Source: a virus (taxonomy: Duplodnaviria > Caudoviricetes). From it: a DNA stretch of 64,000 nucleotides. The notes under the pieces are model-generated. The model had not been told where the DNA came from and searched no databases. It saw nothing but the letters and a program-made list of their open reading frames with translations. Where the stretch lies: IMG/VR virus record IMGVR_UViG_3300043468_001158; one strand, given 5' to 3'. Position numbers and translations under genes: made by a program. Below are positions 1-64,000 of this stretch, in pieces (the stretch's first letter is position 1; the number at the start of each line of letters is the position of its first letter).

Positions 1-1
1 A

Positions 2-1492
2 TTGTCTCCACTCACAACTAAAGGTGATATACTTGCCCATACTGGTGCGAACAATGTTAGACAGCCTGTTGGAACTAATGGCTACTTCTTGATGTCTGAC
101 GATACCTCAGTGACAGGGCTATCTTATCAACCGGTGATTACGACTGATAGATTTACGAAGATTACTGCAAATGATACTACTTCAGACTATCTTGCATCTA
201 AAGTAGTAGCCGGTTCTGGCATTTCGCTAACAGTCAATAACTCAGGAGCTAACGAAACTCTAACGATTGCAAGTACAATGACATCTGCTGACCAAGCAGT
301 CTGTCAAGTTGCTAACACTGCCACAAGCTCGATTACCACTACTTTTGCAAACGTTACTTGGCAAACTCAACATATTGAGAATAACGCATCAGTTATCGTA
401 TGGGCATCAGGAGCTCCAGTCACAGTTGGACAAACTGGTCTTTATGAACTTGGTTATAGCATTCCAATAGTTTCAAGAAATGCTACACGTACTATCAGTG
501 TTCAAATGTTGAAGAATGGAACCACTGTTCTAAATGGTTCTACCTCAGCATTTACTTTTGCATCAAATACAACAGGTTCTTTAGAGAATGTGTTTGCGGC
601 TGACTTAGTATCAGGTGACTTTATCACGGTTCAAGTAAGAACTTCAACTGGAACAGACACTCTTGCAATTGGAGCTTGTCTAACAGTGACCCGTCTTTCA
701 GGTGCTACTGGCCCTGTTGGTCCGCAAGGTATTCAAGGTATTCAAGGTGAAGTTGGTCCTCAAGGTCCTCAAGGTGTTTCTGGCCCAATGGGTCCTGCGG
801 GTTCAGGAAGTTCTATCAATCTTCAAGATGAAGGTGTGATTGTATCAGGTGGTCCATTTACTCAATTGAACTTTACTGGTCCATTGGTAAGTGCAACTAA
901 TGCTGGTTCAGGTGTTGGTCAAATCAACGTGAATGCTAATGTTGATGCTCTTTCTGATGTAACTATTACTTCACCACAACATGGTCAATTACTTGTCTAT
1001 AATTCAGTGACATCTAATTGGGAAAATGCATTCTTGACGGTTCTTTCGCCAGTCGGAAAAACCTTTACGTTAGACTTTGGAAGTCAAGCTAATGCAGGTA
1101 CTAACATTTGGCTTGGGTGCGACGACGTTATCGTTCCTTCAAATGCAACACCGCATATTATGCCATGGGATTGTCAATTAGTTGGACTTACTTTCTCTAA
1201 TACTGTCGCAAACTCAGGTTGTGATATTGAGCTTCGTAAAGTTGCATGGAATGCTGGAAATCAAACTTCAACATTACAACTTACTGTTCCACTTCGTAAT
1301 GCAAGAGCAGCAAGAAAGACAACATTTACTTCACCTATCACTTTTGCCGCTGGCGACCATGTTGGTATCTACTTACGAAGTGTTGCAGGTCAAACTAATC
1401 CATCTGCGTGCTTTGCAGTATTACACTTTATGATTACTTCAGATACTCAAGAAGATGTAACTGAAACTTGGACTGGTAATATGAGTTCATAA
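2..1492 (+). CDS. Fibre/whisker-like virion protein with collagen-like repeat (probably 5'-truncated by the window edge)
   Basis: Open from base 2. It has 12 Gly-X-Y triplets (GATGPVGPQGIQ..., 701-808), Thr/Ser-rich beta segments and an LSDVTITSP..QLLVYN...W motif shared with the 1944-aa fibre. Confidence 0.75.
   Translation: MSPLTTKGDILAHTGANNVRQPVGTNGYFLMSDDTSVTGLSYQPVITTDRFTKITANDTTSDYLASKVVAGSGISLTVNNSGANETLTIASTMTSADQAVCQVANTATSSITTTFANVTWQTQHIENNASVIVWASGAPVTVGQTGLYELGYSIPIVSRNATRTISVQMLKNGTTVLNGSTSAFTFASNTTGSLENVFAADLVSGDFITVQVRTSTGTDTLAIGACLTVTRLSGATGPVGPQGIQGIQGEVGPQGPQGVSGPMGPAGSGSSINLQDEGVIVSGGPFTQLNFTGPLVSATNAGSGVGQINVNANVDALSDVTITSPQHGQLLVYNSVTSNWENAFLTVLSPVGKTFTLDFGSQANAGTNIWLGCDDVIVPSNATPHIMPWDCQLVGLTFSNTVANSGCDIELRKVAWNAGNQTSTLQLTVPLRNARAARKTTFTSPITFAAGDHVGIYLRSVAGQTNPSACFAVLHFMITSDTQEDVTETWTGNMSS
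701..808 (+). repeat. Collagen-like (Gly-X-Y)12 coding repeat
   Basis: GAT GPV GPQ GIQ GIQ GEV GPQ GPQ GVS GPM GPA GSG. Confidence 0.9.
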
Positions 1493-1495
1493 ATA
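1488..1495 (+). promoter_or_regulatory. T4-type late promoter motif (CATAAATA)
   Basis: 30 bp upstream of the ATG at 1525. Confidence 0.5.
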
Positions 1496-1524
1496 GACTA
1501 AACCTTTAGGAAACAATTAAGAAC

Positions 1525-2463
1525 ATGGCAACACAAATTATCAAACTCAAAAACAATACACAACGTATCTTATCTTTTGCTGGTAAGGATTTACAAGTGG
1601 GTGAAGAACTTGATGTCACTCCATCAATACAATCGTATTACAAAGAAGATACTGAGCTCTTTGATATGATAGGCTGTTTTGATATTATTGTCAATGATGG
1701 TATCAAAGACCTTAATCCGACTGAAGGTTGGAAATGGATACTTGGCAATGGTGGATTTCCAATGTCAGAAGTTGGTAACAAAGTTTGGGTGCATTCATCA
1801 GCTAAACCCGTTATTGATGGCAAGATGTTTTACAGCCAATGGATAGGAGCTGGAGATGATGAGCAAAATGGATTACTTGGACAAGGTCCTATAGCCGCTA
1901 TTCAAAACACTCCAGGTACTCCGCGTTCTCATGTAGATTTATTGTTTGATAGTAATTTCGGAGATACTTATGTTCATGAAGGATATGCAATGTGGCAAGA
2001 TGCAAAAATTGGTGATTATGTCAATGCTTTGATTTGTGCAGAAGGTTGTCATTTACAACAAGTTCAAGATTTAGATTTAGTCATTGACGAAGACGGTTAC
2101 ATTACATATTCGACTGGAGGACCTGGAACTGGAACGCATGGGTTTGCATCAGCACCTTATTTGCTTCCGAGAACTTTTAGCAAAGATGGCGATTGGGATT
2201 ATGATGAAACTAATGGGTTACGTCCTAATTTTACTAAGACAGGTGGGTATAAGATGTCTGTCAATGAATCGATAATCCACCGGTTCATTAATAGAATGCC
2301 AGTGCTTGGAACCAATGGTCATCCAGTTCGTTTAGCATCCGAAGATACATTCAAACTTCCTCATGGATACTTCTTACGATTGGAATGCGTGAACGTTTCA
2401 GATAGCACATGGGCAGCCGCATTCTTTATTACTGTTTATCGCGAAAGAACTTATAAGCCATAA
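1525..2463 (+). CDS. Hypothetical protein, probably virion-associated
   Basis: 312-aa ORF directly after the fibre gene and a late motif. No family recognised. Confidence 0.6.
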   Translation: MATQIIKLKNNTQRILSFAGKDLQVGEELDVTPSIQSYYKEDTELFDMIGCFDIIVNDGIKDLNPTEGWKWILGNGGFPMSEVGNKVWVHSSAKPVIDGKMFYSQWIGAGDDEQNGLLGQGPIAAIQNTPGTPRSHVDLLFDSNFGDTYVHEGYAMWQDAKIGDYVNALICAEGCHLQQVQDLDLVIDEDGYITYSTGGPGTGTHGFASAPYLLPRTFSKDGDWDYDETNGLRPNFTKTGGYKMSVNESIIHRFINRMPVLGTNGHPVRLASEDTFKLPHGYFLRLECVNVSDSTWAAAFFITVYRERTYKP

Positions 2464-2466
2464 TAA

Positions 2467-2835
2467 ATGTCTATCAATTCTTGTTCAATCAATGCTTTCA
2501 CAATCAATGGCCTGGCTTGCAGGAGAAGATTTGGTAACCCAATTCCACCGCAACCTGTTACTGGCGGTGGGAATGTTCAGCATTATCGTTATCAAAACTG
2601 GTTTGGAAGACCTGATGATGATGATGAAGAACAAGAAGATACTCTTCAGAACTTAGAAGGATTCAACATTTCCGTTTCGGTTACAATGAATGGACAAACT
2701 TTTAGCCAAACTATTGAGAATAATCCAGCTAATAATGTTGTACCAATGATTGCATTGACTAATCTACAATTTGAACAAACAATACCTAATATCAAACTAA
2801 ACAATCTAAAACTAAGAAGGGAACGTAAAGAATGA
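2467..2835 (+). CDS. Hypothetical protein
   Basis: 122-aa ORF tightly coupled to its neighbours, with an acidic DDDDEEQED tract. Confidence 0.55.
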   Translation: MSINSCSINAFTINGLACRRRFGNPIPPQPVTGGGNVQHYRYQNWFGRPDDDDEEQEDTLQNLEGFNISVSVTMNGQTFSQTIENNPANNVVPMIALTNLQFEQTIPNIKLNNLKLRRERKE

Positions 2836-3554
2836 ATGTCGCCTCTAATAACATAGAACTTGGTGAAGATTTCAAAGTCTCATTTGGTCTAAGCATTGCT
2901 GGAACATCAGCAACTCCAAGTGAAGTGCGAGTATTCTTATCTTGCTGTGAATCCATTAGACTTTGCAGTATCGCTACATTGAATAGTGGTTCGAATGAAT
3001 ATGAAACTTCTATTCCCATTTTGACAAGTCTGTTTAGTGGTAAGACTTCTGCAAAGCTATCAATTGAAGTTGTACTGAATGGTAAAGTGATTACTCCATA
3101 TTCGCAAACGATTGATTTGAATTCACCATCAGTTGAAGTGACGTCTGATACTCCTCCTTCTGATAATGCTATTAGAACTGATACATCAAACTTCATTACT
3201 CAAGATGAATTACGTCAAGCTGCTCAACGTTATGTTGAACAACCTAAGCCGCCTAGTTCAATCTTTTCGTTTGAAGACCTTATTCAATTAGATAAAGAGG
3301 AAAAAGTTATTGAGGAAAAAGCTACACCTACTCCTAAAAAGCAAATCCAATTTACTAAGCCTGTTCGTCAAGAACGTAAAGCACCAGCACCATCAATTGA
3401 CTTAGAGACTTTAGTGAATGTAGCCGAAGCTAAATTGAATGAAACTAAACCAAAAGTCAAACAAAGTGTTACAATAGACAAACCAATCAAAATAGTGAAG
3501 GAGCAAACTTCGTCACTGTTCAAACTTTCAAAAACTAAAATAGTAGAGAGATAA
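2832..3554 (+). CDS. Hypothetical protein (beta-rich N-terminus, Lys/Pro-rich low-complexity tail)
   Basis: 240-aa ORF with an ATGA overlap with the upstream gene. Confidence 0.6.
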   Translation: MNVASNNIELGEDFKVSFGLSIAGTSATPSEVRVFLSCCESIRLCSIATLNSGSNEYETSIPILTSLFSGKTSAKLSIEVVLNGKVITPYSQTIDLNSPSVEVTSDTPPSDNAIRTDTSNFITQDELRQAAQRYVEQPKPPSSIFSFEDLIQLDKEEKVIEEKATPTPKKQIQFTKPVRQERKAPAPSIDLETLVNVAEAKLNETKPKVKQSVTIDKPIKIVKEQTSSLFKLSKTKIVER

Positions 3555-3562
3555 TACCATAT

Positions 3563-3751
3563 ATGAGAAGTTATAGCGATAACGCAATATCTAAAGAACA
3601 ATTTGAAGCACTTGAAAATGTAGCTGCTACAACATTTTCTAACCAAGAATACGTCAAACGTAAAGCCAGAATAGCGGTTGTTCTTGCATATGCTTCAGTC
3701 ATTCTGGCTTCAATCAGCTTAGGCATTTCAATTTACAGCGTATTCAACTAA
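3563..3751 (+). CDS. Small membrane protein
   Basis: C-terminal hydrophobic helix IAVVLAYASVILASISLGISIYSVF. Confidence 0.5.
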   Translation: MRSYSDNAISKEQFEALENVAATTFSNQEYVKRKARIAVVLAYASVILASISLGISIYSVFN

Positions 3752-3752
3752 T

Positions 3753-3959
3753 ATGTCTAATCAATCATCACTCTTACAACGTTCATATTCTGAAGAAGAT
3801 TTAGAAAAACTAAAACACCTTATGTCATTTAGAACTTATGAGTTCTCGAAAGAAGATGAACCTTTTTCACGTGACTATTCAAACAATAAAGGTCGATTGC
3901 AAAGACAAGAAGCTTATCAAGCCTTCAAGACAAAGTTGAATGAAATGTGTGACGAATAG
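3753..3959 (+). CDS. Hypothetical protein
   Basis: 68-aa ORF in an operon-like tiling. Confidence 0.5.
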   Translation: MSNQSSLLQRSYSEEDLEKLKHLMSFRTYEFSKEDEPFSRDYSNNKGRLQRQEAYQAFKTKLNEMCDE

Positions 3960-3992
3960 TCAAATCTGATACCCACTTCACAAAAATAACCG

Positions 3993-4020
3993 TTTACATC
4001 TGACATTGATGTTGTATAAT
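3993..4020 (+). promoter_or_regulatory. Early sigma70-type promoter
   Basis: TTTACA-N16-TATAAT, followed by AGACACATGTTCAAACAAA and preceded by CTTCACAAAAAT (near-identical context at 10876-10948). Confidence 0.8.
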
Positions 4021-4049
4021 AGACACATGTTCAAACAAATGTAGAGTGA

Positions 4050-4232
4050 ATGAAGATGAACGCACAACACCTATTGAACTTCCTACTTGCCGCTGCTAAT
4101 GCAGGTGTCAATCTTCGTGAATTTGAAGTTATGACTCGTTCAACTACTTATGATGGTTTAGGTCAAGGTGAAGACCTTGAAACCTATCCAGAACAAGTTG
4201 AACTTGATGAAGACTATTTGGTTTTTAGATAA
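4050..4232 (+). CDS. Hypothetical protein
   Basis: First ORF after the early promoter. Confidence 0.5.
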   Translation: MKMNAQHLLNFLLAAANAGVNLREFEVMTRSTTYDGLGQGEDLETYPEQVELDEDYLVFR

Positions 4233-4495
4233 TGGTAGCTTCAGGGTTTGGGTTTAGATTTGAAGGAACAGTAGTCACCAATGAAAAGACTGGTGATAGT
4301 GTTCAAGTAGGACGAACCTTTTCCCGTTCAAACCATAAACAAAAAGAACTAGCAATCAAAATCCTTCGTGCTCGTCAATGGGCACGAGAAAACGGTTATG
4401 GACCATCTGAAGAAATCGTAGCAAACTATGAAAACCCAGATGATGAACCATTTCCACACCACCAACCCGATTATAGAGATAGGCCTTTGCCATGA
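4232..4495 (+). CDS. Hypothetical protein
   Basis: 87-aa ORF whose stop overlaps the RNA ligase start. Confidence 0.55.
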   Translation: MVASGFGFRFEGTVVTNEKTGDSVQVGRTFSRSNHKQKELAIKILRARQWARENGYGPSEEIVANYENPDDEPFPHHQPDYRDRPLP

Positions 4496-5595
4496 CGATG
4501 ATGCACTTTCCAATTATCACTCACATTGATGAACTACGAGAAAAAGTAGAACACTTACCTGAAATCCGCTTTGCATTACAAGAAAATGGCACTACTGTTG
4601 TTTGTGCTATGATTTCTGACAGTGATACTTATTCTGGCGATGCTGGTCCTTGGGCTCGTGAATGCCGTGGTATCGTTTTTGATGCACGAGGCAAATTGAT
4701 TGCTCGTCCAATTCACAAGTTCTTCAATGTTGGCGAACGTCCTGACACTCATCATCAAGTATTGCCTTGGAATGCTACAGTTCGCAAAATGGACAAACGT
4801 GATGGTTCTGTCATCAATCCTGTTATCGTGAATGGCGCGATGAAGTTCAAATCCAAGAAGTCATTTACTTCTGAGCGAGCAGTCCAAGCTGAACAATTTG
4901 CATCACTAAACGACAGAAGATTTAGCTGGGAAATGTTATCAAATGGCTTTACGCCAACATTTGAATTGACTTCTCCTTATGCTCGTATTGTCATGAAGTA
5001 TCCTACTAGCAAATTGACTTTGTTACATGTTCGTGAAAATACTACTGGTCGATACTTAGACAAAATGAGCTTGATGACTTTAGCTGAAGAGTTTCAAATT
5101 GACTTAGTCAGTGAATACTCTCCAACAAATTGGACTTGGGCTGAAGACAAAGCTTATCTTGAATCTGTTGAAGGTATTGAAGGCTATGTGTATCAGTTTG
5201 AAAATGGAGACATGGTCAAAGCAAAGTCTAAATGGTATCTTGACCGTCATCATGCAATGACTGCACTAACTTATCGCAATGTAGCAGAGCTGGTTGTTGC
5301 TGAAGGTATTGACGATTTGAAGTCTCACATTGTAGAAATGGGCGAACCTGATTTGCTTGAAAAGATTGAACATATCGAACATGAAATCACTCGTCAAGTT
5401 TCTGAAATGGCTGACTTTGTAGAAACGATTGTTCGAAATGAACGTCATCTTGAACGTAAAGAGTTTGCTATGAAGTTCAAAGAACTACCTGGCTTTGGAT
5501 TACTTATGAAAGCTTATGAAGGCAAAGAACCTAACTACTTAGAGTTCTATGCCCGTCATCATTTGAAAAATGATTGGGAAGTGTTAACTCTTTAA
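4492..5595 (+). CDS. rnlA: RNA ligase 1 (T4 RnlA family)
   Basis: ECRGIVFD, HKFFNVGE, motif I KRDGS, FELTSP..RIV..Y, EG.EGYV and KAKS.WY match Rnl1 motifs. Confidence 0.85.
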   Translation: MTMMHFPIITHIDELREKVEHLPEIRFALQENGTTVVCAMISDSDTYSGDAGPWARECRGIVFDARGKLIARPIHKFFNVGERPDTHHQVLPWNATVRKMDKRDGSVINPVIVNGAMKFKSKKSFTSERAVQAEQFASLNDRRFSWEMLSNGFTPTFELTSPYARIVMKYPTSKLTLLHVRENTTGRYLDKMSLMTLAEEFQIDLVSEYSPTNWTWAEDKAYLESVEGIEGYVYQFENGDMVKAKSKWYLDRHHAMTALTYRNVAELVVAEGIDDLKSHIVEMGEPDLLEKIEHIEHEITRQVSEMADFVETIVRNERHLERKEFAMKFKELPGFGLLMKAYEGKEPNYLEFYARHHLKNDWEVLTL

Positions 5596-6353
5596 TTTTC
5601 TACTGATAAGCTGGCGTCATCTAGATTTTTGACATAGTTGTCTAACTTATCAAGAAATCCATTATTACGAATAGTTTTCCATGCAAGATTTTCAACACTA
5701 AACTCGCCCGAGTTTTTCTCAAGACCGCTCTGACGTAATCGTTTGATGCGGTCTTTTAGTATCTGCACACTATCACGGTCAGTTACTTTATCATCTATCA
5801 ATGAAGTAATTTGGTCCATGATTTCACCCGCTTTAGACTTTACTGAAGTATCATCATATGTCGGTGGAACCGGATTACCAAACGATGGTTGCTTTATCCA
5901 CTTTTTCTTTCTAACACTGTAAATGCCAGCAGCAACAAGTTTATCGCCTTCAGGTTGTGCGTATAGTTCTACTGGATAACCATGAATTTTGATATCATGA
6001 TCTTTATTCCACAAGTTCTTCTTAGCTTTGAAGCAATCTTCTATGAAACTTCCAGGACAATCTGGACATGCTTTCTTTTCATTGACTATCAAATGCAAAT
6101 CAATGTCTGAAAGTTTTGAATAGTTGAAAGAACAATTCGAACCAGTGATAATGATATCTGATACTGAACTTGATGGGATTGACAAGAATTCGATAAACTC
6201 TTGAGCAATTCTTTCAAGTGCTTCTGCAACTCGTTCATTAAGTTTATTCTGTTCCCATAACTTTGGGTTCAATGTATCATGATATTCAAGATGTGTTTTA
6301 ATTTTAGCATAATCTTGCTTTTCATGAAGATATTGTTTGAAAGAAGTTCCCAC
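5592..6353 (-). CDS. Pol-beta superfamily nucleotidyltransferase
   Basis: IIITGSNCSFNYSKLSDIDLHL (GS..DxD) plus a third acidic strand PVELY. N-terminus MGTSFKQYLHE. Confidence 0.75.
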   Translation of the reverse strand: MGTSFKQYLHEKQDYAKIKTHLEYHDTLNPKLWEQNKLNERVAEALERIAQEFIEFLSIPSSSVSDIIITGSNCSFNYSKLSDIDLHLIVNEKKACPDCPGSFIEDCFKAKKNLWNKDHDIKIHGYPVELYAQPEGDKLVAAGIYSVRKKKWIKQPSFGNPVPPTYDDTSVKSKAGEIMDQITSLIDDKVTDRDSVQILKDRIKRLRQSGLEKNSGEFSVENLAWKTIRNNGFLDKLDNYVKNLDDASLSVEN

Positions 6354-6397
6354 TTGTATTAGTTCTCCACATTGAACATTACTTATAATAGTAATGC

Positions 6398-6405
6398 TAT
6401 TTATA
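6398..6405 (-). promoter_or_regulatory. T4-type late promoter motif (TATAAATA)
   Basis: 45 bp upstream of the nucleotidyltransferase start. Confidence 0.6.
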
Positions 6406-6416
6406 CTATAACTAAT

Positions 6417-6671
6417 TTAGAAATATGAAATCTCATTTGGAACTAATTTAGATTGAATCAATTCATCAAGTTTCTCGATAGCCTCAACAAACTGTTTTGC
6501 TCCAATGTTCCCCTTACTATGAAGGAATTCCCATCTATCATATAAGATGTTCTTTTGTGCAATCAAGTCATCTATTGATAACTCAGGCCACTGTTCGCGA
6601 GGAATGATTGACTTCTTCTCTTGTGTAATGTCAAGTACATCAGGAGGTTGTTGATTTAATAAAGTGTTCAT
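6417..6671 (-). CDS. Hypothetical protein
   Basis: 84-aa ORF with a late motif upstream. Confidence 0.55.
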   Translation of the reverse strand: MNTLLNQQPPDVLDITQEKKSIIPREQWPELSIDDLIAQKNILYDRWEFLHSKGNIGAKQFVEAIEKLDELIQSKLVPNEISYF

Positions 6672-6700
6672 ATGATTATGTAAAGTGTGTAATAATAAAA

Positions 6701-6708
6701 TATTTATG
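6701..6708 (-). promoter_or_regulatory. T4-type late promoter motif (CATAAATA)
   Basis: 30 bp upstream of the ATG at 6671. Confidence 0.5.
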
Positions 6709-6738
6709 AACTACATAAAAGAAGACTATCATCTACAT

Positions 6739-6786
6739 GGGAGAGAAATCTGCATATATATAATACCCTTAGTCTGTCAGTTTTTT
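6739..6786 (+). repeat. Dispersed non-coding repeat, block A (inverted copy at 57749-57795)
   Basis: GGGAGAGA...ATACCCTTAGTCTGTCAGTTTTT matches the reverse complement of 57749-57795. Confidence 0.9.
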
Positions 6787-6941
6787 CTTCCACATAAATG
6801 TCATAAAAATGACATATTTTAGTATTTCCTCCACATAAGAAAAACATTGTTCAATTAATTTTATAAGTTTTTGAAGAAATCATCATTTTTCTTCAAAAAT
6901 TGCCGAGTGATTAGTCATGGAAAATGATGCATTTGAAAAAC

Positions 6942-7019
6942 AGTATATAAATCAATAAGTTACGAAGATAATGATAAATAAAAACAGTAATAAAATCAAC
7001 TACTTAGAAAAAGACAAAC
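6942..7019 (+). repeat. Dispersed non-coding repeat, block B, with two IHF-consensus sites (inverted copy at 57834-57911)
   Basis: 73/78 identical to the reverse complement of 57834-57911. AATCAATAAGTTA (6950-6962) and AATCAACTACTTA (6994-7006) fit WATCAANNNNTTR. Confidence 0.95.
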
Positions 7020-7056
7020 TTCTGGTTTGTCTAAATATCTACATGTCAAAACACCA

Positions 7057-7085
7057 TTTACATTGCTACATACATAGAGTATAAT
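7057..7085 (+). promoter_or_regulatory. Early sigma70-type promoter
   Basis: TTTACA-N17-TATAAT (AGAGTATAAT), upstream of the RBS GAGGA and ATG 7116. Confidence 0.8.
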
Positions 7086-7115
7086 TACTTCAATCAATTT
7101 ACATAGAGGATTTTT

Positions 7116-7424
7116 ATGAGTCAAAAAACAGTCTTAGTTCTAAAGTTAGCGAATGGTGATGAAGTTGTTGGCCAACATATCAATGGTCCGCAAGATGTTA
7201 TAACACTTAGACGTCCGTTACGATTGGCACTTGTTCGTGACCCATCAACTGGGCAACCTGGTAAAGCACTGATGGAATGGATAATGTTAGCTCCTGAAAC
7301 TGAAGAAGTGAGTGTGTATGTGAACCAATTGCTTGTTGCACCAATACGAGCTTCTAAAGAACTTGCTGATACTTGGTTGGAACAAACATCAGGTTTCATA
7401 TTGACAACCCAATTGAATGGATAA
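7116..7424 (+). CDS. Putative Sm/LSm-like fold protein
   Basis: VLKLANGDEVVG...ITLRRPL...LMEWI pattern resembles the Sm-like proteins of T4-like myoviruses (from memory, unverified). Confidence 0.5.
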   Translation: MSQKTVLVLKLANGDEVVGQHINGPQDVITLRRPLRLALVRDPSTGQPGKALMEWIMLAPETEEVSVYVNQLLVAPIRASKELADTWLEQTSGFILTTQLNG

Positions 7425-7426
7425 TC

Positions 7427-7738
7427 ATGTCAAGCCATGACGATGAAGTTTGTTCAATTTGCGGAAGACTTCTTGGGGATGTGATGGTAGATGAACATCA
7501 TCTAATTCCCAAGACTTTCAAAGGTAAAGAAACAATAACACTTCATAAAGTGTGTCATCGAATGATACATGCTACTTTTTCTGAAAGAGAACTTCAAAAG
7601 TACTATCATACAATTGAACGACTTCTTTCAGATGAAAAGATGCAGCGATTTGTTGAATGGGTAAAGAAAAAGCCGTTAGACTTCTACATAAGTATCGATG
7701 ATACTGTTGAACGTAAATCAAAAAGACGAGGAAAATAA
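7427..7738 (+). CDS. Small HNH endonuclease-like protein
   Basis: CSICGR..DEHHLIPK..G..TI.LH..CHRMIH motif. Start moved to ATG 7427. Confidence 0.7.
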   Translation: MSSHDDEVCSICGRLLGDVMVDEHHLIPKTFKGKETITLHKVCHRMIHATFSERELQKYYHTIERLLSDEKMQRFVEWVKKKPLDFYISIDDTVERKSKRRGK

Positions 7739-7739
7739 A

Positions 7740-8534
7740 ATGGGTGCAATAAAAGGTAAAATCTATAGACCAGCATTAATTGCGGTTCCAAATATTTTGA
7801 CTAGACTCAATGATGATTATCGAGAGCATTGGCCATATAAGATAATTCAAATTGGTCAGGCAAATGTTTATAGTACTCGCCGCGACATATTCTTGAGTAA
7901 GAATATGGATATGATAGGTTTTTCATTTGCGAATGATTCGCATATTTTTGTATATGATAAAAAATCATCTGATGGTAGAGTTGAAATTACAGTAAACAGC
8001 CTAAAATATGTTATCTTTCCTAAGCAATTAGAAAAAGATACTACGTCGGAAACTAAAAGAATCCTTGACCAAGGAATGTCGAGATTTATTCATACTACTT
8101 ATTTGGATTTAGAACAAATCCAAGCACAGACTTCTGTTGAACTGAAGGCAGGTAAATTGTCATTTTCATTAGAAGTCGGTAAAGAATATCAAACTGCTAA
8201 TAACGGTCGTGTCAAACTAATTGCTTTTGAAGATAAAAGCGATTTTGCTACAGAACCAATGTTTATTGGCCTGATAAAACGAAATGATGGAGAACCCACA
8301 AATGTTGCGTATAGATGTGATATCAATGGAAAAACTTTATCTCATGGCGGTAATAGTCATTATGATATTGTTGAACCAAAACGAAGATATAGAGTCTATA
8401 CTTATGCATGGTTAGGATTAGAATCTAAAAAAGTCTATACTTCAAGTGTGATTGATTCAGATGTAATTCCACGTTTTCTTGAAGATAACCCAAGAGTAAA
8501 GTATGAAGTTTCAATTGGGACATTCGAGCTCTAA
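7740..8534 (+). CDS. Hypothetical protein (C-terminal domain paralogous to 11517-12233)
   Basis: Shared motif EY...NG.R.K...F.G...G..LSHG...YDIV. Start moved to ATG 7740. Confidence 0.6.
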   Translation: MGAIKGKIYRPALIAVPNILTRLNDDYREHWPYKIIQIGQANVYSTRRDIFLSKNMDMIGFSFANDSHIFVYDKKSSDGRVEITVNSLKYVIFPKQLEKDTTSETKRILDQGMSRFIHTTYLDLEQIQAQTSVELKAGKLSFSLEVGKEYQTANNGRVKLIAFEDKSDFATEPMFIGLIKRNDGEPTNVAYRCDINGKTLSHGGNSHYDIVEPKRRYRVYTYAWLGLESKKVYTSSVIDSDVIPRFLEDNPRVKYEVSIGTFEL

Positions 8535-8538
8535 TCAT

Positions 8539-8796
8539 ATGTCATCTTTTGACGAAATCTTTCAAAATGCTTCTGAAGATAGAGCAGCATATGCAGTGTT
8601 TGCGGTTCAACGATTAGTTCTATTGAACCACTATCTTGCTCAATATGCAAATATTGGCGTCAAATTTTACTGTGATATGACTAACGATGAAGAATGTCAA
8701 TTCTTTATGAATGTTCTGATATATATGCACCAAGAAAAAGTGATGGACTTATCTGACATTCTCCCCTTTATTGACCCAGAAATTTTCTATAAATAG
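8539..8796 (+). CDS. Hypothetical protein
   Basis: In-frame ATG 5 bp after the previous stop. Confidence 0.5.
   Translation: MSSFDEIFQNASEDRAAYAVFAVQRLVLLNHYLAQYANIGVKFYCDMTNDEECQFFMNVLIYMHQEKVMDLSDILPFIDPEIFYK
8788..8795 (+). promoter_or_regulatory. T4-type late promoter motif (TATAAATA)
   Basis: Upstream of the hsp20 leader. Confidence 0.55.
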
Positions 8797-8913
8797 ATTT
8801 GATAGAACATTGAACAAGGGTTCTTTATTCTGTCAATCACTTAGCTTCTGACTATTGTAGTAGAAGCGAATTTTTAGAAATATCTCAAACGCTTATTATA
8901 AGGAGAGAGAATT

Positions 8914-9372
8914 ATGAGTAACATCAATGCGCCTATTCGTGGCATCCCTACAAACTTTTCAAAACAGTTGTCACAATACCTTGTTGGATTTGATGACATC
9001 TTTGATACATTTGAAAAGGTTTTGAACAAATCTATCAACACCACTCCAAACTTCCCACCACGCAACATCATTCGATTAGATGAAAATCATTTCCGTATTG
9101 AATACGCAGTTGCTGGTTTTGCACGAGAAGATTTGACAGTTAGTGTTGAACGTGAATCGTTGCTTGTCGTAGAAGGCAAGAAAGTCAATAAAACTGAACT
9201 TGACCCTGCTTACTACTTGCATCGTGGAATTGGCTTACGTGATTTTCGTAATGAAATCACTATCCCAGAAGGCTCAGAACTGGCAGTCCAACTTATCAAT
9301 GGATTACTAATCGTTGATGTGTCTAAACCTGTCAAACTTGAACCAGAACCAAAGCTTATTGCAATAGGCTAA
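8914..9372 (+). CDS. hsp20: Small heat-shock protein (Hsp20/IbpA family)
   Basis: FPP.NI...HFRIEYAVAGF...YLHRGIG.RDF...L.NGLL.V alpha-crystallin motifs and a strong AAGGAG RBS. Confidence 0.9.
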   Translation: MSNINAPIRGIPTNFSKQLSQYLVGFDDIFDTFEKVLNKSINTTPNFPPRNIIRLDENHFRIEYAVAGFAREDLTVSVERESLLVVEGKKVNKTELDPAYYLHRGIGLRDFRNEITIPEGSELAVQLINGLLIVDVSKPVKLEPEPKLIAIG

Positions 9373-9385
9373 TCGTGTCATAGAG

Positions 9386-9409
9386 ATGGAGGGGAGAAAT
9401 CCCCTCCAT
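9386..9409 (+). terminator. GC-rich hairpin after hsp20
   Basis: ATGGAGGGGA-GAAA-TCCCCTCCAT, 10-bp stem with a weak U-tract. Confidence 0.65.
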
Positions 9410-9439
9410 TCACTCACTTCTTCATGAAATACTCTCTAT

Positions 9440-9652
9440 ATGTCATACAACGTTATTGATGTCGTCAAAGACGAGCTAAAAGGCACTGCAGATAAACTAA
9501 CCAAACAAGAACAAAAACTTCGCCTTGATGTTTGTAATGAATGCGAACATAAGACAAAGCTTACTCGACAATGTGGCCTATGCGGGTGTTTTCTTGACCT
9601 CAAAACGAAATACCGTTCTTCTGAATGCGATGCCGGGAAGTGGTCCATATAG
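9440..9652 (+). CDS. Small Cys-rich (zinc-binding) protein, DUF6171-like
   Basis: RLDVCNEC...RQCGLCGCF..K......C.AGKW. Confidence 0.6.
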   Translation: MSYNVIDVVKDELKGTADKLTKQEQKLRLDVCNECEHKTKLTRQCGLCGCFLDLKTKYRSSECDAGKWSI

Positions 9653-9788
9653 AGACCATAAAGCATCCTTATGTAAGCGGTATGGACCAAAGTTCAATTC
9701 TGATAACCAGTTATCACTTCTAACCATTTACATTGCTTCTAAGTCTAGATACAATAGACCCATATTCTGATGAAAGAGGAGAAATACG

Positions 9789-9950
9789 ATGAATGCAGTT
9801 ATGTTTATGATTAGCGCACAAATAGCTATAACTATGGTTGATAAATTTTTTCCACATATGCTCATATGGGCAATTTGGATAATTGTAATTCTTGCATTGG
9901 TCCCGCTTGTACGTTTAGCTCTTGCTACAATAATATGCAAACATTTCTAA
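9789..9950 (+). CDS. Small membrane protein (53 aa, not in the ORF track)
   Basis: RBS GAGGAG upstream. Sequence MNAVMFMISAQIAITMVDKFFPHMLIWAIWIIVILALVPLVRLALATIICKHF. Confidence 0.45.
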   Translation: MNAVMFMISAQIAITMVDKFFPHMLIWAIWIIVILALVPLVRLALATIICKHF

Positions 9951-10459
9951 GTGAAACAACTTTTAGCGGTTCTGCTGAAGTTCTTGACAAACGTCGGCTC
10001 AATAGTCAGTTCAAAGAAGCTCGTCAAATCATGGACGTTCTTTTTGCTAAACCTCGTGAAGATGGTAAAAAGATTGCATGGCAAAATCATCCTGCTGTGT
10101 TGATGTGGAAAGGACATGAATACTACTTATGGTTGTACATCAAACGAATGAGAGAAGAATGTATCTATCGTGGCATCAAAGTCGAAAAGAACACTGACGC
10201 TGTCAATAAGCATATCCATCTAATTGACTCGCCGGATATGTGTCAAGACCCTCCTTTGTGGTGGTCTGATGAAACATTACGAAATCGAGTGATTATGACT
10301 CATCGTGCTCGACTGTTTGTAAAAGACCCGGTTCATTATGCAAAATATGAACAATGGGTAGAACCCGCTAAAGAACTTGTATGCTGTGTTGGAAAGTGCA
10401 ATTACTTTTGGCCAAGTCATCACGAACGAAATCTTTCTATGGGGAAAGCAAATGTATAA
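9935..10459 (+). CDS. Pyrimidine-dimer DNA glycosylase-like protein (DenV/MSMEG_6728-like)
   Basis: MQTFL...SAEVLD.RRL..Q..EA.QI...W.NHPAVLMW.G...PPLW...H.A.L..KDP.HY. Start moved to ATG 9935. Confidence 0.8.
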   Translation: MQTFLSETTFSGSAEVLDKRRLNSQFKEARQIMDVLFAKPREDGKKIAWQNHPAVLMWKGHEYYLWLYIKRMREECIYRGIKVEKNTDAVNKHIHLIDSPDMCQDPPLWWSDETLRNRVIMTHRARLFVKDPVHYAKYEQWVEPAKELVCCVGKCNYFWPSHHERNLSMGKANV

Positions 10460-10868
10460 AGACAACGATGGTAAAGAAGTATTCGAAAAAGGTGATAAAG
10501 TCATTGGCTCAACATGGGATATGTTTGTTGAACAACCTGATGTTAAAGGTATCTTTTCGCACTATGACCCAGACGATAACAAGCCTCATTTATATTCAAA
10601 GAATGACATTGAGATTTCAGTGTATGGACAAACAAGAAAGTTTGACCAAGTTCGAGCTGATAAGACAATGTTCGTGAATGCAAAACAAATCAAACGCTTG
10701 ATTGAACAAATTGAAGCTAATGGTGTTGATTTGGAAACTGTGAATATTCAATTGGCGATACGAATTCCAGGTCATCGAATTGAAATGATTGATGGTGCTC
10801 AAGTCTTTGCTCAATACGCATCGTATGGAGTTCGTGACGAAGGTGTTGTTCTCAAATTAGAAAACTGA
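10452..10868 (+). CDS. Hypothetical protein
   Basis: Start MYKDNDG overlaps the previous stop. Confidence 0.55.
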   Translation: MYKDNDGKEVFEKGDKVIGSTWDMFVEQPDVKGIFSHYDPDDNKPHLYSKNDIEISVYGQTRKFDQVRADKTMFVNAKQIKRLIEQIEANGVDLETVNIQLAIRIPGHRIEMIDGAQVFAQYASYGVRDEGVVLKLEN

Positions 10869-10900
10869 TAAGTACTTCACAAAAATTGACATAGTGGCTA

Positions 10901-10928
10901 TTTACATCTAAAGTAGAGAGTTTATAAT
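10901..10928 (+). promoter_or_regulatory. Early sigma70-type promoter
   Basis: TTTACA-N16-TATAAT-AGACACATATTCAAACAAA, with CTTCACAAAAAT upstream. Confidence 0.8.
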
Positions 10929-10977
10929 AGACACATATTCAAACAAACCACACAATGATGAGAGAGAGGAACCTACG

Positions 10978-11391
10978 ATGACTAACCAAATCAAAGAATT
11001 CGACAAACAAAACCTGAAAACCTTACGTAGTGATATTGAAGCTGCATTGGCTGAAGTTGCCAAAAAACATGGTATCACTTTAGGTGTTGGCAACATCTCA
11101 TTTAGAGCTGATTCATTTTCAGCTAAAATCACTGCTGCAACTGTTGCTGAAGGTGATGATAGCGATGGTGTTATGTCTGGTAAACAAATGAAATGGGCTC
11201 AAGACTTCAAATCACATGCTTCGTTATTCGGTATGAAACATACTGACTTAGGTAAAACCGTGACGATTGGTGCTTTTACATATGTGATCGTTGGTGCTCG
11301 CCCAAGAGCAAAACAAAATATAGTATTGCAAAATCCAAATGGCGGCTTCAATGTTCAAGAAGCTTCAGTTGTTGCAAAATTTCTGAAATAA
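10978..11391 (+). CDS. Conserved-looking phage hypothetical protein
   Basis: Strong RBS GAGGA and first gene after the early promoter. Confidence 0.7.
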   Translation: MTNQIKEFDKQNLKTLRSDIEAALAEVAKKHGITLGVGNISFRADSFSAKITAATVAEGDDSDGVMSGKQMKWAQDFKSHASLFGMKHTDLGKTVTIGAFTYVIVGARPRAKQNIVLQNPNGGFNVQEASVVAKFLK

Positions 11392-11403
11392 GGAGATAGT
11401 ATT

Positions 11404-11505
11404 ATGGCACCTACAGAAGTCATTATTAGAGTTATTGAATTGGGTGTAATGCTATGCGTCTTTATGGCATTGGTTTTGGTAATAGCTGAAAACGCTACGA
11501 AGTAG
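11404..11505 (+). CDS. Possible 33-aa membrane peptide
   Basis: RBS AGGAG upstream. Hydrophobic core VIELGVMLCVFMALVLVI. Confidence 0.35.
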   Translation: MAPTEVIIRVIELGVMLCVFMALVLVIAENATK

Positions 11506-11516
11506 GAGAAGTTCAA

Positions 11517-12233
11517 ATGAGCAAAGTTATTACAATATATCAAAAGCCTTTAGACAAACCAGTTAGACGTTATCTTCTTGGCAATGGAATATTTACTAAA
11601 TGTATCACATCTATCAAAATTGAAGACGATCATGACAATAAACATTATTCTATAGACAATCTCAATCGAACTTTGTTTATTGACCAAGATGATAAAAGTT
11701 TTTGGTATAAAAATCGTAATGACAACGGTGCATCCAAGTATGCAATAACTAAACCTAAATATGGACGTCCATATCAAACTCTAAATCTCGGTGGTGCAAC
11801 ACCTATTCGGATATATGAAGACGACATCATTATGTTTGAAAACGTTATTCCTTCGCCATTAGGACCTACAATCAAAGGAATTCTATTGAAAGTCGACGAA
11901 GAATACAAGTTGCGAAATGGTATGAGGATGAAGATTGTTGCATGCATATCTGATAAAGATTATACTGATGATGAAGTTTTTGTTGGAGTGTATAAGATTG
12001 ACAGATTGAATACAATTCGTTATAGCAGTTCAGGCACACTGCTTTCACACGGTAATGATAAAAACTATGATATTGTTGATTTGTGGAGAGAACAAGATGT
12101 TTGGATTGTAGTAGTTCCAGTAGCAAGTCCAACTTGTTTCGAATCCAAAACATTTCTGACTAAAGAAGCTGCTGAAAAATATCAAAAACTTCGTGGTGCT
12201 GGTTCTATCACGAAAGTAACTATGGAGAAATAA
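11517..12233 (+). CDS. Hypothetical protein (C-terminal domain paralogous to 7740-8534)
   Basis: EYKLRNGMRMKIVA...FVG...SGTLLSHGNDKNYDIV. Confidence 0.6.
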   Translation: MSKVITIYQKPLDKPVRRYLLGNGIFTKCITSIKIEDDHDNKHYSIDNLNRTLFIDQDDKSFWYKNRNDNGASKYAITKPKYGRPYQTLNLGGATPIRIYEDDIIMFENVIPSPLGPTIKGILLKVDEEYKLRNGMRMKIVACISDKDYTDDEVFVGVYKIDRLNTIRYSSSGTLLSHGNDKNYDIVDLWREQDVWIVVVPVASPTCFESKTFLTKEAAEKYQKLRGAGSITKVTMEK

Positions 12234-12235
12234 CA

Positions 12236-13435
12236 ATGAGTAACTTTGAAGTCCTTGTACAAAAAATCTTTATCTCTGAGCATCCAAATGCGGATGCTCT
12301 TGAAATCGGCCACATTGGCGACCCTGAAGGCAATCAAGTTGTATGTCGTAAAGGTCTCTATAAGACTGGCGATTTAGTCGCATACATCGGTGAAAATTCT
12401 GTCGTCCCTGAATGGGTACTGAAGAAGTACGGATTTTGGAACGAAGAAAAAGACAAAGGCTTGCTGGCCGGTTCGAAAGGTGACCGTGTCAAAGCTGTCA
12501 AACTTCGCGATGCTTTTAGTCTCGGGATTTGCATTCCTGTTGTACTAATGGATGATGTTCCTGGTACTAATAACGCATATGCTATTAGCGATGAAGACGG
12601 CGAAGTCTGTATCGTTGAAGAAGGCCAAGATGTTGCCGAAATCTTAGGTGTCACTAAGTATGAGCCACCAATCCCTGTGCATATGTCTGGTGAAGTGTTC
12701 AATGCTGGTCAGGATGTAGGTGTCAATTACGACATTGAAGACCTTGCTAAATATCCACATGTTCTGATTGAAGACGAAGAAGTTCAAATGACTGTCAAGT
12801 TGCACGGTACTAACTGCTCTGTGACTTGTGTGGTTGGCGATGGTCTAAATCGTCATAACATCAATGAATGGACTGAAGTTGGTGCTGGAGCTATTGCTGT
12901 TGGTTCTAAAGGCTTGAGTGCTCAAGGTCTGTTCTTCAAGAACAATGAAGCTAATGCTGGTAATTTGTACTTGAATGGTACTCGTCAATACTGGGAAGCT
13001 ATTACTAACTATGCATTAGTAATGGGTACCGATGGAAACTTTGAATGTATCACTGTCGTTGGCGAAGTCTTTGGTGGTGCTGTTCAAACCGGTTTTGACT
13101 ATGGTCTAAAAGCTCCAGAGTTCCGAGTGTTTGATGTCTATATTGGCTATCGCGGTCGTGGTTTCTGGTTGGACGATAAGGTACTTGATAACTTTTGCAA
13201 TTTGACTGGTATTACTCGAGTGCCTCTTGTGTATCGTGGTCCATACTCTAGAGAGTTAGCACGTAAGCTTGCTAATGACCCTGAAAGTGCATTGCCAAAT
13301 GTCAAGCATGTTCGTGAAGGTGTGGTTATCAAACCTGTTGTAGAACGTCGAGACCCAGTGCTTGGTCGTGTAGTAGTGAAGACTCGTTCTGATGCTTACA
13401 TGACTCGCAAAGGCAATCATACTGATTACAACTGA
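12236..13435 (+). CDS. RNA ligase, DRB0094/Rnl2-like family with N-terminal OB-type domain
   Basis: HPNADALE...VV.RKG.YK.GDLV.YIGENSVVP, motif I KLHGTN, GEVFG, F.VFDV, REGVVIKP. Confidence 0.85.
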   Translation: MSNFEVLVQKIFISEHPNADALEIGHIGDPEGNQVVCRKGLYKTGDLVAYIGENSVVPEWVLKKYGFWNEEKDKGLLAGSKGDRVKAVKLRDAFSLGICIPVVLMDDVPGTNNAYAISDEDGEVCIVEEGQDVAEILGVTKYEPPIPVHMSGEVFNAGQDVGVNYDIEDLAKYPHVLIEDEEVQMTVKLHGTNCSVTCVVGDGLNRHNINEWTEVGAGAIAVGSKGLSAQGLFFKNNEANAGNLYLNGTRQYWEAITNYALVMGTDGNFECITVVGEVFGGAVQTGFDYGLKAPEFRVFDVYIGYRGRGFWLDDKVLDNFCNLTGITRVPLVYRGPYSRELARKLANDPESALPNVKHVREGVVIKPVVERRDPVLGRVVVKTRSDAYMTRKGNHTDYN

Positions 13436-13467
13436 TAACCTGATAACAGTATTTGTGTCATCACCTA

Positions 13468-13496
13468 TTTACATTTGTTAGACTTCTAAGTATAAT
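13468..13496 (+). promoter_or_regulatory. Early sigma70-type promoter
   Basis: TTTACA-N17-TATAAT-AGATACAT. Confidence 0.8.
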
Positions 13497-13526
13497 AGAT
13501 ACATAATCTAGTAAAAAGGTGATGAT

Positions 13527-13838
13527 GTGAGTACTCAAAAACATTTGGCAAAAGTAGTTCGACTTGATTGGCGAAAACATCCTAATCATAAAGGACCATA
13601 TTTATGGTATGAAACCCAAGATGGTAGAAAGTTTAGTTGGATAGATTTTAGACCATCTGAATGGCCCGATGCTAAAGTTTATGTTGTGAAAAAATTGAAT
13701 GTCATTAGAGCTAATCAATGGACTTATGAAGTGTATGAAGTTCCAAGACAAGACTTGATTGACATACGATATGGTAATAATTGGAAATGGTTAGGGAAAC
13801 AACGTGGCATGGTTTATGAGGTGAAAAATGTATACTAA
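13527..13838 (+). CDS. Hypothetical protein
   Basis: GTG start after AAGGTGA; first gene after the promoter. Confidence 0.55.
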   Translation: MSTQKHLAKVVRLDWRKHPNHKGPYLWYETQDGRKFSWIDFRPSEWPDAKVYVVKKLNVIRANQWTYEVYEVPRQDLIDIRYGNNWKWLGKQRGMVYEVKNVY

Positions 13839-14007
13839 ACTTTCAAAAGGCGATAAAGTTTCATTTCGTATTAGTGATTCATTTGGTGATGCAATCAAGG
13901 TTGGAACAGTCACTGGATTTACTAATAAGAAAGTCCGCGTAAGTTTTTCTCATTGCGGATTTGCACACGATAAACTAATGTTTGAACGGAACTTGACACC
14001 TCTATAG
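13828..14007 (+). CDS. Small hypothetical protein (59 aa, not in the ORF track)
   Basis: RBS GAGGTG. MYTKLSKGDKVSFRISDSFGDAIKVGTVTGFTNKKVRV... fills the gap between neighbours. Confidence 0.55.
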   Translation: MYTKLSKGDKVSFRISDSFGDAIKVGTVTGFTNKKVRVSFSHCGFAHDKLMFERNLTPL

Positions 14008-14026
14008 AAATAGGATGGCAAATAAA

Positions 14027-14368
14027 ATGAAAAAGATACTAATTCTAAATCTATTAGCATTGATTGGATGTAGTAGTGCTGAAGAATTGAAGCATTCATT
14101 CAATCAGGTTTCAGGGCAATCTATTAGTATTATAAGATCTCATCCTGTTCGACAGATGACAGCTATCAATGGGAATACAGTATATGTTTATTCACCACAT
14201 TCTACTGAATCCAATAACTTGTCTATTCAAGTAAATAATAACAAAAGATTTCCATGCGAAATCTTTATAGAAGTCAATTCTGATAATATGATTATTGGAA
14301 CTTCTTATAAAGGTAATGCATGCAATTCTTTTTATGAACGAACAATGAACCCTTATTCAAATGATTGA
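14027..14368 (+). CDS. Putative lipoprotein
   Basis: MKKILILNLLALIGC: basic N-terminus, hydrophobic core and lipobox LIGC. Confidence 0.65.
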   Translation: MKKILILNLLALIGCSSAEELKHSFNQVSGQSISIIRSHPVRQMTAINGNTVYVYSPHSTESNNLSIQVNNNKRFPCEIFIEVNSDNMIIGTSYKGNACNSFYERTMNPYSND

Positions 14369-14702
14369 AACAAAACTTCTACAAGAATTCATTCCAAACG
14401 GTAGCTATAGCTTTGGGGCGACTCAAAGCTATTCTTCTGATGTCTTTGGATTTCGAACTGGTCCAAATGTATCAGTTCTTGAAATACGATATGCAGAACA
14501 ATACAATGTCATGATACAAGGAGAACTTCGAGTATCATCTGACTTTGATTGTTGGCAACTCTTGTGGAGGTTTAGACAGCTTGATATTCCTGACATCGTA
14601 AAATTGATGATGGCCGAAGTACGACAAGCTGGAATGGAGCAAGGTAAGAAGAAGCTTCGCGACGATTTGAAAGAACTTCTATTTCCAGAAAGGTACGTGT
14701 AA
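14361..14702 (+). CDS. Hypothetical protein
   Basis: 113-aa ORF in operon tiling. Confidence 0.55.
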   Translation: MIETKLLQEFIPNGSYSFGATQSYSSDVFGFRTGPNVSVLEIRYAEQYNVMIQGELRVSSDFDCWQLLWRFRQLDIPDIVKLMMAEVRQAGMEQGKKKLRDDLKELLFPERYV

Positions 14703-14703
14703 A

Positions 14704-15144
14704 ATGAGCAAAATTGGTTCTAAGAACATTTGTCGAATGAACGAATACAGCAATGCTGCTTTTCTAAAGGCTCATTGCTCATGTCTTGACGATGACCATA
14801 TTCATACACTGATGATTGACTACGATGATGACCTTGATATCATTGACCTTATCATCTATGCTAAAGCATTCACTCCATATAAAGACAACTTCCATTGCAA
14901 AGGCTTTTGGGAACACTTTGTCTATTGGTACAAAGATAAGCGTCAAAGACTAAGCTGGATAATGGACATTGTGTTCAAAGGTTACATCCAAGTCGAGACT
15001 TCTTTCGAATTCCATGGCGAAGAACAGATTGATGACTATCTAACAACTGTTGCCAACGCTAAAGACCGCATTAGTTACAATGTCAAAATGCGAACCGCTT
15101 CACATTCTGACCATTTACACGACCATGAAAGTGTGGTAGAATAA
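14704..15144 (+). CDS. Hypothetical protein
   Basis: 146-aa ORF in operon tiling. Confidence 0.55.
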   Translation: MSKIGSKNICRMNEYSNAAFLKAHCSCLDDDHIHTLMIDYDDDLDIIDLIIYAKAFTPYKDNFHCKGFWEHFVYWYKDKRQRLSWIMDIVFKGYIQVETSFEFHGEEQIDDYLTTVANAKDRISYNVKMRTASHSDHLHDHESVVE

Positions 15145-15172
15145 ATCAAAAGTTGAAGGGAGGTAAAGTGTC

Positions 15173-15577
15173 ATGGGCACAAACTACTACGTTGATGATA
15201 GTCCAAGGTTCAAAACCTCTTCTGCTAAACATCGGTTTCATATTGGCAAAAACTCAGCGGGTTGGGAATTCGGTTTTAGAGGTTGGTCAAAAAGTTCTAA
15301 GTTCGGGAAAGAAATCGGAAGCTGGGCTCAATGGAAAGAACACATTATGAACATTGGTTTTGTGTATGATGAATATGGCAATCTATTTGATGCTGATACT
15401 TTCATTGAAAAAGTTGAAAACACAAAAGTTCCTTACCGTCATATGTTCACTAATGATATGGTAACTCCATTCAATCATTATGATTATTGTGTCATTCACC
15501 ACCCAGAACATATTTCATCTGAGCATGAATGGAAAGATGATGAAGGTTGGTCTTTTTCTTCTACGGAGTTTTCGTAA
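15173..15577 (+). CDS. Hypothetical protein
   Basis: MGTNYY...HIGKNSAGWEFGF with RBS GGAGG. Confidence 0.6.
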   Translation: MGTNYYVDDSPRFKTSSAKHRFHIGKNSAGWEFGFRGWSKSSKFGKEIGSWAQWKEHIMNIGFVYDEYGNLFDADTFIEKVENTKVPYRHMFTNDMVTPFNHYDYCVIHHPEHISSEHEWKDDEGWSFSSTEFS

Positions 15578-15578
15578 A

Positions 15579-15896
15579 ATGATTACTATTGAAACTTACA
15601 AAGTCTTTCATCCTGGCATTCGACTCTATTCTAAAGGCGGAACTTATTGTCAATCATTATCTCCATGTCATTGGGGTAAGAAAGGTAAGACCTGGTCTTC
15701 TCAAGGTGCTCTTAGACGACATCTTTTCCAGTACTGTTCTGAAAATGGTTATGCTACTCAGGTTAGCATTCCAAAAGAATGGGAGGTTCATGCCATTACG
15801 ACCAATCCAACCACTGGAGTTTTAGAACTTGCAGTCTATAATGCAAGAAAGTTCTATCTCAAAACACATTTACAAACAGATGAAACTGTAGTATAA
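15579..15896 (+). CDS. Hypothetical protein
   Basis: In-frame ATG 1 bp after the previous stop. Confidence 0.5.
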   Translation: MITIETYKVFHPGIRLYSKGGTYCQSLSPCHWGKKGKTWSSQGALRRHLFQYCSENGYATQVSIPKEWEVHAITTNPTTGVLELAVYNARKFYLKTHLQTDETVV

Positions 15897-15897
15897 T
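15869..15897 (+). promoter_or_regulatory. Early sigma70-type promoter
   Basis: TTTACA-N17-TATAAT upstream of telA. Confidence 0.75.
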
Positions 15898-15930
15898 TAC
15901 TTCACTTACTTCAACAGGAAGACTAACACG

Positions 15931-17208
15931 ATGGCCGCTTCTCCTTTTACCCCTAAACAAGCAACGTCAGATTTTGTTCAACAACAGATGAAAGATAATC
16001 AGTTCGTAATCAATAAACCACAAACACCAACAACTCCTGTAGTCAAGACATTTGCTCCAGTGACAGCACCAACGGTGCCAATATCTAATGTGCAACAAGC
16101 ATTCAATCCAGTGTCTCCAAAAGCAATTGCAGAAACGGGTGCTTCATCACATCGAGTAGTCAATTTGCTTTCAACGTTTGACAGTTCAACAGGTATCTTG
16201 GATTTTGGTAAAGATGTCATGGCGACTATTTCTTCTAAGTCTGACGAAATGCTCAAAGAAGTCAAAGATGCTGATGTTGATTTTGTCGAAACCCAAATGC
16301 GAAGCATTTTGACAATGGCCAAATCTTTACATCTTCCAAAAGCTGGTGACCATTCAAAAGATGGTGCCGGCGGTTGGCTGACTGGTTTAGTTGCAAAAGT
16401 CAAAGAAAACTTCGTTGATACTAAAGAGCAATTGTTATCTGAATTCAACAATGTATCGACCCAAATGGACCGAGTGATTGGTGAAGTCGATCAAGCAAAC
16501 CGTCGTATCATTGACAAAGTCAAAGGTTTGCAGACGATGTATCAATCAAACTTGCAAGACTACAAGAACCTGGACCAATTGATAAAGGATGCTACTGAAG
16601 CATACAATATCAAAGTCGCTGAATATGACAAGTTGCAAGCTCAAGTGACTGATGCTCTTCAAGCTCAAACTTTACAACGTATGGGTAGTAATCTTGACAG
16701 GTTAGACAAGAAGATTGCTAACATGAAAAGCTTTCAATTGATGTGCTTGCAAGATGCTCCTAATCTGGCTCAAATGGAAGACAATGCGGTTACGTTGCTT
16801 GAAAAGTTTGATACCATCAAGACAATGACTATCCCACTTTGGAAGAAGCAGATTAGGATGTTTATCGACGGGCAAGAACTCAATCGTGCGGCAAAGCTTG
16901 CATCTGCTGTTGATGATGCAAACAATGCTATGATTTCTGCGAACTCGACTGCTAACAAGCAGAATGCAATCGAAACTACTCGATTGAATCAACGTGGCAT
17001 TGTCGATATGCAGACTGCAGAACAGGTTCATGAGAACTTACTTGCTACACTAGAAGAAGTCTCTAACATCAATGCAGCTGGCCGTAAGCAACGTATCGAA
17101 AGTTCTGACCGTATGGATGAAATGAAACGACTGTATGCGTCTATTGCATCAGGTCAAACATCTGTATCGGATGCACGTGGGAAAGTGTTACCGTCTTCAC
17201 AAAACTAA
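15931..17208 (+). CDS. telA: Toxic anion resistance protein (TelA family)
   Basis: Coiled-coil, EF..VSTQMD.V, MTIPLWKKQI, A.LA.AV.DA.N..I..NS...KQ.AIET......GIVD..T pattern, in a Ter context. Confidence 0.8.
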   Translation: MAASPFTPKQATSDFVQQQMKDNQFVINKPQTPTTPVVKTFAPVTAPTVPISNVQQAFNPVSPKAIAETGASSHRVVNLLSTFDSSTGILDFGKDVMATISSKSDEMLKEVKDADVDFVETQMRSILTMAKSLHLPKAGDHSKDGAGGWLTGLVAKVKENFVDTKEQLLSEFNNVSTQMDRVIGEVDQANRRIIDKVKGLQTMYQSNLQDYKNLDQLIKDATEAYNIKVAEYDKLQAQVTDALQAQTLQRMGSNLDRLDKKIANMKSFQLMCLQDAPNLAQMEDNAVTLLEKFDTIKTMTIPLWKKQIRMFIDGQELNRAAKLASAVDDANNAMISANSTANKQNAIETTRLNQRGIVDMQTAEQVHENLLATLEEVSNINAAGRKQRIESSDRMDEMKRLYASIASGQTSVSDARGKVLPSSQN

Positions 17209-17211
17209 CCA

Positions 17212-17240
17212 TTTACTTTTGCCATCTTTTGTAGTATAAT
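17212..17240 (+). promoter_or_regulatory. Early sigma70-type promoter
   Basis: TTTACT-N17-TATAAT-AGACATAT, with CTTCACAAAA upstream. Confidence 0.7.
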
Positions 17241-17246
17241 AGACAT

Positions 17247-17606
17247 ATGAAAGTCAAACTATCAGGTAAGCAATACAAAGAATTCATGAAGGACAATGTC
17301 TTTTGGCCAGAAGGTTTATGGGTTGAAGAAGACATTCTTTCGGTTGATGATGAACCTGTTAGAGAAATTGATGAAGAGGATCTTAGCGATAGTGCAATCA
17401 TAACTATTGAAGATGGCTTTTTGAACTGTGATGATAATGCATCAGATAAAGCAAAAGCATGGCAGTTCAAATCATATCAACCGTTTATCAAGAAATGGTT
17501 ACAACAACAAACAAATCAAACACTGGTGATAGATGTTCCCAAGGAACAATACGATGAAGTTCTAACATATCTAAAAACTCATAAATGCAAAATCATACTA
17601 AAATAG
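17247..17606 (+). CDS. Hypothetical acidic protein
   Basis: 119-aa ORF directly after the promoter. Confidence 0.6.
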   Translation: MKVKLSGKQYKEFMKDNVFWPEGLWVEEDILSVDDEPVREIDEEDLSDSAIITIEDGFLNCDDNASDKAKAWQFKSYQPFIKKWLQQQTNQTLVIDVPKEQYDEVLTYLKTHKCKIILK

Positions 17607-17611
17607 AAGAC

Positions 17612-18580
17612 ATGCTTGAACAGTCATTTTGGGATTTTGATGCAGCACGCAAAGGTTATGGCGATTGGAAGAATCGTCCTCAATCAGAACGAGATGCATT
17701 CAAACAAATTGTTCGACAATTTGTCAAATTGGAATCACAATTTTCAGAAGTTGTTCTTGCTCCACCAGAACCACCACCTTGTCGTATCTTACGAGAAGGG
17801 TGTATTGATACTTGCCAAATATGTGGAAGTTCTATCAAGCATAATTGGTATGGGAAGAAGTTAGGTTGTATTCAACCTCAATGCAGTAATTTTATAAACA
17901 TAAGGTATAAACATATGGCTATTGATATAAACAAACGTGTTGCATCTGTCGGCATTGTTCTTGAAAAACGCAAGATGAACAACATTCCGTGTCAAGTCAA
18001 ACTTTGCATTGACAAATCTGGTTCAATGCAAAACTTGTATAACGATGGCACGGTACAAGATGTGGTTGAACGAGTTCTTGCGATTTCACTCAAAGTTGAC
18101 CAAGACGGAACTGTTGATGTATTTGCATTCCACAACAAAACTCAAGCTGTCAAAGCGGTGACACTTCCTTTGATGGAAAACTATGTCAAAAAAGAAATCG
18201 AAGACAAGATGGGTTGGGGTGGTACTTCTTATGCACCGGCCTTTGAAGCAATCGTCAATTCTTCTAAAGGTAAGAAAGGTTTGTTCGGCTTTGGTGCTAA
18301 ACCTGCTGATCCTACTCTGGCTATCTTCATTACTGATGGCGAAAATGATGATGCTCGTGAAGCTGAAAAAGTCATCAAAGATTCACAATCTGAAAACATC
18401 TATTGGTTGTTGATGGGTATTGGTAGTGCAAACTTTAGGTTCATCGAACAACTCGGCGACAAATATCCCAATGCTGGTTTTGTTCCAGTCAATGACATCA
18501 GTGCTATTGATGATGACGATTTATTTGAAGCGATGTTGAATGAAGAACTTGCAACATGGTTTCAAAAATTCAAAAAATAA
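17612..18580 (+). CDS. vWA-domain protein (TerF-associated vWA type) with an in-frame Cys-rich N-terminal extension; likely internal start at 17915
   Basis: MIDAS DKSGSM, GGTSYAP, FITDGE. RBS AAGGT before ATG 17915. Confidence 0.8.
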   Translation: MLEQSFWDFDAARKGYGDWKNRPQSERDAFKQIVRQFVKLESQFSEVVLAPPEPPPCRILREGCIDTCQICGSSIKHNWYGKKLGCIQPQCSNFINIRYKHMAIDINKRVASVGIVLEKRKMNNIPCQVKLCIDKSGSMQNLYNDGTVQDVVERVLAISLKVDQDGTVDVFAFHNKTQAVKAVTLPLMENYVKKEIEDKMGWGGTSYAPAFEAIVNSSKGKKGLFGFGAKPADPTLAIFITDGENDDAREAEKVIKDSQSENIYWLLMGIGSANFRFIEQLGDKYPNAGFVPVNDISAIDDDDLFEAMLNEELATWFQKFKK

Positions 18581-18583
18581 TTT

Positions 18584-18850
18584 ATGACTAATTCAGATAG
18601 ACGTTTTGAACTAGGTCTATCTTCGCTATCAGCTTTTATTCTGGCATTTTCACTCGACCCGCTTATCGGTAGTTTGTTGAGTATTATTGTTGGAATAACA
18701 GCTGGAGTTTTGATGAAGGCGAAGTTTGCTTTCATTCTTGCTATTTCAGTATTAGCGTGGATGGTGTTGATAACTACTTTTGGTTTGATGGTGACAGTTA
18801 TTTCGATGATTGTTATTTTAGCTTTACTTTATACGCTATTACCAATTTAA
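18584..18850 (+). CDS. Small multi-pass membrane protein
   Basis: Almost entirely hydrophobic, 88 aa. Confidence 0.65.
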   Translation: MTNSDRRFELGLSSLSAFILAFSLDPLIGSLLSIIVGITAGVLMKAKFAFILAISVLAWMVLITTFGLMVTVISMIVILALLYTLLPI

Positions 18851-18877
18851 TTTTTACAAATAAAAGAGGAAAATCTG

Positions 18878-19912
18878 ATGTTGAAATATTTTACGAGTTC
18901 GTTTTGGGTTGCTGGAATCGGTTTAGGTCTGGCTTTTTGGATTGGTGGCGTTCAAGCTCTTTGGATTGCTACAGTTCTATCAGTTCTTGAAGTAAGTTTG
19001 AGTTTTGATAACGCGGTTGTCAATGCTCAGGTGCTTAAGGATATGGATGCAGTATGGCGACATCGCTTCATTACGTGGGGTATGGCTATTGCAGTATTTG
19101 GTATGCGAATGCTCTTCCCACTTATCATTGTATCGATTGCATTAGGTATCAATCCAATAGCATCTTTCTTGTTAGCAGTAGCTGAACCTGAACAATATGC
19201 TCATGCTCTCGAATCAGTGCATACATCGGTCATGGGTTTTGGTGGAACATTCCTCATGATGGTCGCCTTCAAGTTCTTTATTGACGATGAAAAAGAAGTT
19301 CATTGGTTACGTCAAGTAGAATCAAAGCTGACTTTTCTTGGAAAGATTGAAGCTGTACAAGCTGCAATGACATTAGTCTTAGTATTCTTTACTTCTAAAA
19401 TCATTGGGTACTTACACGGTTCTGAAGATGAATTGTCATTCTTAATAGCAAGTATTTGGGGCTTAGTGACTTACATTTTGGTTGATGGTATTGAAGCATT
19501 CATTGGCGTTGAAGAAGGTGATGCAACTATGGCAGTTGCAAAATCTGGGTTAGCAAGCTTCTTATATCTTGAAGTGTTAGATGCTAGCTTCTCATTTGAT
19601 GGTGTTCTTGGTGCTCTTGCTTTATCTAACAACATCTTTATCATTATGATTGGTTTAGGTATTGGTGCTATGTTTGTCCGAAGCTTGACATTGCTAATGG
19701 TTGATAAAGGTACAGTTGATCAGTATCGTTATTTGGAACACGGTGCCTTCTGGGCAATCTTAGGATTGGCGGTCATTATGTTCATCAATACTGTATTCGA
19801 AATCCCTGAAACAATCACTGGTTTGATAGGTGCTGCGTTTATTGGTGCTTCAATTCTATCTTCAGTCAAACACAACAAATCTGCAATTGGCGGAATAGTT
19901 ACTAATGGTTAA
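18878..19912 (+). CDS. DUF475 / TerC-like integral membrane protein
   Basis: LEVSLSFDNAVVNA, YLEVLDASFSFDGV.GA.A, LEHGAFWAI motifs and multiple TM helices. Confidence 0.85.
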   Translation: MLKYFTSSFWVAGIGLGLAFWIGGVQALWIATVLSVLEVSLSFDNAVVNAQVLKDMDAVWRHRFITWGMAIAVFGMRMLFPLIIVSIALGINPIASFLLAVAEPEQYAHALESVHTSVMGFGGTFLMMVAFKFFIDDEKEVHWLRQVESKLTFLGKIEAVQAAMTLVLVFFTSKIIGYLHGSEDELSFLIASIWGLVTYILVDGIEAFIGVEEGDATMAVAKSGLASFLYLEVLDASFSFDGVLGALALSNNIFIIMIGLGIGAMFVRSLTLLMVDKGTVDQYRYLEHGAFWAILGLAVIMFINTVFEIPETITGLIGAAFIGASILSSVKHNKSAIGGIVTNG

Positions 19913-20327
19913 ACTAACAGGAAGAATCTTAATCGCTGATGAAGTCAATAGTAATCAGCGAATTTATCCAAAATCAGTTCTTGAAAAGATAGTTGAAGAG
20001 TGTAAAGATAAACCAATGCTTGGCCAGCTTGGAATGCCATATTGGCCAAAGACTTCAGTTGATTTAGATAGAGCAGCATTCAAATGTGAAAACTTTAGAA
20101 TGGACGGAAATGAATTGAAATGCGATATTGAATCACTTGATACTTTTCATGGTAAATTGTTTGAAGATATGGCTCAAAAAATACCGTTAGCATATTCAAG
20201 TATTGGTGTTGCAACAACTTCAACTGATGGTATTGTTGGTGATGATTTTCGTCTAACGGGAATAGCTGCAATTTCAGAACCTGATTGGTCTTTTTCAAAA
20301 ATAGGTAAAAACAATGACAACAAGTAA
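19905..20327 (+). CDS. T4 gp21-like prohead-protease-fold protein, catalytic His apparently lost
   Basis: ADEVNSNQRIYPKSVLEK, LGQLGMP (cf. LGELNHP), SSIG (cf. SSRG), DFRL.GIAAISEP. Confidence 0.65.
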   Translation: MVKLTGRILIADEVNSNQRIYPKSVLEKIVEECKDKPMLGQLGMPYWPKTSVDLDRAAFKCENFRMDGNELKCDIESLDTFHGKLFEDMAQKIPLAYSSIGVATTSTDGIVGDDFRLTGIAAISEPDWSFSKIGKNNDNK

Positions 20328-20880
20328 AAATGTAATTTCGCTCGAAAAGAAACAAACAGTCAATCTAACTAAAGCATCTGACTATCTTTCAAAAGTAAAG
20401 GTTAGGATGTCATGGGTCACCCCTACTAATGTCTTCCCTAAGTATGACTTAGATATCTCAGCCTTTCTATTGGGTGCTGATGGTAAGCTTTTATCTGAAG
20501 AAGGTTTCGTCTTCTTCAATCAAGAAGCTACACCAGACCGTTCAGTGTGGAAAACTGAAGATGAACTGTCAGGCGGTTTCGAAGAGCTTTATATCGACAT
20601 CAAAAAGCTTTCTGAAGCGGTCAAAGAAATTAGCTTGGTATCAACCATTCATAAAGCTGAACCCCGCAAGCAATCATTTGATCAGGTCAAAGATGCAAAG
20701 TTGGAAATCTTTGACCAAAATGATCAACCAATTGCGTTGTTCAACCTTGACACCTTAGCTCCTGGTTCTTGGGCAATTCAAGTCGGTTCTTTCTATCAAA
20801 CTGATGAAGGCTTTACTTTCCAAGGTATAGGTCAAGGTTTTCAGCTGGAACTTGTAGCATTTTTTGAAGGCTACAAGTAA
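20314..20880 (+). CDS. terD: TerD-family protein
   Basis: KQTVNLTK, YDLDISAFLL, FVFFNQ, EISLVSTIH, QSFDQV..A...I. Confidence 0.85.
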   Translation: MTTSKNVISLEKKQTVNLTKASDYLSKVKVRMSWVTPTNVFPKYDLDISAFLLGADGKLLSEEGFVFFNQEATPDRSVWKTEDELSGGFEELYIDIKKLSEAVKEISLVSTIHKAEPRKQSFDQVKDAKLEIFDQNDQPIALFNLDTLAPGSWAIQVGSFYQTDEGFTFQGIGQGFQLELVAFFEGYK

Positions 20881-21047
20881 GTCTAACTTGGCACAATGAC
20901 AAAAGTTTAGAGTATAATATAACTTCAATGAAACATTGTTCTAACTATACTGAATAATAAACACGGTGACCGTTATGTAATACTCTAATTGATTTTTCGT
21001 ACAAAACATAAAATTTTGATAAAACATAAAAACGAGGAAATACTCAT

Positions 21048-21614
21048 ATGGCTATAAATCTGAACAAATCTGAAGGCAGTTCAATCAATTTGACCAAATC
21101 TGCTCCAGCTCTAAAAAACATTACGGTTCATTTGTGGTGGAATGGCAACGTCAATCCAATTGACCTGGATGTATCTGCTTTCATTTTGACCAATACTCCA
21201 AATGGCCCTAAGCTGATTGGCGATGAATACTTGGTCTTCTTCAACAATGAAACACCGGCTCATGGCATTGCATGGAAAACCAAAGACGAACGTGGTAGTG
21301 GTGTTGAAGAACTCTACATCAATATCGATAAGTTGGCTGCTCAAGCCAATGCTGATGAAGTGTCGATTGTCGTAACAATCGACAAAGCTAAAGAACGTGG
21401 CCATACTTTTGGTCAAATTACTGAAGCTGGTATTAAAATCCTGAATGCTGATACAGGTGAAGAAATTGCATTCTATGACCTTGACGAACAAGGTGCTGGT
21501 GCTACTGCTTGCCAAGTCGGTTCATTCTTCAAACAAAATGGTGAATTTACTTTCGCTGGTGTTGGTGCTATGTTTGACATCGGTTTGGGTGAATTTGTCG
21601 GTGGCTATAGCTAA
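21048..21614 (+). CDS. terD: TerD-family protein
   Basis: MAINLNK..SINLTK, IDLDVSAF, LVFFNN, VVTI....TFGQI.EA.IKI.NADTGEEIA.YDL. Confidence 0.85.
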   Translation: MAINLNKSEGSSINLTKSAPALKNITVHLWWNGNVNPIDLDVSAFILTNTPNGPKLIGDEYLVFFNNETPAHGIAWKTKDERGSGVEELYINIDKLAAQANADEVSIVVTIDKAKERGHTFGQITEAGIKILNADTGEEIAFYDLDEQGAGATACQVGSFFKQNGEFTFAGVGAMFDIGLGEFVGGYS

Positions 21615-21660
21615 TAAGAATGATCATTCAGTTTCCAAAATCAAAACTGAATAGAAACGT

Positions 21661-21692
21661 AAGGATGGATGAAAGTCCATCCTTTGTTCTTT
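21661..21692 (+). terminator. Rho-independent terminator after terD
   Basis: AAGGATGGA-TGAAAG-TCCATCCTT followed by TGTTCTTT. Confidence 0.75.
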
Positions 21693-21739
21693 CGAATAAT
21701 GTCATTTGTTGGTTTTCCTATAAACGTAAAAAATTGTTT

Positions 21740-21747
21740 GATAAATA
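21740..21747 (+). promoter_or_regulatory. T4-type late promoter motif (GATAAATA)
   Basis: 36 bp upstream of ATG 21783. Confidence 0.5.
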
Positions 21748-21782
21748 CAGATTGAATCAAACACAATTATAGGAGAACTACA

Positions 21783-22076
21783 ATGTTCAAAACTGCAATA
21801 CTAAAACTACTTGGCGAACTTGGCGACTTTTTAGCCGTTCTTTTCAAATCTGGTATTCAAAAAGAACTCAAGATTCTTTTACCAATTGCTCTAAAAGCTG
21901 TAAAAGAAGTAGCATCTGATATCACATTAGTGACCGGCGATGCTAAGTTCAATGCCGCTTTTGATATCATTGGAAAAGAACTTGGAAGCCAACAATCAGC
22001 AATTGGCCGTTCGCTTGTTAATCTTGCAATCGAGTTAGCATACCAAAAATTCTTGGATGCAGCTCCTACCAAATAA
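21783..22076 (+). CDS. Amphipathic small protein, possibly LL-H-holin-like
   Basis: G.AKF.AA...I...L......VNLAIELAYQKF resembles the LL-H holin C-terminal pattern. Strong RBS and late motif. No clear long TM helix. Confidence 0.4.
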   Translation: MFKTAILKLLGELGDFLAVLFKSGIQKELKILLPIALKAVKEVASDITLVTGDAKFNAAFDIIGKELGSQQSAIGRSLVNLAIELAYQKFLDAAPTK

Positions 22077-22097
22077 CCATATTCTCTACAAAGTATT

Positions 22098-22280
22098 ATG
22101 AACAAAAAAGAATCAGACCGTCTAAAGGCAGCAGCCAGAAAAGTATCAAAGATTGATACCGCAACCAATGTAAACCAACCTGCAATGCCTTCTAATGATG
22201 GAAGTCTTTGTTGTGGAGCAATACATCCATGGATTGTTTGGGGAACAGCTTTAGTAATAATGTTATTCATTATCATCTAA
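22098..22280 (+). CDS. Small protein with a C-terminal TM helix
   Basis: WIVWGTALVIMLFIII. Confidence 0.5.
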   Translation: MNKKESDRLKAAARKVSKIDTATNVNQPAMPSNDGSLCCGAIHPWIVWGTALVIMLFIII

Positions 22281-22420
22281 GTAAAGACTAAAGGTTATAC
22301 AGGGCTGCCGGGTTTCATCCTTAAAACGTCACGGCAGCACAACTCTTTTCTATTGGCTCAAATAAATTTCTAAGACGTTAGCCAGTCGTCTTGTCAAAAT
22401 CGACAAAGGAGTATCATCTC

Positions 22421-23200
22421 ATGGTCTATAAAAAGAACTTCGCTCTTGCGATAAAAGCACACGGCAAAATCCTACGTGAAAGTGGAGAACAAGTCTTCCT
22501 ACCTTATGGTTGCGAATACTCTATCGTTCTCAAAAATCTACATTCCAAAAAAGCTTCTGTCAAGGTTTGGATTGATGGACAGTTAGTCACTGAAGGCTGT
22601 TCGCTAATCATCAAACCAAATGAATCTATTGACTTAGAACGATTCATTAGAAATGGTAATCTTACTTCAGTTGGCAATCGATTCAAGTTCATTGAAAGAA
22701 CTGAATCAATTGAAAATCATCGCGGCATTAAGATTGATGATGGTCTTGTTCGAATTGAATACCAGTTCGAAAGACAAGTGCAGCCAATTCCGACACCAAT
22801 GATGCAACCAACTTATCGTCATTATCCACCTGTTTGGACATCAACTGTTCGTGGAATGGTACCAGGTCAATCAATTGGTGATGAAGGATTTTTTGGTGGC
22901 CAAGTATCAGAAATTTTAGCTTGTAACGCTCACTCGTCAGTAGCATCGGTATCAAATGTCGGTATCACTGTTGAAGGTAGTATCTCTGACCAAGCATTTG
23001 AAACCTGTCTGCCACTTTGGTTAGAAGATGAAGTTCATGCAATGACACTTCAGCTAGTTGGAGAAGTAGCACAAAGTGGGGTAAGAGTTGAAAAGCCTAT
23101 CACCGTAAAAGCTAAACCGACTTGCAAGACTTGTGGAAAGTTGAATAAAGCTACATCAAAGTTTTGTAGTAATTGTGGAACTTCTCTTCAAATTGTATAA
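22421..23200 (+). CDS. Hypothetical protein with a C-terminal double zinc ribbon
   Basis: RBS AAGGAG before ATG 22421. C-terminus CKTCG..N...SKFCSNCG. Confidence 0.7.
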   Translation: MVYKKNFALAIKAHGKILRESGEQVFLPYGCEYSIVLKNLHSKKASVKVWIDGQLVTEGCSLIIKPNESIDLERFIRNGNLTSVGNRFKFIERTESIENHRGIKIDDGLVRIEYQFERQVQPIPTPMMQPTYRHYPPVWTSTVRGMVPGQSIGDEGFFGGQVSEILACNAHSSVASVSNVGITVEGSISDQAFETCLPLWLEDEVHAMTLQLVGEVAQSGVRVEKPITVKAKPTCKTCGKLNKATSKFCSNCGTSLQIV

Positions 23201-23203
23201 ATA
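23196..23203 (+). promoter_or_regulatory. T4-type late promoter motif (TATAAATA)
   Basis: 31 bp upstream of ATG 23234. Confidence 0.6.
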
Positions 23204-23233
23204 CAATACACTTTTATGTAAGGAGAATAACCA

Positions 23234-23431
23234 ATGCAAGACGATTTATCAATTTTTCTAAATGCTGCTTCTAAAAAAGACTATCGTATAGATTTCAAAC
23301 TTTCTTCAGAAGAAGCCCCAGTACCTGCTCCTGTTGTAGTTCCTGAACCAGTTGTAGTTCCTGAACCAGTTGTAGTTCCAGCTCCAGTTGTAGTTCCTGA
23401 ACCTGAAGTAATTATTCCGGAAGCAGTATAA
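23234..23431 (+). CDS. Small Pro/Val-rich repeat protein
   Basis: AAGGAG RBS and a (P[EA]PVVV)n tail. Confidence 0.7.
   Translation: MQDDLSIFLNAASKKDYRIDFKLSSEEAPVPAPVVVPEPVVVPEPVVVPAPVVVPEPEVIIPEAV
23324..23413 (+). repeat. 18-bp coding tandem repeat x5
   Basis: Unit CCTGAACCAGTTGTAGTT and variants. Confidence 0.9.
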
Positions 23432-23442
23432 TATTATAAAGC

Positions 23443-23473
23443 AATATGAGAGTTATAACCTAACTCTCATATT
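23443..23473. terminator. Perfect 13-bp hairpin (probable terminator)
   Basis: AATATGAGAGTTA-TAACC-TAACTCTCATATT. Confidence 0.65.
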
Positions 23474-23482
23474 CTATTACTC

Positions 23483-23490
23483 AATAAATA
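23483..23490 (+). promoter_or_regulatory. T4-type late promoter motif (AATAAATA)
   Basis: 46 bp upstream of ATG 23536. Confidence 0.45.
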
Positions 23491-23535
23491 GTTTATCTTT
23501 ATCATAAACTAAAATACAAGCAAGAGAGTAATAGT

Positions 23536-23751
23536 ATGAGACTAAATCAATTATCGTCTGACAATATTGAACTACCAACTGAAAATATTTTATTTGAGCG
23601 TAATCCTCTAAATATCCCAGTTGAAGACATTGACATTAGAAAACCTTTAGGTATATCTGATGAAAGATGGACTGAAGAATTTATAGAAGATCTTAAAGAA
23701 ATGAAAATATCTCGTCCAGATTTGTTTAGAAAAATAATGCTAGGACTTTAA
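23536..23751 (+). CDS. Hypothetical protein
   Basis: 71-aa ORF preceding the AAA gene. Confidence 0.55.
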   Translation: MRLNQLSSDNIELPTENILFERNPLNIPVEDIDIRKPLGISDERWTEEFIEDLKEMKISRPDLFRKIMLGL

Positions 23752-23771
23752 CTACAGGGAGTTAAACCAAA

Positions 23772-26636
23772 ATGAAGTTCTCACACCTCACACCTAAAAA
23801 ATCTTCTACTGACACCGTCGATATGACTATATTGGAAATGGCAGCACCAAGAAAAAACAAAAGTGTTCAACCCGGTGGAAATGCTTTGGGTAATGGACCT
23901 GAAGCGGTTTCTGAAAAAATTCCAGAGTTCAAACCGAAAAGTTCATCACTTGAACAAACTGTTGAATTGTTTGAAGACATTCTCGAAAACATGGCAAATA
24001 AGCGTGACTTTAAACAGTACGCTGGTATGCTTTTGACCGGTGACCCAGGAACAGGTAAAACACAACGTATTAACTTACTTGCAAAAGTATTAGGTATTGA
24101 CCTTATTACTGTTGAAGCACCACATATTGTTGAAGAACATATTATCAATATTCCATTTATTGTTTTTGATACTTCAAAAAATAAAGAAACTGCTGAATCT
24201 ACTTCACTGAAACGATCAAAAGATAAAGAAAATAATTTATATAAAGTAGTATTAGCTGATAGCAATTTATATACTGCATTGAAAAAAGTTAATATTGTTT
24301 CAGATAATGAACATTTGAAAAATATATACAAAAACTCTAAAGATGTAATTGCGACATATGAAGCTTTAGGTGGAACTCCAACTGAATTACCAGAAGAGAT
24401 TTCAGATATTCGTAAACAATTCAAGGTTATTCTTTTTCTTGATGAATATTTTCGTCAAAATTCTCCGCGTATTAAAAATATGTTACGTGGCATTCTAAAT
24501 GGTAAGATTGGTAATCATGACATCCCAAAAAGTGCTTATGTTGTTTACGCTTCTAATATGCATGACGAAGGTCTTTCAGAAATACAAAAGAACTTCCAGT
24601 TTGAAAATGTTGAAATTAAAAACCCATCAAAAGACGAATGGTTTACTTGGTTAGTCAATAAGTTTGAAGATGATAAACACATTAGATTGAAACCTGCTTT
24701 AATCAATAGATTTCATCATATTTTAGATGATGAAGACATGAGCCATAACGATATTGCGTCTGATGTTAGAACTTCGCCACGTCGTTGGGAACAGTTATTA
24801 CTTTATATCAATGCATCGCTTCCGGCAAAAGATGAAAAAGATGCAATTAATTTGATGACAAACGTTAAAACTAATTTTAGAAATTATCTTGAAGGTGATC
24901 ATTCAAGTTTAGCTAAAAAAGTTCTTGAAGCTACAGCAACTTTGATACATGAAACTTCTGGATTTGAAGTTTCAGCTACAGCTCAAAACTCTGCATCTGA
25001 TTGGCGAAATACCTTAAAACATCAAATTGAAACCAAGATGAAACTTGGTGATATGCGTAAGTATGTTCCTATTATTGCTGGTCTTCCAGGTATCGGTAAA
25101 ACTGCACAAGCATATGATTTGGCTAAAGAATTAGATCTTCGCTTTATTGACCTTGATTGTTCAACACTTACTTCTGAAGATGTTTCAGGTTTACCATTAC
25201 CATCTTCAAATGAAGATGATCCAGATGGCATTGAAACAATTTTTTCAATGCCATCTTTATATCAGCTATTGATGCAAAAAATCAAGGAAGAAGATAAAAA
25301 GTATTTGAAGAAACTAGAAAAAGAATTTCCAAAAGATTTTAATGAAAAGAAAAAAGAATATGAATCTAGACAATATAAATATCTTATTTTCTTTGACGAG
25401 TTGAATAGAAATTCTCCAAAAGTATTCAACGGCATTAGACGAGTATTGCTTGAAAAGAACTTTGGACCAAGTGATAAAGGAAACGGAAAATTATTAGAAC
25501 TTCCATCTTCTGCTATTATGCTAGGTGCTATTAACCCTGATGATACTGGAGCTGAACGTCTTACTAAACATATGCAAGATGTTCTTGATATCATGGATGC
25601 AAAAAGTTCTTGGAAAGATACTTTAAGTTATTTATCTCATGAGAAAAACGAAATACCAGATGCGCCTAAAGAAATACATCAATTGTCTTTAGCAATTGTT
25701 AAATTATTGGCTAACAAATTTGAAACTAAATCGCCAGAAGTTGCGGCAGATCATCGTCCGTTCTTTTGGGACCTTGGAAAACATGGTGAAGGTCAAGAAA
25801 TTTATATTTCGCCGCGTGAATATAATCAGTTATATGTTGGTATGGGGAGATCTATTAATCGACAAATGAATAAGATTAAAAAACTTGATCTTAATTCGAT
25901 GAAGCAAGAAGAATTGATGCAATTAGAAGGTAAAGTACGTGCAAAGATTTTTAAAGCAATAAAGAAAAATACCAAATTTATTTTGTTTAAACATAACGCA
26001 GTTGAAGATTTCTTCTATCATGATTTAGAAGCATATATTATGCATAGTGATGATATTGATTTAGGTGAAAATTTCTTTTATAGAAAAGCAGTCAATGTTA
26101 AAGAAATTTCATTAGACAAAGTAATCGGAAAATATTTAGAAGGTGGTTCAGATAAAATAGCTGAAAATGATTCGTTTTTAGTTTATTTGCAAAATGCTGA
26201 CATTCAAACACTTAGAGAAAATTTAGCAGACGTACTTACTAGTAAAATTGATAATGATGCATCAGTAAAGAAATTTATCTTTGATCATGACCACCCTGTA
26301 CTAAGACTTGCTGTTAATGATAAACTGTTTACTAAAAAAGATTTGAGTAACGATGTACTTCCCAACGGGATTATATTAGATGAGTCTAAAAAAGTATCTT
26401 TACTTGAAAACTTTTTTAGAGGTGTTGCGTTTTCATTACAGATACATTCGATTGCGAACGATAGGATTAATGTCATATTGATCGCCGCATTAGATGCAGC
26501 TGGAGTTATCCACAAAAACTTCAAGACTGATCAAGAGGAAGAAGATGGCATTGAAAGTGAAATATCTAAGTTGCAAATCATGGCATCTAAAATCACAAAA
26601 CGTCTTGCAAAATCTGATGAATTGCCAGATGCATAA
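23772..26636 (+). CDS. Tandem (two-module) AAA+ ATPase, MoxR/dynein-related type
   Basis: Walker A GDPGTGKT and GLPGIGKT, Walker B ILFLDE and LIFFDELNR, sensor-1 ASN and AIN. Confidence 0.85.
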   Translation: MKFSHLTPKKSSTDTVDMTILEMAAPRKNKSVQPGGNALGNGPEAVSEKIPEFKPKSSSLEQTVELFEDILENMANKRDFKQYAGMLLTGDPGTGKTQRINLLAKVLGIDLITVEAPHIVEEHIINIPFIVFDTSKNKETAESTSLKRSKDKENNLYKVVLADSNLYTALKKVNIVSDNEHLKNIYKNSKDVIATYEALGGTPTELPEEISDIRKQFKVILFLDEYFRQNSPRIKNMLRGILNGKIGNHDIPKSAYVVYASNMHDEGLSEIQKNFQFENVEIKNPSKDEWFTWLVNKFEDDKHIRLKPALINRFHHILDDEDMSHNDIASDVRTSPRRWEQLLLYINASLPAKDEKDAINLMTNVKTNFRNYLEGDHSSLAKKVLEATATLIHETSGFEVSATAQNSASDWRNTLKHQIETKMKLGDMRKYVPIIAGLPGIGKTAQAYDLAKELDLRFIDLDCSTLTSEDVSGLPLPSSNEDDPDGIETIFSMPSLYQLLMQKIKEEDKKYLKKLEKEFPKDFNEKKKEYESRQYKYLIFFDELNRNSPKVFNGIRRVLLEKNFGPSDKGNGKLLELPSSAIMLGAINPDDTGAERLTKHMQDVLDIMDAKSSWKDTLSYLSHEKNEIPDAPKEIHQLSLAIVKLLANKFETKSPEVAADHRPFFWDLGKHGEGQEIYISPREYNQLYVGMGRSINRQMNKIKKLDLNSMKQEELMQLEGKVRAKIFKAIKKNTKFILFKHNAVEDFFYHDLEAYIMHSDDIDLGENFFYRKAVNVKEISLDKVIGKYLEGGSDKIAENDSFLVYLQNADIQTLRENLADVLTSKIDNDASVKKFIFDHDHPVLRLAVNDKLFTKKDLSNDVLPNGIILDESKKVSLLENFFRGVAFSLQIHSIANDRINVILIAALDAAGVIHKNFKTDQEEEDGIESEISKLQIMASKITKRLAKSDELPDA

Positions 26637-26652
26637 AAAATTGTAAAAGTTG

Positions 26653-26681
26653 TTTACATTTGCCCTACATTAGAGTATAAT
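26653..26681 (+). promoter_or_regulatory. Early sigma70-type promoter
   Basis: TTTACA-N17-TATAAT (AGAGTATAAT). Confidence 0.8.
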
Positions 26682-26715
26682 AAAATCATATTCTAACATG
26701 TAGGGTAAATGTCAA

Positions 26716-27369
26716 ATGTTGAACTCGATGAATAACGTTGGTGGCTACTCCCAAAAAGATAAACAAATACAAGACGAACGTGAAAGAGTTCATCGTTTCA
26801 TTGCAACACGAGCACTAAGAACTGACAAACGTGAACTAACAGTTGATAGTTATGGTTTTGTCAATCTGAATGTAGTAGAATTTACAGTTGAAAAAGAACT
26901 GACTACTGGAGATATTGACCATCGTAAGTTAGGTTTTCACTTTGGTGCAGTTCGTAACATCTCCTTTAAAAGATTAGGATTAGACTCGCTTTATGCTTTT
27001 CCATACTTAGCTAATATGGTCGATGCTAGCGAGAACAACATCTCATCTATCAATGAATTGCCAATGTGCAAATACAAGACATTGAACCTTTCAAAAAATC
27101 CAATCACTTCTCTACACGGTATTGCAGGTAAGCTAACCGAATGTACACTCCTCGCAATTCCTGACACTGTCAGAAGTCATATCTTAGGTCTGCTAAAAGT
27201 CAAAGGTTTGAAAACTGTTGTAACAACAGAGTTTCTTACGAAAGATAAAGTTGAATTATTTCTAATGCTAAAAATTGTCAATAAGCATTTATCTTCTAAA
27301 AACCCTAACATGATTGATTGCCAACGAGAACTAATTGAAAATGATTTAGATGAATACGCTGAAATGTGA
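26716..27369 (+). CDS. Leucine-rich-repeat-like protein (paralog 1)
   Basis: VDASENNISSI, LNLSKNPITSLHGI; C-terminus CQRELIENDLDEYAE. Confidence 0.65.
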   Translation: MLNSMNNVGGYSQKDKQIQDERERVHRFIATRALRTDKRELTVDSYGFVNLNVVEFTVEKELTTGDIDHRKLGFHFGAVRNISFKRLGLDSLYAFPYLANMVDASENNISSINELPMCKYKTLNLSKNPITSLHGIAGKLTECTLLAIPDTVRSHILGLLKVKGLKTVVTTEFLTKDKVELFLMLKIVNKHLSSKNPNMIDCQRELIENDLDEYAEM

Positions 27370-27433
27370 AGTTCTTCACAACATGAACCATACTTCGTAT
27401 GGTATAATATACCTATAATTTGATAAAGGAGTA

Positions 27434-27670
27434 ATGACGATGTACGTACCGGAAAGAGTTTATAATCACTTGCCAGAGTTTTGGTTAGGTTGTGCAATTG
27501 CATCAATCTTCATTGGGGTAAATGCAATTCTTGGCAGTTTGATGTTTGCTGCAATTTGTGGAACTATATTGACCATGCGTGGTAAGTGGCATATGGCTTT
27601 CTTGTTGCTTACATTCTATTTTGTGTTTTTAATGCTAGTTGCTGCTTCTCCAAAGATTGGTATTTGGTAA
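27434..27670 (+). CDS. Small membrane protein
   Basis: AAGGAG RBS and about three hydrophobic segments. Confidence 0.6.
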   Translation: MTMYVPERVYNHLPEFWLGCAIASIFIGVNAILGSLMFAAICGTILTMRGKWHMAFLLLTFYFVFLMLVAASPKIGIW

Positions 27671-27674
27671 GGAA

Positions 27675-28253
27675 ATGAAAGCTTCTGAAATTGAAAGACT
27701 GATTGGGGAATCTGGCTTAGCACCCTTTCTTTCTCTCAATTCAAACGGTCGAGTTGATTGTGAAAAAGTAGATTTGAAATTTTCATCTATCAATTGGCGA
27801 TATTTAGTAGAAGATAATGAGCTAAAGTTCCCATTTGGTATAGTTGTCGGTTTTGATGTTTCTAATTGTAATTTGAAGTCAATGAAGAACTTTCCACTTG
27901 AATGTTGTGGTGATTTTAGAGCAAGACATAATGAATTGACTTCGATTAAAGGTATTCCTCCACGAGCTCAAATGATTGATTTACGATACAATCCAATCAC
28001 TTCATTTGAAGGTATCGGAACTAAGGTCAAATCATGCAAATCATTGTGGATGCCTGCAATTGAATCTCATATGCTTGGTGTTCTACAAATCAAAGACTTA
28101 CGAAGTTTATACCTTCAAACTATTGATATGTCAATGGATACTTATAGAGCATTTCAAATTGTTCTAAAGTATATTGACCCTAAAAATCGAAACATTGTAC
28201 AGTGTCAACGAGAACTAATTGAAAATGATTTGGACGAGTACGCTGAATTCTAA
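27675..28253 (+). CDS. Leucine-rich-repeat-like protein (paralog 2)
   Basis: FDVSNCNLKSM, FRARHNELTSI, IDLRYNPITSFEGI, with the same C-terminus. Start moved to ATG 27675. Confidence 0.65.
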   Translation: MKASEIERLIGESGLAPFLSLNSNGRVDCEKVDLKFSSINWRYLVEDNELKFPFGIVVGFDVSNCNLKSMKNFPLECCGDFRARHNELTSIKGIPPRAQMIDLRYNPITSFEGIGTKVKSCKSLWMPAIESHMLGVLQIKDLRSLYLQTIDMSMDTYRAFQIVLKYIDPKNRNIVQCQRELIENDLDEYAEF

Positions 28254-29947
28254 GAAGCCATGTATTGGTCTAATTGTTGTTCTGACGGACCAGATTTTCT
28301 GAAATGATGAAGAAAACCTGAACCACCGGGAGTTCCTTTCCTCATACCTTCTTGACCTTGACCATGTGACATATACATGAACTCTGCACGGGTTAAAGAT
28401 GAGTACCCTTGAGTATATGCATTATTACAAACTTGTCCTTTATTAGCACCGGCGATAGTTCCATTTGCATGAAAACTATCGTAACCTTTACCTTCATACT
28501 TTACCATTCTTAACATTGCTTTAGTAGCAAGTTCAACATTGCATCGTTGTTCACACGTAGGCGAAGCTATTCCTATTTCAGCATAAAATTTCCCAGCCGT
28601 TGCAGGCTGCATTTGAAATAAACCAAGAGCATGTGATTCAGGGTTTTTCTTATGCGCATCAGCATACTGGTTATAGGTACTTTCTAAGAATGCAATCTTA
28701 ACCATGTAGCGTGCTTCTTCTTGTGTTGCTCCGTTTGCTAAAGCTACGTCTTTGATTTGTTTTGCTATTTGATTTTGCGGAGGTGGAGTCCATCCTGGTG
28801 GCATACAATCACCACCCGGCATTACTCTTCCCGGTTTTACCCCAACAACCTTATCTTCAGCATTAGCGGGTTCAGTCAATAGTGGAATTGGCTTACAGTC
28901 TTCAGCTGCCTGAACTTTTTCTTGGGTAATACCTTTGTCTGTGTTCTGAACAGTTTGCACATTTGTAGGTGGAACGTTAGGGTCTGTTGCTCCTTGTTCT
29001 GCTCCAGCTGCAATTTTGATTTTGCCATTGATATACTTCATTGGGTCATCATGAGTAGTACCACCAAGTTTTACTTCAAAGTGTAAATGATTTCCGCGTG
29101 AAGCTCCAGTATTACCTTCATGGCCAATTACATCGCCTGCTTTTACAGTTTGGTCTTTTTCAACATATATTTCCCTAAGATGACCGTATAGAGTTGTTGC
29201 CAATAATTTGCCTGATGAATTGACATGCTTTATCAATATCATATTACCATAACTTTTATCGTTGGGCGCACGTGGTTTAACGACCTGCTGAACAACACCA
29301 TCAGCAGCAGCTAGGATTTTACCTTTACCACCGGTTGCTAAATCAACCCCTTTATGAAACTGTCTTTCGTGTGTGTCTCCTCTAATTCGCCACCCATAAC
29401 CTGATGTCATTACTGCACTGGGATTAGGATGTATCAATCGAAGGTCATCATCGTTACACTTCTTTGGTACTATCTGATATGTCTTCTCATCAATGGTGTT
29501 CTTGTTGGGGTCACTTGCTACAATTTCCAGCTCTGGAATATCCGCTTGTGCTCGTGCTTTGAGTGTTGCAGTAAAAGTCTTCTTTTCAAACTCGTCTTTG
29601 ACGGTTCCGCTCAAATGACCGGTTGAGTTATCATAAGTTAGACCTAAGTCAGCTGGAGTTTTGACATTACCTTGTTCATCTTTGATAACAAAGTCCCAAG
29701 TAACTGGGTGACTGCCATCAGACATTTTGAACGTCGTATCAACTTTCATCTTACAATCAACTGGAATTGAACCTGTAACGATGTGATCTTTTGGCGCAGT
29801 TGAGCCAGGTTCTGGTTGGGGAGGCTGTGGTCCTATACGTTTGACAAAGCATTCATCAGTCTCACCTTTGAGCTGAATTGCCGGAACATCAGTCCATTCT
29901 CCATCTACATTTTCTGAAGCTTTAGCTCCTGAGCACCCACATCCCAT
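28250..29947 (-). CDS. Multidomain peptidoglycan hydrolase: Ig-like + M23 peptidase + SLT/lysozyme-like
   Basis: LGLTYDNSTGHLSGT (Ig-like); HKGVD, YGHL, HLHFEV (M23); IAFLEST...GLFQ (catalytic Glu of the SLT fold). Confidence 0.85.
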   Translation of the reverse strand: MGCGCSGAKASENVDGEWTDVPAIQLKGETDECFVKRIGPQPPQPEPGSTAPKDHIVTGSIPVDCKMKVDTTFKMSDGSHPVTWDFVIKDEQGNVKTPADLGLTYDNSTGHLSGTVKDEFEKKTFTATLKARAQADIPELEIVASDPNKNTIDEKTYQIVPKKCNDDDLRLIHPNPSAVMTSGYGWRIRGDTHERQFHKGVDLATGGKGKILAAADGVVQQVVKPRAPNDKSYGNMILIKHVNSSGKLLATTLYGHLREIYVEKDQTVKAGDVIGHEGNTGASRGNHLHFEVKLGGTTHDDPMKYINGKIKIAAGAEQGATDPNVPPTNVQTVQNTDKGITQEKVQAAEDCKPIPLLTEPANAEDKVVGVKPGRVMPGGDCMPPGWTPPPQNQIAKQIKDVALANGATQEEARYMVKIAFLESTYNQYADAHKKNPESHALGLFQMQPATAGKFYAEIGIASPTCEQRCNVELATKAMLRMVKYEGKGYDSFHANGTIAGANKGQVCNNAYTQGYSSLTRAEFMYMSHGQGQEGMRKGTPGGSGFLHHFRKSGPSEQQLDQYMAS

Positions 29948-30237
29948 TATTCATGTACCTCATTTGACCATTTGATGATTGCATTTAGTTGTTCTTCAAG
30001 TCGAAGTGTTCTTTCTTCAGACTTCAATATCCATTCAGCTACATCACGTTGAGTAGCTCTATTCACATTTAGTGGCATCACTGGAGTTGGCATAAGAAGA
30101 AGTTCAGCTGGCGGTTTGACCACAACTCGTTCGACTTTGACAACAGTCTTAACTTCACCAGGAACAAGAACACTTTCGTTTGAACCGTTAGAAGCACAAC
30201 CGCTCAATGCTAAAGCAAGCAATAGAAAGTATTTCAT
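29947..30237 (-). CDS. o-spanin (Rz1-like lipoprotein)
   Basis: MKYFLLLALALSGC lipobox, Pro-rich PPAELLLMPTP, directly downstream of the i-spanin. Confidence 0.8.
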   Translation of the reverse strand: MKYFLLLALALSGCASNGSNESVLVPGEVKTVVKVERVVVKPPAELLLMPTPVMPLNVNRATQRDVAEWILKSEERTLRLEEQLNAIIKWSNEVHE

Positions 30238-30725
30238 TTGACACCTCTTGATTGACGTAATGCCTGAACTTGTCTAACAGTTTCACGAAGAACTGGAGCA
30301 ACTTCTCCATCTTCAAGATGTGATACTTGATTACCTATCTTAGATAAAGCATTTGCATTAGCTCTCATTTGAGCATTGAAGCCTTCTACTAATTGAACTA
30401 CTTGTTCTCTGTCTCGTTGAAGCTGTTCATAGATAGCTTGATTTTCCTGATTGAGCTTGATAAGGTCGTTTGTCTGGTCAATCAATCTTTTGGATTGTTC
30501 CTGAACTTCAACGATTTGACTTTGAGCTTTAGCAACTTCTTCAGCTGCTTGCTTGTTCTTGTGGTTTAGATAGAGGATGTATCCACCAGCTCCTGTTAGA
30601 GCTGCAGCAAGAACTGCGATTGTCCAGCCTCGTTTGACGATGCCAGTGCCTGCAGTCCAGTAAAGTTTGATAGCATCCCATGATTGGCGAAAGTAGCCAA
30701 CAGCTTTTTCTTGTGCTTTGTCCAT
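30234..30725 (-). CDS. i-spanin (Rz-like)
   Basis: Single N-terminal TM helix (WTIAVLAAALTGAGGYILYL) followed by a long coiled-coil; ATGA overlap with the o-spanin. Confidence 0.8.
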   Translation of the reverse strand: MDKAQEKAVGYFRQSWDAIKLYWTAGTGIVKRGWTIAVLAAALTGAGGYILYLNHKNKQAAEEVAKAQSQIVEVQEQSKRLIDQTNDLIKLNQENQAIYEQLQRDREQVVQLVEGFNAQMRANANALSKIGNQVSHLEDGEVAPVLRETVRQVQALRQSRGVK

Positions 30726-30739
30726 ATAGTGTTATGATG

Positions 30740-31285
30740 TTATGGTTGAATGATACAGCGATATTGAACTCCATATTCTTGAACAAGAACTCGTTCAAGT
30801 TCTGCTGGGTTCAGACCAGTTTCGGTGATGTCCATGCCACCCATCTTCCAAACTTTTGCTGCAAGTTCTGAACAGAATTCGCCAGTAGCAAGTACAATGT
30901 TTGGAAGTTTCAAGTACTGTCTAACACCTGAAATGAATGCTCTTACGTAACTGTATTCTGCAGTTCCAACTCGTTCAACAAGAGAACCGGAAAACAGTCC
31001 GAACTTTACATGCTCAGGTTTTGCAAGAACATGTAATGGGTGCTTTTGATAGACTGAAAGAGGTGTGATGCGACGAGTAGCATCATAAGCTTCTACAACA
31101 AAAAGTCTCTTTTCACCATGTCCAGTGGATAACCAAATGGCTATGCAGGTATGATAGATAGGAGACTTAGACCAAGTTGTAATTAGCTTTTGAAGTAAAG
31201 ATGTTTTGTCTTCACGACGGAGAACCGAAATAATGTCTCCATCTTGTATGAGAGTTCTTGCTTGTTCATATGATATTGGAGTCAT
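30740..31285 (-). CDS. Permuted papain-like NlpC/P60 (YiiX/YaeF-type) hydrolase
   Basis: QDGDII, IYHTCI (His first), FCSELAA.VW (Cys last). Confidence 0.75.
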   Translation of the reverse strand: MTPISYEQARTLIQDGDIISVLRREDKTSLLQKLITTWSKSPIYHTCIAIWLSTGHGEKRLFVVEAYDATRRITPLSVYQKHPLHVLAKPEHVKFGLFSGSLVERVGTAEYSYVRAFISGVRQYLKLPNIVLATGEFCSELAAKVWKMGGMDITETGLNPAELERVLVQEYGVQYRCIIQP

Positions 31286-31304
31286 TTGATGTTATCCTTA
31301 GTTG

Positions 31305-31538
31305 TTATGCGATGCGAGCTTTTCCTGTTTGAGGAGTTGACCAACTGACAACAACGGTGTTAGCATCAGTGCAAACAACACTATAAGGGATAACGGTTTC
31401 AAGGTTTCCATCTACATAAACCATTGCATCAACTGCAACAGGATTCTTGTTCAAGTTATGAACAATTGTCCAAGTATCACTTGCAGTATTCTGCACATGA
31501 GCTAAACTTAATATACCAGGTTGAGGAACAAATACCAT
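31305..31538 (-). CDS. Single-domain virion accessory protein (HxQ..S..W.I.HNL domain)
   Basis: HVQNTASDTWTIVHNLN...PYSVVCTDANTVVVSW..PQTGKA. Confidence 0.65.
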   Translation of the reverse strand: MVFVPQPGILSLAHVQNTASDTWTIVHNLNKNPVAVDAMVYVDGNLETVIPYSVVCTDANTVVVSWSTPQTGKARIA

Positions 31539-31543
31539 GTTGA

Positions 31544-31777
31544 TTATCCTACCAGGTGTGCTTTACCTGAAAACGGTTGCGAGAAAAAGATTTTGACACG
31601 ACTATTAGTAATGCGTTCAATTGACATTGGTAACATCTTTTCAAGAGTTCCGTTATTGTCAATCATTACATCAACTATTGGTGCAAAATCCATCTTATAG
31701 TCAATATCCCACTCTGTACTTGGAGTTGTCTGCGTGTGGGTATATTCTTTTGCCAATTTAAGAGTATAAGTTCCCAT
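31544..31777 (-). CDS. Single-domain virion accessory protein (same domain family)
   Basis: HTQTTPSTEWDIDY...PMSIERITNSRVKIFFSQPFSGKA. Confidence 0.65.
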   Translation of the reverse strand: MGTYTLKLAKEYTHTQTTPSTEWDIDYKMDFAPIVDVMIDNNGTLEKMLPMSIERITNSRVKIFFSQPFSGKAHLVG

Positions 31778-31782
31778 AGAAA

Positions 31783-32385
31783 TTACACCAATTTAGCAAC
31801 ACCAGTTTGTGGTGTAGTGAATGACAAAGTAACTTGATTACTTGAATTGTGGAAAATAGACGATGGTTGTATTTCATACGAACCAGAGAATACACGAGCA
31901 ATTGGTGCGTATCCTAAGTTATGTGTAATAACCCAACTTGTAGAAGGAGTAGTTTGATGAAACTCTAAAGCATATGTTGGTTTTTGAGCCCCGTCTAAAG
32001 AACCTGAAAGAATAACTGCACGACCTGCTGCATTACCACCAAAGTCAATAGTGATTTGAGAAGCACTATTGATAGTGACTACGTTAGGAATAACCATTTG
32101 ACTATTACCATCAAATACTTGAACAAGAACATAAGCAGTATTCAGAGGGTGATTGATAATCCATTCGTTACTTGCGACATCCTGAACGTGAACATACATT
32201 TCGATTTCGCGAGTAAGTGGAACCCAAATTGGAAGACCACCAGAAATTTGAATGCAGATATAAACTACACTGTTCTTGAATACTAATTGACCGACTTTTG
32301 GGTTAGCGGGCCAATCATATTCCGTTTGCATTACTGCCTGTTGGATTTCATTTTGGTTAAGAGCAATATCGCCATAGAATCTCAT
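31783..32385 (-). CDS. Virion accessory protein with two copies of the same domain
   Basis: HVQDVASNEWIINHPLN and HQTTPSTSWVITHNLG. Confidence 0.7.
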   Translation of the reverse strand: MRFYGDIALNQNEIQQAVMQTEYDWPANPKVGQLVFKNSVVYICIQISGGLPIWVPLTREIEMYVHVQDVASNEWIINHPLNTAYVLVQVFDGNSQMVIPNVVTINSASQITIDFGGNAAGRAVILSGSLDGAQKPTYALEFHQTTPSTSWVITHNLGYAPIARVFSGSYEIQPSSIFHNSSNQVTLSFTTPQTGVAKLV

Positions 32386-32437
32386 GATTAGTGTTCCTTT
32401 TGAAATAGGGGGTGTGAGGATTATAATAAACTATCTG

Positions 32438-32445
32438 TATTTATC
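32438..32445 (-). promoter_or_regulatory. T4-type late promoter motif (GATAAATA)
   Basis: 53 bp upstream of ATG 32385. Confidence 0.5.
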
Positions 32446-32471
32446 AACTTTCCTCACAAACATAGGATAAC

Positions 32472-32497
32472 AAAAAGGGTCTCCGAAAAGACCCTTT
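32472..32497 (-). terminator. Rho-independent terminator after the 828-aa fibre
   Basis: Minus strand AAAGGGTCT-TTTCGG-AGACCCTTT, then TT. Confidence 0.8.
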
Positions 32498-32532
32498 CTA
32501 TTTTTACTTAATTGTAAGTATTAAGACTTAGC

Positions 32533-35019
32533 TTATGCTAAACCCATAACTACAACTTTAACTGCAAGTGACACATTCAATGTAACTGCCAAGCTATTAG
32601 CATCAGTAAATACAATTGATTGTGGAATGATAACTTCATTATTAGCAGCATCAATAACAGTTACGTTGCAATACATTTGACCCAAGCTGTGAGTTACAGT
32701 ATGACCTGTAGCAGCACCACCAGTGTACAAATAGTACATTTTGTTGACTTTGTTATTAATTTGAGTATCAAGAGCTTTAGTAGCAGTATCAAGAGCAGAA
32801 ACTGCAGCTTTGAATGTAGTAGCACTATTTACATAGTTAGTACCTGACCAGCTGTTCAATGAACCATCAGTGTTCAAACCAACTGCAGATTCAATTGCAT
32901 TGACTTCAGTAAGTAAGTTACCTGCATTAGTTTCGATAGTATCTACACGACCTTCAACTTCGTCGATAGCACCTTGAACCGTAGTAGCAACCAAAGTAGA
33001 AGTTGCACCAGAATAAGTGATAGCAGCAGCTTTGTGAGTGTGAGTACCAGGAGCTGCTTGAGTTGAACCATTACCTAAAGTAACACCAACGCTATCAGCA
33101 GTTACAGTTACAAGACCAACGCCACCCCAGTTTGCAGGATCATCTTGAGCACCAGAAGTACCAGTACCGGCATGAGATACAACAGCAATAGCTGAACCAT
33201 TACCACCAGTCAAACCATTACCAGCTACAGAAGCAGTCAATTCAGCTTCAGTGATAGTGTTTGTAGTAACTTTCAAACCAGCTACAGATTGAACTAATTT
33301 ACCATTGCCAGTCAAATCTAACAATAAGTGTAATTTAGCATTTGTATCAGTTGAACGAGTTGTAGCATTTTCTGTTAAGATGATAGCAGAAGAAGTTGGA
33401 TCATAAAGGTCGATACCAACGTCATCAGATGGAAGTTCAACGATACCAGCACCAAGGTTTACATTCAATGTGTTACCATCTTTAGCAAGACCGATACCAG
33501 CAGTGATACCAGCAGCACCATTAAATTGAGTCCAAACTACAGGGTCTGTACCGAAAGTAACAACTTCAGCAGTTTGAGTCCAACCAGTGTCGTTTTGAGT
33601 AGCACCTTGTTGTACGAATACTGCAGCAGAGTTAATGCTATCAGCTAATGCATCGAAATCAGTAGCACGTGCCCAAGCACTAGAAGCAACTACATAGATA
33701 CCGTTTTCAGAAGCAGTGGTTTGGTTTTTAACAAGAACACGGTTACCAGTAACAACAGCAACACCATCAACAGTTTGTTCGCCAGAAAGTGTTAAGTTAC
33801 CAACAGAAGCTGCAACAACAGCTGGTTTCCAAGATAAACCAGCAATGAAAGATTGCATTTGGTTTAAGTTGATTGCATCAGTACCAGCAGTACCAGGAGC
33901 TAAGTTAGTGATTTTATAGCCATTGAATGCTACATTATTGGAAATGTTAGAAGAAGCAGCATTTGCACGAATAAAATCATGCTCGTCCATGATTGCAATG
34001 TTGCCCAAACCTAAAGAAGTACGAGCAACTGCACCACGTTCTAGAGTCCAACGTGAACCTTCAGCACCACCAGTACCAACGATGATATCGTTAAGACCAG
34101 AGTGTGTAATTTCAGTAGTGTTAATAGTCAAAGTTTCTGAGCTATCAGCAGCAGGAGCGAAACCGGCCAAAGTGGTTAAGTCAGCATCAAATGCTTGAAC
34201 GTTAGAGCCTAAAGAAACACCAAGAGCAGCACGGAAACCAGCAGCATCTTGTAAGCTATAAACGCCACCAGCGCCACCTAACAAGAATGCAGAAGTTGCA
34301 TCAGGAGTCAAACCAGCCAAAGATGTCAATTGATCATCAAGAGGTTGTTTGTTGTTTAATTGAGACTGGATTGAAGAAGTAACACCATCAACATAGTTCA
34401 ATTCAGTTGTTGTAAGAGTAGCACCAGTTAAGATGTTAAGCTCAGCAGCAGTTGAAGTAACAGCATGAAGTTTTACTAAGTCAGCAGTTACGATACCAGA
34501 AGTATGTAGTTCGTTAACTTCAGAAGCAGTAGCAGTTACATTAGAGATATCAGCTAAAACTGGAGTTACGTTAGCCCATTGAGAACCAGTGTATTTGATG
34601 AAGTTGCCAGTTACTGGAGCAGAGTCAGCAGTATCAGCAACGTTATCAAGCTCACCTAAAGTGTTATGAGCAGTAACAGCTTGTTGAACCATATTGATAG
34701 CTTCAGTGATTGTAGTAGCACCAGATGCATAACCAGTAAATTGACCAGTTACGAATTGTCCAGAAGCATTGATAGAAGAACCTAAAGCAACTTCAAGAGC
34801 ATCAACTTCGTTTTGAAGAGCAGTAGCATTACCACCAGTAGCAAATGCCATCCAAACGGTGCCATTGTTATAGAAGTAAGTGTTGCTAGTCGTATTAAAA
34901 ACAATACGACCTTTTTCGGCTGGATTGACTGAAGGTACATCCGAAACACGTTCAATTAACGCATTTTGAAACTCGCCTTGGCCACCAGTAGGTAGTGATA
35001 CGTTACCATTTACACGCAT
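32533..35019 (-). CDS. Ala/Thr/Gly-rich fibre-like structural protein
   Basis: ITNLAPGT..TDAINLNQM stalk motif, NLTLSGEQTVDGV...RVLVKNQ...ENGIY module, C-terminal H.L domain, and its own late promoter and terminator. Confidence 0.75.
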   Translation of the reverse strand: MRVNGNVSLPTGGQGEFQNALIERVSDVPSVNPAEKGRIVFNTTSNTYFYNNGTVWMAFATGGNATALQNEVDALEVALGSSINASGQFVTGQFTGYASGATTITEAINMVQQAVTAHNTLGELDNVADTADSAPVTGNFIKYTGSQWANVTPVLADISNVTATASEVNELHTSGIVTADLVKLHAVTSTAAELNILTGATLTTTELNYVDGVTSSIQSQLNNKQPLDDQLTSLAGLTPDATSAFLLGGAGGVYSLQDAAGFRAALGVSLGSNVQAFDADLTTLAGFAPAADSSETLTINTTEITHSGLNDIIVGTGGAEGSRWTLERGAVARTSLGLGNIAIMDEHDFIRANAASSNISNNVAFNGYKITNLAPGTAGTDAINLNQMQSFIAGLSWKPAVVAASVGNLTLSGEQTVDGVAVVTGNRVLVKNQTTASENGIYVVASSAWARATDFDALADSINSAAVFVQQGATQNDTGWTQTAEVVTFGTDPVVWTQFNGAAGITAGIGLAKDGNTLNVNLGAGIVELPSDDVGIDLYDPTSSAIILTENATTRSTDTNAKLHLLLDLTGNGKLVQSVAGLKVTTNTITEAELTASVAGNGLTGGNGSAIAVVSHAGTGTSGAQDDPANWGGVGLVTVTADSVGVTLGNGSTQAAPGTHTHKAAAITYSGATSTLVATTVQGAIDEVEGRVDTIETNAGNLLTEVNAIESAVGLNTDGSLNSWSGTNYVNSATTFKAAVSALDTATKALDTQINNKVNKMYYLYTGGAATGHTVTHSLGQMYCNVTVIDAANNEVIIPQSIVFTDANSLAVTLNVSLAVKVVVMGLA

Positions 35020-35077
35020 AGTTATATCTCCTTATGAGAATGTTATTGAAATAAAAGATTGTTTTAAAATCTATAGG

Positions 35078-35085
35078 TATTTATA
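35078..35085 (-). promoter_or_regulatory. T4-type late promoter motif (TATAAATA)
   Basis: 59 bp upstream of ATG 35019. Confidence 0.6.
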
Positions 35086-35108
35086 GTTGATAAGCCATTT
35101 TTCATATA

Positions 35109-35348
35109 TTATGATGCTTGTCTTCTTACCGCAGTTGTTAGAGATTTTATTTGATTGTTAAAAGATATAGGTTCAACTTTACATTGCCCCATATCAAATT
35201 CGTTTATAATACTTAACGGAACATTTTCAAAATGGAATGTCCCTTTATTTCCAACCTTTTCAATTCGCTTAATTGAATATCCAAGGGTTTTTAAAGTTGA
35301 TGCAAGCACTATATCCGATGTGCCAAAAGTTTCGTTAACATTATTCAT
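35109..35348 (-). CDS. DUF5659-like small protein
   Basis: F.TSDI.LAS.L...GY.I..IE......F.F...KVEP..F.NQIK.L. Confidence 0.55.
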   Translation of the reverse strand: MNNVNETFGTSDIVLASTLKTLGYSIKRIEKVGNKGTFHFENVPLSIINEFDMGQCKVEPISFNNQIKSLTTAVRRQAS

Positions 35349-35373
35349 TATGTAGTATCTCTTAAAATTATTA

Positions 35374-36114
35374 TTAGAAGGTCATTAGAACTAAACGTCC
35401 AGCTTGTGGAGAACCAAAGAAGACATGCATAGTATTAGTATCTATCAATTTCACAGTATCTGGCATCACCATTTCATCGTTTTCATCCCATAGTGTCCAA
35501 TGAACTCGTTTAGTATTCTTATTATGTGATATAATCCATTGTGTTGCTGCAGTAAGTTGAACATGCTCCATGCCAAAGCCAGCATTTCCGCTAACATTAG
35601 TAATGAGGTTATTAAGTTCATCTAAAACTTGTTGAACATTTGTTGCGGACGGGTCAGCAGAGATTGGAGTAATGGCAATCTCTGCAGCCATATGTTTCCC
35701 GACAGATGAGAATGTTGTATGAGTTGAAACATTATCAACTAATCCCATGAAATCAACACCATTCAACAGACCATTGAATGTTAGCTCACCGGTTGTTGCA
35801 CTCATTGAGAAGTGGTGCAATTGGTCAGTAGTTCGCCATGAAATATCTTGGTTAGTGTTTAGAACAACTACTGCTTTTCCTGCTGAATTTAGTTGATTGT
35901 TATAAACTTTTTGTAAAGTAACAGAGCCAATGCCAGAGCCAGGACCTCCAGGAGAAGTAGATGACCCATCATCAAACAATAACCCTTTTCCATTTACGGT
36001 GAATGAAGTATGAGAAGTTCCGCCAATATTGACAATGTCACCATTAGCAGTTCGATGTAAACGACCTAAGGTATTGAGATAAACTAAACGTTTGATATCT
36101 GAAGATGAAGGCAT
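35374..36114 (-). CDS. Virion structural protein with a C-terminal HxQ..W.I.HN domain
   Basis: ATNVQQVLDEL motif and EHVQLTAATQWIISHNKN. Confidence 0.65.
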   Translation of the reverse strand: MPSSSDIKRLVYLNTLGRLHRTANGDIVNIGGTSHTSFTVNGKGLLFDDGSSTSPGGPGSGIGSVTLQKVYNNQLNSAGKAVVVLNTNQDISWRTTDQLHHFSMSATTGELTFNGLLNGVDFMGLVDNVSTHTTFSSVGKHMAAEIAITPISADPSATNVQQVLDELNNLITNVSGNAGFGMEHVQLTAATQWIISHNKNTKRVHWTLWDENDEMVMPDTVKLIDTNTMHVFFGSPQAGRLVLMTF

Positions 36115-36139
36115 TACTTAGAGAACCTTTAGAAAATGA

Positions 36140-37099
36140 TTACAAGATAATTGGTAATTGAATGCGAAGATAGATAGTATCTGCATCATATACATATCCT
36201 ATTTCTTGTAGCATTCCTACAGGTGGAGGTGTTAGAGTTACTTCTCCATTTTGGCCGCAAAATAACGGCATATTGACTTGACTTGGTAAAAAGTTCCACT
36301 GTTCGTTTCTTACTAAGCCATTAGATATAACATTTCCAACTTCTCCGATAAAGTATTCGTTAGTCATAATTCCACTAACTTCAATAGATTCATTGAGATA
36401 AGAAGCTAATTGAACTTTTCGCGGGGAAACATATGATACTAATGAAAAAGCTGGAATAAAACCTATAGCTTCAGCAAATAATTGAGCGGTATCAAATCTA
36501 ACATTCTCACCCGTTGTATGACTTACTCTAAGGTCACATTCAGTTGTAACAAAAGTTCCGTCACTATCACGAAGCGGAGTATTATTCTTCCCAATCATGA
36601 TGTTACCCGCATCACATCTTTCATTTTTATTGATTTGTGTTCCGCGGGGTTTTGGTATGATAACAGCAGAATTGTTATATGTTGCGGCAAATACTCTAAT
36701 CTTTGGAATCCATTTTGAGCCATTCCAAACTTTCATAATCATTGTAGTAGTATCATACCAATGTTGGTCGTTTAGAATTGGAGCAGGCGGAGCATTGACA
36801 CCAAAATATGGATTGACAGTAGTATATCCAAAAGTGACTGCAGCGTTGAGTAGTGAGATATCCCAATACAAGTATTGGGTTTGACCTAAAGGTGGCATTG
36901 GCCCCCATGCATCAATTACTGTCCTATTAAACTGTACTAAATAGTTATTATTAGCATGAGCCGCGGTAAAAATCAAAGGGGCTTCATCACATACTAAATC
37001 AAGATGTTCATCACCATTTCCAGACTTACGAATAAATGTCGAGGTTCCGGAGGTATCGGTTTGATGTCTGACAATACCATGTCGAAAGTTAAGTTGCAT
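36140..37099 (-). CDS. Stand-alone paralog of the N-terminal region of the 1944-aa tail fibre
   Basis: 29/39 identical N-terminal residues, with colinear similarity over about 310 aa. Confidence 0.85.
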   Translation of the reverse strand: MQLNFRHGIVRHQTDTSGTSTFIRKSGNGDEHLDLVCDEAPLIFTAAHANNNYLVQFNRTVIDAWGPMPPLGQTQYLYWDISLLNAAVTFGYTTVNPYFGVNAPPAPILNDQHWYDTTTMIMKVWNGSKWIPKIRVFAATYNNSAVIIPKPRGTQINKNERCDAGNIMIGKNNTPLRDSDGTFVTTECDLRVSHTTGENVRFDTAQLFAEAIGFIPAFSLVSYVSPRKVQLASYLNESIEVSGIMTNEYFIGEVGNVISNGLVRNEQWNFLPSQVNMPLFCGQNGEVTLTPPPVGMLQEIGYVYDADTIYLRIQLPIIL

Positions 37100-37143
37100 T
37101 ATGGGTGTTCCATTTGATTGAAATTATTATACAGCATTAAACA

Positions 37144-37151
37144 TATTTATA
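37144..37151 (-). promoter_or_regulatory. T4-type late promoter motif (TATAAATA)
   Basis: 45 bp upstream of ATG 37099. Confidence 0.6.
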
Positions 37152-37174
37152 GCTTTACTGACAGAAGGAACTTT

Positions 37175-37825
37175 ATGATAGACGTTCATATGTTACAATT
37201 AGAAAGTGACAACAAACAATGGGCACAAGAATGCCTTACTATATTAGAACGAGAACCTAATATTACCATTCATCATTTACCTGGCATCTTTCGTAATATC
37301 AAACAAGCTCGCATTAATGGTTATTCAACTGGAACTTCTGAATATGTGTCTTTCGTTGACCCTGATGATTTGATTGAACCTGACATTTTTGCTAAGTGTC
37401 AGAAAGTATTAGATATGAATCCTCATTTAGTTGGGGTTTATACTCGTTCAAGTATTATAGATGAAAATGCTAATATTATCAAGGACTATATGAAACCCTA
37501 TCGAGAATGGCGAGACCATTATATGTTTCAAAACTATTTTGAGATTCATCAATTAGTTGTGATTAGACGAAAGTATTCTGATATAATCAATAGACAAATT
37601 GAGTTACTTACTAAAGAAGGTCGTTATACTTCGGATACTTATGTAGAACATCTTCGTTATACTTTGCTTGGATTATTAGGTCCATGGAAAGCGCTTCCTG
37701 ATTTAGGATATCATTGGAGAAGTGACGGAAATGCAGGTCGCTACAACAATGGATACTCCGCTAAAAAGATAACGGAGTTCCATCAATTGATGTCTTACTT
37801 AGCTAGAAGAGCCGCTATCCAATAA
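37175..37825 (+). CDS. Glycosyltransferase family 2 (GT-A)
   Basis: AR..GY..GTSEYVSFVDPDD (DxD) and HQLVVIRR. Start moved to ATG 37175 (RBS AAGGA). Confidence 0.8.
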   Translation: MIDVHMLQLESDNKQWAQECLTILEREPNITIHHLPGIFRNIKQARINGYSTGTSEYVSFVDPDDLIEPDIFAKCQKVLDMNPHLVGVYTRSSIIDENANIIKDYMKPYREWRDHYMFQNYFEIHQLVVIRRKYSDIINRQIELLTKEGRYTSDTYVEHLRYTLLGLLGPWKALPDLGYHWRSDGNAGRYNNGYSAKKITEFHQLMSYLARRAAIQ

Positions 37826-40800
37826 CTTCAATAGTTTTGACAAATGCAACCCATCTAATTGTTTTTCCAGCTTCACCAGATACTAAGATTCTAAGAGCGC
37901 CATTTGTAGTATCAGCATATGCAGTTACATCCCATGCAGGTGAATCTTTGATGACGTTTGAAAGAGTAACCGTTCCTACTAATGCAGTTGTTGCAGCAGA
38001 AGCATTTCGGTCAATACATCCATCTAACGTAAATGAAGCGCTTTCATCATTTACATCAGTTCTTCTAGCAACTACTTGAACTTGGAACTTCCAAGTAGAA
38101 TCATTTGCTAATACCATACGGGTTGAACTTCCATTCAAGAAAAGTTCAGTTTGAGTAGCAGTTGTAGTTGAATTGCGTAATACGTAATCACGAGAAATAG
38201 CATCCCCATAAGTACTAAAGTTTCCATTATTGTGTGCAAGGTTATTTGCAGCAAATTGAACTTCGCCTGTACCTTTTGGCGCAATTTTTATAGTAATGTT
38301 AGTATCAGTTCCATTAGCACCTATTTGTACTGGATTAGTAGCTATATTACCCTGCAATGTTAGATAATTGACTGAATATGCAGTTTCAAGTATTCTTACT
38401 TGTTCAGTATTATTAGTATAAATTGATAATGGAAGATAAGTTCCTGTTCCAAATGCTCCAGAACTAATACGAGTATCAACATCAGTTGTGTAAATTTGAA
38501 TATTTGATGCATTTACAATGTTAGAATTATTAAATGCAATTATGCCAGCTTGCTGTGATGTACCGTTTGGCATGATTGGAATTACAGTATTTGTATTAGT
38601 AACACTTGATTGGAATGTTGGTCTAAGTGCATGATTAGCATTTCCAAACTCACCTAATATCTTTTGTCCTAATTGAACAAACTGTAAATTACCCTGTGTT
38701 GTAATTTTTACTTGTTCAATATTATTTGTAAGAAAAGATATTGGCAAGAAAGTTCCTGTTCCCAATGCACCTGATGCTAACCCTGCATATGTAGATGTTA
38801 CAACTAATTGAGCAAAAGCTGAATTTGTGACATTTGAACTATTAGCTGCAAATATACCAGCAGTAGTAGAAGTTCCATTTGGAAGTATTGGAATCATCGT
38901 GTTATTGTTAGTAACATTCGATTGGAACGATGGTCTATTTGCATGAGTAGCATTTCCAAAATCACCCCAGATTCTTTGTCCTGATTGAACAAACTGTAAA
39001 TGTCCTTGGTCAGTAATTCTAATTTGTTCTAATCTTACATTTGTAGTATTCTTAGTTGTTTCAAAGGATATGTAATTTCCTTGAGCAGTTGAAGTATAAT
39101 TCTCACTTGCAATGAATTGAATTGCGGCAGAGTTTGGACTAAAAGCTGCACCTGAATGATAACCTTTAGAATACAAACCAAATATTCTATCACCTGAAAG
39201 AATAGCAGTTGGAGTAGTCGAAGTTCCTCGAGCTTTCTGCGTAGTAATAGAAGCGAAATTAGCATCAGTACTATATTGAGATAAAGTAATTCCTCCACTT
39301 GTATTCACCCAGCTTGTTCCATTATATTGAAGCAATTGATTAGTAACTGGAGAAGTAATAACTACATCTGATAATCCATCTAAATTTGTTGAGCTAATAC
39401 CCACACTTGTATTCACCCAACTTGTTCCATTATATTGAAGCAATTGATTAGTAGTTGGAGAAGTAATAACTACATCTGATAATCCATCTAAATTTGTTGC
39501 ACTAGCAGTTGCAGATAATAATCCACTTCCATCAATTGAAAGTCCTGAACCAATTTTGACAACACCGGTTGTCATATAAGATGCTATTGGAAGCTGAGAG
39601 TTTTTCCATTCACCTAAATGATAGGTAAGAACATCAGATGCCATAAGTGGAAATGTAGAATTTATGCTTACATCAGAAAGATTATCTAAAGTTGAAGGAA
39701 TTGCTAATGTGTTCCATGATGGTAAAGCAGTCGCGCCATTTGAAGTTAATACTTCTCCAGCATGCCCAGGACTTCCATTAATTTGAAGTTGTCCTATCAA
39801 ATCGATATAGTAATCAACACCACCACTTATGCTTATAAATGATAAATGAGAAACATTTGATTGGGCTATTGAAATAACAGATGATGTAGTACTTGGAGTT
39901 AGCGATGTAATTGCAGACGGAACGATTGATTGAACAGTATGCATTGGTGTTCCTTCAAATTTGCTATCATTTGCAATAACATGTGTTCCAAAAGTTCCAG
40001 TAATTGAACCATCTTGTGGATATTTTAGTATCAATCCAGATGAAGCATACATATCAAAAGTACTTCCTGTTATATAAACAGCATTCCCATTTGTTACAAT
40101 TCCATTTAGATTATAATGTCTATCCCCAAATGTAGGATGTCCAAAAGTTTTTTGCCATTCAAGTACTAAAGACGAATTGAATTTGACTAATGATAATTGA
40201 TTATTAGCAGGTGCATATTGATCGCCTTCATAACCTAAGACATACACATTACCATTGATGTCTAATGACATACCAACACCATTGACAAATCTTACAAAAA
40301 ATGCATCATAGAATTGTTTGCTAGCTTCAACTGCTAAAGTAGCTTCATTATATTTGATGATTGAATAATCACCCATTGTCCAAGAAGCTGGTTGAGTACC
40401 CAATGCGTAAATAGAAGTTCCTGACCTTTTCAGTTCAACATATCTTTTGCCACCGGTAAGATTTACAGTGACATTAGAAACAAATGTAAAGCTGTTTCCG
40501 GTTACATTGAATTTGAATATGTTTGCAAAATTATCGTCTAATGGACTATCAAATAAATCACCACCTACAAACAATTCATTTCCAGAAGAACTTAGTTCTA
40601 ATGCATAAGTTCTAAATCTTTGGAGTTCGTAGAAGAAATCAACTGCGCCGGTTGTCATATTGATTTTACCAATATAACCTCTACCATCAGAATCTTGATA
40701 ACCTGATACATATAGTGAAGAATCATTAGCTCTTACTACCATATCAGAAATAGTACCATAGTAAGTATCAAATTTTGTTTGCCATACTATATTACCAAGC

Positions 40801-43649
40801 ACATCAAGTTTGACTATTGAACTTTCTGCATCACATGTTAGACCAACGTAAGTTGTGGTATCAGATTGATTGATGACTAATGCTTCAATAGTTGTTGGGG
40901 TTAATGTTGGACTTGATTGAGTTACAACTCCTTGGAATCCCTTTTGCCAAATGATATTTCCTAAGCTATCGTACTTTACAACAAAAGCTTTATTCTGAAT
41001 AGCATCTCCAACACTGACATTTTTTGCATATCCACCAACAACGATATCATCATTAGTATCAGCATCAATACATGTTGCATGAAACACAACATTAGATTGC
41101 AATACTGTTCCAGCATCAAAAAGAGCATACCAAAATTCAGGTGGAGCACTTTTGCCGATTGCAGTAATAGTTGGAGTTGTTGTGATGAAAGTAGTATCAT
41201 TGATATTATGAGTAATGATTTCACCAGTCTGGTCAACTAAAATGCGGCTTGTCAAATTATTGTATTGACTAACTATTCTGTCTAATGGTTGATTGACCCA
41301 TTCAGTTCCATTCCAAAGTAAAGATTGATTTGCAGTTGGAGTAGTGATAGTTACATCAAGTAAATCATCTAAGTACTGAATACTAGAAGGAATTGACAGA
41401 GTAGCATTAACCCATTGACTTCCGTTATACTGAAGTACTTGAGTATTTGATGGAGATGTTAAAGTAACATCAGATAGTTCATTAAGATTAGTAGCTCCAA
41501 CATTATCAACAATGTTTGACGCAGATGTCACACGACCTTTAGCATCAACGGTAACGGAGTTATAAGTACCTGGTGTCACACCAGAATTTGCAAGAGTGGT
41601 CGTAATAGTTCCTGTTCCTGTTCCAGTAACATCACCTGTCAATGTAGTTGCTGTTGAAGTAGGCACATTAGTTGCAGCTGTCACACGACCTTTAGCATCA
41701 ACAGTCACTGAGTTATAAGTACCAGCTACAACACCAGTATGACTTAGCGCGGTTGAAATGATACCACGACCACTTGCAAGAACATCACCAGTTAATGTAG
41801 TGTCGTTATCGTAATCAACATTAGATGCACCAACTATTCGACCTTCTGCATTGACAGTAAAGTTATTCCATGTTCCAGGTGTTACACCTGTTGGAGTAAG
41901 TGAAGTATTGATGAGATTTGAACCACTTCCAGTAATTACTCCGGTCAAGGTAACAGTTGTCAAGTAAGGCTCATTTGTTCCGTTTGTCACACGACCTTTA
42001 GCATCTACGGTTACGTTGTTATAAGTACCTTGAGTAACTCCAGTGTTACTTAGCGTTGTTGCAATAGTTGCACTACCACTTCCAGTAACATCGCCTGTCA
42101 GTGTTGAAGAGAGGTCAATCACATCAAAAGTTGCAGCTGTCACACGACCTTTAGCATCTACAGTCACTCGGTTATAGTTACCTGGTGCTACTCCAGTGTT
42201 ACTTAGTTGAAAAACGACATCACCTGGATTGGTAATAGTTCCTAATCCATAATTAGTTCCTAAGAAGTCGGAACCGAAGTTCAATAACTTTGTATTCCAT
42301 GCAGTAACGTCAAGAGACGCGCCATTGACAAAATCTACAAGAAGAGGTGCAACATTTTGGTCTGGGACGAATGAACCACTAATGACACGACCTTTAGCAT
42401 CAACAGTCACTGAGTTATAAGTACCCGGTGTTGTAACATTAGTAAGAGTAACAGGTATTGAAGTTGAACCACTTCCGGTTGCATCACCGCTAAGAGTAAT
42501 CACTTCATTATGAAGCAAGTAAGGCTCAACTGTGCCTGAAGTAGTTCTACCTTTAGCATCTACAGTAACATTGTTATAAGTACCTGGGGTAACACCGGAA
42601 TTTGCAAGAGTGGTGTTGATTGCAGATGAAGATAATCCAGCACCTGATACATCACCCGCTAAAGTAATACCGACAACTGCTTGTATCTGTCCAATACCAC
42701 CTCTCCATTGAATATCAACAAAGATTGAAGTTTTGTCATAGACATAACCAACAACATACTTATCTTGTAATGAAGGTTCTACTAATGAAAGTTCCCCATT
42801 TACGCCAATGTAAAGAGGATGATTGACTTGAGATGGAGCAAAGTTCCACTGTTCATTTCGAACAAGACCGTTAGCAACAACATTACCGATTTGACCAGGG
42901 AAGTATTCATTGGTCATAATACCGTTAATGATTTCTTCCGGTCTATTGCTTGATGCAAGTTTGACTTTGCCAGGAATTTCATATGTTACGAAAGAAAATG
43001 CAGGGATGAACTCGACAGCTTCGCCAAATAGTTGCATTGCTTCAATCTTAAGATTTTCACCTGAAGTATGAGAAGCGATTAAGTTGCTTTCAGATGTAAT
43101 GAATGTGCCATCGCTATCACGCACAGGTTGGGCTGAAGACCCTAAAATGATGCTACCTGCTTTACATGCAACATTCAATCCTGCTTGAGAACCACGAGGT
43201 GACGGGATGACTATTGCGTTATTTGAGTATGTTCCCGCAAAAAGACGAAGCTTTGGTATCCACTTAGCCCCACTCCAAACTTTCATTTGGTTGATGTTAG
43301 TATCATACCAGTGTTGGTCGTTTTGCGGAGATGCTGGTTCATTAGGACCAGCATATGGAGAAACTGAAGTAAAGCCACGAGATAAGGTTGCATTGAGAAG
43401 TGAAATGTCCCAGTAAAGATACTGGGTTTCACCATGAGCCGCCATAGGGCCCCAAGCATGAGTGACAGTTCTTGGTTCAGTTACAAGATAGTCAGCATTG
43501 ACACCATGAGCAATAGCAAAGATAAGAGTATCTTCATCACATACTAAGTCAATGAATTCGTCATTAGAACCAGACTTACGTAAGAAAGTTGCAGTACCAG
43601 ATGTATCGATTTGATGACGTATGATGCCATGTCTAAAAGTTAGTTCCAT
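37815..43649 (-). CDS. Long modular tail fibre (1944 aa)
   Basis: 7x G..PGTYN.VTVDAKGR repeats, LxDV.IT.P..Q.LQYNG..WVN repeats, a beta-propeller-like central region and a duplicated 104-aa distal module. Confidence 0.85.
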   Translation of the reverse strand: MELTFRHGIIRHQIDTSGTATFLRKSGSNDEFIDLVCDEDTLIFAIAHGVNADYLVTEPRTVTHAWGPMAAHGETQYLYWDISLLNATLSRGFTSVSPYAGPNEPASPQNDQHWYDTNINQMKVWSGAKWIPKLRLFAGTYSNNAIVIPSPRGSQAGLNVACKAGSIILGSSAQPVRDSDGTFITSESNLIASHTSGENLKIEAMQLFGEAVEFIPAFSFVTYEIPGKVKLASSNRPEEIINGIMTNEYFPGQIGNVVANGLVRNEQWNFAPSQVNHPLYIGVNGELSLVEPSLQDKYVVGYVYDKTSIFVDIQWRGGIGQIQAVVGITLAGDVSGAGLSSSAINTTLANSGVTPGTYNNVTVDAKGRTTSGTVEPYLLHNEVITLSGDATGSGSTSIPVTLTNVTTPGTYNSVTVDAKGRVISGSFVPDQNVAPLLVDFVNGASLDVTAWNTKLLNFGSDFLGTNYGLGTITNPGDVVFQLSNTGVAPGNYNRVTVDAKGRVTAATFDVIDLSSTLTGDVTGSGSATIATTLSNTGVTQGTYNNVTVDAKGRVTNGTNEPYLTTVTLTGVITGSGSNLINTSLTPTGVTPGTWNNFTVNAEGRIVGASNVDYDNDTTLTGDVLASGRGIISTALSHTGVVAGTYNSVTVDAKGRVTAATNVPTSTATTLTGDVTGTGTGTITTTLANSGVTPGTYNSVTVDAKGRVTSASNIVDNVGATNLNELSDVTLTSPSNTQVLQYNGSQWVNATLSIPSSIQYLDDLLDVTITTPTANQSLLWNGTEWVNQPLDRIVSQYNNLTSRILVDQTGEIITHNINDTTFITTTPTITAIGKSAPPEFWYALFDAGTVLQSNVVFHATCIDADTNDDIVVGGYAKNVSVGDAIQNKAFVVKYDSLGNIIWQKGFQGVVTQSSPTLTPTTIEALVINQSDTTTYVGLTCDAESSIVKLDVLGNIVWQTKFDTYYGTISDMVVRANDSSLYVSGYQDSDGRGYIGKINMTTGAVDFFYELQRFRTYALELSSSGNELFVGGDLFDSPLDDNFANIFKFNVTGNSFTFVSNVTVNLTGGKRYVELKRSGTSIYALGTQPASWTMGDYSIIKYNEATLAVEASKQFYDAFFVRFVNGVGMSLDINGNVYVLGYEGDQYAPANNQLSLVKFNSSLVLEWQKTFGHPTFGDRHYNLNGIVTNGNAVYITGSTFDMYASSGLILKYPQDGSITGTFGTHVIANDSKFEGTPMHTVQSIVPSAITSLTPSTTSSVISIAQSNVSHLSFISISGGVDYYIDLIGQLQINGSPGHAGEVLTSNGATALPSWNTLAIPSTLDNLSDVSINSTFPLMASDVLTYHLGEWKNSQLPIASYMTTGVVKIGSGLSIDGSGLLSATASATNLDGLSDVVITSPTTNQLLQYNGTSWVNTSVGISSTNLDGLSDVVITSPVTNQLLQYNGTSWVNTSGGITLSQYSTDANFASITTQKARGTSTTPTAILSGDRIFGLYSKGYHSGAAFSPNSAAIQFIASENYTSTAQGNYISFETTKNTTNVRLEQIRITDQGHLQFVQSGQRIWGDFGNATHANRPSFQSNVTNNNTMIPILPNGTSTTAGIFAANSSNVTNSAFAQLVVTSTYAGLASGALGTGTFLPISFLTNNIEQVKITTQGNLQFVQLGQKILGEFGNANHALRPTFQSSVTNTNTVIPIMPNGTSQQAGIIAFNNSNIVNASNIQIYTTDVDTRISSGAFGTGTYLPLSIYTNNTEQVRILETAYSVNYLTLQGNIATNPVQIGANGTDTNITIKIAPKGTGEVQFAANNLAHNNGNFSTYGDAISRDYVLRNSTTTATQTELFLNGSSTRMVLANDSTWKFQVQVVARRTDVNDESASFTLDGCIDRNASAATTALVGTVTLSNVIKDSPAWDVTAYADTTNGALRILVSGEAGKTIRWVAFVKTIEVIG
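38405..39029 (-). repeat. Duplicated 312-bp (104-aa) module in the fibre's distal region
   Basis: EQIRITDQGHLQFVQSGQ... vs EQVKITTQGNLQFVQLGQ..., period 312 bp. Confidence 0.85.
39296..39499 (-). repeat. Near-perfect 108-bp-period tandem duplication in the fibre
   Basis: Two copies of about 96 bp with 3 mismatches by eye (LDGLSDVVITSP.TNQLLQYNGTSWVN). Confidence 0.9.
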
Positions 43650-43694
43650 AATGATGAATACCTGTATCGTAATGTATGTAAAGAGTGATACAGG

Positions 43695-43702
43695 TATTTA
43701 TC
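43695..43702 (-). promoter_or_regulatory. T4-type late promoter motif (GATAAATA)
   Basis: 46 bp upstream of ATG 43649. Confidence 0.55.
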
Positions 43703-43714
43703 TAAACTAGGCTT

Positions 43715-44305
43715 CTATGAAACACTAATCGTTAAAGTATAACGAAGTCTTAAGTTACGATTTTGAGTTTTTGCAATTGGATGAAAGACAATGTGTGTTA
43801 GTAAGTACGGATGATTGACATCATCACTTTCTGCGAATAAGCCAAGTTCATCAAATTCGAACGCATATCCACCAGGTTCGTTGATATTACCAGCACCATC
43901 CGCATCAGTAAGCCATTGGCCACTACCCGGTTCATCGGGTGCAATCGTAAAGATGACTTCAACTAATGAAGTTACATCAGTCGTAGAAGCCATAGCAGTT
44001 ACTGAATTACCGGCTGCATCAGCAAATTCTGAATAGGTTTCATTGTATAGTTTTGCAGTAGTGCCAATAGTATTCGGAATGTTGAAGTGTAATGCTCCAG
44101 TGCTATCAACATAGCTTCCACCATTACCAACTGCTACTTTCCAAATGTGACTTTTGTTCTGGTTAGCAAGTCCTCTTGCAATGATATAGGCCATGTTCTC
44201 TGGATGAACTGCATTACAATCATCTAAGAAGATTTCACCAGTATTGGTATCTTCGATAATAACTCGTGAAGCAAACTTAACAGCTGCTTTATCTTGTGTT
44301 TGCAT
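43715..44305 (-). CDS. Baseplate/tail-collar-fibre-like protein
   Basis: VAVGNGG, FDELGLF, LLTH..FHPI.K..NR.L.LRYTL pattern, located between wedge and fibre. Confidence 0.6.
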   Translation of the reverse strand: MQTQDKAAVKFASRVIIEDTNTGEIFLDDCNAVHPENMAYIIARGLANQNKSHIWKVAVGNGGSYVDSTGALHFNIPNTIGTTAKLYNETYSEFADAAGNSVTAMASTTDVTSLVEVIFTIAPDEPGSGQWLTDADGAGNINEPGGYAFEFDELGLFAESDDVNHPYLLTHIVFHPIAKTQNRNLRLRYTLTISVS

Positions 44306-44341
44306 AGTATGTATAACTCCGTGTGTAAATGTTTGTTGTAT

Positions 44342-47300
44342 TTAGTAAGATACTAATTGCAAGGGTTGAGGTCTATGAATGGTAATTGCTTTATACGATG
44401 GCTGTCCAGGAATACTACTTGTAGTATAATCCAGACCTTCTTGTAATAAGTATCCTCTAACTCCAATTCCAGGAACTGACGGCGCATTAGTATAAAGTTC
44501 AATAACATTAGTCGCATCTTCTAACTGAAGTAACAATTCTGCAACAGGATGTTCTATTCTAGTGTCAGTGTAAGTATCATGTAATTGTAATAAGATGTCT
44601 AATACTCTAATATTAGATGGGTCTGGTAAATCTTCATCATATCCACCAAGTAAGTATGGAAGACCAGTTTCTAAATTGATTGCAAAATCAACCATATCAT
44701 ATCCATACATATCATATCCATGATAAGCAAGTATTTCATAATCAGACCTTGCATCTAACGAGAAGTCATCAAATTTTGTATCTGCCCAGTTATCACCATC
44801 ATCAGTTCCGGGAACTCCGGTATCCGGTAAATTGACGTTGATTGACTCTACCTCAATGTTAAGCATTTCAAGTTGCTCATACATCTTCACACGTACTAAG
44901 TCATTGTATTCATCAGCTTGTTCTACACGAATAGTTAGTTCAGTGTTTAGCTTCAAGTAATTAGAAGCAAAATGTGGAGTAACATCAAGCACTTGTCTAA
45001 AGACGTTATCAACTGGGTCAGCCATCCAAGTAATCGTTCCAACTTTGTTATGCTTTGCTTCTGATTGATAAGCAACATTACTTAAGAAGACATCATAGAT
45101 GTAAGCTCGGTCCGGAATGTTTGGCGACTGCTTATGTGGCTTATTAGGAAACGCACCGTCATTTGCTGTTCCGTAACCTGTAGTGTCATAAGGTTCAAAC
45201 TCAAAGATAGCATCATATGGTCCGTTACCTTGAGGGTCAACATTGATTTCGTTGAAGCTATTGAAGATAACTTGACCATTTTGAATAAGTGTTGTTGCAG
45301 GACTTGTATAGTTCAGTGGAGTAAGTGTATGTCCAAAGACGTCATACCCAAGTCTAAGGATATGTCCATCATATCCTTTGCCAACATTATAGTCATCCGA
45401 TGCGACAAGATATGTTGGGATAAGTTCTGAATAGCTTCCAAGTTCAGGATGATTAGTTCTAAGTTCTAATGTCAAGTTATCTTCACGATAAGTATTGACA
45501 CGTAATGTATTGATTGGACCTACTTGATGTGGAAGAAGTAAGACATCTTGCGAATGACACATTTTGAACTTATTAGCAATAATGCTAATAGAGAACTCAA
45601 AGTCACTTGCATATGATCCAGGTTCAATTGTAAAGTTGAACATATTACTTCTTTCGGCGCCACGTTCAGCACATTCGGCAAATACTACTTCATACGGGTC
45701 ACTACCTCCTACAATGGCTGATTGAAGTTGTCCTCTTGAACTTGAATAGACTAAGAACTGGTCGTACTCATCTATAAGAGGGCATTGGTCAATTTCTGGA
45801 TGAAACTTCAAGTCTAATCGTTCATCATCTGCATCAAGTCGTGGAGGTTCATTGAAAGTAATGACATTACCATTTGAAAGAGTTATAGCTCCAGCACCTG
45901 TAAGAGCAACTCCTTGTAAAGTATTCCCTTCATGAACTTGATACTTCGGTAAGTCAAGTTGAAAACCTATCTTCCCATTCCAGTAATATTGTCCAACCAC
46001 TGCAGGTTTAGTATAACCTGTGACTGAACCATGTACTAAGTAGTTAGGTCTTTCAGCAAGTATCTCAAAGTGAAAAGTATCTCCGTCAAGTAAGTCTAAT
46101 GCTGCTATACTTCTTTCAGTATAACCTAGCATATAGTTACGAGGATCTTCAAGCATCTTGGATATATCAAAGACTTCTGATGAACTGACAAGTCTGAACC
46201 TTACCAAACCATTATCATACTCATGTCCAAGGAATGCATTAGGATGCTCACCTGTTACTGAACCATCTACATAGAAGCACTTTTCGGATGCACTGAACGT
46301 AAGCTGAATAACTTCTGTCACTGCATTTGAGTATGCTTGTCCAAGAGGCAATAACTTGAGTGTTTCGCGACCTGGGTGGAATTCAGTGATGGTTCCAAAG
46401 TATGGAACATTAGTTAGACCATTATCATATGGGTTATAGATTGGTGAGCTATAGTCATCAGTATCATATCCAAAGGCAAAGTATGCATAATCTCCTACAT
46501 GCAATTGTCTTATAGAAGAAGTAATCGTAAACTCAAATAAGTCATCAGTTCCATTATTGATAGTGAAAGATGAACCTGTTCCACTAAAAGGTGGTTGATT
46601 GGTTGCTAAGTCGGTAATCAAATAAGTATCAGGTAATGATACAAGCTCTATCTTATAACGATGACGTAAGTAGTCAAATTCAGGTAAAGTAATGTCAAAC
46701 CCGTTCGGGTCAAGGGGATTAGGGATATCTTTTAGTGCTCGTATTTGAACAAGTGGTAATCCAACATATTCATGAACTAATTGACGGTAAGAAATCGGAT
46801 TGACTTTGATAAGTGTCCAGATTTCTTCCGGTGCATTAGGATGAATAGTAAAGCCTTCTTCTCGAAGTTCAATGTATGCTTCTAATCCACTTCCACCAGT
46901 AATATCGAATGAGATATGTTCATTCTCAAACCTATCAATCACATGACTAAACACGATTGGGGTCAAGTCATCATGAACGGGTTCATTAAGTCGAATATGA
47001 CCCGGTGTGATTGATGTAAAGCCGGTGTTTAGACCATCGACTAATACTGATGACGGGTCATGAGCAATATAGAAGTCTTGTTGTTCAATAGTAGGAGTAA
47101 CAACAATTGAGCCAGTCGTTACAAGTTTTGCATATCCTAATAGTCCTTCATTTCTGCTAGTTACTTTATATGAATTGTTATATCCGTAAGATACATAGCC
47201 TTTATAAGCTGACGGGAAAGTCAACGTCATTGCAACTGGAGATACAACAAAGTCAGGAGAATAGTCTTGAACATAAGAACCTATACCGTCATCGACATAT

Positions 47301-48454
47301 ATTGCAAAGAATGACAAGTCCGTTCCACTAAAGTTTCCAGGAATAGTCCAAGTAGTTGCAAGAGTTGATTGAGTAAATCCAAATGGCAAATTAGGTAAAA
47401 AGACTTTACCAACTTGTGGCATGCTAAACTGAAGTTCTACAGTATCTGCATCAAGAACTTTAGTTTCAACTGGAATAAGATACTCATAAGTAGATGGAGC
47501 AACTTCAATTAGTGGTTGAGCAAATACATTTAGACTATTATGGTTATGAGTAATAGTCCAGGTTGTTGATGGTACTGATTGAACAAATACTTGGTCAGGA
47601 ATAGTTTCATATACCACTACTTTACCAGTATGTGGCACCCCTAAAGTAATTTCAATAGTATTGTTATCAATAACAACAACTTGCATTGCAAGAATAGCTT
47701 CATATACTCCAGGAATATTCGATTCAATGTATGCTTGCCACATAATATTAGTTGAATCAAAGTTGTGATGAACCGTCCAAACATTCGATGCAATTGGAAA
47801 ATCAAATTGAACAATAGGATTTCGTTCAATAGTCCATTTATCAAATGATAATGAAGTATCTTTGAAGAAGATATTCGAAACATTGATTGGATTGAGCGGG
47901 TCTTTTTGAACGAGTAACAAACCTTCCCAAGTCTGAATTGGGGATTGAAAATCGCGATGAGGTTCTTGCCATTTACGAACAGCAGAACTAGGTTCATTCA
48001 GCTTGACAGACAACATACCCTTACTTACATAGTAGTCAAGTCCTTCAGCTAAACTTTCAGTTCCATTGACTATAACTGACTCGATACCTCTAGATGCTCG
48101 TAATTGATATGCGTTATCAATCCCGTAACTTGTTAGAAGATAGTTCGCTTTGCCAAAGTTTGAAGCTGTACTAAGAGTACTATCATAGTAATGTTGGTTA
48201 GACTCTAATGAATAACGCGGAAGATTGTAAGAAGGTGTCAAGAACCTACTACGTTGTCCATCATTGAAATACGACTTCTCCCATACTGAACTAAGTTCAA
48301 TGTCAATGAATATGTTATCTTTGATATTGACATTGAACGAGTCATAGAAGTCATACTGCTCTATGATTTCACTGATTTTGCAATGATAAGGTTTAGTATC
48401 AAGAACGTAATCAACTAAACCCTGAACATATTGTGATTTATTAGAAATAGACAT
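44342..48454 (-). CDS. Large baseplate-associated structural protein (1370 aa)
   Basis: Starts LVDYVLDTKPYHCKI, has GYD-rich segments and three W.I.HN domains, and overlaps the giant wedge gene. Confidence 0.7.
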   Translation of the reverse strand: MSISNKSQYVQGLVDYVLDTKPYHCKISEIIEQYDFYDSFNVNIKDNIFIDIELSSVWEKSYFNDGQRSRFLTPSYNLPRYSLESNQHYYDSTLSTASNFGKANYLLTSYGIDNAYQLRASRGIESVIVNGTESLAEGLDYYVSKGMLSVKLNEPSSAVRKWQEPHRDFQSPIQTWEGLLLVQKDPLNPINVSNIFFKDTSLSFDKWTIERNPIVQFDFPIASNVWTVHHNFDSTNIMWQAYIESNIPGVYEAILAMQVVVIDNNTIEITLGVPHTGKVVVYETIPDQVFVQSVPSTTWTITHNHNSLNVFAQPLIEVAPSTYEYLIPVETKVLDADTVELQFSMPQVGKVFLPNLPFGFTQSTLATTWTIPGNFSGTDLSFFAIYVDDGIGSYVQDYSPDFVVSPVAMTLTFPSAYKGYVSYGYNNSYKVTSRNEGLLGYAKLVTTGSIVVTPTIEQQDFYIAHDPSSVLVDGLNTGFTSITPGHIRLNEPVHDDLTPIVFSHVIDRFENEHISFDITGGSGLEAYIELREEGFTIHPNAPEEIWTLIKVNPISYRQLVHEYVGLPLVQIRALKDIPNPLDPNGFDITLPEFDYLRHRYKIELVSLPDTYLITDLATNQPPFSGTGSSFTINNGTDDLFEFTITSSIRQLHVGDYAYFAFGYDTDDYSSPIYNPYDNGLTNVPYFGTITEFHPGRETLKLLPLGQAYSNAVTEVIQLTFSASEKCFYVDGSVTGEHPNAFLGHEYDNGLVRFRLVSSSEVFDISKMLEDPRNYMLGYTERSIAALDLLDGDTFHFEILAERPNYLVHGSVTGYTKPAVVGQYYWNGKIGFQLDLPKYQVHEGNTLQGVALTGAGAITLSNGNVITFNEPPRLDADDERLDLKFHPEIDQCPLIDEYDQFLVYSSSRGQLQSAIVGGSDPYEVVFAECAERGAERSNMFNFTIEPGSYASDFEFSISIIANKFKMCHSQDVLLLPHQVGPINTLRVNTYREDNLTLELRTNHPELGSYSELIPTYLVASDDYNVGKGYDGHILRLGYDVFGHTLTPLNYTSPATTLIQNGQVIFNSFNEINVDPQGNGPYDAIFEFEPYDTTGYGTANDGAFPNKPHKQSPNIPDRAYIYDVFLSNVAYQSEAKHNKVGTITWMADPVDNVFRQVLDVTPHFASNYLKLNTELTIRVEQADEYNDLVRVKMYEQLEMLNIEVESINVNLPDTGVPGTDDGDNWADTKFDDFSLDARSDYEILAYHGYDMYGYDMVDFAINLETGLPYLLGGYDEDLPDPSNIRVLDILLQLHDTYTDTRIEHPVAELLLQLEDATNVIELYTNAPSVPGIGVRGYLLQEGLDYTTSSIPGQPSYKAITIHRPQPLQLVSY

Positions 48455-51400
48455 CTGCGTTGTTTACAATAGTTTCTGGAGTAACGGTGATGATGCTATG
48501 AACTGAAAGTCTTGAAGTTTTGAAGATGTCAGTGAACTCATAGTTATTGGCAAGTGCATCATTTAGCACCTCAAAGAATAGTTCGTTGATATGTTGTGGC
48601 AAAGCATGTCTCCAGATATAGTCTAAAACTTGACGAGTAGAAGCCGGTGTCACGAACCAAGTTGATGATTGTGATAGGTCTAACCCGTTGATAGTTGCTG
48701 TAGTATTTATCCCGTTTAGATAAACTGAAGTTTTAGGATTTAGAATGCTATTAGTTAGTGAAGCAATAATCAATGAACGGTCAGCTAATACTTGGTCATC
48801 TCTAAAACCATAACGAGTTCTTGTACCATGTCTTTCATCATATAAGACTTTGTTCAATGCAGGTATTGCTTGACCTGCCAGGTTAGTACCGGCAGCAGAG
48901 TCAACAAGTTTGTTCCAAAGTGTAAGAGGTATCTTCATATCTTGTTGAGGTCTAATCAATGTCCATTCAGTATGAGAGTTCTTCAAATCAAGGTCTTGTG
49001 GGTTATCACGTAAGCTAAAGTCACGCGTAAAGCGAAGCTTATACGTATTATCCTTATTAACCATCATGTTCAATCCAGCAATCGTAATACCATGATAAGC
49101 GCCATCAAACAACTCTTGGAAAGTTAAGTAAGTAGAAGGTCCTTCACGAAGTAATTGAGCAGATTGCTGACAAGTCAATTGCTTATTACCTACAGGCACT
49201 GTCTTATCTTTTACCCAAAAGTAATAAGTATCGCCAGTGATATTACCAGAACTATCACGTGAAGGACGTATAACATATTGATAGTCTGACTTATATTGAG
49301 TTTGGATACTTGGGTCATCAGATACATCAGGGTCAAAAGCAAGTTCATCAGAAGTTGGTTCATAAGCAGACATAATAGCAACTACTTCATGTCCATGTGG
49401 AATAGCTTGAGTAGTTGAAATCAAAGTCCCGTTAGTTGAATAGAATGTACGAGGTTGGCTAATGCCATTCAAGTATAGACGTAATGTATTGTCCGCTATT
49501 CGGTTAGAAGAAGTAACTTGCAAGTCTAATGTATTACCACTTCCAAACTTACGAATGACTTCTTGTTGCAATAATATCCAATCACCCCAAACAGGATTGA
49601 ACTTTTCAACTGTGGTCCCGTCATTCAATACGAGTGGCTCTTTTTCATATGCAACAATTTCGTCAATCACTTGTCTTACCGAAGGCACTTCAACATAATC
49701 GCCATACACTGGAGTCCAACTATTATGTGGGTATTTGAGGTCGTTATCAAGTATCTCTTGGGTTGGAACATTGTAACCAATCCAACCGTATTCGTCAAGT
49801 ACAGTAGAAGTGCTATTCTCGATGCCAATAGAACCAGTAGATGCATCATACCCAATGACAACCATAGCACCAATAGTGCCAAGTTCATCTATGACTTGTT
49901 GAGCATCTACTCCACTAGCAAAGTAATCAGGATGTACATTCACATTGATAGTAATATGTCCAAGATTGAAGCTAAAAGTTTCTACAAGAGGTTGAATTGC
50001 TAAAGCAACCGAAGTCAAGGTATCAATAGCAAGTGATGATACGACTAATGATGAACCCGACGGTGTCGCTTGTATTAGTTTCAAGTAATAGGTATCATTA
50101 GTTGTATTAAGTTCTCCAGTTACTGAATATGTGCCAACTGAAGCAGTTGGGTTTTTCACAAAAGTGACTTCACTAAATGCATTGATGCCGGTCACTGTCA
50201 ATTTGTTATCATATGACACTGGCAAATTGATAGGTAACACATTGTCCAAAATCGAATGAGGGAACTGAATAAGTACTGTCACTGGAGCAACTTCTTTGAT
50301 TTCCAAGTTGAACAGTCCAACATCAGGAGATAAGACTTGTTGAAGGGCAACACTTATCTCAGCACCTGTCATAGTAGCGACAGCAGTTGTTGCTATCATC
50401 TTGATACCTAATTGAACGAAGTCAATTTCATAAGACCCGCCAACTTGACCACTATAGTCGTATAGTGGTTGGGTAACAGATAGAGACCCACCTGATGCTT
50501 GTTCAATAGCACGAATGTAATAAGTTGAACCAACTTGACTCCATTCAAATTCAATATGACCAATTGCTGCACCTTTGTAGTTCTTGTTATCAGACCAAAC
50601 AAACTGAATAACATCGAAGTAATTCCCGTCACCAGCACTTACGTGCATATCACCAGAATGATAACCATCACTTAATGTAAACGCGATTGGTCCGTTAAGT
50701 ATTGCTTCACCATAAGGTTTGCCACCTAAGAACCCGCTAAAATGCATACCTGGCACTAACCCGTATTGTGCAAAGCGACCTTTCTCTAACGAGACAAACG
50801 TTTCGCCAACACCTGGGCTATTCAATGTCAAACGAGTTGTTCCTGCTTTGAACAATTGAACATCTTGTGCTTCAGGTGGAGTTGGAACATATGACCATGC
50901 AATAGGTCTTGCTTCCCAAGTTCTTGTTCTTTTGTATGATTGCTTACGAGCAGCTTTACCAGTTTTCTTATCTTCAAGTGCAACGTCTGCTGACAATTGG
51001 TCGATTGCAGAACGAGCATCATATTCACTTGGAGCTATTGAAGACTTAACCCATTCGTAGACATTGATTGACGAGTATTCAGCCATGCTACCCCAACGGC
51101 CAAGTCTTTCTTCAAAAGTTGGAAAGATTTGCTTGTCATGGTAAGGCACATATTCAAGTAGTGTTTTGTCCCACCAAGTTCTTCCTACCTCTCTGTCACC
51201 CCATGATTTTTGAGGGTCAAAGTTAGGGTTCTTAACAGTCAAAGTTGAATAGTTGTAGAATGCAGGGTCTTTTTCCGATACAACATTGATGACTTCCATT
51301 GCAATAGCAGTATGATTATCAAATGCTGGATGCCAAGTAGTAATGTCTTCAATCAAAGCTCTATCAACATAGTCAAACAGTTTGATTGGTGAGAACTTTG

Positions 51401-54400
51401 GTTTAGCTGGAACTTGAAGTTCAAACTCATAAGTTCCTAAAGTATCACATGAAATGACTGATTGAGTATGGAATGTTACATTAGCAGTTGGAGCCGGTTT
51501 GCTCACAATAGTATATGCATCAGCTTTTGGAAGAGCAATCATTTCACCAATAGTAGTAACCTCTAAACGATGAGTTCTTAACTCAGGTTCAAACTTCAAT
51601 GACGTATTCAAGTCGCTCAGTGTGTACCAACGGTTTTCGTCAGTAGGCAAGATTGAAATGTAAGTTAACGGAGCTTGAACGACTAAGCTATCAGGTTGTT
51701 CAAAGAATAGCCTAGTATGTTTAAGAGTGCAATCATTTGCATTCAACTTAAGTTCAGGATAAGTTGGAGTTCTTGCATCACCATACTCTGCTACTTTATA
51801 AGCCCAAAACTCATCAAGTTTTGCATGTTCAAATTTGACAGAGTTCAAGAATGCATCAATGCTGTACTGAGTGCCTTTTGCATTGACCATTGCTCTCCAG
51901 AAATTAAACTCTGAACGTTCGTTTGTTCTAAGTAAATCAAAGTATCCTTTCTTACTAAAGCCTAATAACGAAAGAGCATGTTTAGTTGTATCATCGTTAT
52001 CATATACTTTATCTGCATTGTAATAATGACCTACATCATCGATGCTGCCTGCCAAGTTCTTCTTGAAGTCATGTCTATCATTCAGGAAGAACCCACCAAA
52101 AGTTGGTCTAAAAGTATGATTTCTTCTAGCTTTAGCATCAATCAATAGTTTCTCAACTGATAAGTTCAAGAATGGGTCATAGAACAAACCTTCTGGAAAT
52201 GGTGAAGAAGTAATGTAGTTCTCAAATAAGATAAGATGTTCATACTCGTCAATAGTTATATGAGACCCGAATATTGGAACATAGCCCGTGATTTCAGTAT
52301 GGTCATCAAAACGAATGACCGTTGAACCATGTGGCTGAATGATGTCTCCAGTTACATCATAGATGAACTGTGAAGTTAGAATGTCATCAAAGCGACGTTG
52401 AACAAAAGAAGCTGGCAAACCTCTATTTGTAAACAACCAAAACTTTTCCATGAATGGATTGACACCAAAACCTTTACCTGGAACTGTTCCTTTATACAAC
52501 CCATCAATGAAGCGCTCTATTTCAAGTTGCCAATTCTCAAGTCTTCCGGAGATAGGGTCTTGAGCCGGATTATCACCTTGACCAAAGGCAAAGCCTTGGT
52601 CTTCAGTATACATTGCATAAGCATGTAAGAAATTGACTACGTTTTGAATACCTGTGATATTGATTGGCAAATTAATTGATACTATACTTGTTACTTCTAA
52701 ATAGTTTCTCCATTCATCGACTGAATGAGCTTTAGAAAAAGCATTGAAAGTTTCAAATGTTCCACTTGTATTTAGAGTATAAGTATCTATTTGTGGATGA
52801 CGAGAGAAATAGTTCTCTATTCTAAACTTCCAATTAGAACCTTGATTTGGACCGGGTTTATATATATTATTTCCATTTGAATCTTGACCTAACCAAATCT
52901 TGTCTAATCCAATTTCAATTACTTGAACACGAAGTGCTTGAAGCCAAAGGTTCTTAGCAAGAGTGCTCTTATTCATGAATAGTCGATATGACGGGTCAGG
53001 AATATTGCGATAAGCATCATTTGATAAACGAAGATTACCTTGTTCAATTAAAGTTCCTGAACGATATGCAAGTTGAGTTTTCCAATTTCTTAGTAACTGA
53101 ACATTCTTAGAGACTGATGAATCCATTGCATTATACGCTAAGAATTGTGTATAAAGTTGATTTAGTCCTTTATATGTAACTTTAGTTGCAGGAACAAAAT
53201 TTGATGTTCCAGTTCCATTAGTAAGAAGAGTAACTTCAAACTTATCTCCTATAATCAATGGTCTCCCATTCTCAACTACCTCAAAGTTGAATGCAATATC
53301 AGCACCATTAGTAAAAGACGTTCCTTTATGTAAAATGATAATAGTTTCATCTTTAGTTGCAAGAATAAGCTGAAGGTCTAATTGTTGATAAACTACTTCT
53401 AATGTAAAGTTTCTTGTGCCTCCAACTGATACATTGCTAAACACAATTTCAGGAATTCCTAATAAAGTATTACTTGTATGAACAGGTTCTCCATGTAACG
53501 AGAACTTATAATGGGTTAGTAAATCACCTGTCATTCTGTCTAATTCAAGTTCATTTGAAGCAAATGTTTGGAAACCCCAATTAGTTTCAAGAAACTTAAC
53601 AGGATTTATCTTATAACTTGAACGTGCTTGTGAATATGCAAAGGCAATAGAATGTCGCCAAATAAGTTCAACAGGACCTTCATCTCCAAACAAGTAAGAG
53701 TCACGAACTCCTAACGGTTCAGCTGTCAAAAGAGCATAAGAGCTTATCGGTGAAGAAAGAGAGACATAAGGTGGCAATAAAGTATCAGTATTAGGATTAA
53801 CACAAAGTTTGATACCAGGATATAATGCTTGAACATCAGTCCATAATGATGGATTCCATATTCTACACTCGTTGATAATAAAAGCATCAACATCAATAGT
53901 CAATGGAACTGAAGTTACTATCCAGAAAGACCCAGCATAAGGACCTTTATCAATCATAAAGAAGTCATATAAAGAAATATCACCTGAAGTATCATATCCA
54001 GCAACACGAGATAAAGTCAATCCATTCCAAACATATAATCCGTTCTCAGAAGCATCTGTTTGAGATGTCAATAGAACAGTATCACCATTACCTAAACCAA
54101 AAGATGAAATACTAAGAGGCGGTACAATTGTCAATAAATCAATGTTAGTAGTTGATACAATGCTTACACTTTGTTTTAAAATTCCTTGTGCTAATAATGA
54201 TAATGGATAATCTGCTTCATATGCCCATTTACCTGGAATCGATGAAGGTTGTGCAAGTATAGCTTCTGCATAAGTGTCATGTCCAAAGAACTTCCAAGGT
54301 GTTGCATCAGGACGAGTAAGACCTGGAGCAATTCCAGCGAATGTCGCAAAATAAGCTTCATATAGTTTATGCCATCTTGCAATAGATGGTAGGGTTCCAA

Positions 54401-57400
54401 CTGTTGCCAAATGATAGTTCCATGAAAACGGGTCATTGATGTTATACACAGAACCTAATGGGTCATACGAGTTTTGAATAGCAAACTTAGCTAATTCATA
54501 TTGCAAATTGTAAGGGTCTTGATAGACTGGGTTAGAAATATCCCATCTAAGAGTATTAACAGAAGAACCTAAAGTAGAAGCATCATAGAGTTTTTGTTCT
54601 GCTTTTAGAACTAATGCATTCACTATATCTTGGATATTGACAACAACCCAATTCAGCGGAGTTGAAGTAATATCCCATACTAAAGTTGTTGCATTGTAAA
54701 GTCTAAGTTCATTCGTAATTCGATTATACCAAGACTTACCACTTGGGTTCAACACACCAGATACATCAGGTGCAACTTCACCTTCATAATCAACTGAAAG
54801 ATACTTAAGCTCTGTACCATTATACCATAATTGACCTCTATAAGGTTGAGTTGGCATCGAGACCGAAACTGTTCCTCGCGTAATAGTTCCATCATATCGT
54901 AATACTTCAGCTAAAGCAATGTTATGCGACAATGTTGAGTCTGCTGTAAAGATTGGAGATTGGTGTCCATCATGATGAATGGTAACATGTGCATCAAGTT
55001 CAAAGTCATATACTTGTAATGGTTGAACTGCATTCATCATTCCCATCATTGGTAAAGTGATTGGCCAATATGTAATAGGCGCAGTTGTTGAACTGAACGC
55101 ACCAACTGCAGCACCTTTTAGAGCATAATCTGCTTCATACATACTAAACAAGTTATCAAGACTTCCGTCAGCTGACATACCTAGTGCTTCGGGTAAAGAA
55201 GTCAAAATGTATTCAGGAATAGAGTTTAGTGCATTTCCATATTGAAGTTCTGCAAAATCTAACAACGAAATCGGAGTCAAATCTTGTTGGTTCAATAATG
55301 AGAAGAATAAGTTATGAGCTCCATTCAATGTTTTGATTTTGCCACCAAAACCTGGGTTAGCATTTTGCAATAATCGATAGTTATTAGAACCAAATGAACT
55401 TCCAAAGAATTCAGGTTGATTTGCTATAGTGTTGATAAAGTGATTAGACAAATCGCCAAATAGAATTTCAGAACGGTTTTCACGTTCAGGGTTCATCATC
55501 AATTGGGGAGGCGTAAGCCAGCATCCTGGATGATTGACATCATTGTAGATTGTACCTGTTTTTGGCATGCCATCTGCATCACTTATTGCATAACGAGGTT
55601 CTTCGTACGATGATGCAACACGGAATATCATATTATCGCTTTGGGCACTAGTAAATGTTACTGAAGATGGAACAGGTGCATCAAAGTTGAATGCGATGAA
55701 ATCACTATGATAAGTTGAACCGATTATCGCATTAGGTAATTGACCCGCTTTTGAACCTCTTACTTCATATGTTGTTGGGTTCTTATAGGTTAGTGTCCAA
55801 GTTTCGTTATTTGTATAGATAGAAGCTTCGATACCAGAGATGACAATGAATACCTCACTCTGGCTATATGTTCCATTAGCTTTTGGATGAATGAAGAACG
55901 AGATGTCCCCTGATGAACTTGTATAAGGAGTTCCTGCTACTGCATCGGGTGTCTGAATACCTGCTCTTGAACCTGTGACAGTAAAAGTAATCCCATCACT
56001 TTGTGGAACAATAGTCCATGTTTGACTATCAAGAATTGGATTGATTTCAAGCGAAGTTAGATTGCCCGTACCACTTCTATCAATGATGGCTTCATTTACA
56101 TAAGGTTCAACCGGTTGTTCTGATGAACGCCAAATGGTTCTGATAACGCCATCCTGTTTGAATGCAAGCATTCTTCCATCGCTATCAGGGGTTTTGAGTC
56201 CTTGAGCAAAGTAAAAGTTACCCGTCTTATCTGCTTTGACACGACGTTGAAGCACAGCATCAAAATCTTCATTAGGGTCTTCGACATAGTAAAAGATTGA
56301 AGAAGTCCATGGAGCTTTAGTTCCATCAAGAGGCCAATATAAGTTGAACAGCGGAGGCTGATTGAACCTTGACTTGACTTGACCTGGAACAAGTTCAAGA
56401 CCTTCATCATACTCAATGATTGGTCTTGTTGCGCGTTGAACTTCACCACTAGGATTTAGTCCAAATAGATGTAAATCTTTGCCATGAACCCAATAGTTAG
56501 AAGTTTGCCAATCAGAAAGTGGTTCTAGGTTAGCATCCTCAGTATAAGTTTCTGCGTCTAAAGATTTGAACATCTTGCCATGATTAGTCGTTCCACTCTT
56601 TACATATACTTCTATTCCATTATTAGAGTAAGAACCTTCTGTATCATATGTGCGAACCCAATTACCAGCAGAGACTAAGTAGATACCATTCTCACTTGAT
56701 ACCGCTTGGTTCTTGACTAATACTCTCATACCTTCAGTAAGAGTTACTCCATCTATAGAAGTAAAGGATAAAGTTCCTCTTGTTCCTGATAAGACTCCTG
56801 TTCCAATTCCGGTAAAACTTATTTGCGCAGGTAAAGTTGAAAGATGTTCAACTTGAATAGTAAACATATCTCCACTAACAAAAGGATTAGTTCCAACTTC
56901 AATAGTGAAAGCTAAAGGTTTAGAACCGCCTCCGCCTACATAAGTATAAGTTGAACCGCTAAAAGATATTGACTCAGGAATTGCATCAATAGAACCAACA
57001 ATAGTAAATGACGTCGGTCCAGTAAAAGTTATAGTCCAAACTTGATTGAGTTTACCTGTTCCATTTAGAGCTTCAAGCGGGTTAGTTGTTGCTAATAAGA
57101 CTGGAAGTTTCTGTTTACTTGATAGAGAAGGTTTAGCAATAGTATAGTATTCAGGTTTCTTTAGAGGGTTCCAACTAATATTTTCATAAGGTAAAGAAGA
57201 TTGAACCCAAAAGTAACTTGAGTAATTTGCAAACTTGTCAATGTCAGTAGGTGGTGCAAAATTGAAAGCTTTTGATGACATCCAAGAACTTACTGTTGAT
57301 AAGTCAATTCCAGAGATTTCTGCTTTGTTCAATAAGTCCGCAAATGACAGGAAATATTCTTCAGTTCCAACTTTAGTAGCTATCATTGGAACAAATTGGT

Positions 57401-57620
57401 TGAAAGCACGTTCAATACTTGATTGTGTTACCCAAGGTCGGGTTTCTTTAGCGTTCGGAAAATATCTGCCGATTAGTCCGTATAGTTTGACAGACTCTTC
57501 GTGTGTCAAACTTTTGTCAAACAAATCTGATAAGAGAGCGGTATTGACTGGGTTCTTGATGCTATTTGGAAGTAATGAAGTTAGACTTCTAAACGGTTTT
57601 GAGTAATCAGATGTTGACAT
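48441..57620 (-). CDS. Giant baseplate wedge-like protein (3059 aa; positional analogue of T4 gp7)
   Basis: Uninterrupted 9.2-kb ORF downstream of gp6, with DIDKFANYSSYFW and two RVLVKNQ..SENG-type modules. Confidence 0.7.
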   Translation of the reverse strand: MSTSDYSKPFRSLTSLLPNSIKNPVNTALLSDLFDKSLTHEESVKLYGLIGRYFPNAKETRPWVTQSSIERAFNQFVPMIATKVGTEEYFLSFADLLNKAEISGIDLSTVSSWMSSKAFNFAPPTDIDKFANYSSYFWVQSSLPYENISWNPLKKPEYYTIAKPSLSSKQKLPVLLATTNPLEALNGTGKLNQVWTITFTGPTSFTIVGSIDAIPESISFSGSTYTYVGGGGSKPLAFTIEVGTNPFVSGDMFTIQVEHLSTLPAQISFTGIGTGVLSGTRGTLSFTSIDGVTLTEGMRVLVKNQAVSSENGIYLVSAGNWVRTYDTEGSYSNNGIEVYVKSGTTNHGKMFKSLDAETYTEDANLEPLSDWQTSNYWVHGKDLHLFGLNPSGEVQRATRPIIEYDEGLELVPGQVKSRFNQPPLFNLYWPLDGTKAPWTSSIFYYVEDPNEDFDAVLQRRVKADKTGNFYFAQGLKTPDSDGRMLAFKQDGVIRTIWRSSEQPVEPYVNEAIIDRSGTGNLTSLEINPILDSQTWTIVPQSDGITFTVTGSRAGIQTPDAVAGTPYTSSSGDISFFIHPKANGTYSQSEVFIVISGIEASIYTNNETWTLTYKNPTTYEVRGSKAGQLPNAIIGSTYHSDFIAFNFDAPVPSSVTFTSAQSDNMIFRVASSYEEPRYAISDADGMPKTGTIYNDVNHPGCWLTPPQLMMNPERENRSEILFGDLSNHFINTIANQPEFFGSSFGSNNYRLLQNANPGFGGKIKTLNGAHNLFFSLLNQQDLTPISLLDFAELQYGNALNSIPEYILTSLPEALGMSADGSLDNLFSMYEADYALKGAAVGAFSSTTAPITYWPITLPMMGMMNAVQPLQVYDFELDAHVTIHHDGHQSPIFTADSTLSHNIALAEVLRYDGTITRGTVSVSMPTQPYRGQLWYNGTELKYLSVDYEGEVAPDVSGVLNPSGKSWYNRITNELRLYNATTLVWDITSTPLNWVVVNIQDIVNALVLKAEQKLYDASTLGSSVNTLRWDISNPVYQDPYNLQYELAKFAIQNSYDPLGSVYNINDPFSWNYHLATVGTLPSIARWHKLYEAYFATFAGIAPGLTRPDATPWKFFGHDTYAEAILAQPSSIPGKWAYEADYPLSLLAQGILKQSVSIVSTTNIDLLTIVPPLSISSFGLGNGDTVLLTSQTDASENGLYVWNGLTLSRVAGYDTSGDISLYDFFMIDKGPYAGSFWIVTSVPLTIDVDAFIINECRIWNPSLWTDVQALYPGIKLCVNPNTDTLLPPYVSLSSPISSYALLTAEPLGVRDSYLFGDEGPVELIWRHSIAFAYSQARSSYKINPVKFLETNWGFQTFASNELELDRMTGDLLTHYKFSLHGEPVHTSNTLLGIPEIVFSNVSVGGTRNFTLEVVYQQLDLQLILATKDETIIILHKGTSFTNGADIAFNFEVVENGRPLIIGDKFEVTLLTNGTGTSNFVPATKVTYKGLNQLYTQFLAYNAMDSSVSKNVQLLRNWKTQLAYRSGTLIEQGNLRLSNDAYRNIPDPSYRLFMNKSTLAKNLWLQALRVQVIEIGLDKIWLGQDSNGNNIYKPGPNQGSNWKFRIENYFSRHPQIDTYTLNTSGTFETFNAFSKAHSVDEWRNYLEVTSIVSINLPINITGIQNVVNFLHAYAMYTEDQGFAFGQGDNPAQDPISGRLENWQLEIERFIDGLYKGTVPGKGFGVNPFMEKFWLFTNRGLPASFVQRRFDDILTSQFIYDVTGDIIQPHGSTVIRFDDHTEITGYVPIFGSHITIDEYEHLILFENYITSSPFPEGLFYDPFLNLSVEKLLIDAKARRNHTFRPTFGGFFLNDRHDFKKNLAGSIDDVGHYYNADKVYDNDDTTKHALSLLGFSKKGYFDLLRTNERSEFNFWRAMVNAKGTQYSIDAFLNSVKFEHAKLDEFWAYKVAEYGDARTPTYPELKLNANDCTLKHTRLFFEQPDSLVVQAPLTYISILPTDENRWYTLSDLNTSLKFEPELRTHRLEVTTIGEMIALPKADAYTIVSKPAPTANVTFHTQSVISCDTLGTYEFELQVPAKPKFSPIKLFDYVDRALIEDITTWHPAFDNHTAIAMEVINVVSEKDPAFYNYSTLTVKNPNFDPQKSWGDREVGRTWWDKTLLEYVPYHDKQIFPTFEERLGRWGSMAEYSSINVYEWVKSSIAPSEYDARSAIDQLSADVALEDKKTGKAARKQSYKRTRTWEARPIAWSYVPTPPEAQDVQLFKAGTTRLTLNSPGVGETFVSLEKGRFAQYGLVPGMHFSGFLGGKPYGEAILNGPIAFTLSDGYHSGDMHVSAGDGNYFDVIQFVWSDNKNYKGAAIGHIEFEWSQVGSTYYIRAIEQASGGSLSVTQPLYDYSGQVGGSYEIDFVQLGIKMIATTAVATMTGAEISVALQQVLSPDVGLFNLEIKEVAPVTVLIQFPHSILDNVLPINLPVSYDNKLTVTGINAFSEVTFVKNPTASVGTYSVTGELNTTNDTYYLKLIQATPSGSSLVVSSLAIDTLTSVALAIQPLVETFSFNLGHITINVNVHPDYFASGVDAQQVIDELGTIGAMVVIGYDASTGSIGIENSTSTVLDEYGWIGYNVPTQEILDNDLKYPHNSWTPVYGDYVEVPSVRQVIDEIVAYEKEPLVLNDGTTVEKFNPVWGDWILLQQEVIRKFGSGNTLDLQVTSSNRIADNTLRLYLNGISQPRTFYSTNGTLISTTQAIPHGHEVVAIMSAYEPTSDELAFDPDVSDDPSIQTQYKSDYQYVIRPSRDSSGNITGDTYYFWVKDKTVPVGNKQLTCQQSAQLLREGPSTYLTFQELFDGAYHGITIAGLNMMVNKDNTYKLRFTRDFSLRDNPQDLDLKNSHTEWTLIRPQQDMKIPLTLWNKLVDSAAGTNLAGQAIPALNKVLYDERHGTRTRYGFRDDQVLADRSLIIASLTNSILNPKTSVYLNGINTTATINGLDLSQSSTWFVTPASTRQVLDYIWRHALPQHINELFFEVLNDALANNYEFTDIFKTSRLSVHSIITVTPETIVNNADVYF

Positions 57621-57661
57621 ATAAGGTTCTTCTTCTCTCGTATAAAAGGATGTATATCAAC

Positions 57662-57669
57662 TATTTATG
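57662..57669 (-). promoter_or_regulatory. T4-type late promoter motif (CATAAATA)
   Basis: 42 bp upstream of ATG 57620. Confidence 0.55.
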
Positions 57670-57686
57670 TACTTTAGCAAACTGTG

Positions 57687-57911
57687 AAAAAACTGACAGA
57701 CTATATAATTGATTTCACCTGTGTCTAAGCAGTTGATTTTATTACTCGAAAAACTGACAGACTAAGGGTATATATTATATTCAGTTGTCTCTCCCTCTTC
57801 TTCATTTTCATATCATTTTCTCTTTTACTTCTGGTTTGTCTTTTTCTAAGTAGTTGATTTTATTACTAAAAATATTTATCATTATCTTCGTAACTTATTG
57901 ATTTATATACT
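57687..57911 (-). repeat. Second copy of the dispersed non-coding element (blocks B, A plus partial B', A') with three IHF-consensus sites
   Basis: IHF-consensus on the minus strand at 57726-57738, 57847-57859 and 57891-57903. Block B 57834-57911, block A 57749-57795. Confidence 0.95.
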
Positions 57912-57962
57912 AGTTTTCAAACACATTATTTTTACCGACCGATATGGCAGTACTTTTTAAGC

Positions 57963-57999
57963 AAAAAAGACGAAATGCTTAAAAAACATTTCGTCTTTT
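57963..57999 (-). terminator. Rho-independent terminator after gp6
   Basis: 13-bp perfect stem AAAAGACGAAATG / CATTTCGTCTTTT with a T-run on the minus strand. Confidence 0.8.
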
Positions 58000-58032
58000 A
58001 TATTTCTGCTAAAAGTTTGACAAGTAATGTCT

Positions 58033-61000
58033 TTACAATCCACCTTGTCTAAGAACTGATGCATTCAATTCAGCAACAAGTTCAATGTCACTTAGCTGAG
58101 CACATGATTGAAGTATTTCATCAAGTCCTGAACTTACAGTAAATAAAGAACCAAATGAATTCACTGCATAAATTGGAACAAGAACTACAGATGCAATTTC
58201 AGTTGGAAGTCTTTGGTGTATCAATGAGAACAATTCGGTTGCATAGAAAGTTTCGCCAAAGTCCCAGTTCTCAATTCCAAAGTAAGAGTTGATAACGGCA
58301 AGAACTTCAATCTTTAACTTCTCATCGGATAATGTTGATGTAATGGCTTTAACAACTTTGAATTTTGCACGGAACTGAGGTTCAGCTAATGCGCCAAACA
58401 GTAACTTAATCTTGCCAGGATGCAAGACCACAGTATCCGATAACATTTTGTTATCAAGCAAGTCTGCAAATTGATTACGTAATTCAAGAGGTGTTGGTGG
58501 TGTCGGCAATACTAAAGTTCGTCCTTGTACATAGTTACTAATCGAGTTATAATAACCTTGAGTAAGAACGTAAGTATCATGAATGTTAGACACTGACGGG
58601 TCAATCAAGTTTTCGTATGGCGTAAAGTGTTGCCACATAAAGTCAAGTGTCGTTCTTTTTAGAGTTCTTCCATAATAAACACCACCAATTTTTGCATTAC
58701 TAACAAAACTTCCAGGAGCAAAGTAAGTTGTGGGGTCAAATGTTATATTAGCTGCATTTATTTCTGTTCCTGGAACTCTGATGCCTGAACTATCAAGTTG
58801 AAAGTATTCATAGTAATTACTTTCATTAGAAGCTGCTTCTGAAAACTCAGCAAATTGAAGAACACTATCCGGCAAAGTATTACCTGAAGTATCAATGTTT
58901 AACATATCCGATGGAATAACTTCAAGAGCATGCAAATTGACTATACCATTACTATCAACTATTGGTCCAACTACATCATAGTTTTCATTATGTCCAAGTG
59001 GTCTTCCGTCAGGTTTCAAATTAGAACGCAATACTCGTATAGTATCATATACTCGATTTTTTGTTTGCGAGTCAATAATTTGAACTCCGGCATTATACCA
59101 AAACTTAGTATTCTGACTTGATACTTGTAACTTCAGTTCACGGAAATTGACAGTGAAACTGGTTGGCAATTGAGTTATAGGATTGAGAGTTGCTTTGACC
59201 CATATTAGCCATGAATTAGGATTTCTTACTCCAGGTGATATGTATAAAGTCGGGTCATAAGGAAGGACGTTTGGGTTGACTGTATTTCCCGAAGTAAGGT
59301 CAATACCATCAATCAATTCCCAACGACCGAGTAAGTTCAGTGTTGACACATTACTTGATGCTAGTGTAAATGCATATGGTCCCGGACCAACATCAGCTAC
59401 TAAGTCAAGCGAATAACTTATCTTGATTGCATCACCTGGCATTACTTGATAACTTGCAGTTGATAATTGTGATAAGGTAAAATCAATAGTATCAGAAGTA
59501 AAAGGTAAGTTCATCTCACCTGTGCCAATATACCCACGAAGATTTGAACTAACATGAAGTAATGAACCGTTAGCAGCAACTTCAATCGTAATAACTTCTG
59601 CACCATATGTTAATGCATCAACTAAAATACGAGAAGTTAGTTGTCCAGTAAAGGTCAAGTCAGTCCCAACAATAGGAGTATGACGATTGAACGCAAGACC
59701 GAACTGAGATTGCCATGCAACTGATTGAAGACCTGAACCAACATCTCCAGGGATGTAAGGGTTTATACCGTCAATAGTTCGAGCAACAGTGTTTAGCCAT
59801 ATCTTCCCGTCATCCTCTGGATGTAACCCTGGGTCTTGTATACGTGCATATGAAATACCACTTATCGTTACAAAGTCAAGAGGTTCTCCATACCAATGTT
59901 GGTCAATTGCACCCTGTATCAATGTCTTTTCTTGAAGTGCACTTCGTTGACCAGTAGAATTCCAGTAGAGTTGTCTATTATCTTCAATGAATTGACGTCG
60001 TGTCAAACTTACCATGCCTGATGTAAGTGGGTCAGTTGAAGAAATATGTGCAAGCGTATTGATGATACCTGTAGATGATAGAAGAGGTTCAATGATTTCA
60101 TCAATCAATCCTCGACTTGAAGTACTTGTTCCAGTTGAAAGAGAATTGATACCAAGTGCTAAGTCAATTGTCAAATCGTCGCCAAATAGTTTGATGTTTT
60201 GATATTGACCAGAAGCATCGTTCCATTCAATGTATTTTGGTTGCCCTGCAAAAGTTCTATTCACTGAAGTCAATCTAAGAATAGATTGGTCTTTCAACAT
60301 ATAAGTATTGTAATCTTGAGCATTCACCATTCTATTTTGAGCATAGTATGTTGAAGGTGCAGATTGACGAATATGTTCAATACTTTCTGAAGCAGCAGAG
60401 TTTTGAATAGTTGATGTAAGCGAGAATGTCATACCACATGTTTCTGCCATACCTGTTGTAGGAGAAACATATTGAAACGCAAGTGGCTGATTGATAAGTC
60501 TATTTGTTGGAATGACGATACTTCTATTAGCTGATTGACGCATCCAAAAGAAGAAGCGACCTACAGGAATATCTGAGAAGTCGCCATCGCCAAACATCAA
60601 TTTAATTGCATCATTCTCTAAAGTTTCTACTTCAAACTTTTTACGATTTTTGATGATATTGAATGATAAGTTTTGGTCCGCTAAAGTTTCTACTTCTTCC
60701 CAAATTTCTTCGATTGCTCCAGAAGAACTAACTCGTGTAACCCATACATCTGTATCATTGACATTGATTGGAGCTAATGATAACGCTCTATTCGGAATTG
60801 CTTCATTCATAACATATTCCAAACGGGTCAAGACACCTTGCTTAGCATACATCAAAAAGCCAGTATAATCAGAACCATCACCAAGCCCATCATTTGAATA
60901 GATAACTGAAAGTTGTGAATTGACATCTGGAGTCTTTTCATACGGTCCATTTGAGTCTAACAAAACTGGCACAAGTTCCATTGGGAATGTTTCGATTCCA

Positions 61001-61602
61001 GTATCAACATTGAACGAGAAGATACCATTAGGAATAGTATTCAAAGAATTGTTGAATGTATAGAGCTGCATTGATACATCGCCAATCTGTTGAAGACTTG
61101 CAAACTGTCCAAAGCTACCGGTCAAACATCTATTCATGACTAAGAAGAAACGTTCTTTCCAAAGTGGAGAATTAGGGTCATTCCAAATGATGTTCAGCCC
61201 CGCTAAGTTGACGCCTTGGGAATCGATTACTCGTTCAGTAGTAGAGATTGAAGTAATCTTGACTAAACCACGAGCCGGGATATTGCGAGAAGGTGCATAC
61301 GATATTAGTTTCGCTAACTTTAGAATTGATTGCTTTCTTTGCGCTGTACTAATAAAGTTTTCATGCGATAACATATCAACTCGATAAGCTAATTGTTCTG
61401 CAACATATGCAAAGCTTTCAATTAAAGTAATTAGCTCAGAACTTTCAATAAAGTCGTTGAAACTTTCTGGAAAGTAAATGCGAATATAATCAATGATACT
61501 TAGTTTAATTGTGCTATAATCATACGCTGCAAAATTGATTTGCGAAAACGCTTGATATATCTTAGTCCAGCTTTCAGCTTGATAAAGGTTTTTGATTGAC
61601 AT
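58033..61602 (-). CDS. gp6: Baseplate wedge subunit (T4 gp6-like, with a large insertion)
   Basis: DY.TIK..IIDYIR.YFPE.FNDFIESSELI.LIE, SESIEHIRQSAP..Y.AQNRMV...DY, WDFGE.FY. Confidence 0.9.
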   Translation of the reverse strand: MSIKNLYQAESWTKIYQAFSQINFAAYDYSTIKLSIIDYIRIYFPESFNDFIESSELITLIESFAYVAEQLAYRVDMLSHENFISTAQRKQSILKLAKLISYAPSRNIPARGLVKITSISTTERVIDSQGVNLAGLNIIWNDPNSPLWKERFFLVMNRCLTGSFGQFASLQQIGDVSMQLYTFNNSLNTIPNGIFSFNVDTGIETFPMELVPVLLDSNGPYEKTPDVNSQLSVIYSNDGLGDGSDYTGFLMYAKQGVLTRLEYVMNEAIPNRALSLAPINVNDTDVWVTRVSSSGAIEEIWEEVETLADQNLSFNIIKNRKKFEVETLENDAIKLMFGDGDFSDIPVGRFFFWMRQSANRSIVIPTNRLINQPLAFQYVSPTTGMAETCGMTFSLTSTIQNSAASESIEHIRQSAPSTYYAQNRMVNAQDYNTYMLKDQSILRLTSVNRTFAGQPKYIEWNDASGQYQNIKLFGDDLTIDLALGINSLSTGTSTSSRGLIDEIIEPLLSSTGIINTLAHISSTDPLTSGMVSLTRRQFIEDNRQLYWNSTGQRSALQEKTLIQGAIDQHWYGEPLDFVTISGISYARIQDPGLHPEDDGKIWLNTVARTIDGINPYIPGDVGSGLQSVAWQSQFGLAFNRHTPIVGTDLTFTGQLTSRILVDALTYGAEVITIEVAANGSLLHVSSNLRGYIGTGEMNLPFTSDTIDFTLSQLSTASYQVMPGDAIKISYSLDLVADVGPGPYAFTLASSNVSTLNLLGRWELIDGIDLTSGNTVNPNVLPYDPTLYISPGVRNPNSWLIWVKATLNPITQLPTSFTVNFRELKLQVSSQNTKFWYNAGVQIIDSQTKNRVYDTIRVLRSNLKPDGRPLGHNENYDVVGPIVDSNGIVNLHALEVIPSDMLNIDTSGNTLPDSVLQFAEFSEAASNESNYYEYFQLDSSGIRVPGTEINAANITFDPTTYFAPGSFVSNAKIGGVYYGRTLKRTTLDFMWQHFTPYENLIDPSVSNIHDTYVLTQGYYNSISNYVQGRTLVLPTPPTPLELRNQFADLLDNKMLSDTVVLHPGKIKLLFGALAEPQFRAKFKVVKAITSTLSDEKLKIEVLAVINSYFGIENWDFGETFYATELFSLIHQRLPTEIASVVLVPIYAVNSFGSLFTVSSGLDEILQSCAQLSDIELVAELNASVLRQGGL

Positions 61603-61644
61603 GTTAGTTAGATATTCCGTGTCGGCGAATGAAATGCGATATTG

Positions 61645-61652
61645 TATTTATT
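61645..61652 (-). promoter_or_regulatory. T4-type late promoter motif (AATAAATA)
   Basis: 43 bp upstream of ATG 61602. Confidence 0.5.
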
Positions 61653-61672
61653 AGGAATAGCATAAGATAATC

Positions 61673-62050
61673 CTATGCACTGGTTTTGACTTCTATTTTT
61701 AGCATATCTTGAACTCCAAACTCAAGATAGAAAACATCGACTAAACCGAGGATAACATTATTATCAGTTAATGAAACTACTTGCATATCAACCAATCTTA
61801 CACGCGGGTCATATTCTATTACGTAACGAAGGTCATCTTCTATGATCTTACGAGTATTCTCATCATTTGGTTCAAACGTAAGTAAAGGAATACGAGTTCC
61901 AAACGTGGGCATCATTACTCTATCACCTTTAGCAGTAAAGATGTGGTTGTATAAGTCTTGCTTGACTACTTCAAAGTTAGAGATACCAAACTGTTTAGAG
62001 CTCATCCACTTATTAGAAGAGAAGCCATGATACAAAGTTTTGAATGCCAT
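61673..62050 (-). CDS. gp25: Baseplate wedge/sheath-initiator (gp25/GPW family)
   Basis: VKQDL.NHIFT.KG.RVMMP.FG..I..L.FEP....I..DL..VI.YDPRV. Confidence 0.9.
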   Translation of the reverse strand: MAFKTLYHGFSSNKWMSSKQFGISNFEVVKQDLYNHIFTAKGDRVMMPTFGTRIPLLTFEPNDENTRKIIEDDLRYVIEYDPRVRLVDMQVVSLTDNNVILGLVDVFYLEFGVQDMLKIEVKTSA

Positions 62051-62057
62051 TTACTTA

Positions 62058-63296
62058 TTATCCTTTATAATGCGAATTGCGATTTTTGTTTGCGGGTCTA
62101 ACGAAAGGTTCATGCGATGGAACAATAGATGCACCCGATGCTTCTTGTGCACATTCACCTGCTGCAGCGGGTCCACCTGGTAAGATACGTTCGTCTTTGT
62201 CAGCATCGGTTGGCGTTGTTTCTACTGCCGCAGTAATCTTACTTCCTTGCATAGCAAATAAACCCAAACTTTTGATATCAACTGTGTCACCAGTCAAACG
62301 GGTTTTTGTACCAACTAAGTCTAATGTACATCCTGTCGCAGCAAGAGTTGCTCCGGCTTTAATATGTACATTCCCACCCTGAACCCTAGTATCTGCTTCG
62401 CTTTTGATGTTGATACCAGTCTTTGCTTCAAGATTAATGTTACGACCTGCCGCTAAGTTAATGTCTTCTTCTGCTCGCACTGAGATAGACTTTGCCCCAT
62501 ACATATGAATGTGTCCGTCTTCATCAAGTTCTACCCAAGTATTACCTGAAGCAGTTGATATGTAGATACGTTCGTTAGTATCGTCAAGAATGATTTGATT
62601 GCCTTCACAAGTCTTGACTCTTATTCGACAGTTATCAGCAGTGTCGTTCATTGTGATGACATGATGACCTGGAGTTACCCAACAATAAGTTTGCGGGTCA
62701 AGATACTCAGTTGGGTCAGCCGCTGCCGGTGCATATCCTTCATTCCCGTCTGGGTGAAGTTTTGGTTGGGCAACTTGTCGTTCACTTACCCCACGAGTTT
62801 GAGCGATTGGATTACTTACGTCTCCATTGAAAGCTGCACGTAAGTTAGAGTAAGCAGGTTCCAGAGGGTCATACGAGTCGGTAAACGGGCCAACTGTTGT
62901 TTCATCAGGTTTCTTATTTCTTCCAGAAGGTAGTCCTCTATTTCGATGTAAGTCATACGCCGCAGCAAAGAAGAACCTTCGATTAGGATTACCATTCAGA
63001 AGAAAGACTAACACTTGAGAATTGAGTTTAGGTAAGCAATAGAAACCATAAGGTACAGGTCCTTTAGGTGCTTTTCTATTTCGACCAGCTGGGAAGTCAT
63101 TAGTAACTCCACCAAAAGGTGCTGCATATTCTGCCCAAGGTAATTGGCTAATATTATAAGACTCACCATCTAAAGCTGGACACCATACTTTCATTCTTCC
63201 CATTTGATTTGGGTCGTCCGTATCCATCACGAAACCATTAGTGATAAATGGAAAATGATTTTGATATCGATTTAGGATTGATTTATTAGTTTGCAT
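62058..63296 (-). CDS. Baseplate central spike (gp5/VgrG-like OB fold + beta-helix, no lysozyme domain)
   Basis: G.V.DT.DP...GR.KVWCP.LD, LPWA, P.LNSQVLV.L..G.P, TPGHH.I.M.D, G.QIILDD. Confidence 0.85.
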   Translation of the reverse strand: MQTNKSILNRYQNHFPFITNGFVMDTDDPNQMGRMKVWCPALDGESYNISQLPWAEYAAPFGGVTNDFPAGRNRKAPKGPVPYGFYCLPKLNSQVLVFLLNGNPNRRFFFAAAYDLHRNRGLPSGRNKKPDETTVGPFTDSYDPLEPAYSNLRAAFNGDVSNPIAQTRGVSERQVAQPKLHPDGNEGYAPAAADPTEYLDPQTYCWVTPGHHVITMNDTADNCRIRVKTCEGNQIILDDTNERIYISTASGNTWVELDEDGHIHMYGAKSISVRAEEDINLAAGRNINLEAKTGINIKSEADTRVQGGNVHIKAGATLAATGCTLDLVGTKTRLTGDTVDIKSLGLFAMQGSKITAAVETTPTDADKDERILPGGPAAAGECAQEASGASIVPSHEPFVRPANKNRNSHYKG

Positions 63297-64000
63297 TATT
63301 CACACCTTCTTGTGCCTTTAGCGTACTTATTGCACCATAATTATGTTGCATTATTAGTATAAGTTCTTGCGTAAAATCACTTCCGCTAAAAGTATGAACA
63401 ACTGATTGTATCATATACCAATCATCATAAAATAGTTTGACTTTGTATTCATCTACATTACCTTCTTGGTTGAATGGATAATCTCGTGGTCCATATACAT
63501 TCACTTTAGCGAATTGGGTTTCTCCTAAAAACTTCTTATCAATCATTTGACGTTCAACAAACTTACGATGTTCAAGATGAGCTTGAACAATACTTCCATT
63601 TCCAGTTGCAGCGGTTTCATTCTTAGGGTCGTATTCCCATTTAGATAATTTGTCAATATAAGATGCATCGCCATTTTCAATATAGTCTTTGACCGAAGTA
63701 GTAATTTTTGGAACAGGAGCAATTGCTTCAACTACGAAGTTAGAAAATAAGTTAGGGTTTCCTCGAATTTTGACACTTGTTGTTCCCATTGCAAAATGCA
63801 TATCTGCCAAAGTTTGATGAAATGCTTGCGCATTTTTAAATACTTCTTTTGCTAATGGATTATTCGTAGGTGCAACATCTGCCTGATTAGAACGTTGAGT
63901 AGTTGTTTTTGGCGGTAGATACATAGGCTGATTTTTACCAGGATTCCCAACGAATGTTTTCTTATCAACTTCAGGAGAAAGTTTATCTTTCTTCTTTTGA
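63286..64000 (-). CDS. Baseplate hub (gp27-like) C-terminal part, 5'-truncated
   Basis: The frame stays open past ATG 63924 to the window end. IRGNP and WYMIQSVVHTFSGSDFTQEL are typical of hub C-termini. Confidence 0.65.
   Translation of the reverse strand, partial: QKKKDKLSPEVDKKTFVGNPGKNQPMYLPPKTTTQRSNQADVAPTNNPLAKEVFKNAQAFHQTLADMHFAMGTTSVKIRGNPNLFSNFVVEAIAPVPKITTSVKDYIENGDASYIDKLSKWEYDPKNETAATGNGSIVQAHLEHRKFVERQMIDKKFLGETQFAKVNVYGPRDYPFNQEGNVDEYKVKLFYDDWYMIQSVVHTFSGSDFTQELILIMQHNYGAISTLKAQEGVNNAN

Follow-up and report, generated by a model that had tools for sequence, protein, structure and literature searches.

Does a nucleotidyltransferase (NTase) encoded by an uncultured freshwater T4-like phage work in the cell that produces it, or does it travel in the capsid to act in the next host? 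The question is raised by the N-terminus of the protein, MGTSFKQYLHE, which a sequence-only reading of this DNA had compared with the capsid-targeting tag of phage T4, proposing a packaged enzyme. T4 is the textbook example of such transport: a tag of 10 residues directs proteins into its head, from which they are injected, and the cargo known so far consists of small DNA-binding proteins, restriction inhibitors and one ADP-ribosyltransferase.

The NTase gene and its surroundings

The gene occupies positions 5592..6353 on the minus strand of the window, i.e., the whole stretch of 64,000 nucleotides analysed, and encodes 253 aa with a Pol-beta fold and a C-terminal helical bundle. Its open reading frame begins with a GTG that is the first start codon past a stop, and the frame reads MGTSFKQYLHEK. 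This start is favoured because homologs with an ATG or TTG begin at the equivalent position (MKTTFKEYLAE, MVLSFKDFLLE). We read a GGAG ribosome-binding site at 6365..6368 (minus strand), 11 nt 5' of the GTG, and a relative, locus L006, carries a GGAG 7 nt 5' of its TTG start. The protein matches phrog_36119 with an E value of 3e-63, and a DNA similarity search of positions 4000-11900 against known phages gave no match. Upstream on the same strand lies a small conserved gene without the leader (6417..6671, minus strand, 84 aa), homologs of which directly precede the NTase gene in both L004 and L006, while L008 has one in the vicinity; its product has no match in Pfam, PHROG, NCBIfam or PADLOC.

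Metatranscriptome contigs from four runs of one freshwater study span the NTase gene and the adjacent RNA ligase gene, with ends at 6328, 6369 and 6427, close to the 5' end of the NTase gene. In one run the ligase contig had a depth of 37.5 and ended at 5723, and the NTase pieces had depths of 1.5-3.3, in contigs that carry no strand, start or timing information and may derive from DNA carry-over. To us these contigs indicate only that RNA libraries contain the region.

A phage-specific family with the Pol-beta fold

The assignment to the Pol-beta fold made from the sequence alone holds. The signature hG[GS] followed by [DE]h[DE]h is present as I-T-G71-S72 and S-D83-I-D85-L-H with 10 residues between the motifs, and all 39 homologs keep G71, D83 and D85, with S72 conserved in at least 90% of them. 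E129, within V-E-L-Y-A-Q, is likewise invariant and falls on a strand predicted at residues 126-134 of the model, and presumably is the third catalytic acidic residue. With the Pfam model NTP_transf_2 (PF01909) the protein scores 17.8 bits, under the cut-off of 21, and the same model matches 27 of the 39 homologs with a best E value of 2e-7. The AlphaFold model (pLDDT 89) comprises an NTase core at approximately residues 32-165 and a helical bundle at 166-249, and the core aligns to the minimal NTase 2rff with Z 7.0 over 102 residues (rmsd 4.0 A).

The structural placement proposed earlier was thus achieved at the level of the fold and not at that of the subfamily, since Foldseek against the PDB, a wide VIA search and VIA on the Foldseek hits returned only generic matches to NTases (Z of at most 7) and helical bundles, with Z scores of at most 7.8 overall. 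When solved structures were searched by sequence, the single protein as query yielded nothing beyond monellin matches at chance level, and a profile yielded only weak matches to minimal NTases and MNT proteins (E of at least 0.02); the family is without a close solved structure. NCBIfam and PADLOC returned nothing meaningful for the NTase. Judged from the model, no substrate class is favoured by the structure.

A CCA-adding enzyme or poly(A) polymerase was also considered. PolyA_pol, the Pfam model for the head domain of these enzymes, was absent from the Pfam scans of the NTase and its 39 homologs; the only poly(A)-polymerase-like matches were weak ones to MTPAP-like_central, in 16 of the 39 members with a best E value of 0.0022. 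CCA-adding enzymes are longer than the 253 aa found here.

The family occurs at no fewer than 584 loci in IMG/VR, its clusters in the ESM Atlas are 98-100% viral, and it is phage-only. Most of the extra domains of longer homologs either have no match or correspond to DUFs, with weak scores for DUF6321, DUF5872 and DUF6934. Members of the family are fused to, or neighbour, CTP_transf_like, NUDIX and Zeta_toxin-type kinase domains, and structural neighbours of the NTase are fused to Peptidase_M23, lysozyme, NUDIX, Zeta_toxin or CTP_transf_like domains.

An N-terminal leader of the T4 type

The leader, MGTSFKQYLHE, is encoded at 6321..6353 (minus strand, codons 1-11), with a predicted protease site after E11. 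The capsid-targeting tag of T4 is MKTYQEFIAE (PMC8442874), in which residues 4 and 7 serve targeting and residues 8 and 10 processing (PMC9026906). The likeness noticed from the sequence alone is borne out with an offset of one residue, as F5, Y8, L9 and E11 correspond to Y4, F7, I8 and E10 of T4, and a homolog at locus L057 begins MHNFSEFIAE. The leader, in outline aromatic, aromatic, L, x, E, is also conserved among homologs, so that one of the conditions named as refuting the packaging proposal did not refute it: E11 is kept in at least 90% of them, F5 and L9 are kept in the close clade, and the pattern reads x-x-x-F-K-x-x-L-x-E with variable x positions. In the AlphaFold model the leader forms a short helix at residues 5-12 (pLDDT ~69), followed by coil.

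In related contigs, leaders of this type head several unrelated open reading frames neighbouring the NTase gene, most of them without a Pfam family. The pattern was found at 67 of 7318 candidate starts in the loci of relatives versus 5 of 3435 in reversed controls, and the tagged reading frames, NTase included, number six each in L076 and L081 and five each in L079 and L061. Two contigs of ~150 kb hold 5 copies each of a strict DNA version of the pattern, compared with 0-1 in the reversed control. Homologs of the DUF6267 protein exist both with and without the leader, so the leader is an add-on, and these sequence comparisons point to a portable module. The open reading frame scan of the 64-kb window found no second convincing leader-bearing frame. 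In many distant homologs the N-terminus leads directly into an H-D-x-L-N-P motif, and some of these have no Glu; the leader segment is therefore possibly part of the fold.

A putative late promoter box, and a prohead protease in relatives

The late motif reported above the NTase gene is present: TATAAATA, a T4-type late-promoter box, stands on the minus strand at 6398..6405, 44 nt 5' of the GTG. The window holds 6 copies of this box versus 5.4 expected by chance, which is no enrichment; the position nevertheless fits, because all three minus-strand copies precede minus-strand gene starts by 44-60 nt. In L006 the corresponding box is cATAAATA, its 7-mer beginning at -53, and in L008 TATAAATA begins at -37. 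We also read a late-like cATAAATA at 6701..6708 (minus strand), ~29 nt 5' of the 84-aa gene. Leader-bearing frames are enriched about 5-fold for such boxes: 19 of 41 have (T)ATAAATA no more than 100 nt upstream, compared with 232 of the 1579 remaining frames (odds ratio 5.0, p 2e-6).

A prohead protease of the gp21 type (PF03420, the T4 gp21 family; Peptidase_S77) is encoded in all six near-complete or complete family-carrying genomes checked, a count taken from relatives, as the head genes of the source phage fall outside the 64-kb window. Of the contigs in which the leader heads unrelated reading frames, the two with 5 copies each of the strict pattern were searched for a T4 gp21-type protease, and both encode one.

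A homolog in purified virions

The virion proteome of S-CREM2, a T4-like cyanophage of cluster C, includes a "hypothetical protein", ORF156 (PMC10665884), which is 43% identical to the NTase over 94% of the protein. In virions purified with CsCl it was represented by 6 unique peptides, at 15.2% coverage (PMC10665884, Table 3). ORF156 belongs to the same family, adjoins virion-detected non-structural proteins and comes from a genome with a T4-type protease; on the other hand, its own leader (MKKLISE) is shorter than MGTSFKQYLHE, and its gene lies among replication genes of the same strand and overlaps the gene upstream. The strict leader pattern matches four sites in the S-CREM2 genome, one internal to nrdA and three at gene starts, namely those of ORF6 (a SAM hydrolase), ORF136 and ORF154 (a cytidylyltransferase). 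All three products are in the published proteome, which lists 52 of 221 ORFs overall (p ~0.013), in a paper that mentions neither a targeting sequence nor an NTase fold (PMC10665884).

Packaging signal or integral helix

The proposal of a packaged enzyme is thus backed by a leader that is conserved and shared with unrelated proteins, by the protease in relatives, by the enrichment of late boxes and by the S-CREM2 virion homolog. This backing is independent of the sequence-only reading and is indirect, the proteome data coming only from the S-CREM2 homolog.

The rival that survives best treats the N-terminal helix as integral to a late enzyme that is not cleaved and stays in the cytoplasm. Such an enzyme would work in the producing cell, e.g., late in infection on phage nucleic acid or on tRNA, and the resemblance of the helix to the T4 tag would reflect convergence on an amphipathic helix. 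E11 and the adjacent H-D-x-L-N-P-x-L-W are indeed conserved together, the gap between the Glu and H-D-x-L-N-P is only 5-8 residues in many homologs, the motif is internal in N-terminally extended homologs, and residues 5-12 are modelled as a helix. However, the leader also heads unrelated proteins beside the NTase in relatives and is optional in DUF6267 homologs, and the S-CREM2 homolog and the products of the strict-leader genes are present in virions. The free x positions next to fixed F, L and E are moreover what would be expected of a recognition and cleavage signal. We consider an integral helix unlikely, though it is the alternative to be taken most seriously.

Relation to RNA ligases

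Convergent with the NTase gene lies a gene for an Rnl1-type RNA ligase without the leader (4492..5595, plus strand, 367 aa), whose product matches PF09511 (E 6e-24), T4_Rnl1_C (E 3.5e-5) and phrog_562 (E 2e-71). The overlap of the two stop codons described earlier is confirmed by our reading of the sequence, a TTAA at 5592..5595 being common to both. The ligase gene was also called early, which its sigma-70-like promoter (11 of 12 matches, at 3993-4020), the one basis for this timing, would suggest. Rnl1 is found near the NTase gene here and in L004 and L006/L007, with the two genes convergent in L004 and L006, and is absent nearby in L008/L009 and most loci; the link is one of local synteny only and is limited to the closest relatives. 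In relatives further removed, the NTase gene is often close to a DUF6267 gene or a cytidylyltransferase-like gene; the former, which is ligase-like with a KWDG (KxDG) motif, is less than 10 kb from the NTase gene in 17 loci, often 1.3-1.9 kb upstream. These neighbours, together with the CTP_transf_like, NUDIX and Zeta_toxin-type kinase domains of the family, hint that the NTase may act on the ends of nucleic acids. The associations with ligases are confined to certain lineages and might mirror a shared T4-like gene order.

Such neighbours raise the alternative of an RNA ligase partner resembling RlaP, i.e., an unpackaged Pol-beta NTase that would restore the nucleotides of cleaved tRNAs before sealing by Rnl1. 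The tail-to-tail arrangement with Rnl1 and the presence of Rnl1 nearby in L004 and L006/L007 would agree with this, as would the proximity of distant relatives to the KxDG ligase-like gene, and in jumbo phages the distribution of RlaP is reported to follow that of RNA ligases (PMC7824862). The RlaP model PF10127, however, does not match the NTase at E values up to 1, and does not appear in the list of 25 families matched by the 39 homologs (E up to 0.1). In five family-carrying genomes it fails to match at the NTase locus, and Cr30 has a separate RlaP at 49103-49507. Rnl1 is missing near the NTase gene in most loci, and the two genes are not co-transcribed, because they are convergent with different promoter types. 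Neither ligase has an RlaP or an end-healing enzyme in the reading frames beside it. An unpackaged RlaP-like partner therefore seems improbable, somewhat more so than an integral helix; RNA repair after injection would be compatible with a packaged enzyme too.

Resemblance to other nucleotidyltransferases

It is very unlikely that the NTase is a small-molecule adenylyltransferase of the ANT/KNTase kind, or that it nucleotidylates a HEPN-type toxin as MNT does. The two-domain layout and the size are those of ANT enzymes, AadA (4cs6) aligns to both domains (Z 6.1, 148 residues, rmsd 5.5 A, model residues 36-237), one database record names a homolog aminoglycoside nucleotidyltransferase, and MNT antitoxins align to the core with Z 5.5-5.6. 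These scores, however, lie in the "common" range of the tool and are tied with those of CD-NTase, TENT5 and PAP matches, the family is phage-only, and the adjacent genes encode Rnl1 and the 84-aa protein and no HEPN partner. An enzyme of the cGAS/CD-NTase kind, making or decoying a nucleotide signal, is the least probable of these readings: although CdnE and CdnD are the top Foldseek matches (E 3e-3, probability 0.87) and CdnE and CdnG align at Z 6.0-6.1, the TM scores are 0.22-0.27 (CdnE 0.26) with only ~105 residues aligned, the NTase is ~50-80 residues shorter than CD-NTases, and PADLOC yields no CD-NTase model, its one match being to PDC-S09 and weak (E 0.031).

Proposed mechanism

Weighing these readings, we regard it as fairly probable that the NTase is a phage-specific enzyme of the Pol-beta superfamily that is loaded into the capsid, cleaved and injected, and that transfers nucleotides in the next host. 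Late in infection, the gene would be transcribed from its own TATAAATA box. The leader, M-x-T-x-F-K-x-Y-L-x-E, would then attach the NTase to the prohead's scaffolding core in the manner of the T4 tag, a step that we infer because of the resemblance to that tag, the sharing of the leader and the proteome data on the homolog. Cleavage after E11 by the gp21-type prohead protease would leave a mature NTase of ~242 aa in the head with the DNA, along with which it is probably injected. In the new host, the G-S / DxD / E site with a bound NTP would transfer a nucleotide to a target hydroxyl ahead of phage gene expression. Our best guess for this target is the 3' end of a nucleic acid, in RNA or tRNA repair or in a tailing reaction that would feed the phage ligases; the second choice is the nucleotidylation (AMPylation) of a host protein.

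More tentatively, and rather doubtfully as yet, the family as a whole might be a head-carried "first-strike" enzyme of T4-type phages, co-delivered with ligase-like DUF6267 and NMNAT-like cargo and, before any phage transcription, repairing or modifying RNA or DNA ends or nucleotidylating a host defence protein. If true, this would be a pre-packaged counter-defence kit with a chemistry not known among injected phage proteins.

Comparison with known systems and implications

The likeness to T4 capsid targeting lies in the N-terminal leader of ~10 residues with aromatic targeting positions and an aliphatic-x-Glu end, and extends to the late-type promoter, the gp21-type protease in relatives and the homolog in virions, with T4 Alt as a precedent for a packaged host-modifying enzyme. 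Unlike in T4, the leader is one residue longer, its cleavage and the ejection of the protein are predicted, and the cargo is a Pol-beta NTase of an uncharacterised phage-only family absent from T-even phages. With RlaP the NTase shares a small Pol-beta fold, an occurrence in large phages and a position near RNA ligase genes. It differs, however, in lacking a match to the RlaP model, the Cr30 genome has both this family and, elsewhere, a separate RlaP, and neither a leader nor packaging is described for RlaP. Polyvalent proteins of phages and conjugative elements enter the cell together with DNA and include domains of the Pol-beta NTase, peptidase and nucleotide-directed kinds (Iyer et al. 2017, PMC5512222), whereas the NTase described here is a single-domain-family protein with a T4-type leader, rather than a multidomain polypeptide, and has no MuF or portal fusion. 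AadA / ANT(3'')(9) and ANT(4') are likewise proteins of ~250 aa with an N-terminal NTase and a C-terminal helical domain, but the structural similarity is weak (Z ~6), there is no sequence match, and the present family is confined to phages.

Overall, these results suggest that a T4-type tag, in recognisable form, loads enzymes of nucleotide chemistry across uncultured freshwater and marine T4-type phages. Accepting this, phrog_36119, an abundant family of unknown function, would be tagged head cargo. The strict-tag rule predicted virion-associated non-structural proteins, including the SAM hydrolase and the cytidylyltransferase of S-CREM2. The target of the NTase, if found, would tell what the phage needs in the first seconds of infection, before gene expression.

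The NTase gene and its genomic setting

The sequence-only reading placed a nucleotidyltransferase (NTase) with a T4-like leader under a late motif, and this was confirmed: the ORF lies at 5592..6353 (−), encodes 253 aa reading MGTSFKQYLHEK, and is preceded on the same strand by TATAAATA at 6398-6405, 44 nt upstream of its start. The box falls within the short gap between an 84-aa gene and the NTase, and its count across the 64-kb window is at chance level. The NTase start codon is GTG, the earliest one downstream of a stop, with GGAG read from the sequence 11 nt upstream (−); this start is sound, because homologs with 59-93% identity begin with ATG or TTG at the equivalent residue (e.g., MKTTFKEYLAE and MVLSFKDFLLE). 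The conserved 84-aa gene (6417..6671, −; W..LS..EL..QK.IL.DR.EFL.SKG) belongs to no known family, accompanies the NTase in close relatives, and has a cATAAATA box, read from the sequence, at 6701-6708 (−). Environmental RNA contigs cover the NTase gene but cannot give strand, starts or timing.

The NTase stop overlaps, as had been noted, that of the Rnl1-type RNA ligase gene at 4492..5595 (+; PF09511, E 6e-24; phrog_562, E 2e-71), the two sharing TTAA. Because there is no terminator between these convergent genes, late NTase transcripts would read antisense into Rnl1. Sigma-70-like promoters (11/12 matches; TTTACA, 16-17 nt spacer, TATAAT) at 3993-4020 (+), ahead of the Rnl1 operon, and at 7057-7085 (+) head plus-strand units flanking the minus-strand NTase island.

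The rest of the window is that of a T4-type phage, with gp6-like and gp5-like baseplate genes and very large fibre-like genes on the minus strand, and a DNA search with 4000-11900 gave no match to sequenced phages. Rnl1 is not the only RNA ligase: a DRB0094-type enzyme is encoded 6 kb away (12236-13435, +; TIGR02306, E 9e-54). The adjoining ORF 11517-12233 (238 aa) has no family match, and scanning nearby ORFs revealed neither an RlaP nor a Pnk-like gene. The window also encodes a DenV-like pyrimidine-dimer glycosylase (9866-10459, +; PF03013, E 1e-15), Hsp20 (8914-9372, +; phrog_432, E 5e-27), and a 565-aa M23-type peptidase or endolysin-like protein (28250-29947, −).

Fold and family of the enzyme

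Residues G71-S72, D83xD85 and E129 are invariant in an alignment of 39 homologs, 27 of which match Pfam NTP_transf_2, the NTase of the window falling just under the threshold. Its AlphaFold model (pLDDT 89) has four parts: a short helix of lower confidence (residues 5-12), a conserved coil with H-D-x-L-N-P-x-L-W, the NTase core, and a C-terminal helical bundle with many conserved Lys/Arg. Structure searches returned generic relatives only, all at Z ≤7, led by the minimal NTase 2rff (Z 7.0), with AadA, CdnE, TENT5 and MNT at Z 5.5-6.1. Neither Pfam scan (the NTase of the window; the 39 homologs) gave a CCA-adding-enzyme match, and membership of RlaP was rejected, as the RlaP model fails to match the family.

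The family (phrog_36119, annotated as unknown function) is essentially confined to viruses and is abundant: 243 proteins reach E ≤1e-3, and IMG/VR contains at least 584 loci. Among isolated phages, homologs occur in cluster C T4-like Synechococcus phages, Caulobacter phage Cr30, Maribacter phages Molly and Colly, and Lak megaphages. Among ESM Atlas structural neighbours, the fold is fused in viral clusters to NUDIX (719 aa), Zeta_toxin-type kinase (987 aa), Peptidase_M23 (456 aa) and CTP_transf_like (381 aa) domains; lysozyme is a further partner.

A portable capsid-targeting-like leader

The T4 tag is MKTYQEFIAE (PMC8442874), in which residues 4 and 7 are important for targeting, and residues 8 and 10 for processing (PMC9026906). 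At the corresponding places, shifted by one residue, the NTase leader MGTSFKQYLHE carries F, Y, L and E. Motif conservation in homologs had been proposed as a check, and F5, L9 and E11 are indeed kept, with the intervening positions varying freely; one homolog begins MHNFSEFIAE, and in some members of the family the Glu is missing or the motif is internal. In Maribacter phage Molly_1 (MT732451.1, 13131-14368; L093:983-2220), the NTase homolog starts MNLKTLVE and the neighbour upstream of it MKTGKIKTLIE, the two sharing a different short motif with L-[VI]-E at its end. Two genes upstream of the homolog is a NUDIX gene, and Peptidase_S77 matched the phage weakly (E 1.6e-7).

The leader pattern occurred at 67 of 7318 candidate starts in loci around homologs; reversed sequence gave 5 of 3435. 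At many of these loci, several unrelated ORFs next to the NTase begin with a leader, as in L076 (MISFKQYLLE, MKSFRQYLLE, MRSFKEYITE, MKSFKHYLLE and more) and similarly L081, L079, L061 and L038. The clusters (L076:2301-8209; L081:4698-8297 and 16248-17411; L079:88-4760; L061:1269-11575; L038:17525-20623) look like whole "cargo islands": their unrelated ORFs, most without a Pfam family, all begin M-[KLIR]-x-F-x-x-[YF]-[LI]-x-E and include a 2120-aa protein (L061:2185-8547), a GP88-family protein and an NTase-lysozyme fusion (L076:6674-8209). An ORF scan found no second leader gene within the 64-kb window.

A strict DNA version of the pattern matched five times in each of two near-complete contigs, versus 0-1 in the control. 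Both contigs, which have multi-leader loci, encode a T4 gp21-type prohead protease. Of near-complete or complete genomes with the NTase family, six were examined in all, and each encodes the protease. DUF6267 homologs exist with the leader (MRANEFLRE...; MRAxEFLxE) and without it, starting directly at the conserved segment, showing that the leader is an add-on. Portability was the decisive test, and judged from these sequences the leader is a portable module.

A (T)ATAAATA box precedes 19 of 41 leader ORFs versus 232 of 1579 others (odds ratio 5.0, p 2e-6). In many leader ORFs (L018, L054, L061, L074, L076, L079, L081) the ATAAATA box starts just 11-14 nt before the start codon, a spacing that would leave almost no 5' untranslated region and may indicate leaderless or near-leaderless late mRNAs.

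Virion proteome of a cyanophage with a homolog

In the published Orbitrap proteome of CsCl-purified virions of the cyanophage S-CREM2, ORF156 (126012-126725) is represented by 6 unique peptides (PMC10665884). By tblastn, ORF156 is an NTase homolog, distant (43% identity) and with a shorter leader. Across the S-CREM2 genome (OR473000.1), the strict leader pattern has four matches, one internal to nrdA and three at gene starts: ORF6 SAM hydrolase (5052-5081, −), ORF136 (107301-107330) and ORF154 cytidylyltransferase (124608-124637). All three products are in the published proteome, with a chance of ~0.013 given that 52 of 221 ORFs are listed. Contamination looks low, because replication proteins are absent from the list (PMC10665884). 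In S-CRM01 (HQ615693.1), strict sites mark the starts of g127 (100675-100704, −) and the g130 Ser/Thr kinase (103944-103973, −). In cluster C cyanophages, the leader seems to predict virion-associated enzymes, a point not made in the S-CREM2 paper, where targeting sequences go unmentioned (PMC10665884).

Candidate substrates and packaging

Rnl1, tail-to-tail with the NTase in the window, lies nearby in L004 and L006/L007 with other genes inserted between, and is absent near the homolog in L008/L009. In 17 loci of more distant lineages, a DUF6267 gene lies within 10 kb of the NTase, often 1.3-1.9 kb upstream; its ~380-400-aa product (L024:8127-9341, L049:7401-8546, L014:5103-6251 and 14 further loci) has a conserved K-W-D-G after an H-L-E-D-L segment. 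The K-W-D-G motif is a hallmark of ligase-type enzymes. In S-CREM2 and Cr30, the homolog has a cytidylyltransferase-like gene one or two positions upstream; the same probably holds for S-CRM01, where g127 falls into a cluster with S-CREM2 ORF154. The fusion repertoire of the structural neighbours is reminiscent of "polyvalent proteins", which are proposed to enter the cell together with the DNA of the phage (PMC5512222). Because of these three kinds of neighbour and the fusion repertoire, nucleic-acid ends are the favoured candidate target, with protein nucleotidylation as second choice. Acting on nucleic-acid ends would resemble the job proposed for RlaP (PMC7824862), here performed by a delivered enzyme.

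The packaged enzyme proposed by the sequence-only reading is supported by the portable leader, the protease in relatives, the box enrichment and the presence of ORF156 in S-CREM2 virions, support that is independent but indirect and points to the NTase as probable head cargo. On this reading, an uncharacterised, phage-only nucleotidyltransferase would be head cargo with a T4-type tag.

What the first reader, a model, noticed from the sequence alone, without database searches (positions are those of the whole stretch)
6739..57911. Inverted non-coding element shared 51 kb apart, built from paired IHF-consensus sites
The two largest intergenic gaps (about 6680-7110 and 57625-58030) are homologous in opposite orientation. 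Block B (6942-7019 vs 57834-57911) is 73/78 identical, and all 5 differences fall in one patch (AAAAC vs TTTTT). Block A (6739-6786 vs 57749-57795) is also conserved. Block B carries two WATCAANNNNTTR sites 44 bp apart (about four helical turns), and copy 2 has a third. The consensus is the established IHF site. Strong conservation of non-coding DNA between unrelated gene neighbourhoods implies function. Candidates are dispersed replication origins, a packaging/anchoring site or recombination substrates. I know of no named element like this in jumbo phages.
Basis: partly seen in the sequence, partly recalled or inferred. Interest (0 to 1): 0.85.

Follow-up and report, generated by a model that had tools for sequence, protein, structure and literature searches.

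The report
Dispersed late-gene control cassette, jumbo phage
The two inverted non-coding blocks are real and are two of at least six or seven copies of a modular intergenic cassette that sits at the head of transcription units in a clade of uncultured freshwater T4-like jumbo phages; its function is not established, and control of transcription is my leading guess.

Summary
The IHF-consensus boxes lie 44 bp apart, and copy 2 has a third.

The pair belongs to a family. By walking contigs identical to the window I verified four copies in this genome. They lie at about -33.0, +6.9, +57.8 and +95.1 kb, in alternating orientation. Two more sit 32 kb apart on another contig of the same lineage. Related phages carry the element at the same 7 gene contexts.

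It has two co-oriented modules that can swap order:
- Module B is a hairpin plus two 23-bp M boxes, always 44 bp apart. They vary only at the four free positions of the IHF consensus.
- Module A is a purine tract plus the N box TAGTCTGTCAGTTTTT, which never varies in the loci retrieved.

A gene always starts 65-135 nt downstream. In 6 of 7 contexts a T4-type late promoter (NATAAATA, or a one-mismatch variant in one context) lies between them.

Copies evolve in concert: paralogs are 85-92% identical, orthologs 66-78%. A sister lineage has no IHF boxes but has arrays of 2-8 N units at the same sites. More distant relatives have only a late promoter there.

Best reading (about 0.4): an orientation-dependent control cassette for transcription. 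A replication origin (about 0.2) is not excluded. No named equivalent was found.

The parts
6701..6708 (-). T4-type late promoter box CATAAATA, 30 nt before the minus-strand gene 6417-6671. It points away from copy R1.
   Evidence: 11 of 19 NATAAATA hits lie in the 6% of the window that is intergenic. These and three further hits counted as coding lie 30-59 nt before a same-strand start.
6711..6838 (+). Copy R1, module A in its hairpin form. It holds the purine tract GGGAGAGA (6739-6746), TATAAT, the N box 6770-6785 (with CCCT from 6766), TCCACATAA repeats at 6789-6797 and 6830-6838, and a hairpin at 6798-6815.
   Evidence: It is 94.5% identical to module A of context C1 in the same lineage and 91% identical to copy R0.
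6863..7032 (+). Copy R1, module B. It holds an A+T inverted repeat at 6868-6899, M box 1a at 6942-6964, M box 1b at 6986-7008 (start to start 44 bp), and a tail hairpin at 7012-7032.
   Evidence: It is 98.7% identical to module B of context C1.
7057..7085 (+). Sigma-70-type early promoter TTTACA-17-TATAAT for gene 7116-7424. It lies outside the repeat.
   Evidence: 11 of 12 matches. The same promoter is present in the orthologous loci L144 and L149.
57963..57999 (-). Strong intrinsic terminator after the baseplate wedge gene (58033-61602). In copy R2 it replaces the usual left-hand hairpin of module B.
   Evidence: -26.5 kcal/mol. RNA contigs of two runs from one sample stop at 58004/58005 while DNA contigs continue. 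This is a weak hint only.
57834..57932 (-). Copy R2, module B core. M box 1a is at 57889-57911 and M box 1b at 57845-57867, 44 bp apart.
57749..57800 (-). Copy R2, module A. It holds a purine tract, an AT-rich TATA run, and N box 1 at 57749-57764 (CCCT extension to 57768).
57688..57746 (-). Copy R2, third M box (57724-57746), a 16-17 nt spacer that varies between loci, and N box 2 (57688-57703). A sigma-70-like reading is TAGACA-16-TATAGT at 57727-57700.
   Evidence: RNA contigs extend 8-13 nt upstream of N box 2, so this promoter cannot be the only start.
57662..57669 (-). T4-type late promoter box CATAAATA, 42 nt before the 3059-aa gene (48441-57620).
   Evidence: It is conserved in the orthologs L009, L141 and L154.

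Best explanation
The element is a modular, orientation-dependent cis-acting DNA cassette that marks the head of about 7 transcription units in this phage clade. I read it as working on transcription.

Shown:
- It always lies 5' of a gene and is co-oriented with it, usually just upstream of that gene's T4-type late promoter.
- Its left end carries a hairpin or terminator.
- Module B carries two, sometimes three, perfectly phased boxes that fit the IHF consensus.
- Module A carries a purine tract and an invariant N box.

Inferred mechanism:
- Host IHF, or an IHF-like protein, binds the M boxes 44 bp apart and folds about 90 bp into a tight turn.
- The N box is the recognition sequence of an unidentified sequence-specific phage factor. 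It may be an operator, or the core of a special promoter class (TAGTCT keeps the key -10 positions).
- The resulting nucleoprotein complex insulates the unit from upstream transcription and sets the strength or timing of initiation into the downstream late unit.

Evolution: homologous recombination between copies keeps them alike within a genome and has permuted the module order.
For: Position and orientation:
- 45 loci fall into 7 gene contexts. In all of them a same-strand gene starts 65-135 nt after the element.
- A co-oriented NATAAATA box lies 9-109 nt downstream in 5 contexts. There is a one-mismatch version in a sixth, which is perfect in the sister lineage.
- NATAAATA is strongly enriched just upstream of starts.
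- Distant relatives have only that late promoter at the orthologous junction.

M boxes:
- The spacing is exactly 44 bp in every locus, while the 21-nt spacer sequence is only 37-56% identical between lineages.
- The variable columns are exactly the NNNN of WATCAANNNNTTR.
- The same 22-mer recurs 13 times in bacterial genomes, including four with 58-61% G+C. By my own rough estimate about 0.03 would be expected by chance in G+C-rich genomes.

Promoter-like features and hairpins:
- Around M box 2 and N box 2 the spacer varies but its length and the TATAGT motif are kept.
- Hairpins or terminators sit at the left end, with 2 compensatory pairs.

Transcription: RNA contigs cover the element and N box 2.

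Same-genome copies.
Against: - No transcription start is mapped. Contigs cannot show starts.
- The -35 of the sigma-70-like promoter is not conserved, and RNA extends upstream of its predicted start.
- In context C6 (copy R1) the adjacent late promoter points the other way.
- In one sister-lineage locus (L216) the late promoter lies upstream of the N unit. The geometry is therefore not that of a classical upstream activating site.
- Most late promoters in the window lack the element.
- Complete genomes of relatives have no N boxes, so the element is dispensable for late transcription in this phage group.
- Arrays of up to 8 N units, each with its own terminator, and the roughly even 32-51 kb spacing of copies (32-61 kb counting the sister lineage) are not predicted by a simple promoter cassette.
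- No IHF or HU gene was found in five phage fragments, and the host is unknown.
Confidence: 0.4

Rival explanations
1. The copies are dispersed replication origins of the T4 kind. [quoted passage not shown] IHF bending and the repeated boxes help open the DNA or assemble the replisome.
For: - There are several copies per genome at 32-61 kb intervals with alternating orientation.
- A polypurine tract on the sense strand is followed by a TATA-rich run.
- Direct repeats, IHF-type sites and hairpins resemble plasmid and oriC architecture. Arrays of N units in the sister lineage look like iterons.
- Four of the seven contexts lie where transcription diverges.
- In T4, oriF and oriG are a promoter plus an unwinding element. 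oriG lies by tail-fibre gene 34, oriE has iterons, the more active origins sit at strand switches, and oriC may need a late promoter (PMC3016281). Here two copies precede giant fibre-like genes.
Against: - No MotA-type middle promoter is recognisable, and no initiator gene is linked.
- N units are 120-300 nt apart, not the roughly 22 bp of iterons.
- The GC skew in the window follows gene orientation and shows no feature at either copy.
- Complete relatives of 345-368 kb lack the element entirely.
- The strict co-orientation with the next gene is explained more simply by transcription.
Confidence: 0.22
2. The functional product is RNA. The N box is the conserved single-stranded part (seed or protein-binding motif) of short transcripts or of 5' leaders. 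The sister-lineage arrays are then tandem small-RNA genes, each with its own terminator.
For: - Sister-lineage units are about 120 nt. Most end in hairpin-plus-T-run terminators whose stems differ in sequence but still pair.
- In the hairpin form of module A, the N box is followed by a 7-bp hairpin and a T-rich run. The central pair of that hairpin switches A-T to T-A between copies.
- N box 2 lies inside RNA contigs of two copies.
- In L216 the unit lies in the leader, downstream of a late promoter.
Against: - There is no Rfam match.
- No promoter is recognisable upstream of the sister-lineage units.
- RNAalifold finds no consensus fold for the left part of module B.
- M-box phasing with a free spacer sequence is a DNA-level signature.
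- In most contexts the N box lies upstream of the late promoter, so late transcripts would not contain it.
- The exact 20-mer CCCT plus N box, searched on both strands, is found in no bacterial genome. That excludes a long perfect target only.
Confidence: 0.12
3. The family is mainly a selfish or neutral repeat, like a MITE or a recombination hot spot. It spread to several intergenic sites and persists through gene conversion, with no role for the phage beyond supplying homology for rearrangement or segment inversion.
For: - Orthologous sites are empty in more distant relatives.
- Copies show concerted evolution and mosaic copy-to-copy similarity. R2 and R3 are 95.5% identical over 245 nt, spacer included.
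- Module order is permuted.
- DNA assemblies break at the element, and repeat unitigs have 2-6 times the flank depth.
Against: - The same 7 sites are occupied in three lineages, and at least three of them are also occupied in the sister lineage.
- The boxes are invariant and exactly phased while the spacers drift, which implies purifying selection on binding sites.
- Orientation relative to the downstream gene is always the same.
- I noticed no terminal inverted repeats or target duplications, though I made no formal test.
- Long contigs from different samples show one arrangement only.
Confidence: 0.08

Closest known systems
PeSL cassettes (promoter-early stem-loop) of T4-type phages (PMC2839356, PMC4122927)
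   Same: - Both are repeated composite intergenic cassettes in T4-like myoviruses.
- Both combine a hairpin or terminator with promoter-like sequence just upstream of a gene.
- Both supply homology for recombination and modular shuffling.
   Different: - PeSLs are about 100 bp, have consensus sigma-70 early promoters, number in the dozens and cluster in hyperplastic regions beside ORFans.
- This element is 250-400 bp and has only about 7 copies, 32-51 kb apart where spacing could be measured (32-61 kb counting the sister lineage).
- It sits next to late promoters and core structural genes.
- It carries phased IHF-type boxes and an invariant 16-20 nt box, and its sigma-70 -35 is not conserved.
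Bacterial dispersed repeats that carry an IHF site (E. coli RIB/RIP BIME-type elements; Neisseria Correia elements), recalled from memory
   Same: - Both are non-coding, multi-copy intergenic elements with a functional-looking IHF consensus.
- Both include hairpin-forming repeats and have potential effects on neighbouring transcription.
   Different: - Those elements are bacterial, number tens to hundreds, are bounded by palindromic units or terminal inverted repeats, and have one IHF site.
- This element is in a phage genome and has two or three phased sites plus an unrelated invariant box.
- Its orientation is tied to the downstream gene.
T4 replication origins oriF/oriG (promoter plus unwinding element) and oriE (iterons) (PMC3016281)
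   Same: - Both have several copies per genome, located at gene heads or strand switches.
- Both are promoter-linked and directional, with direct repeats.
- One T4 origin lies before a tail-fibre gene, as copies R0 and R2 do.
   Different: - T4 origins share no sequence with one another, whereas these copies are homologous.
- No MotA box is present, and no replication evidence exists.
Lambda nutL/nutR and similar antitermination sites (from memory)
   Same: - Both are a short conserved sequence present once per divergent operon.
- Both are therefore found in inverted orientation, between promoter and terminator.
   Different: - There is no boxA/boxB-like hairpin.
- The N box usually lies upstream of the late promoter.
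- Arrays of N units have no nut counterpart.

Membership tests
IHF binding site | Core consensus WATCAANNNNTTR | tested here: met
   All 44 distinct M boxes keep AATCAA and TTA. Columns 15-18, the NNNN positions, are the variable ones within the core. The window sites are listed.
IHF binding site | A/T-rich tract 5' of the core | tested here: met
   An invariant GTA followed by (A/T)3 AAA precedes the core, and an A- or T-run lies further upstream.
IHF binding site | Binding and bending by IHF of the host | not testable with these tools
   The host is unknown. The only indirect support is that the same 22-mer recurs in Proteobacteria, including genomes with about 61% G+C, often between inverted repeats.
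PeSL cassette (T4-type phages) | Consensus sigma-70 early promoter (-35 and -10) inside the repeat | tested here: inconclusive
   TAGACA-16-TATAGT is present in R2, but the -35 varies between copies (TATACT, TACAGA, TACACT). RNA contigs extend upstream of its predicted start. The hairpin form of module A lacks it.
PeSL cassette (T4-type phages) | Adjacent stem-loop acting as terminator or attenuator | tested here: met
   The left part of module B folds at -16 to -23 kcal/mol in most copies that keep the inverted repeat. In R2, L009 and L154 it is replaced by strong terminators. 86% of cells are paired, with 2 compensatory pairs. Function was not assayed.
PeSL cassette (T4-type phages) | About 100 bp, many copies, clustered in hyperplastic regions next to ORFans | tested here: not met
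   There are about 7 contexts. Contigs of 70-90 kb hold one copy each. Copies lie 32-51 kb apart, next to the wedge, fibre-like, TerL and gp42-like genes.
T4 oriF/oriG-type origin | Middle-mode promoter (MotA box at -30 plus a -10) | tested here: not met
   Only some third M boxes contain TGCTT, it lies 3-4 nt too far upstream, and the remaining positions do not fit. This is my own reading against the consensus quoted.
T4 oriF/oriG-type origin | A+T-rich unwinding element downstream, and autonomous replication in infected cells | not testable with these tools
   The A+T-rich run after the purine tract is compatible with this feature, but no unwinding or replication data exist.
Iteron-type origin (R6K gamma, pSC101, T4 oriE) | Cluster of evenly spaced short direct repeats (about 2 helical turns) with a linked initiator gene | tested here: not met
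   M boxes come as one pair, 44 bp apart. N units are 120-300 nt apart. The downstream genes differ between contexts and none looks like an initiator.
Known RNA families (Rfam) and tRNA | Match to a curated covariance model | tested here: not met
   There were no gathering-score hits in the window and only chance-level hits on the sister-lineage array. No tRNA was found.
MITE / Correia-like mobile element | Terminal inverted repeats and target-site duplication; presence/absence between close relatives | not tested
   I noticed none while reading the alignments, but I made no formal test. Empty sites were seen only in distant relatives.

The most novel reading that the evidence does not exclude
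The N boxes are hard-wired, strand-specific entry sites. They would be site-specific nicks or R-loop start points at which the phage sliding clamp or replisome is loaded.

This would replace the random nicks and forks that T4 uses as the mobile enhancer of late transcription. In T4 that nick must lie in the non-transcribed strand and may sit upstream or downstream of the promoter (PMC2988020).

It would explain several features together:
- the invariant 16-20 nt sequence;
- the fixed orientation relative to late units;
- a position that can be either side of the late promoter;
- the alternating orientation;
- the roughly 40-kb spacing around a genome of about 300 kb or more;
- the arrays in the sister lineage.

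The IHF boxes would be an added device to hold the site open or to stop clamp sliding.
Probability: 0.1. Interest if true: 0.9.

Novelty: new variant of a known kind. Interest (0 to 1): 0.62.

Why it matters
- **What it would be.** If it controls transcription, this would be, as far as I could find, the first described conserved multi-part cis-regulatory cassette of a jumbo phage. It has a defined box grammar: phased IHF-type sites plus an invariant phage-specific box.
- **What it predicts.** It points to an unknown trans-acting factor and to use of host IHF by a T4-like phage.
- **Genome organisation.** The copy map raises a testable question about how a genome of 300 kb or more is organised. 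There are about 7 sites, 32-51 kb apart where measured, in alternating orientation. At least three of these sites are also occupied in a sister lineage whose wedge protein is only about 56% identical.
- **Practical uses.** The repeats explain why assemblies of these phages break at fixed points. They are also a clean natural example of gene conversion homogenising dispersed repeats in a virus.

Tried and rejected
**Searches that found nothing or could not be run**
- GenBank phages, blastn on region 1: no match.
- No whole genome is held for the window, and ENA loci cannot be searched as records.
- Rfam and tRNA scans: nothing.
- PF00216 (HU/IHF) in five IMG/VR fragments: none. This is not conclusive.
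- The exact 20-mer CCCT plus N box occurs in no bacterial genome.

**Searches that were not useful**
- A loose two-site IHF pattern scanned in IMG/VR returned mostly hits outside the element family, which I took to be chance matches, and I did not use it.

**RNA contigs**
- They cannot give starts, ends or strand.
- The uncovered stretches 57933-58004 and, in run X20, 57738-57938 are recorded here only and are not used as evidence.
- The joint 57771 to 57875 has only 23 nt on one side and is probably another copy, not a deletion or an inversion isomer.

**Structure**
- RNAalifold found no consensus fold for the left part of module B.

**Readings considered and dropped**
- A micro-ORF running through the N box. 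It has in-frame stops and no start codon in L135 and L150.
- Resemblances recalled from memory: sigmaE-like (spacing 4 nt too long), sigma54, a Pho box (half-site only) and DnaA boxes (TTCCACA, 7-8 of 9 positions, only in the hairpin form of module A).
- The sigma-70-like promoter at N box 2 as the sole start. RNA extends upstream of it.

**Other checks**
- GC skew shows no feature at either copy.
None exists between -8.5 kb and 0. The copy I verified is at -33 kb.
- The att-like split-palindrome idea. The tail after M box 1b varies between copies, and only context C6 forms the hairpin.
Full report
**1.
- Region 1 (6672-7115) lies between divergent genes. Region 2 (57621-58032) lies between the baseplate wedge gene and a 3059-aa gene, both on the minus strand.
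- The two regions share inverted homology. 6868-7019 matches 57834-57985 over 152 nt at 78%, and 6739-6785 matches 57749-57795 at 85%.
- All inverted exact 20-mers shared within the window come from these two regions.
- The regions are not one inverted block. Region 1 reads A then B. Region 2, read on the minus strand, reads B then A, then an extra M box and N box.

**2. What the window is.**
- It is part of a T4-like jumbo myovirus assembled from lake metagenomes. The wedge protein is 48% identical to that of Ralstonia phage RsoM2USA, with weaker matches to XacN1, CBB and PA5oct.
- Runs holding the sequence are all lake or freshwater metagenomes.
- Nearby genes include gp20, gp21 and gp23 homologues, gp46/47-like genes and a gp42-like gene.
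- NATAAATA behaves as a T4-type late promoter. Eleven of 19 hits lie in the 6% of the window that is intergenic. These and three further hits lie 30-59 nt before a same-strand start.
- Early promoters read TTTACA-17-TATAAT.

**3. Anatomy.** Exact-motif scans of IMG/VR and of JGI/NCBI metagenomes gave 45 loci.
- **Module B** has a left hairpin or inverted repeat. In some copies a stronger terminator replaces it. It is followed by TTTGAAAA and two 23-bp M boxes (AGTAATAAAATCAAYWRSTTAKA). Their starts are exactly 44 bp apart in every locus.
- **Module A** has a purine tract (such as GGGAGAGAGGGAGAA), a TATA-rich run and the N box CCCTTAGTCTGTCAGTTTTT. It then takes one of two forms:
  - CG, a third M box, a spacer that varies, and a second N box preceded by ATTATA; or
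  - a 7-bp hairpin flanked by TCCACATAA repeats.
- **Order and orientation.** The orders seen are MMNMN, MMN, MN, NMNMM and NMM. The two modules are always co-oriented.
- **Fit to the IHF consensus.** Among 44 distinct M boxes, AAATCAA and TTA never vary. The four columns between them, which are the NNNN of WATCAANNNNTTR, are the ones that do.
- **The same sequence in bacteria.** The 22-mer occurs 13 times in species-representative bacterial genomes. Four of these genomes have 58-61% G+C, and the site often lies between inverted repeats. By my own rough estimate, chance would give about 0.03 hits in G+C-rich genomes. This fits a widely used binding site, with IHF the obvious candidate. Binding itself is untested.

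**4. Copies and contexts.**
- Flank clustering gives seven contexts.
- In every context a same-strand gene starts 65-135 nt after the element. The upstream neighbour is either the end of a co-directional gene or a divergent gene start.
- The downstream genes are unrelated to each other:
  - an HD-domain protein;
  - a 138-aa unknown after TerL;
  - the 3059-aa protein;
  - a WYL_2 protein;
  - a 205-aa unknown;
  - a phrog_527 protein;
  - a 1691-aa fibre-like protein.
- A co-oriented NATAAATA lies 9-109 nt downstream in five contexts. C2 has TGTAAATA, which is a perfect TATAAATA in the sister lineage. C6 (copy R1) has an early promoter downstream instead, and a late promoter pointing the other way.
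- I walked along contigs that are identical to the window (0 mismatches over 12.5 and 11.9 kb). This verified four copies in one genome:

| Copy | Window coordinate | Strand | Neighbours |
|---|---|---|---|
| R0 | -33.1 kb | minus | gp42-like gene / fibre-like gene |
| R1 | +6.9 kb | plus | — |
| R2 | +57.8 kb | minus | — |
| R3 | +95.0 to +95.3 kb | plus | nuclease / WYL_2 |

- The C1 and C2 copies of the same lineage lie 32.3 kb apart and face each other on another contig.
- The measured intervals are 39.9, 50.9, 37.3 and 32.3 kb.
- In DNA assemblies, contigs break at the element, and repeat unitigs have 2-6 times the flank depth.

**5. Evolution.**
- Three lineages share the contexts. I call them alpha, beta (the window's own) and gamma, assigned from the samples of origin and flank identity.
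- The B core is 85-92% identical between paralogs within a lineage, but 66-78% between orthologs. For the 21-nt spacer between the M boxes the figures are 80-98% against 37-56%. Flanking coding DNA is 72-87% identical between the same lineages.
- R2 and R3 are 95.5% identical over 245 nt, including the non-conserved spacer.
- R1's two modules are 98.7% and 94.5% identical to those of C1, but in the opposite order.
- This is concerted evolution by recombination, with selection acting on the boxes and on their spacing.

**6. Distribution.**
- Where the wedge protein is 38-50% identical, the junction between the wedge gene and the next large gene is mostly 64-111 nt and typically holds only NATAAATA.
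- Three complete genomes of 345-368 kb have no N boxes beyond the control level.
- A sister lineage (wedge 56% identical; 164-kb contig G006) shows no IHF-consensus match in the junction scanned, and I saw no M boxes in its units. It carries arrays of 2-8 units of about 120 nt. Each unit holds GCTACGTTTTTGAAAAG, GAGAC-type purine repeats, the N box and CGTAGCAGTTC, usually followed by a terminator hairpin.
- These arrays lie at 0.1-1.0, 61.8-63.2, 99.4-100.2 and 140.8-141.1 kb of G006. At least two of them sit at sites orthologous to C5 and C3. Another contig of this lineage carries a single unit at the C2 site.
- The purine tract plus the N box is therefore the older core. The IHF-type boxes were added in one sub-clade.
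- In L216 the late promoter lies upstream of the unit. The relative position is flexible, but the orientation is not.

**7. RNA evidence (weak).**
- In one metatranscriptome run a contig covers 57378-57932, which is the whole of copy R2.
- In a second run from the same sample, contigs of R2 and of the C2 copy end 8-13 nt upstream of N box 2.
- Both runs have nothing over the terminator, while DNA contigs continue across it.
- These are contigs, not reads. They show only that the sequence, including N box 2, is present in the RNA libraries.

**8. Interpretation.**
- Taken together, several features fit best with a DNA-level nucleoprotein cassette that acts on transcription of the downstream unit. 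These are the constant orientation, the position at gene heads beside late promoters, the left-end terminators, the phased bending sites and the invariant box. My confidence is about 0.4.
- The closest described relatives in concept are the PeSL cassettes of T4-type phages. This element fails their defining features of size, copy number, location and consensus early promoter.
- A T4-style origin remains a serious rival, at about 0.22. The purine tract, the repeats, the spacing, the positions at strand switches and the parallels with oriG and oriE all fit it. Nothing here tests replication.
- RNA-product and selfish-repeat readings are less likely but are not excluded.
- The most novel reading still open is that N boxes are strand-specific nick or clamp-loading sites, serving as built-in enhancers of late transcription.

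**9. Earlier notes of this scan.** They had flagged further copies and origin-like features in the same genome.
- I confirmed the copy 37 kb beyond R2.
- I confirmed one upstream copy, at -33 kb.
- I did not find a copy at about -4 kb.
- I did not check the copy suggested near -62 kb.

Noticed in passing
window 3993-4039 and 10901-10947: Two 47-nt direct repeats (81% identical). Each holds an early promoter TTTACA-17-TATAAT plus about 19 conserved downstream bases. This is a second, PeSL-like repeated promoter cassette.
   Followed up: no
window 26716-27369 and 27639-28253; L006, L014, L018: Two paralogous genes share a conserved C-terminal stretch (27272-27363 versus 28156-28247, 75% identical over 92 nt). 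In relatives, three to five tandem paralogs with this tail lie just upstream of the large terminase gene and the C2 copy.
   Followed up: partly
window, whole: NATAAATA is strongly enriched 30-59 nt upstream of start codons (11 of 19 hits fall in the 6% of the window that is intergenic). This fits T4-type gp55-dependent late promoters.
   Followed up: yes
window, whole: The IHF consensus WATCAANNNNTTR occurs 26 times against 8.2 ± 3.0 in dinucleotide shuffles. Only 5 of these hits are in the element, and most of the rest are inside genes.
   Followed up: no
window 37815-43649: The 1944-aa gene contains several families of internal tandem repeats (units of 153, 108 and 312 nt). It also shares segments 6550 nt apart with the 36140-37099 region, which suggests repeated structural domains.
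   Followed up: no
L197:4300-4480 and 4638-4777; L226: Within the sister-lineage N-unit arrays a second repeat of about 140-175 nt alternates with the N units. It has a TTCAG...CTGAA hairpin and a conserved A+T-rich segment. Its nature is unknown.
   Followed up: no
L174, L177, L181, L184 (bacterial MAG contigs): The M-like 22-mer sits between inverted or direct repeats (for example AAGTATGATACTTTT on both sides). This looks like an IHF site flanked by regulator or recombinase binding sites in unrelated bacteria.
   Followed up: partly
L001:11032-11835 (- strand): The HD-domain protein downstream of the C1 copy begins MSISFRHFLQLSE.
   Followed up: no
window 6973-6980 (+) and 57873-57880 (-): In the window's lineage only, the spacer between the two M boxes contains GATAAATA, a match to the late-promoter octamer. 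Other lineages have GAATAATA or TGTAAATA at that position.
   Followed up: partly
window 7427-7738: A 103-aa ORF, the second gene downstream of copy R1, has a sub-threshold HNH endonuclease match (E = 0.008).
   Followed up: no

Follow-up and report, generated by a model that had tools for sequence, protein, structure and literature searches.

Why should a gene that resembles a prohead protease lie in the Ter (tellurite-resistance-like) stress operon of a giant phage from freshwater, and can its product still cut? The question is raised by a stretch of 64,000 nucleotides from a Caudoviricetes virus (IMG/VR record IMGVR_UViG_3300043468_001158), analysed here as a whole and called the window. 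It encodes on the plus strand a protein of 140 aa (19905..20327) that profile, structure and family alignment point to as a truncated homologue of the T4 protease gp21 (Peptidase_S77), devoid of the catalytic triad. We call it the mini-protease. A sequence-only reading had described it as an apparently dead paralogue of gp21, translationally coupled between DUF475 and TerD and far from any head genes. The coupling is visible in the coordinates, since the frame overlaps both neighbouring genes: its ATG overlaps the stop of DUF475, whose gene ends at 19912, by 8 nt (string ATGGTTAA), and the first TerD gene begins at 20314, within the final 14 nt of the frame.

The operon in which it lies comprises, in order and all on the plus strand, genes for a TelA-family protein (425 aa; 15931..17208; PF05816, E 3.5e-49), a conserved 119-aa protein (17247..17606; phrog_4254) that L103 and L005 also encode in this place, a vWA-TerF-like protein (331 aa; 17585..18580; PF10138, E 6e-42), an 88-aa protein that its sequence marks as strongly hydrophobic and thus a membrane protein (18584..18850), an integral membrane protein of the DUF475/TerC family (344 aa; 18878..19912; PF04332, E 7.5e-102; PF03741, E 8.7e-18), the mini-protease, and two TerD proteins of 188 aa each, TerD1 (20314..20880; PF02342, E 4e-41) and TerD2 (21048..21614; PF02342, E 5e-37). 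A consensus scan placed a sigma-70-like promoter candidate before TelA (15869..15897, plus strand; TTTACA-17-TATAAT, 11 of 12 matches, a pattern only) and a second such site at 17212, the total of promoter-like sites in the Ter region being no higher than in shuffled sequence. A terminator-like hairpin follows TerD2 on the same strand (21661..21684), with a 10-bp stem and then a T-rich tail, again a pattern match only. The late-promoter motif TATAAATA does not occur between 15.9 and 21.7 kb. Judged from these consensus motifs, the operon, mini-protease included, is probably expressed early. The Ter stretch was found in many lake and freshwater metagenomes, and metatranscriptome libraries of two freshwater studies contain it with 100% identity, which attests presence and is not proof of transcription; gaps in cover and unequal depth among the contigs of RNA libraries give no basis for ranking genes. 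A megablast search of the Ter region against cultured phages gave no match. The best match to DUF475 (L002) was set aside, being high-GC bacterial DNA.

The mini-protease is clearly related to gp21. The motifs on which the likeness had been read by eye (VNSNQRIYP..LEK, GQLGMP, SSIG and GIAAISEP) are all found in the frame, and the profile and structure comparisons agree with that reading. Its sole Pfam match is PF03420 (Peptidase_S77), at 31.8 bits and thus above the curated cut-off of 27 (E 1.3e-7); the Pfam search assigned it to none of the described Ter protein families (TerD, TerC, TelA, TerF, TerB). It also matches phrog_207, the head maturation protease (E 2e-13), and the sequence of T4 gp21 in PDB entry 5JBL (phmmer, E 1.6e-6), and tblastn aligns it with about 1,400 gp21 genes of cultured phages at 30-35% identity. 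When the family of short proteins described below was compared as a profile with the true S77 proteases (hhalign), the probability was 99.9% (E 1e-32). Homology to gp21 therefore far exceeds chance. An AlphaFold2 model built on 66 relatives reached a pLDDT of 95.3 and a pTM of 0.87, and its top structural match in Foldseek was 5JBL (E 3.7e-8, TM 0.71, rmsd 2.8 Å); the chains of this entry were the only strong matches, with herpesvirus proteases next, weakly. The alignment covers just gp21 residues of about 40-182 (hhalign), i.e., the mini-protease is devoid of some 39 N-terminal residues of gp21, propeptide included, and of some 30 C-terminal ones. In the gp21 zymogen the N-terminal propeptide blocks the active site (PMC9958956).

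Does this core still hold an active site? The proposal that it does not was upheld when the catalytic residues were mapped. Met44, in GQLGMP, occupies the column of the catalytic His85 of T4 (GEL[ND]HP) and is invariant across five orthologues. Ala121 stands in the column of the invariant Asp (strand D-x-V-x-x-P-S), and the P-S motif is absent as well. The nucleophile is less sharply placed: Ser98 shares the column of Ser140 (G[VI]SSRG) when it is aligned to the phage's own protease or to the family HMM, and lies one or two residues off it in the other two of the four alignments (phmmer and hhalign). The mini-protease has Ser in this column, two of the five close orthologues have Pro, and 112 of 148 members of the short family (76%) have Arg. 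The search for an alternative His yielded none conserved across the orthologue set, since H82, the only His of the mini-protease, is Gln in three of the five. An S-H motif that follows the GMP loop was rejected as a source of the missing His: true proteases share it, T4 does without it, and the clade of the window has A-F at this position. Given Met44 for His85, Ala121 for Asp, a nucleophile column that is not conserved and no conserved His, a working Ser-His-Asp site is excluded. The sequence of 5JBL itself carries Ala at positions 85 and 140, H85A/S140A being the pair of substitutions by which T4 gp21 has been inactivated in published work (PMC12991175). Very probably, then, the mini-protease is a conserved non-catalytic mini-domain that descends from a T4-type prohead protease (S77) and has retained its beta-rich core.

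The phage also encodes a gp21 with an intact triad. By walking metagenome contigs that encode identical proteins, we reached a contig (L018) that overlaps the window at 59692-64000 with 100% identity and encodes Portal_T4 followed by a 206-aa S77 protein, about 14.9 kb past the end of the window. The latter carries intact GELTHP, GVSSRGTG and VDIVDNPS motifs. The genuine gp21 of this phage is thus found where head genes are, beside Portal_T4, outside the window and some 59 kb downstream of the mini-protease, in agreement with the earlier remark that the latter lies far from head genes. The term dead paralogue is correct in that the protein has the gp21 fold, is catalytically dead and is separate from the intact gp21; it is misleading if taken to mean a recent copy of the phage's own protease, because the two proteins are only 27% identical and the mini-protease belongs to an old and large family.

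To delimit this family, we built a profile from the five close orthologues and ran it against 1.84 billion representatives. At E<=1e-3 it matched 1,081 proteins, and the best 150 of these are mostly 120-140 aa long. The short family, found in uncultured jumbo and T4-like phages, has at least 148 cluster representatives of about 120-145 aa. None of the 148 has the full His/Ser/Asp triad and 113 have lost all three residues, the His column being Met in 82 and the Asp column Asn in 67. The motifs N-x-N-x-R-x-Y-P, G-x-x-G, T-P-x-G and G-x-G, common to true proteases, are near-invariant; motifs kept while the triad is lost are what one expects if fold and binding surface persist while catalysis goes. 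In the phylogenetic tree, nine true proteases split from the short family (SH-aLRT 96), which is consistent with a single origin. The mini-protease has the features of the family (120-145 aa, core only, G-x-x-G-M-P and G-x-G, no triad, encoded by a phage) and is one of its members; its place in the operon is what we call the type A position. The family to which it belongs, S77-like, short and triad-less, is both old and large.

Searches of other collections showed where such proteins are found. The exact sequence of the mini-protease occurs in 85 blocks of the contig index. In IMG/VR, its exact DNA pattern had no match and a search with its single sequence returned no relatives; an alignment of 15 rows gave 80 loci, 78 of them true proteases and two (L019, L020) members of the short family. 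Among cultured phages, tblastn of the mini-protease returned bona fide gp21 genes only, at one place per record. With a typical member of the family as query, tblastn gave a single short copy, in an uncultured phage of 595 kb (LR756511) that has a true protease besides; by these searches cultured phages do not carry the family. Around 15% of the family (22 representatives) start with an RRxFL Tat-like signal, and a 241-kb contig with a T4-type major capsid gene encodes one of them. Members sampled from the wider family adjoin lysins or genes with no assigned function, three of the contigs (those of P0010, P0011 and P0012) being so short that they show little of the surroundings, and most members sampled outside the lineage of the window are not beside Ter genes. 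Since the wider family is mostly not linked to Ter and some 15% of it carries Tat-like signals, its general activity is not specific to Ter.

In the lineage of the window the association with Ter is fixed. Orthologues with 65-79% identity occupy the identical slot in two further loci (L003 and L004). When we examined the contigs of TerD1 homologues, we found a second arrangement, in which the mini-protease lies between two TerD genes (L103, L100 and L101/L102). These loci range from close to distant: the DUF475 of L103 is 95% identical to that of the window, the TerD1 of L100 is 85% identical, and that of L101/L102, jumbo contigs of up to 369 kb, is 58% identical. Overall, a member of the short family adjoins TerD1, on either side, in four of the six sampled lineages of jumbo phages that bear Ter genes. 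A single clade of all Ter-linked members was not rejected (p-AU 0.75). The embedding in the Ter operon noted from the sequence alone thus holds for this lineage and recurs in others, and does not extend to most of the family members sampled elsewhere. The mini-protease is missing from the Ter clusters of a 314-kb contig (L104) and of Ralstonia phage RsoM2USA, the nearest cultured relative by its baseplate wedge protein (48% identity), which has one true gp21 and no second copy. Ter-bearing lineages without the mini-protease imply that the Ter module works without it.

The comparison with L103 shows how the pair evolves. The DNA of the window and of L103 is 88-96% identical on both flanks of the block 19883-20892, within which the window has the S77-like gene followed by TerD1 and L103 has TerD1 followed by the S77-like gene. 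Inside this swapped block, identity is 77% for the nucleotide sequences of TerD1 and 37% for the amino acid sequences of the mini-protease. As both genes differ as one block between near-identical flanks, the mini-protease and TerD1 have been exchanged and are diverging together. A predicted complex of TerD1 (alignment of 26 rows) with the mini-protease (66 rows) scored 0.00, a value that speaks neither for nor against their binding.

The gene has been maintained by selection. No copy seen, even at 30-40% identity, has a broken frame, and 73 of the 140 columns are invariant among the five orthologues. The dN/dS of the gene, 0.43-0.58, is significantly below 1 (Fisher p 0.001-0.02), and is 3-5 times higher than that of the neighbouring Ter genes TelA, DUF475 and TerD (0.08-0.23). 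Together with the confident AlphaFold2 model, these values agree with the earlier view that frame and fold are conserved. The dS of the mini-protease is oddly low. A reverse-strand ORF of 86 aa (20095-20355) overlaps the gene and is a possible cause of this low dS. A factor for conflict or specificity would account for the high dN/dS and the turnover at least as well as a housekeeping subunit would.

What might a non-cutting protein do in this operon? Because its pairing with TerD1 is conserved, the first place to look is a role inside the Ter module, which in jumbo phages has been proposed to act at the membrane, against superinfecting phages or in stress tolerance (PMC7824862). We tentatively favour the explanation that the mini-protease binds proteins or peptides without cutting them and is the partner of TerD1 in a Ter module that would be expressed early and associated with the membrane. 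It would be made from the same operon as TelA, vWA/TerF, the small membrane protein, DUF475 and the two TerD proteins, would work specifically with TerD1 instead of in head maturation, and would supply the module with a surface for target recognition or regulation. We infer the binding function, the identity of TerD1 as the partner and the early expression. That the protein is a binding module, as first suggested from the sequence, seems to fit what has been conserved in it.

Other explanations give more weight to the descent from gp21. Those that involve conflict stay alive because turnover and dN/dS are high and most members of the family have contexts other than Ter. In one of these, raised already by the sequence-only reading and rather unlikely in our judgement, a substrate groove kept from gp21 would make the protein an anti-defence decoy or substrate trap: it would occupy the bait loops of immune sensors of protease activity, e.g., CBASS CD-NTases, and mask the signal, so that late gp21 activity would trigger no abortive infection. 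A 2026 preprint, which shows that defences of this kind exist, has made the idea concrete (Hobbs and Kranzusch, PMC12991175): the activity of T4 gp21 suffices to switch on CBASS, by cutting a loop that contains I/LxE, and more than 1,300 CD-NTases have conserved activation loops. Mutations that allow escape from CBASS have also been mapped to prohead proteases (bioRxiv 10.1101/2023.05.21.541620). The motifs of true proteases are conserved in the short family while the triad is lost, a dN/dS above that of the neighbours and cassette turnover between near-identical phages are typical of conflict genes, and a likely early operon would put the mini-protease in the cell before gp21 turns active. 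But a decoy leaves the specific and repeated pairing with TerD1 unexplained, a stoichiometric trap would need high expression, and the Tat-like signals of about 15% of the family would place these members in the periplasm, away from CD-NTases; the present analysis offers no tie between the mini-protease and any host sensor. The same signals weaken the idea that the mini-protease modulates gp21-type proteases, either by restraining the phage's own enzyme before proheads form or by poisoning that of a T4-like superinfecting rival, as exported relatives could not meet a cytoplasmic protease. T4 gp21 forms pentamers and has to be kept in check until assembly (PMC9958956), the core fold is retained in the predicted structure, a role against superinfecting phages has been suggested for the Ter operons of jumbo phages (PMC7824862), and diverged protease paralogues of phiKZ-like phages have been discussed in the context of head assembly (PMC5694885). 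Yet the mini-protease shares only 27% identity with the phage's own gp21, has neither its N- nor its C-terminal region, and is encoded in a non-late operon some 59 kb from the head genes; we regard such modulation as unlikely.

The two remaining explanations fit the data worst. The gap between the dN/dS of the mini-protease and that of its neighbours, and its absence from some related Ter clusters, could be taken to mean that it is a functionless relic of a duplicated protease gene, carried along in the Ter operon. This is very improbable for a gene whose frame is intact in all copies, with a dN/dS significantly below 1 and over half of its columns (73/140) invariant, whose model reaches a pLDDT of 95, whose exact protein recurs in 85 contig-index blocks, and whose family profile has about a thousand matches, the best 150 of them mostly short. 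Hardly credible is an active peptidase that would use Ser98 or Ser99 with other catalytic residues. There is a Ser in or beside the nucleophile column, and Ser99 is invariant among the five close orthologues, but the Asp column is Ala, no His is conserved (three of the five have Gln at H82), two orthologues have Pro instead of Ser98, and the family as a whole mostly has Arg in the nucleophile column.

In a broader proposal, short dead gp21-like proteins would be a widespread phage counter-measure or exclusion tool against protease sensing, binding the loops of the I/LxE type that prohead proteases cut. They would shield immune tripwires (the loops of CBASS CD-NTases), or, in their Ter-linked or Tat-exported forms, recognise components of rival phages, and the cassette paired with TerD1 would confer specificity on a Ter-based module, as an element that is rapidly swapped. 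Taken as a whole, this proposal is unlikely.

Dead paralogues of head proteases in giant phages have been known since 2017 and jumbo-phage Ter operons since at least 2021. The novelty lies in the size of the short T4-type family, in its repeated occurrence next to TerD and in its joint exchange with TerD1 as a cassette; our literature search found no paper on the short T4-type family, its adjacency to TerD or the cassette exchange. One branch of the short family is thus a recurrent, cassette-like partner of TerD in the Ter operons of jumbo phages, by which the Ter system gains a new accessory component and the pseudoprotease family its first consistent genomic partner. The activity of prohead proteases has lately emerged as a major trigger of CBASS immunity (PMC12991175), which makes look-alikes that do not cut obvious candidates for immune evasion or competition between phages.

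How does the mini-protease compare with known systems? It shares with T4 gp21 (PF03420, PDB 5JBL) the fold, the sequence homology and the motifs NxNxRxYP, GxxG, TPxG and GxG. It differs in consisting of the core only, without the His and Asp and with a nucleophile column that is not conserved, and in being encoded outside the head module of a phage that has a separate, intact gp21. It is a gp21 homologue, but very probably no functional peptidase. Within the short S77-like family, the window protein has the common motif set (G-x-[IL]-G-M-P, F-R-x-x-G-x-G and I-N-A-V), but its subgroup has A-F in place of S-H, Ala instead of Asn in the Asp column and a D-W-S-F-S-K tail, and is fixed in the Ter operon beside TerD1, a context not seen in the members sampled from the wider family.

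A parallel exists in phiKZ-like phages. The paralogues SPN3US gp117, 201phi2-1 gp206 and PhiPA3 gp143, among the diverged prohead-protease paralogues of giant phages described by Ali et al. 2017 (PMC5694885), are also short (136-145 aa), C-terminally truncated second copies of a head protease. However, gp117 keeps the Ser and the Asp, whereas the mini-protease has lost His and Asp. The profile of the short family had no match at E<=1 in the genomes of SPN3US and 201phi2-1, which shows distance only. The two groups appear to be analogous but separate lineages, the T4-type one being much the larger. As to its surroundings, the operon of the window resembles the abbreviated Ter operons of jumbo phages (TelA, vWA-TerF, TerC, TerD), with the gene set and order seen in Caulobacter and Ralstonia jumbo phages. 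The Ter components listed by Iyer et al. 2021 include no protease-fold gene (PMC7824862); the operon studied here differs from those described in containing the mini-protease, which is present in some lineages only.

Among the three type A phages, which share the same gene slot, dS of the mini-protease ORF (19905-20327, + strand) is 0.22-0.40, roughly half the 0.43-1.07 of the neighbouring Ter genes, and its dN is higher than theirs. The low dS could reflect constraint at the nucleotide level, recent recombination or, with 96 synonymous sites, noise. Two cysteines of the protein, Cys61 and Cys73 (20085-20123), lie on neighbouring predicted strands and are invariant in five close orthologues; the pair is rare across the wider short S77-like family, i.e., the triad-less proteins of ~120-145 aa to which the ORF belongs. 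Together the two residues may provide this clade with a disulfide or metal site of its own.

Several members of this family occur in other architectures and genetic contexts. In LR756511.1, a 595-kb uncultured phage, the family domain occupies residues ~49-171 of a 297-aa ORF (L012:5860-6750) that is extended by ~125 aa at the C-terminus and has no Pfam match. An N-terminal RRxFL followed by a hydrophobic stretch, resembling a Tat export signal, is present in 22 of the 148 family representatives (~15%; P0009, P0021, P0024, P0054, P0096, P0124 and others). Export by this route would bring a head-protease fold into the periplasm. One of the genes with a Tat-like N-terminus is carried by a 241-kb contig that also has a T4-type capsid gene. 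Three copies of the mini-protease gene in non-Ter contexts (L019:1443-2042, L020:6400-6981 and L009:6132-6599) each lie within ~0.5-1.5 kb of a cell-wall hydrolase, which is of the GH108 and PG_binding_3 type in two cases and a Peptidase_M23 in the other. The hydrolase neighbours, the Tat-like signals and the neighbouring TerC gene together hint at an envelope theme.

The intact gp21 of this phage is encoded on L018, a metagenome contig that overlaps the end of the window. It is followed by three ORFs of 158-208 aa (L018:19840-21542, ~15.5-17 kb beyond the window end), the position expected for scaffold or core proteins; these ORFs have no Pfam hits.

The depth of the RNA-library contigs X5-X7 changes at ~22062-22860, shortly after the second TerD gene. 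In two libraries, the contig spanning 14000 to ~22700 has a word depth of 42-51, against 2-6 for the contigs at 22860-24000, whereas the third library gives the opposite ratio (16 against 22). A TATAAATA motif is found at 23196. One temporal class may give way to another here, which contig depths cannot prove. Two genes are conserved 3' of the two TerD genes (window 22391-26636) in all the Ter-bearing contigs examined (the window, L003, L004, L103, and L104, which lacks the mini-protease): one encodes a ~260-aa protein with a C-terminal zinc ribbon and the other a tandem AAA+ protein of 912-969 aa (MoxR/AAA_5-like). Since vWA proteins are the usual partners of MoxR-type ATPases, both genes may also belong to the functional Ter module.
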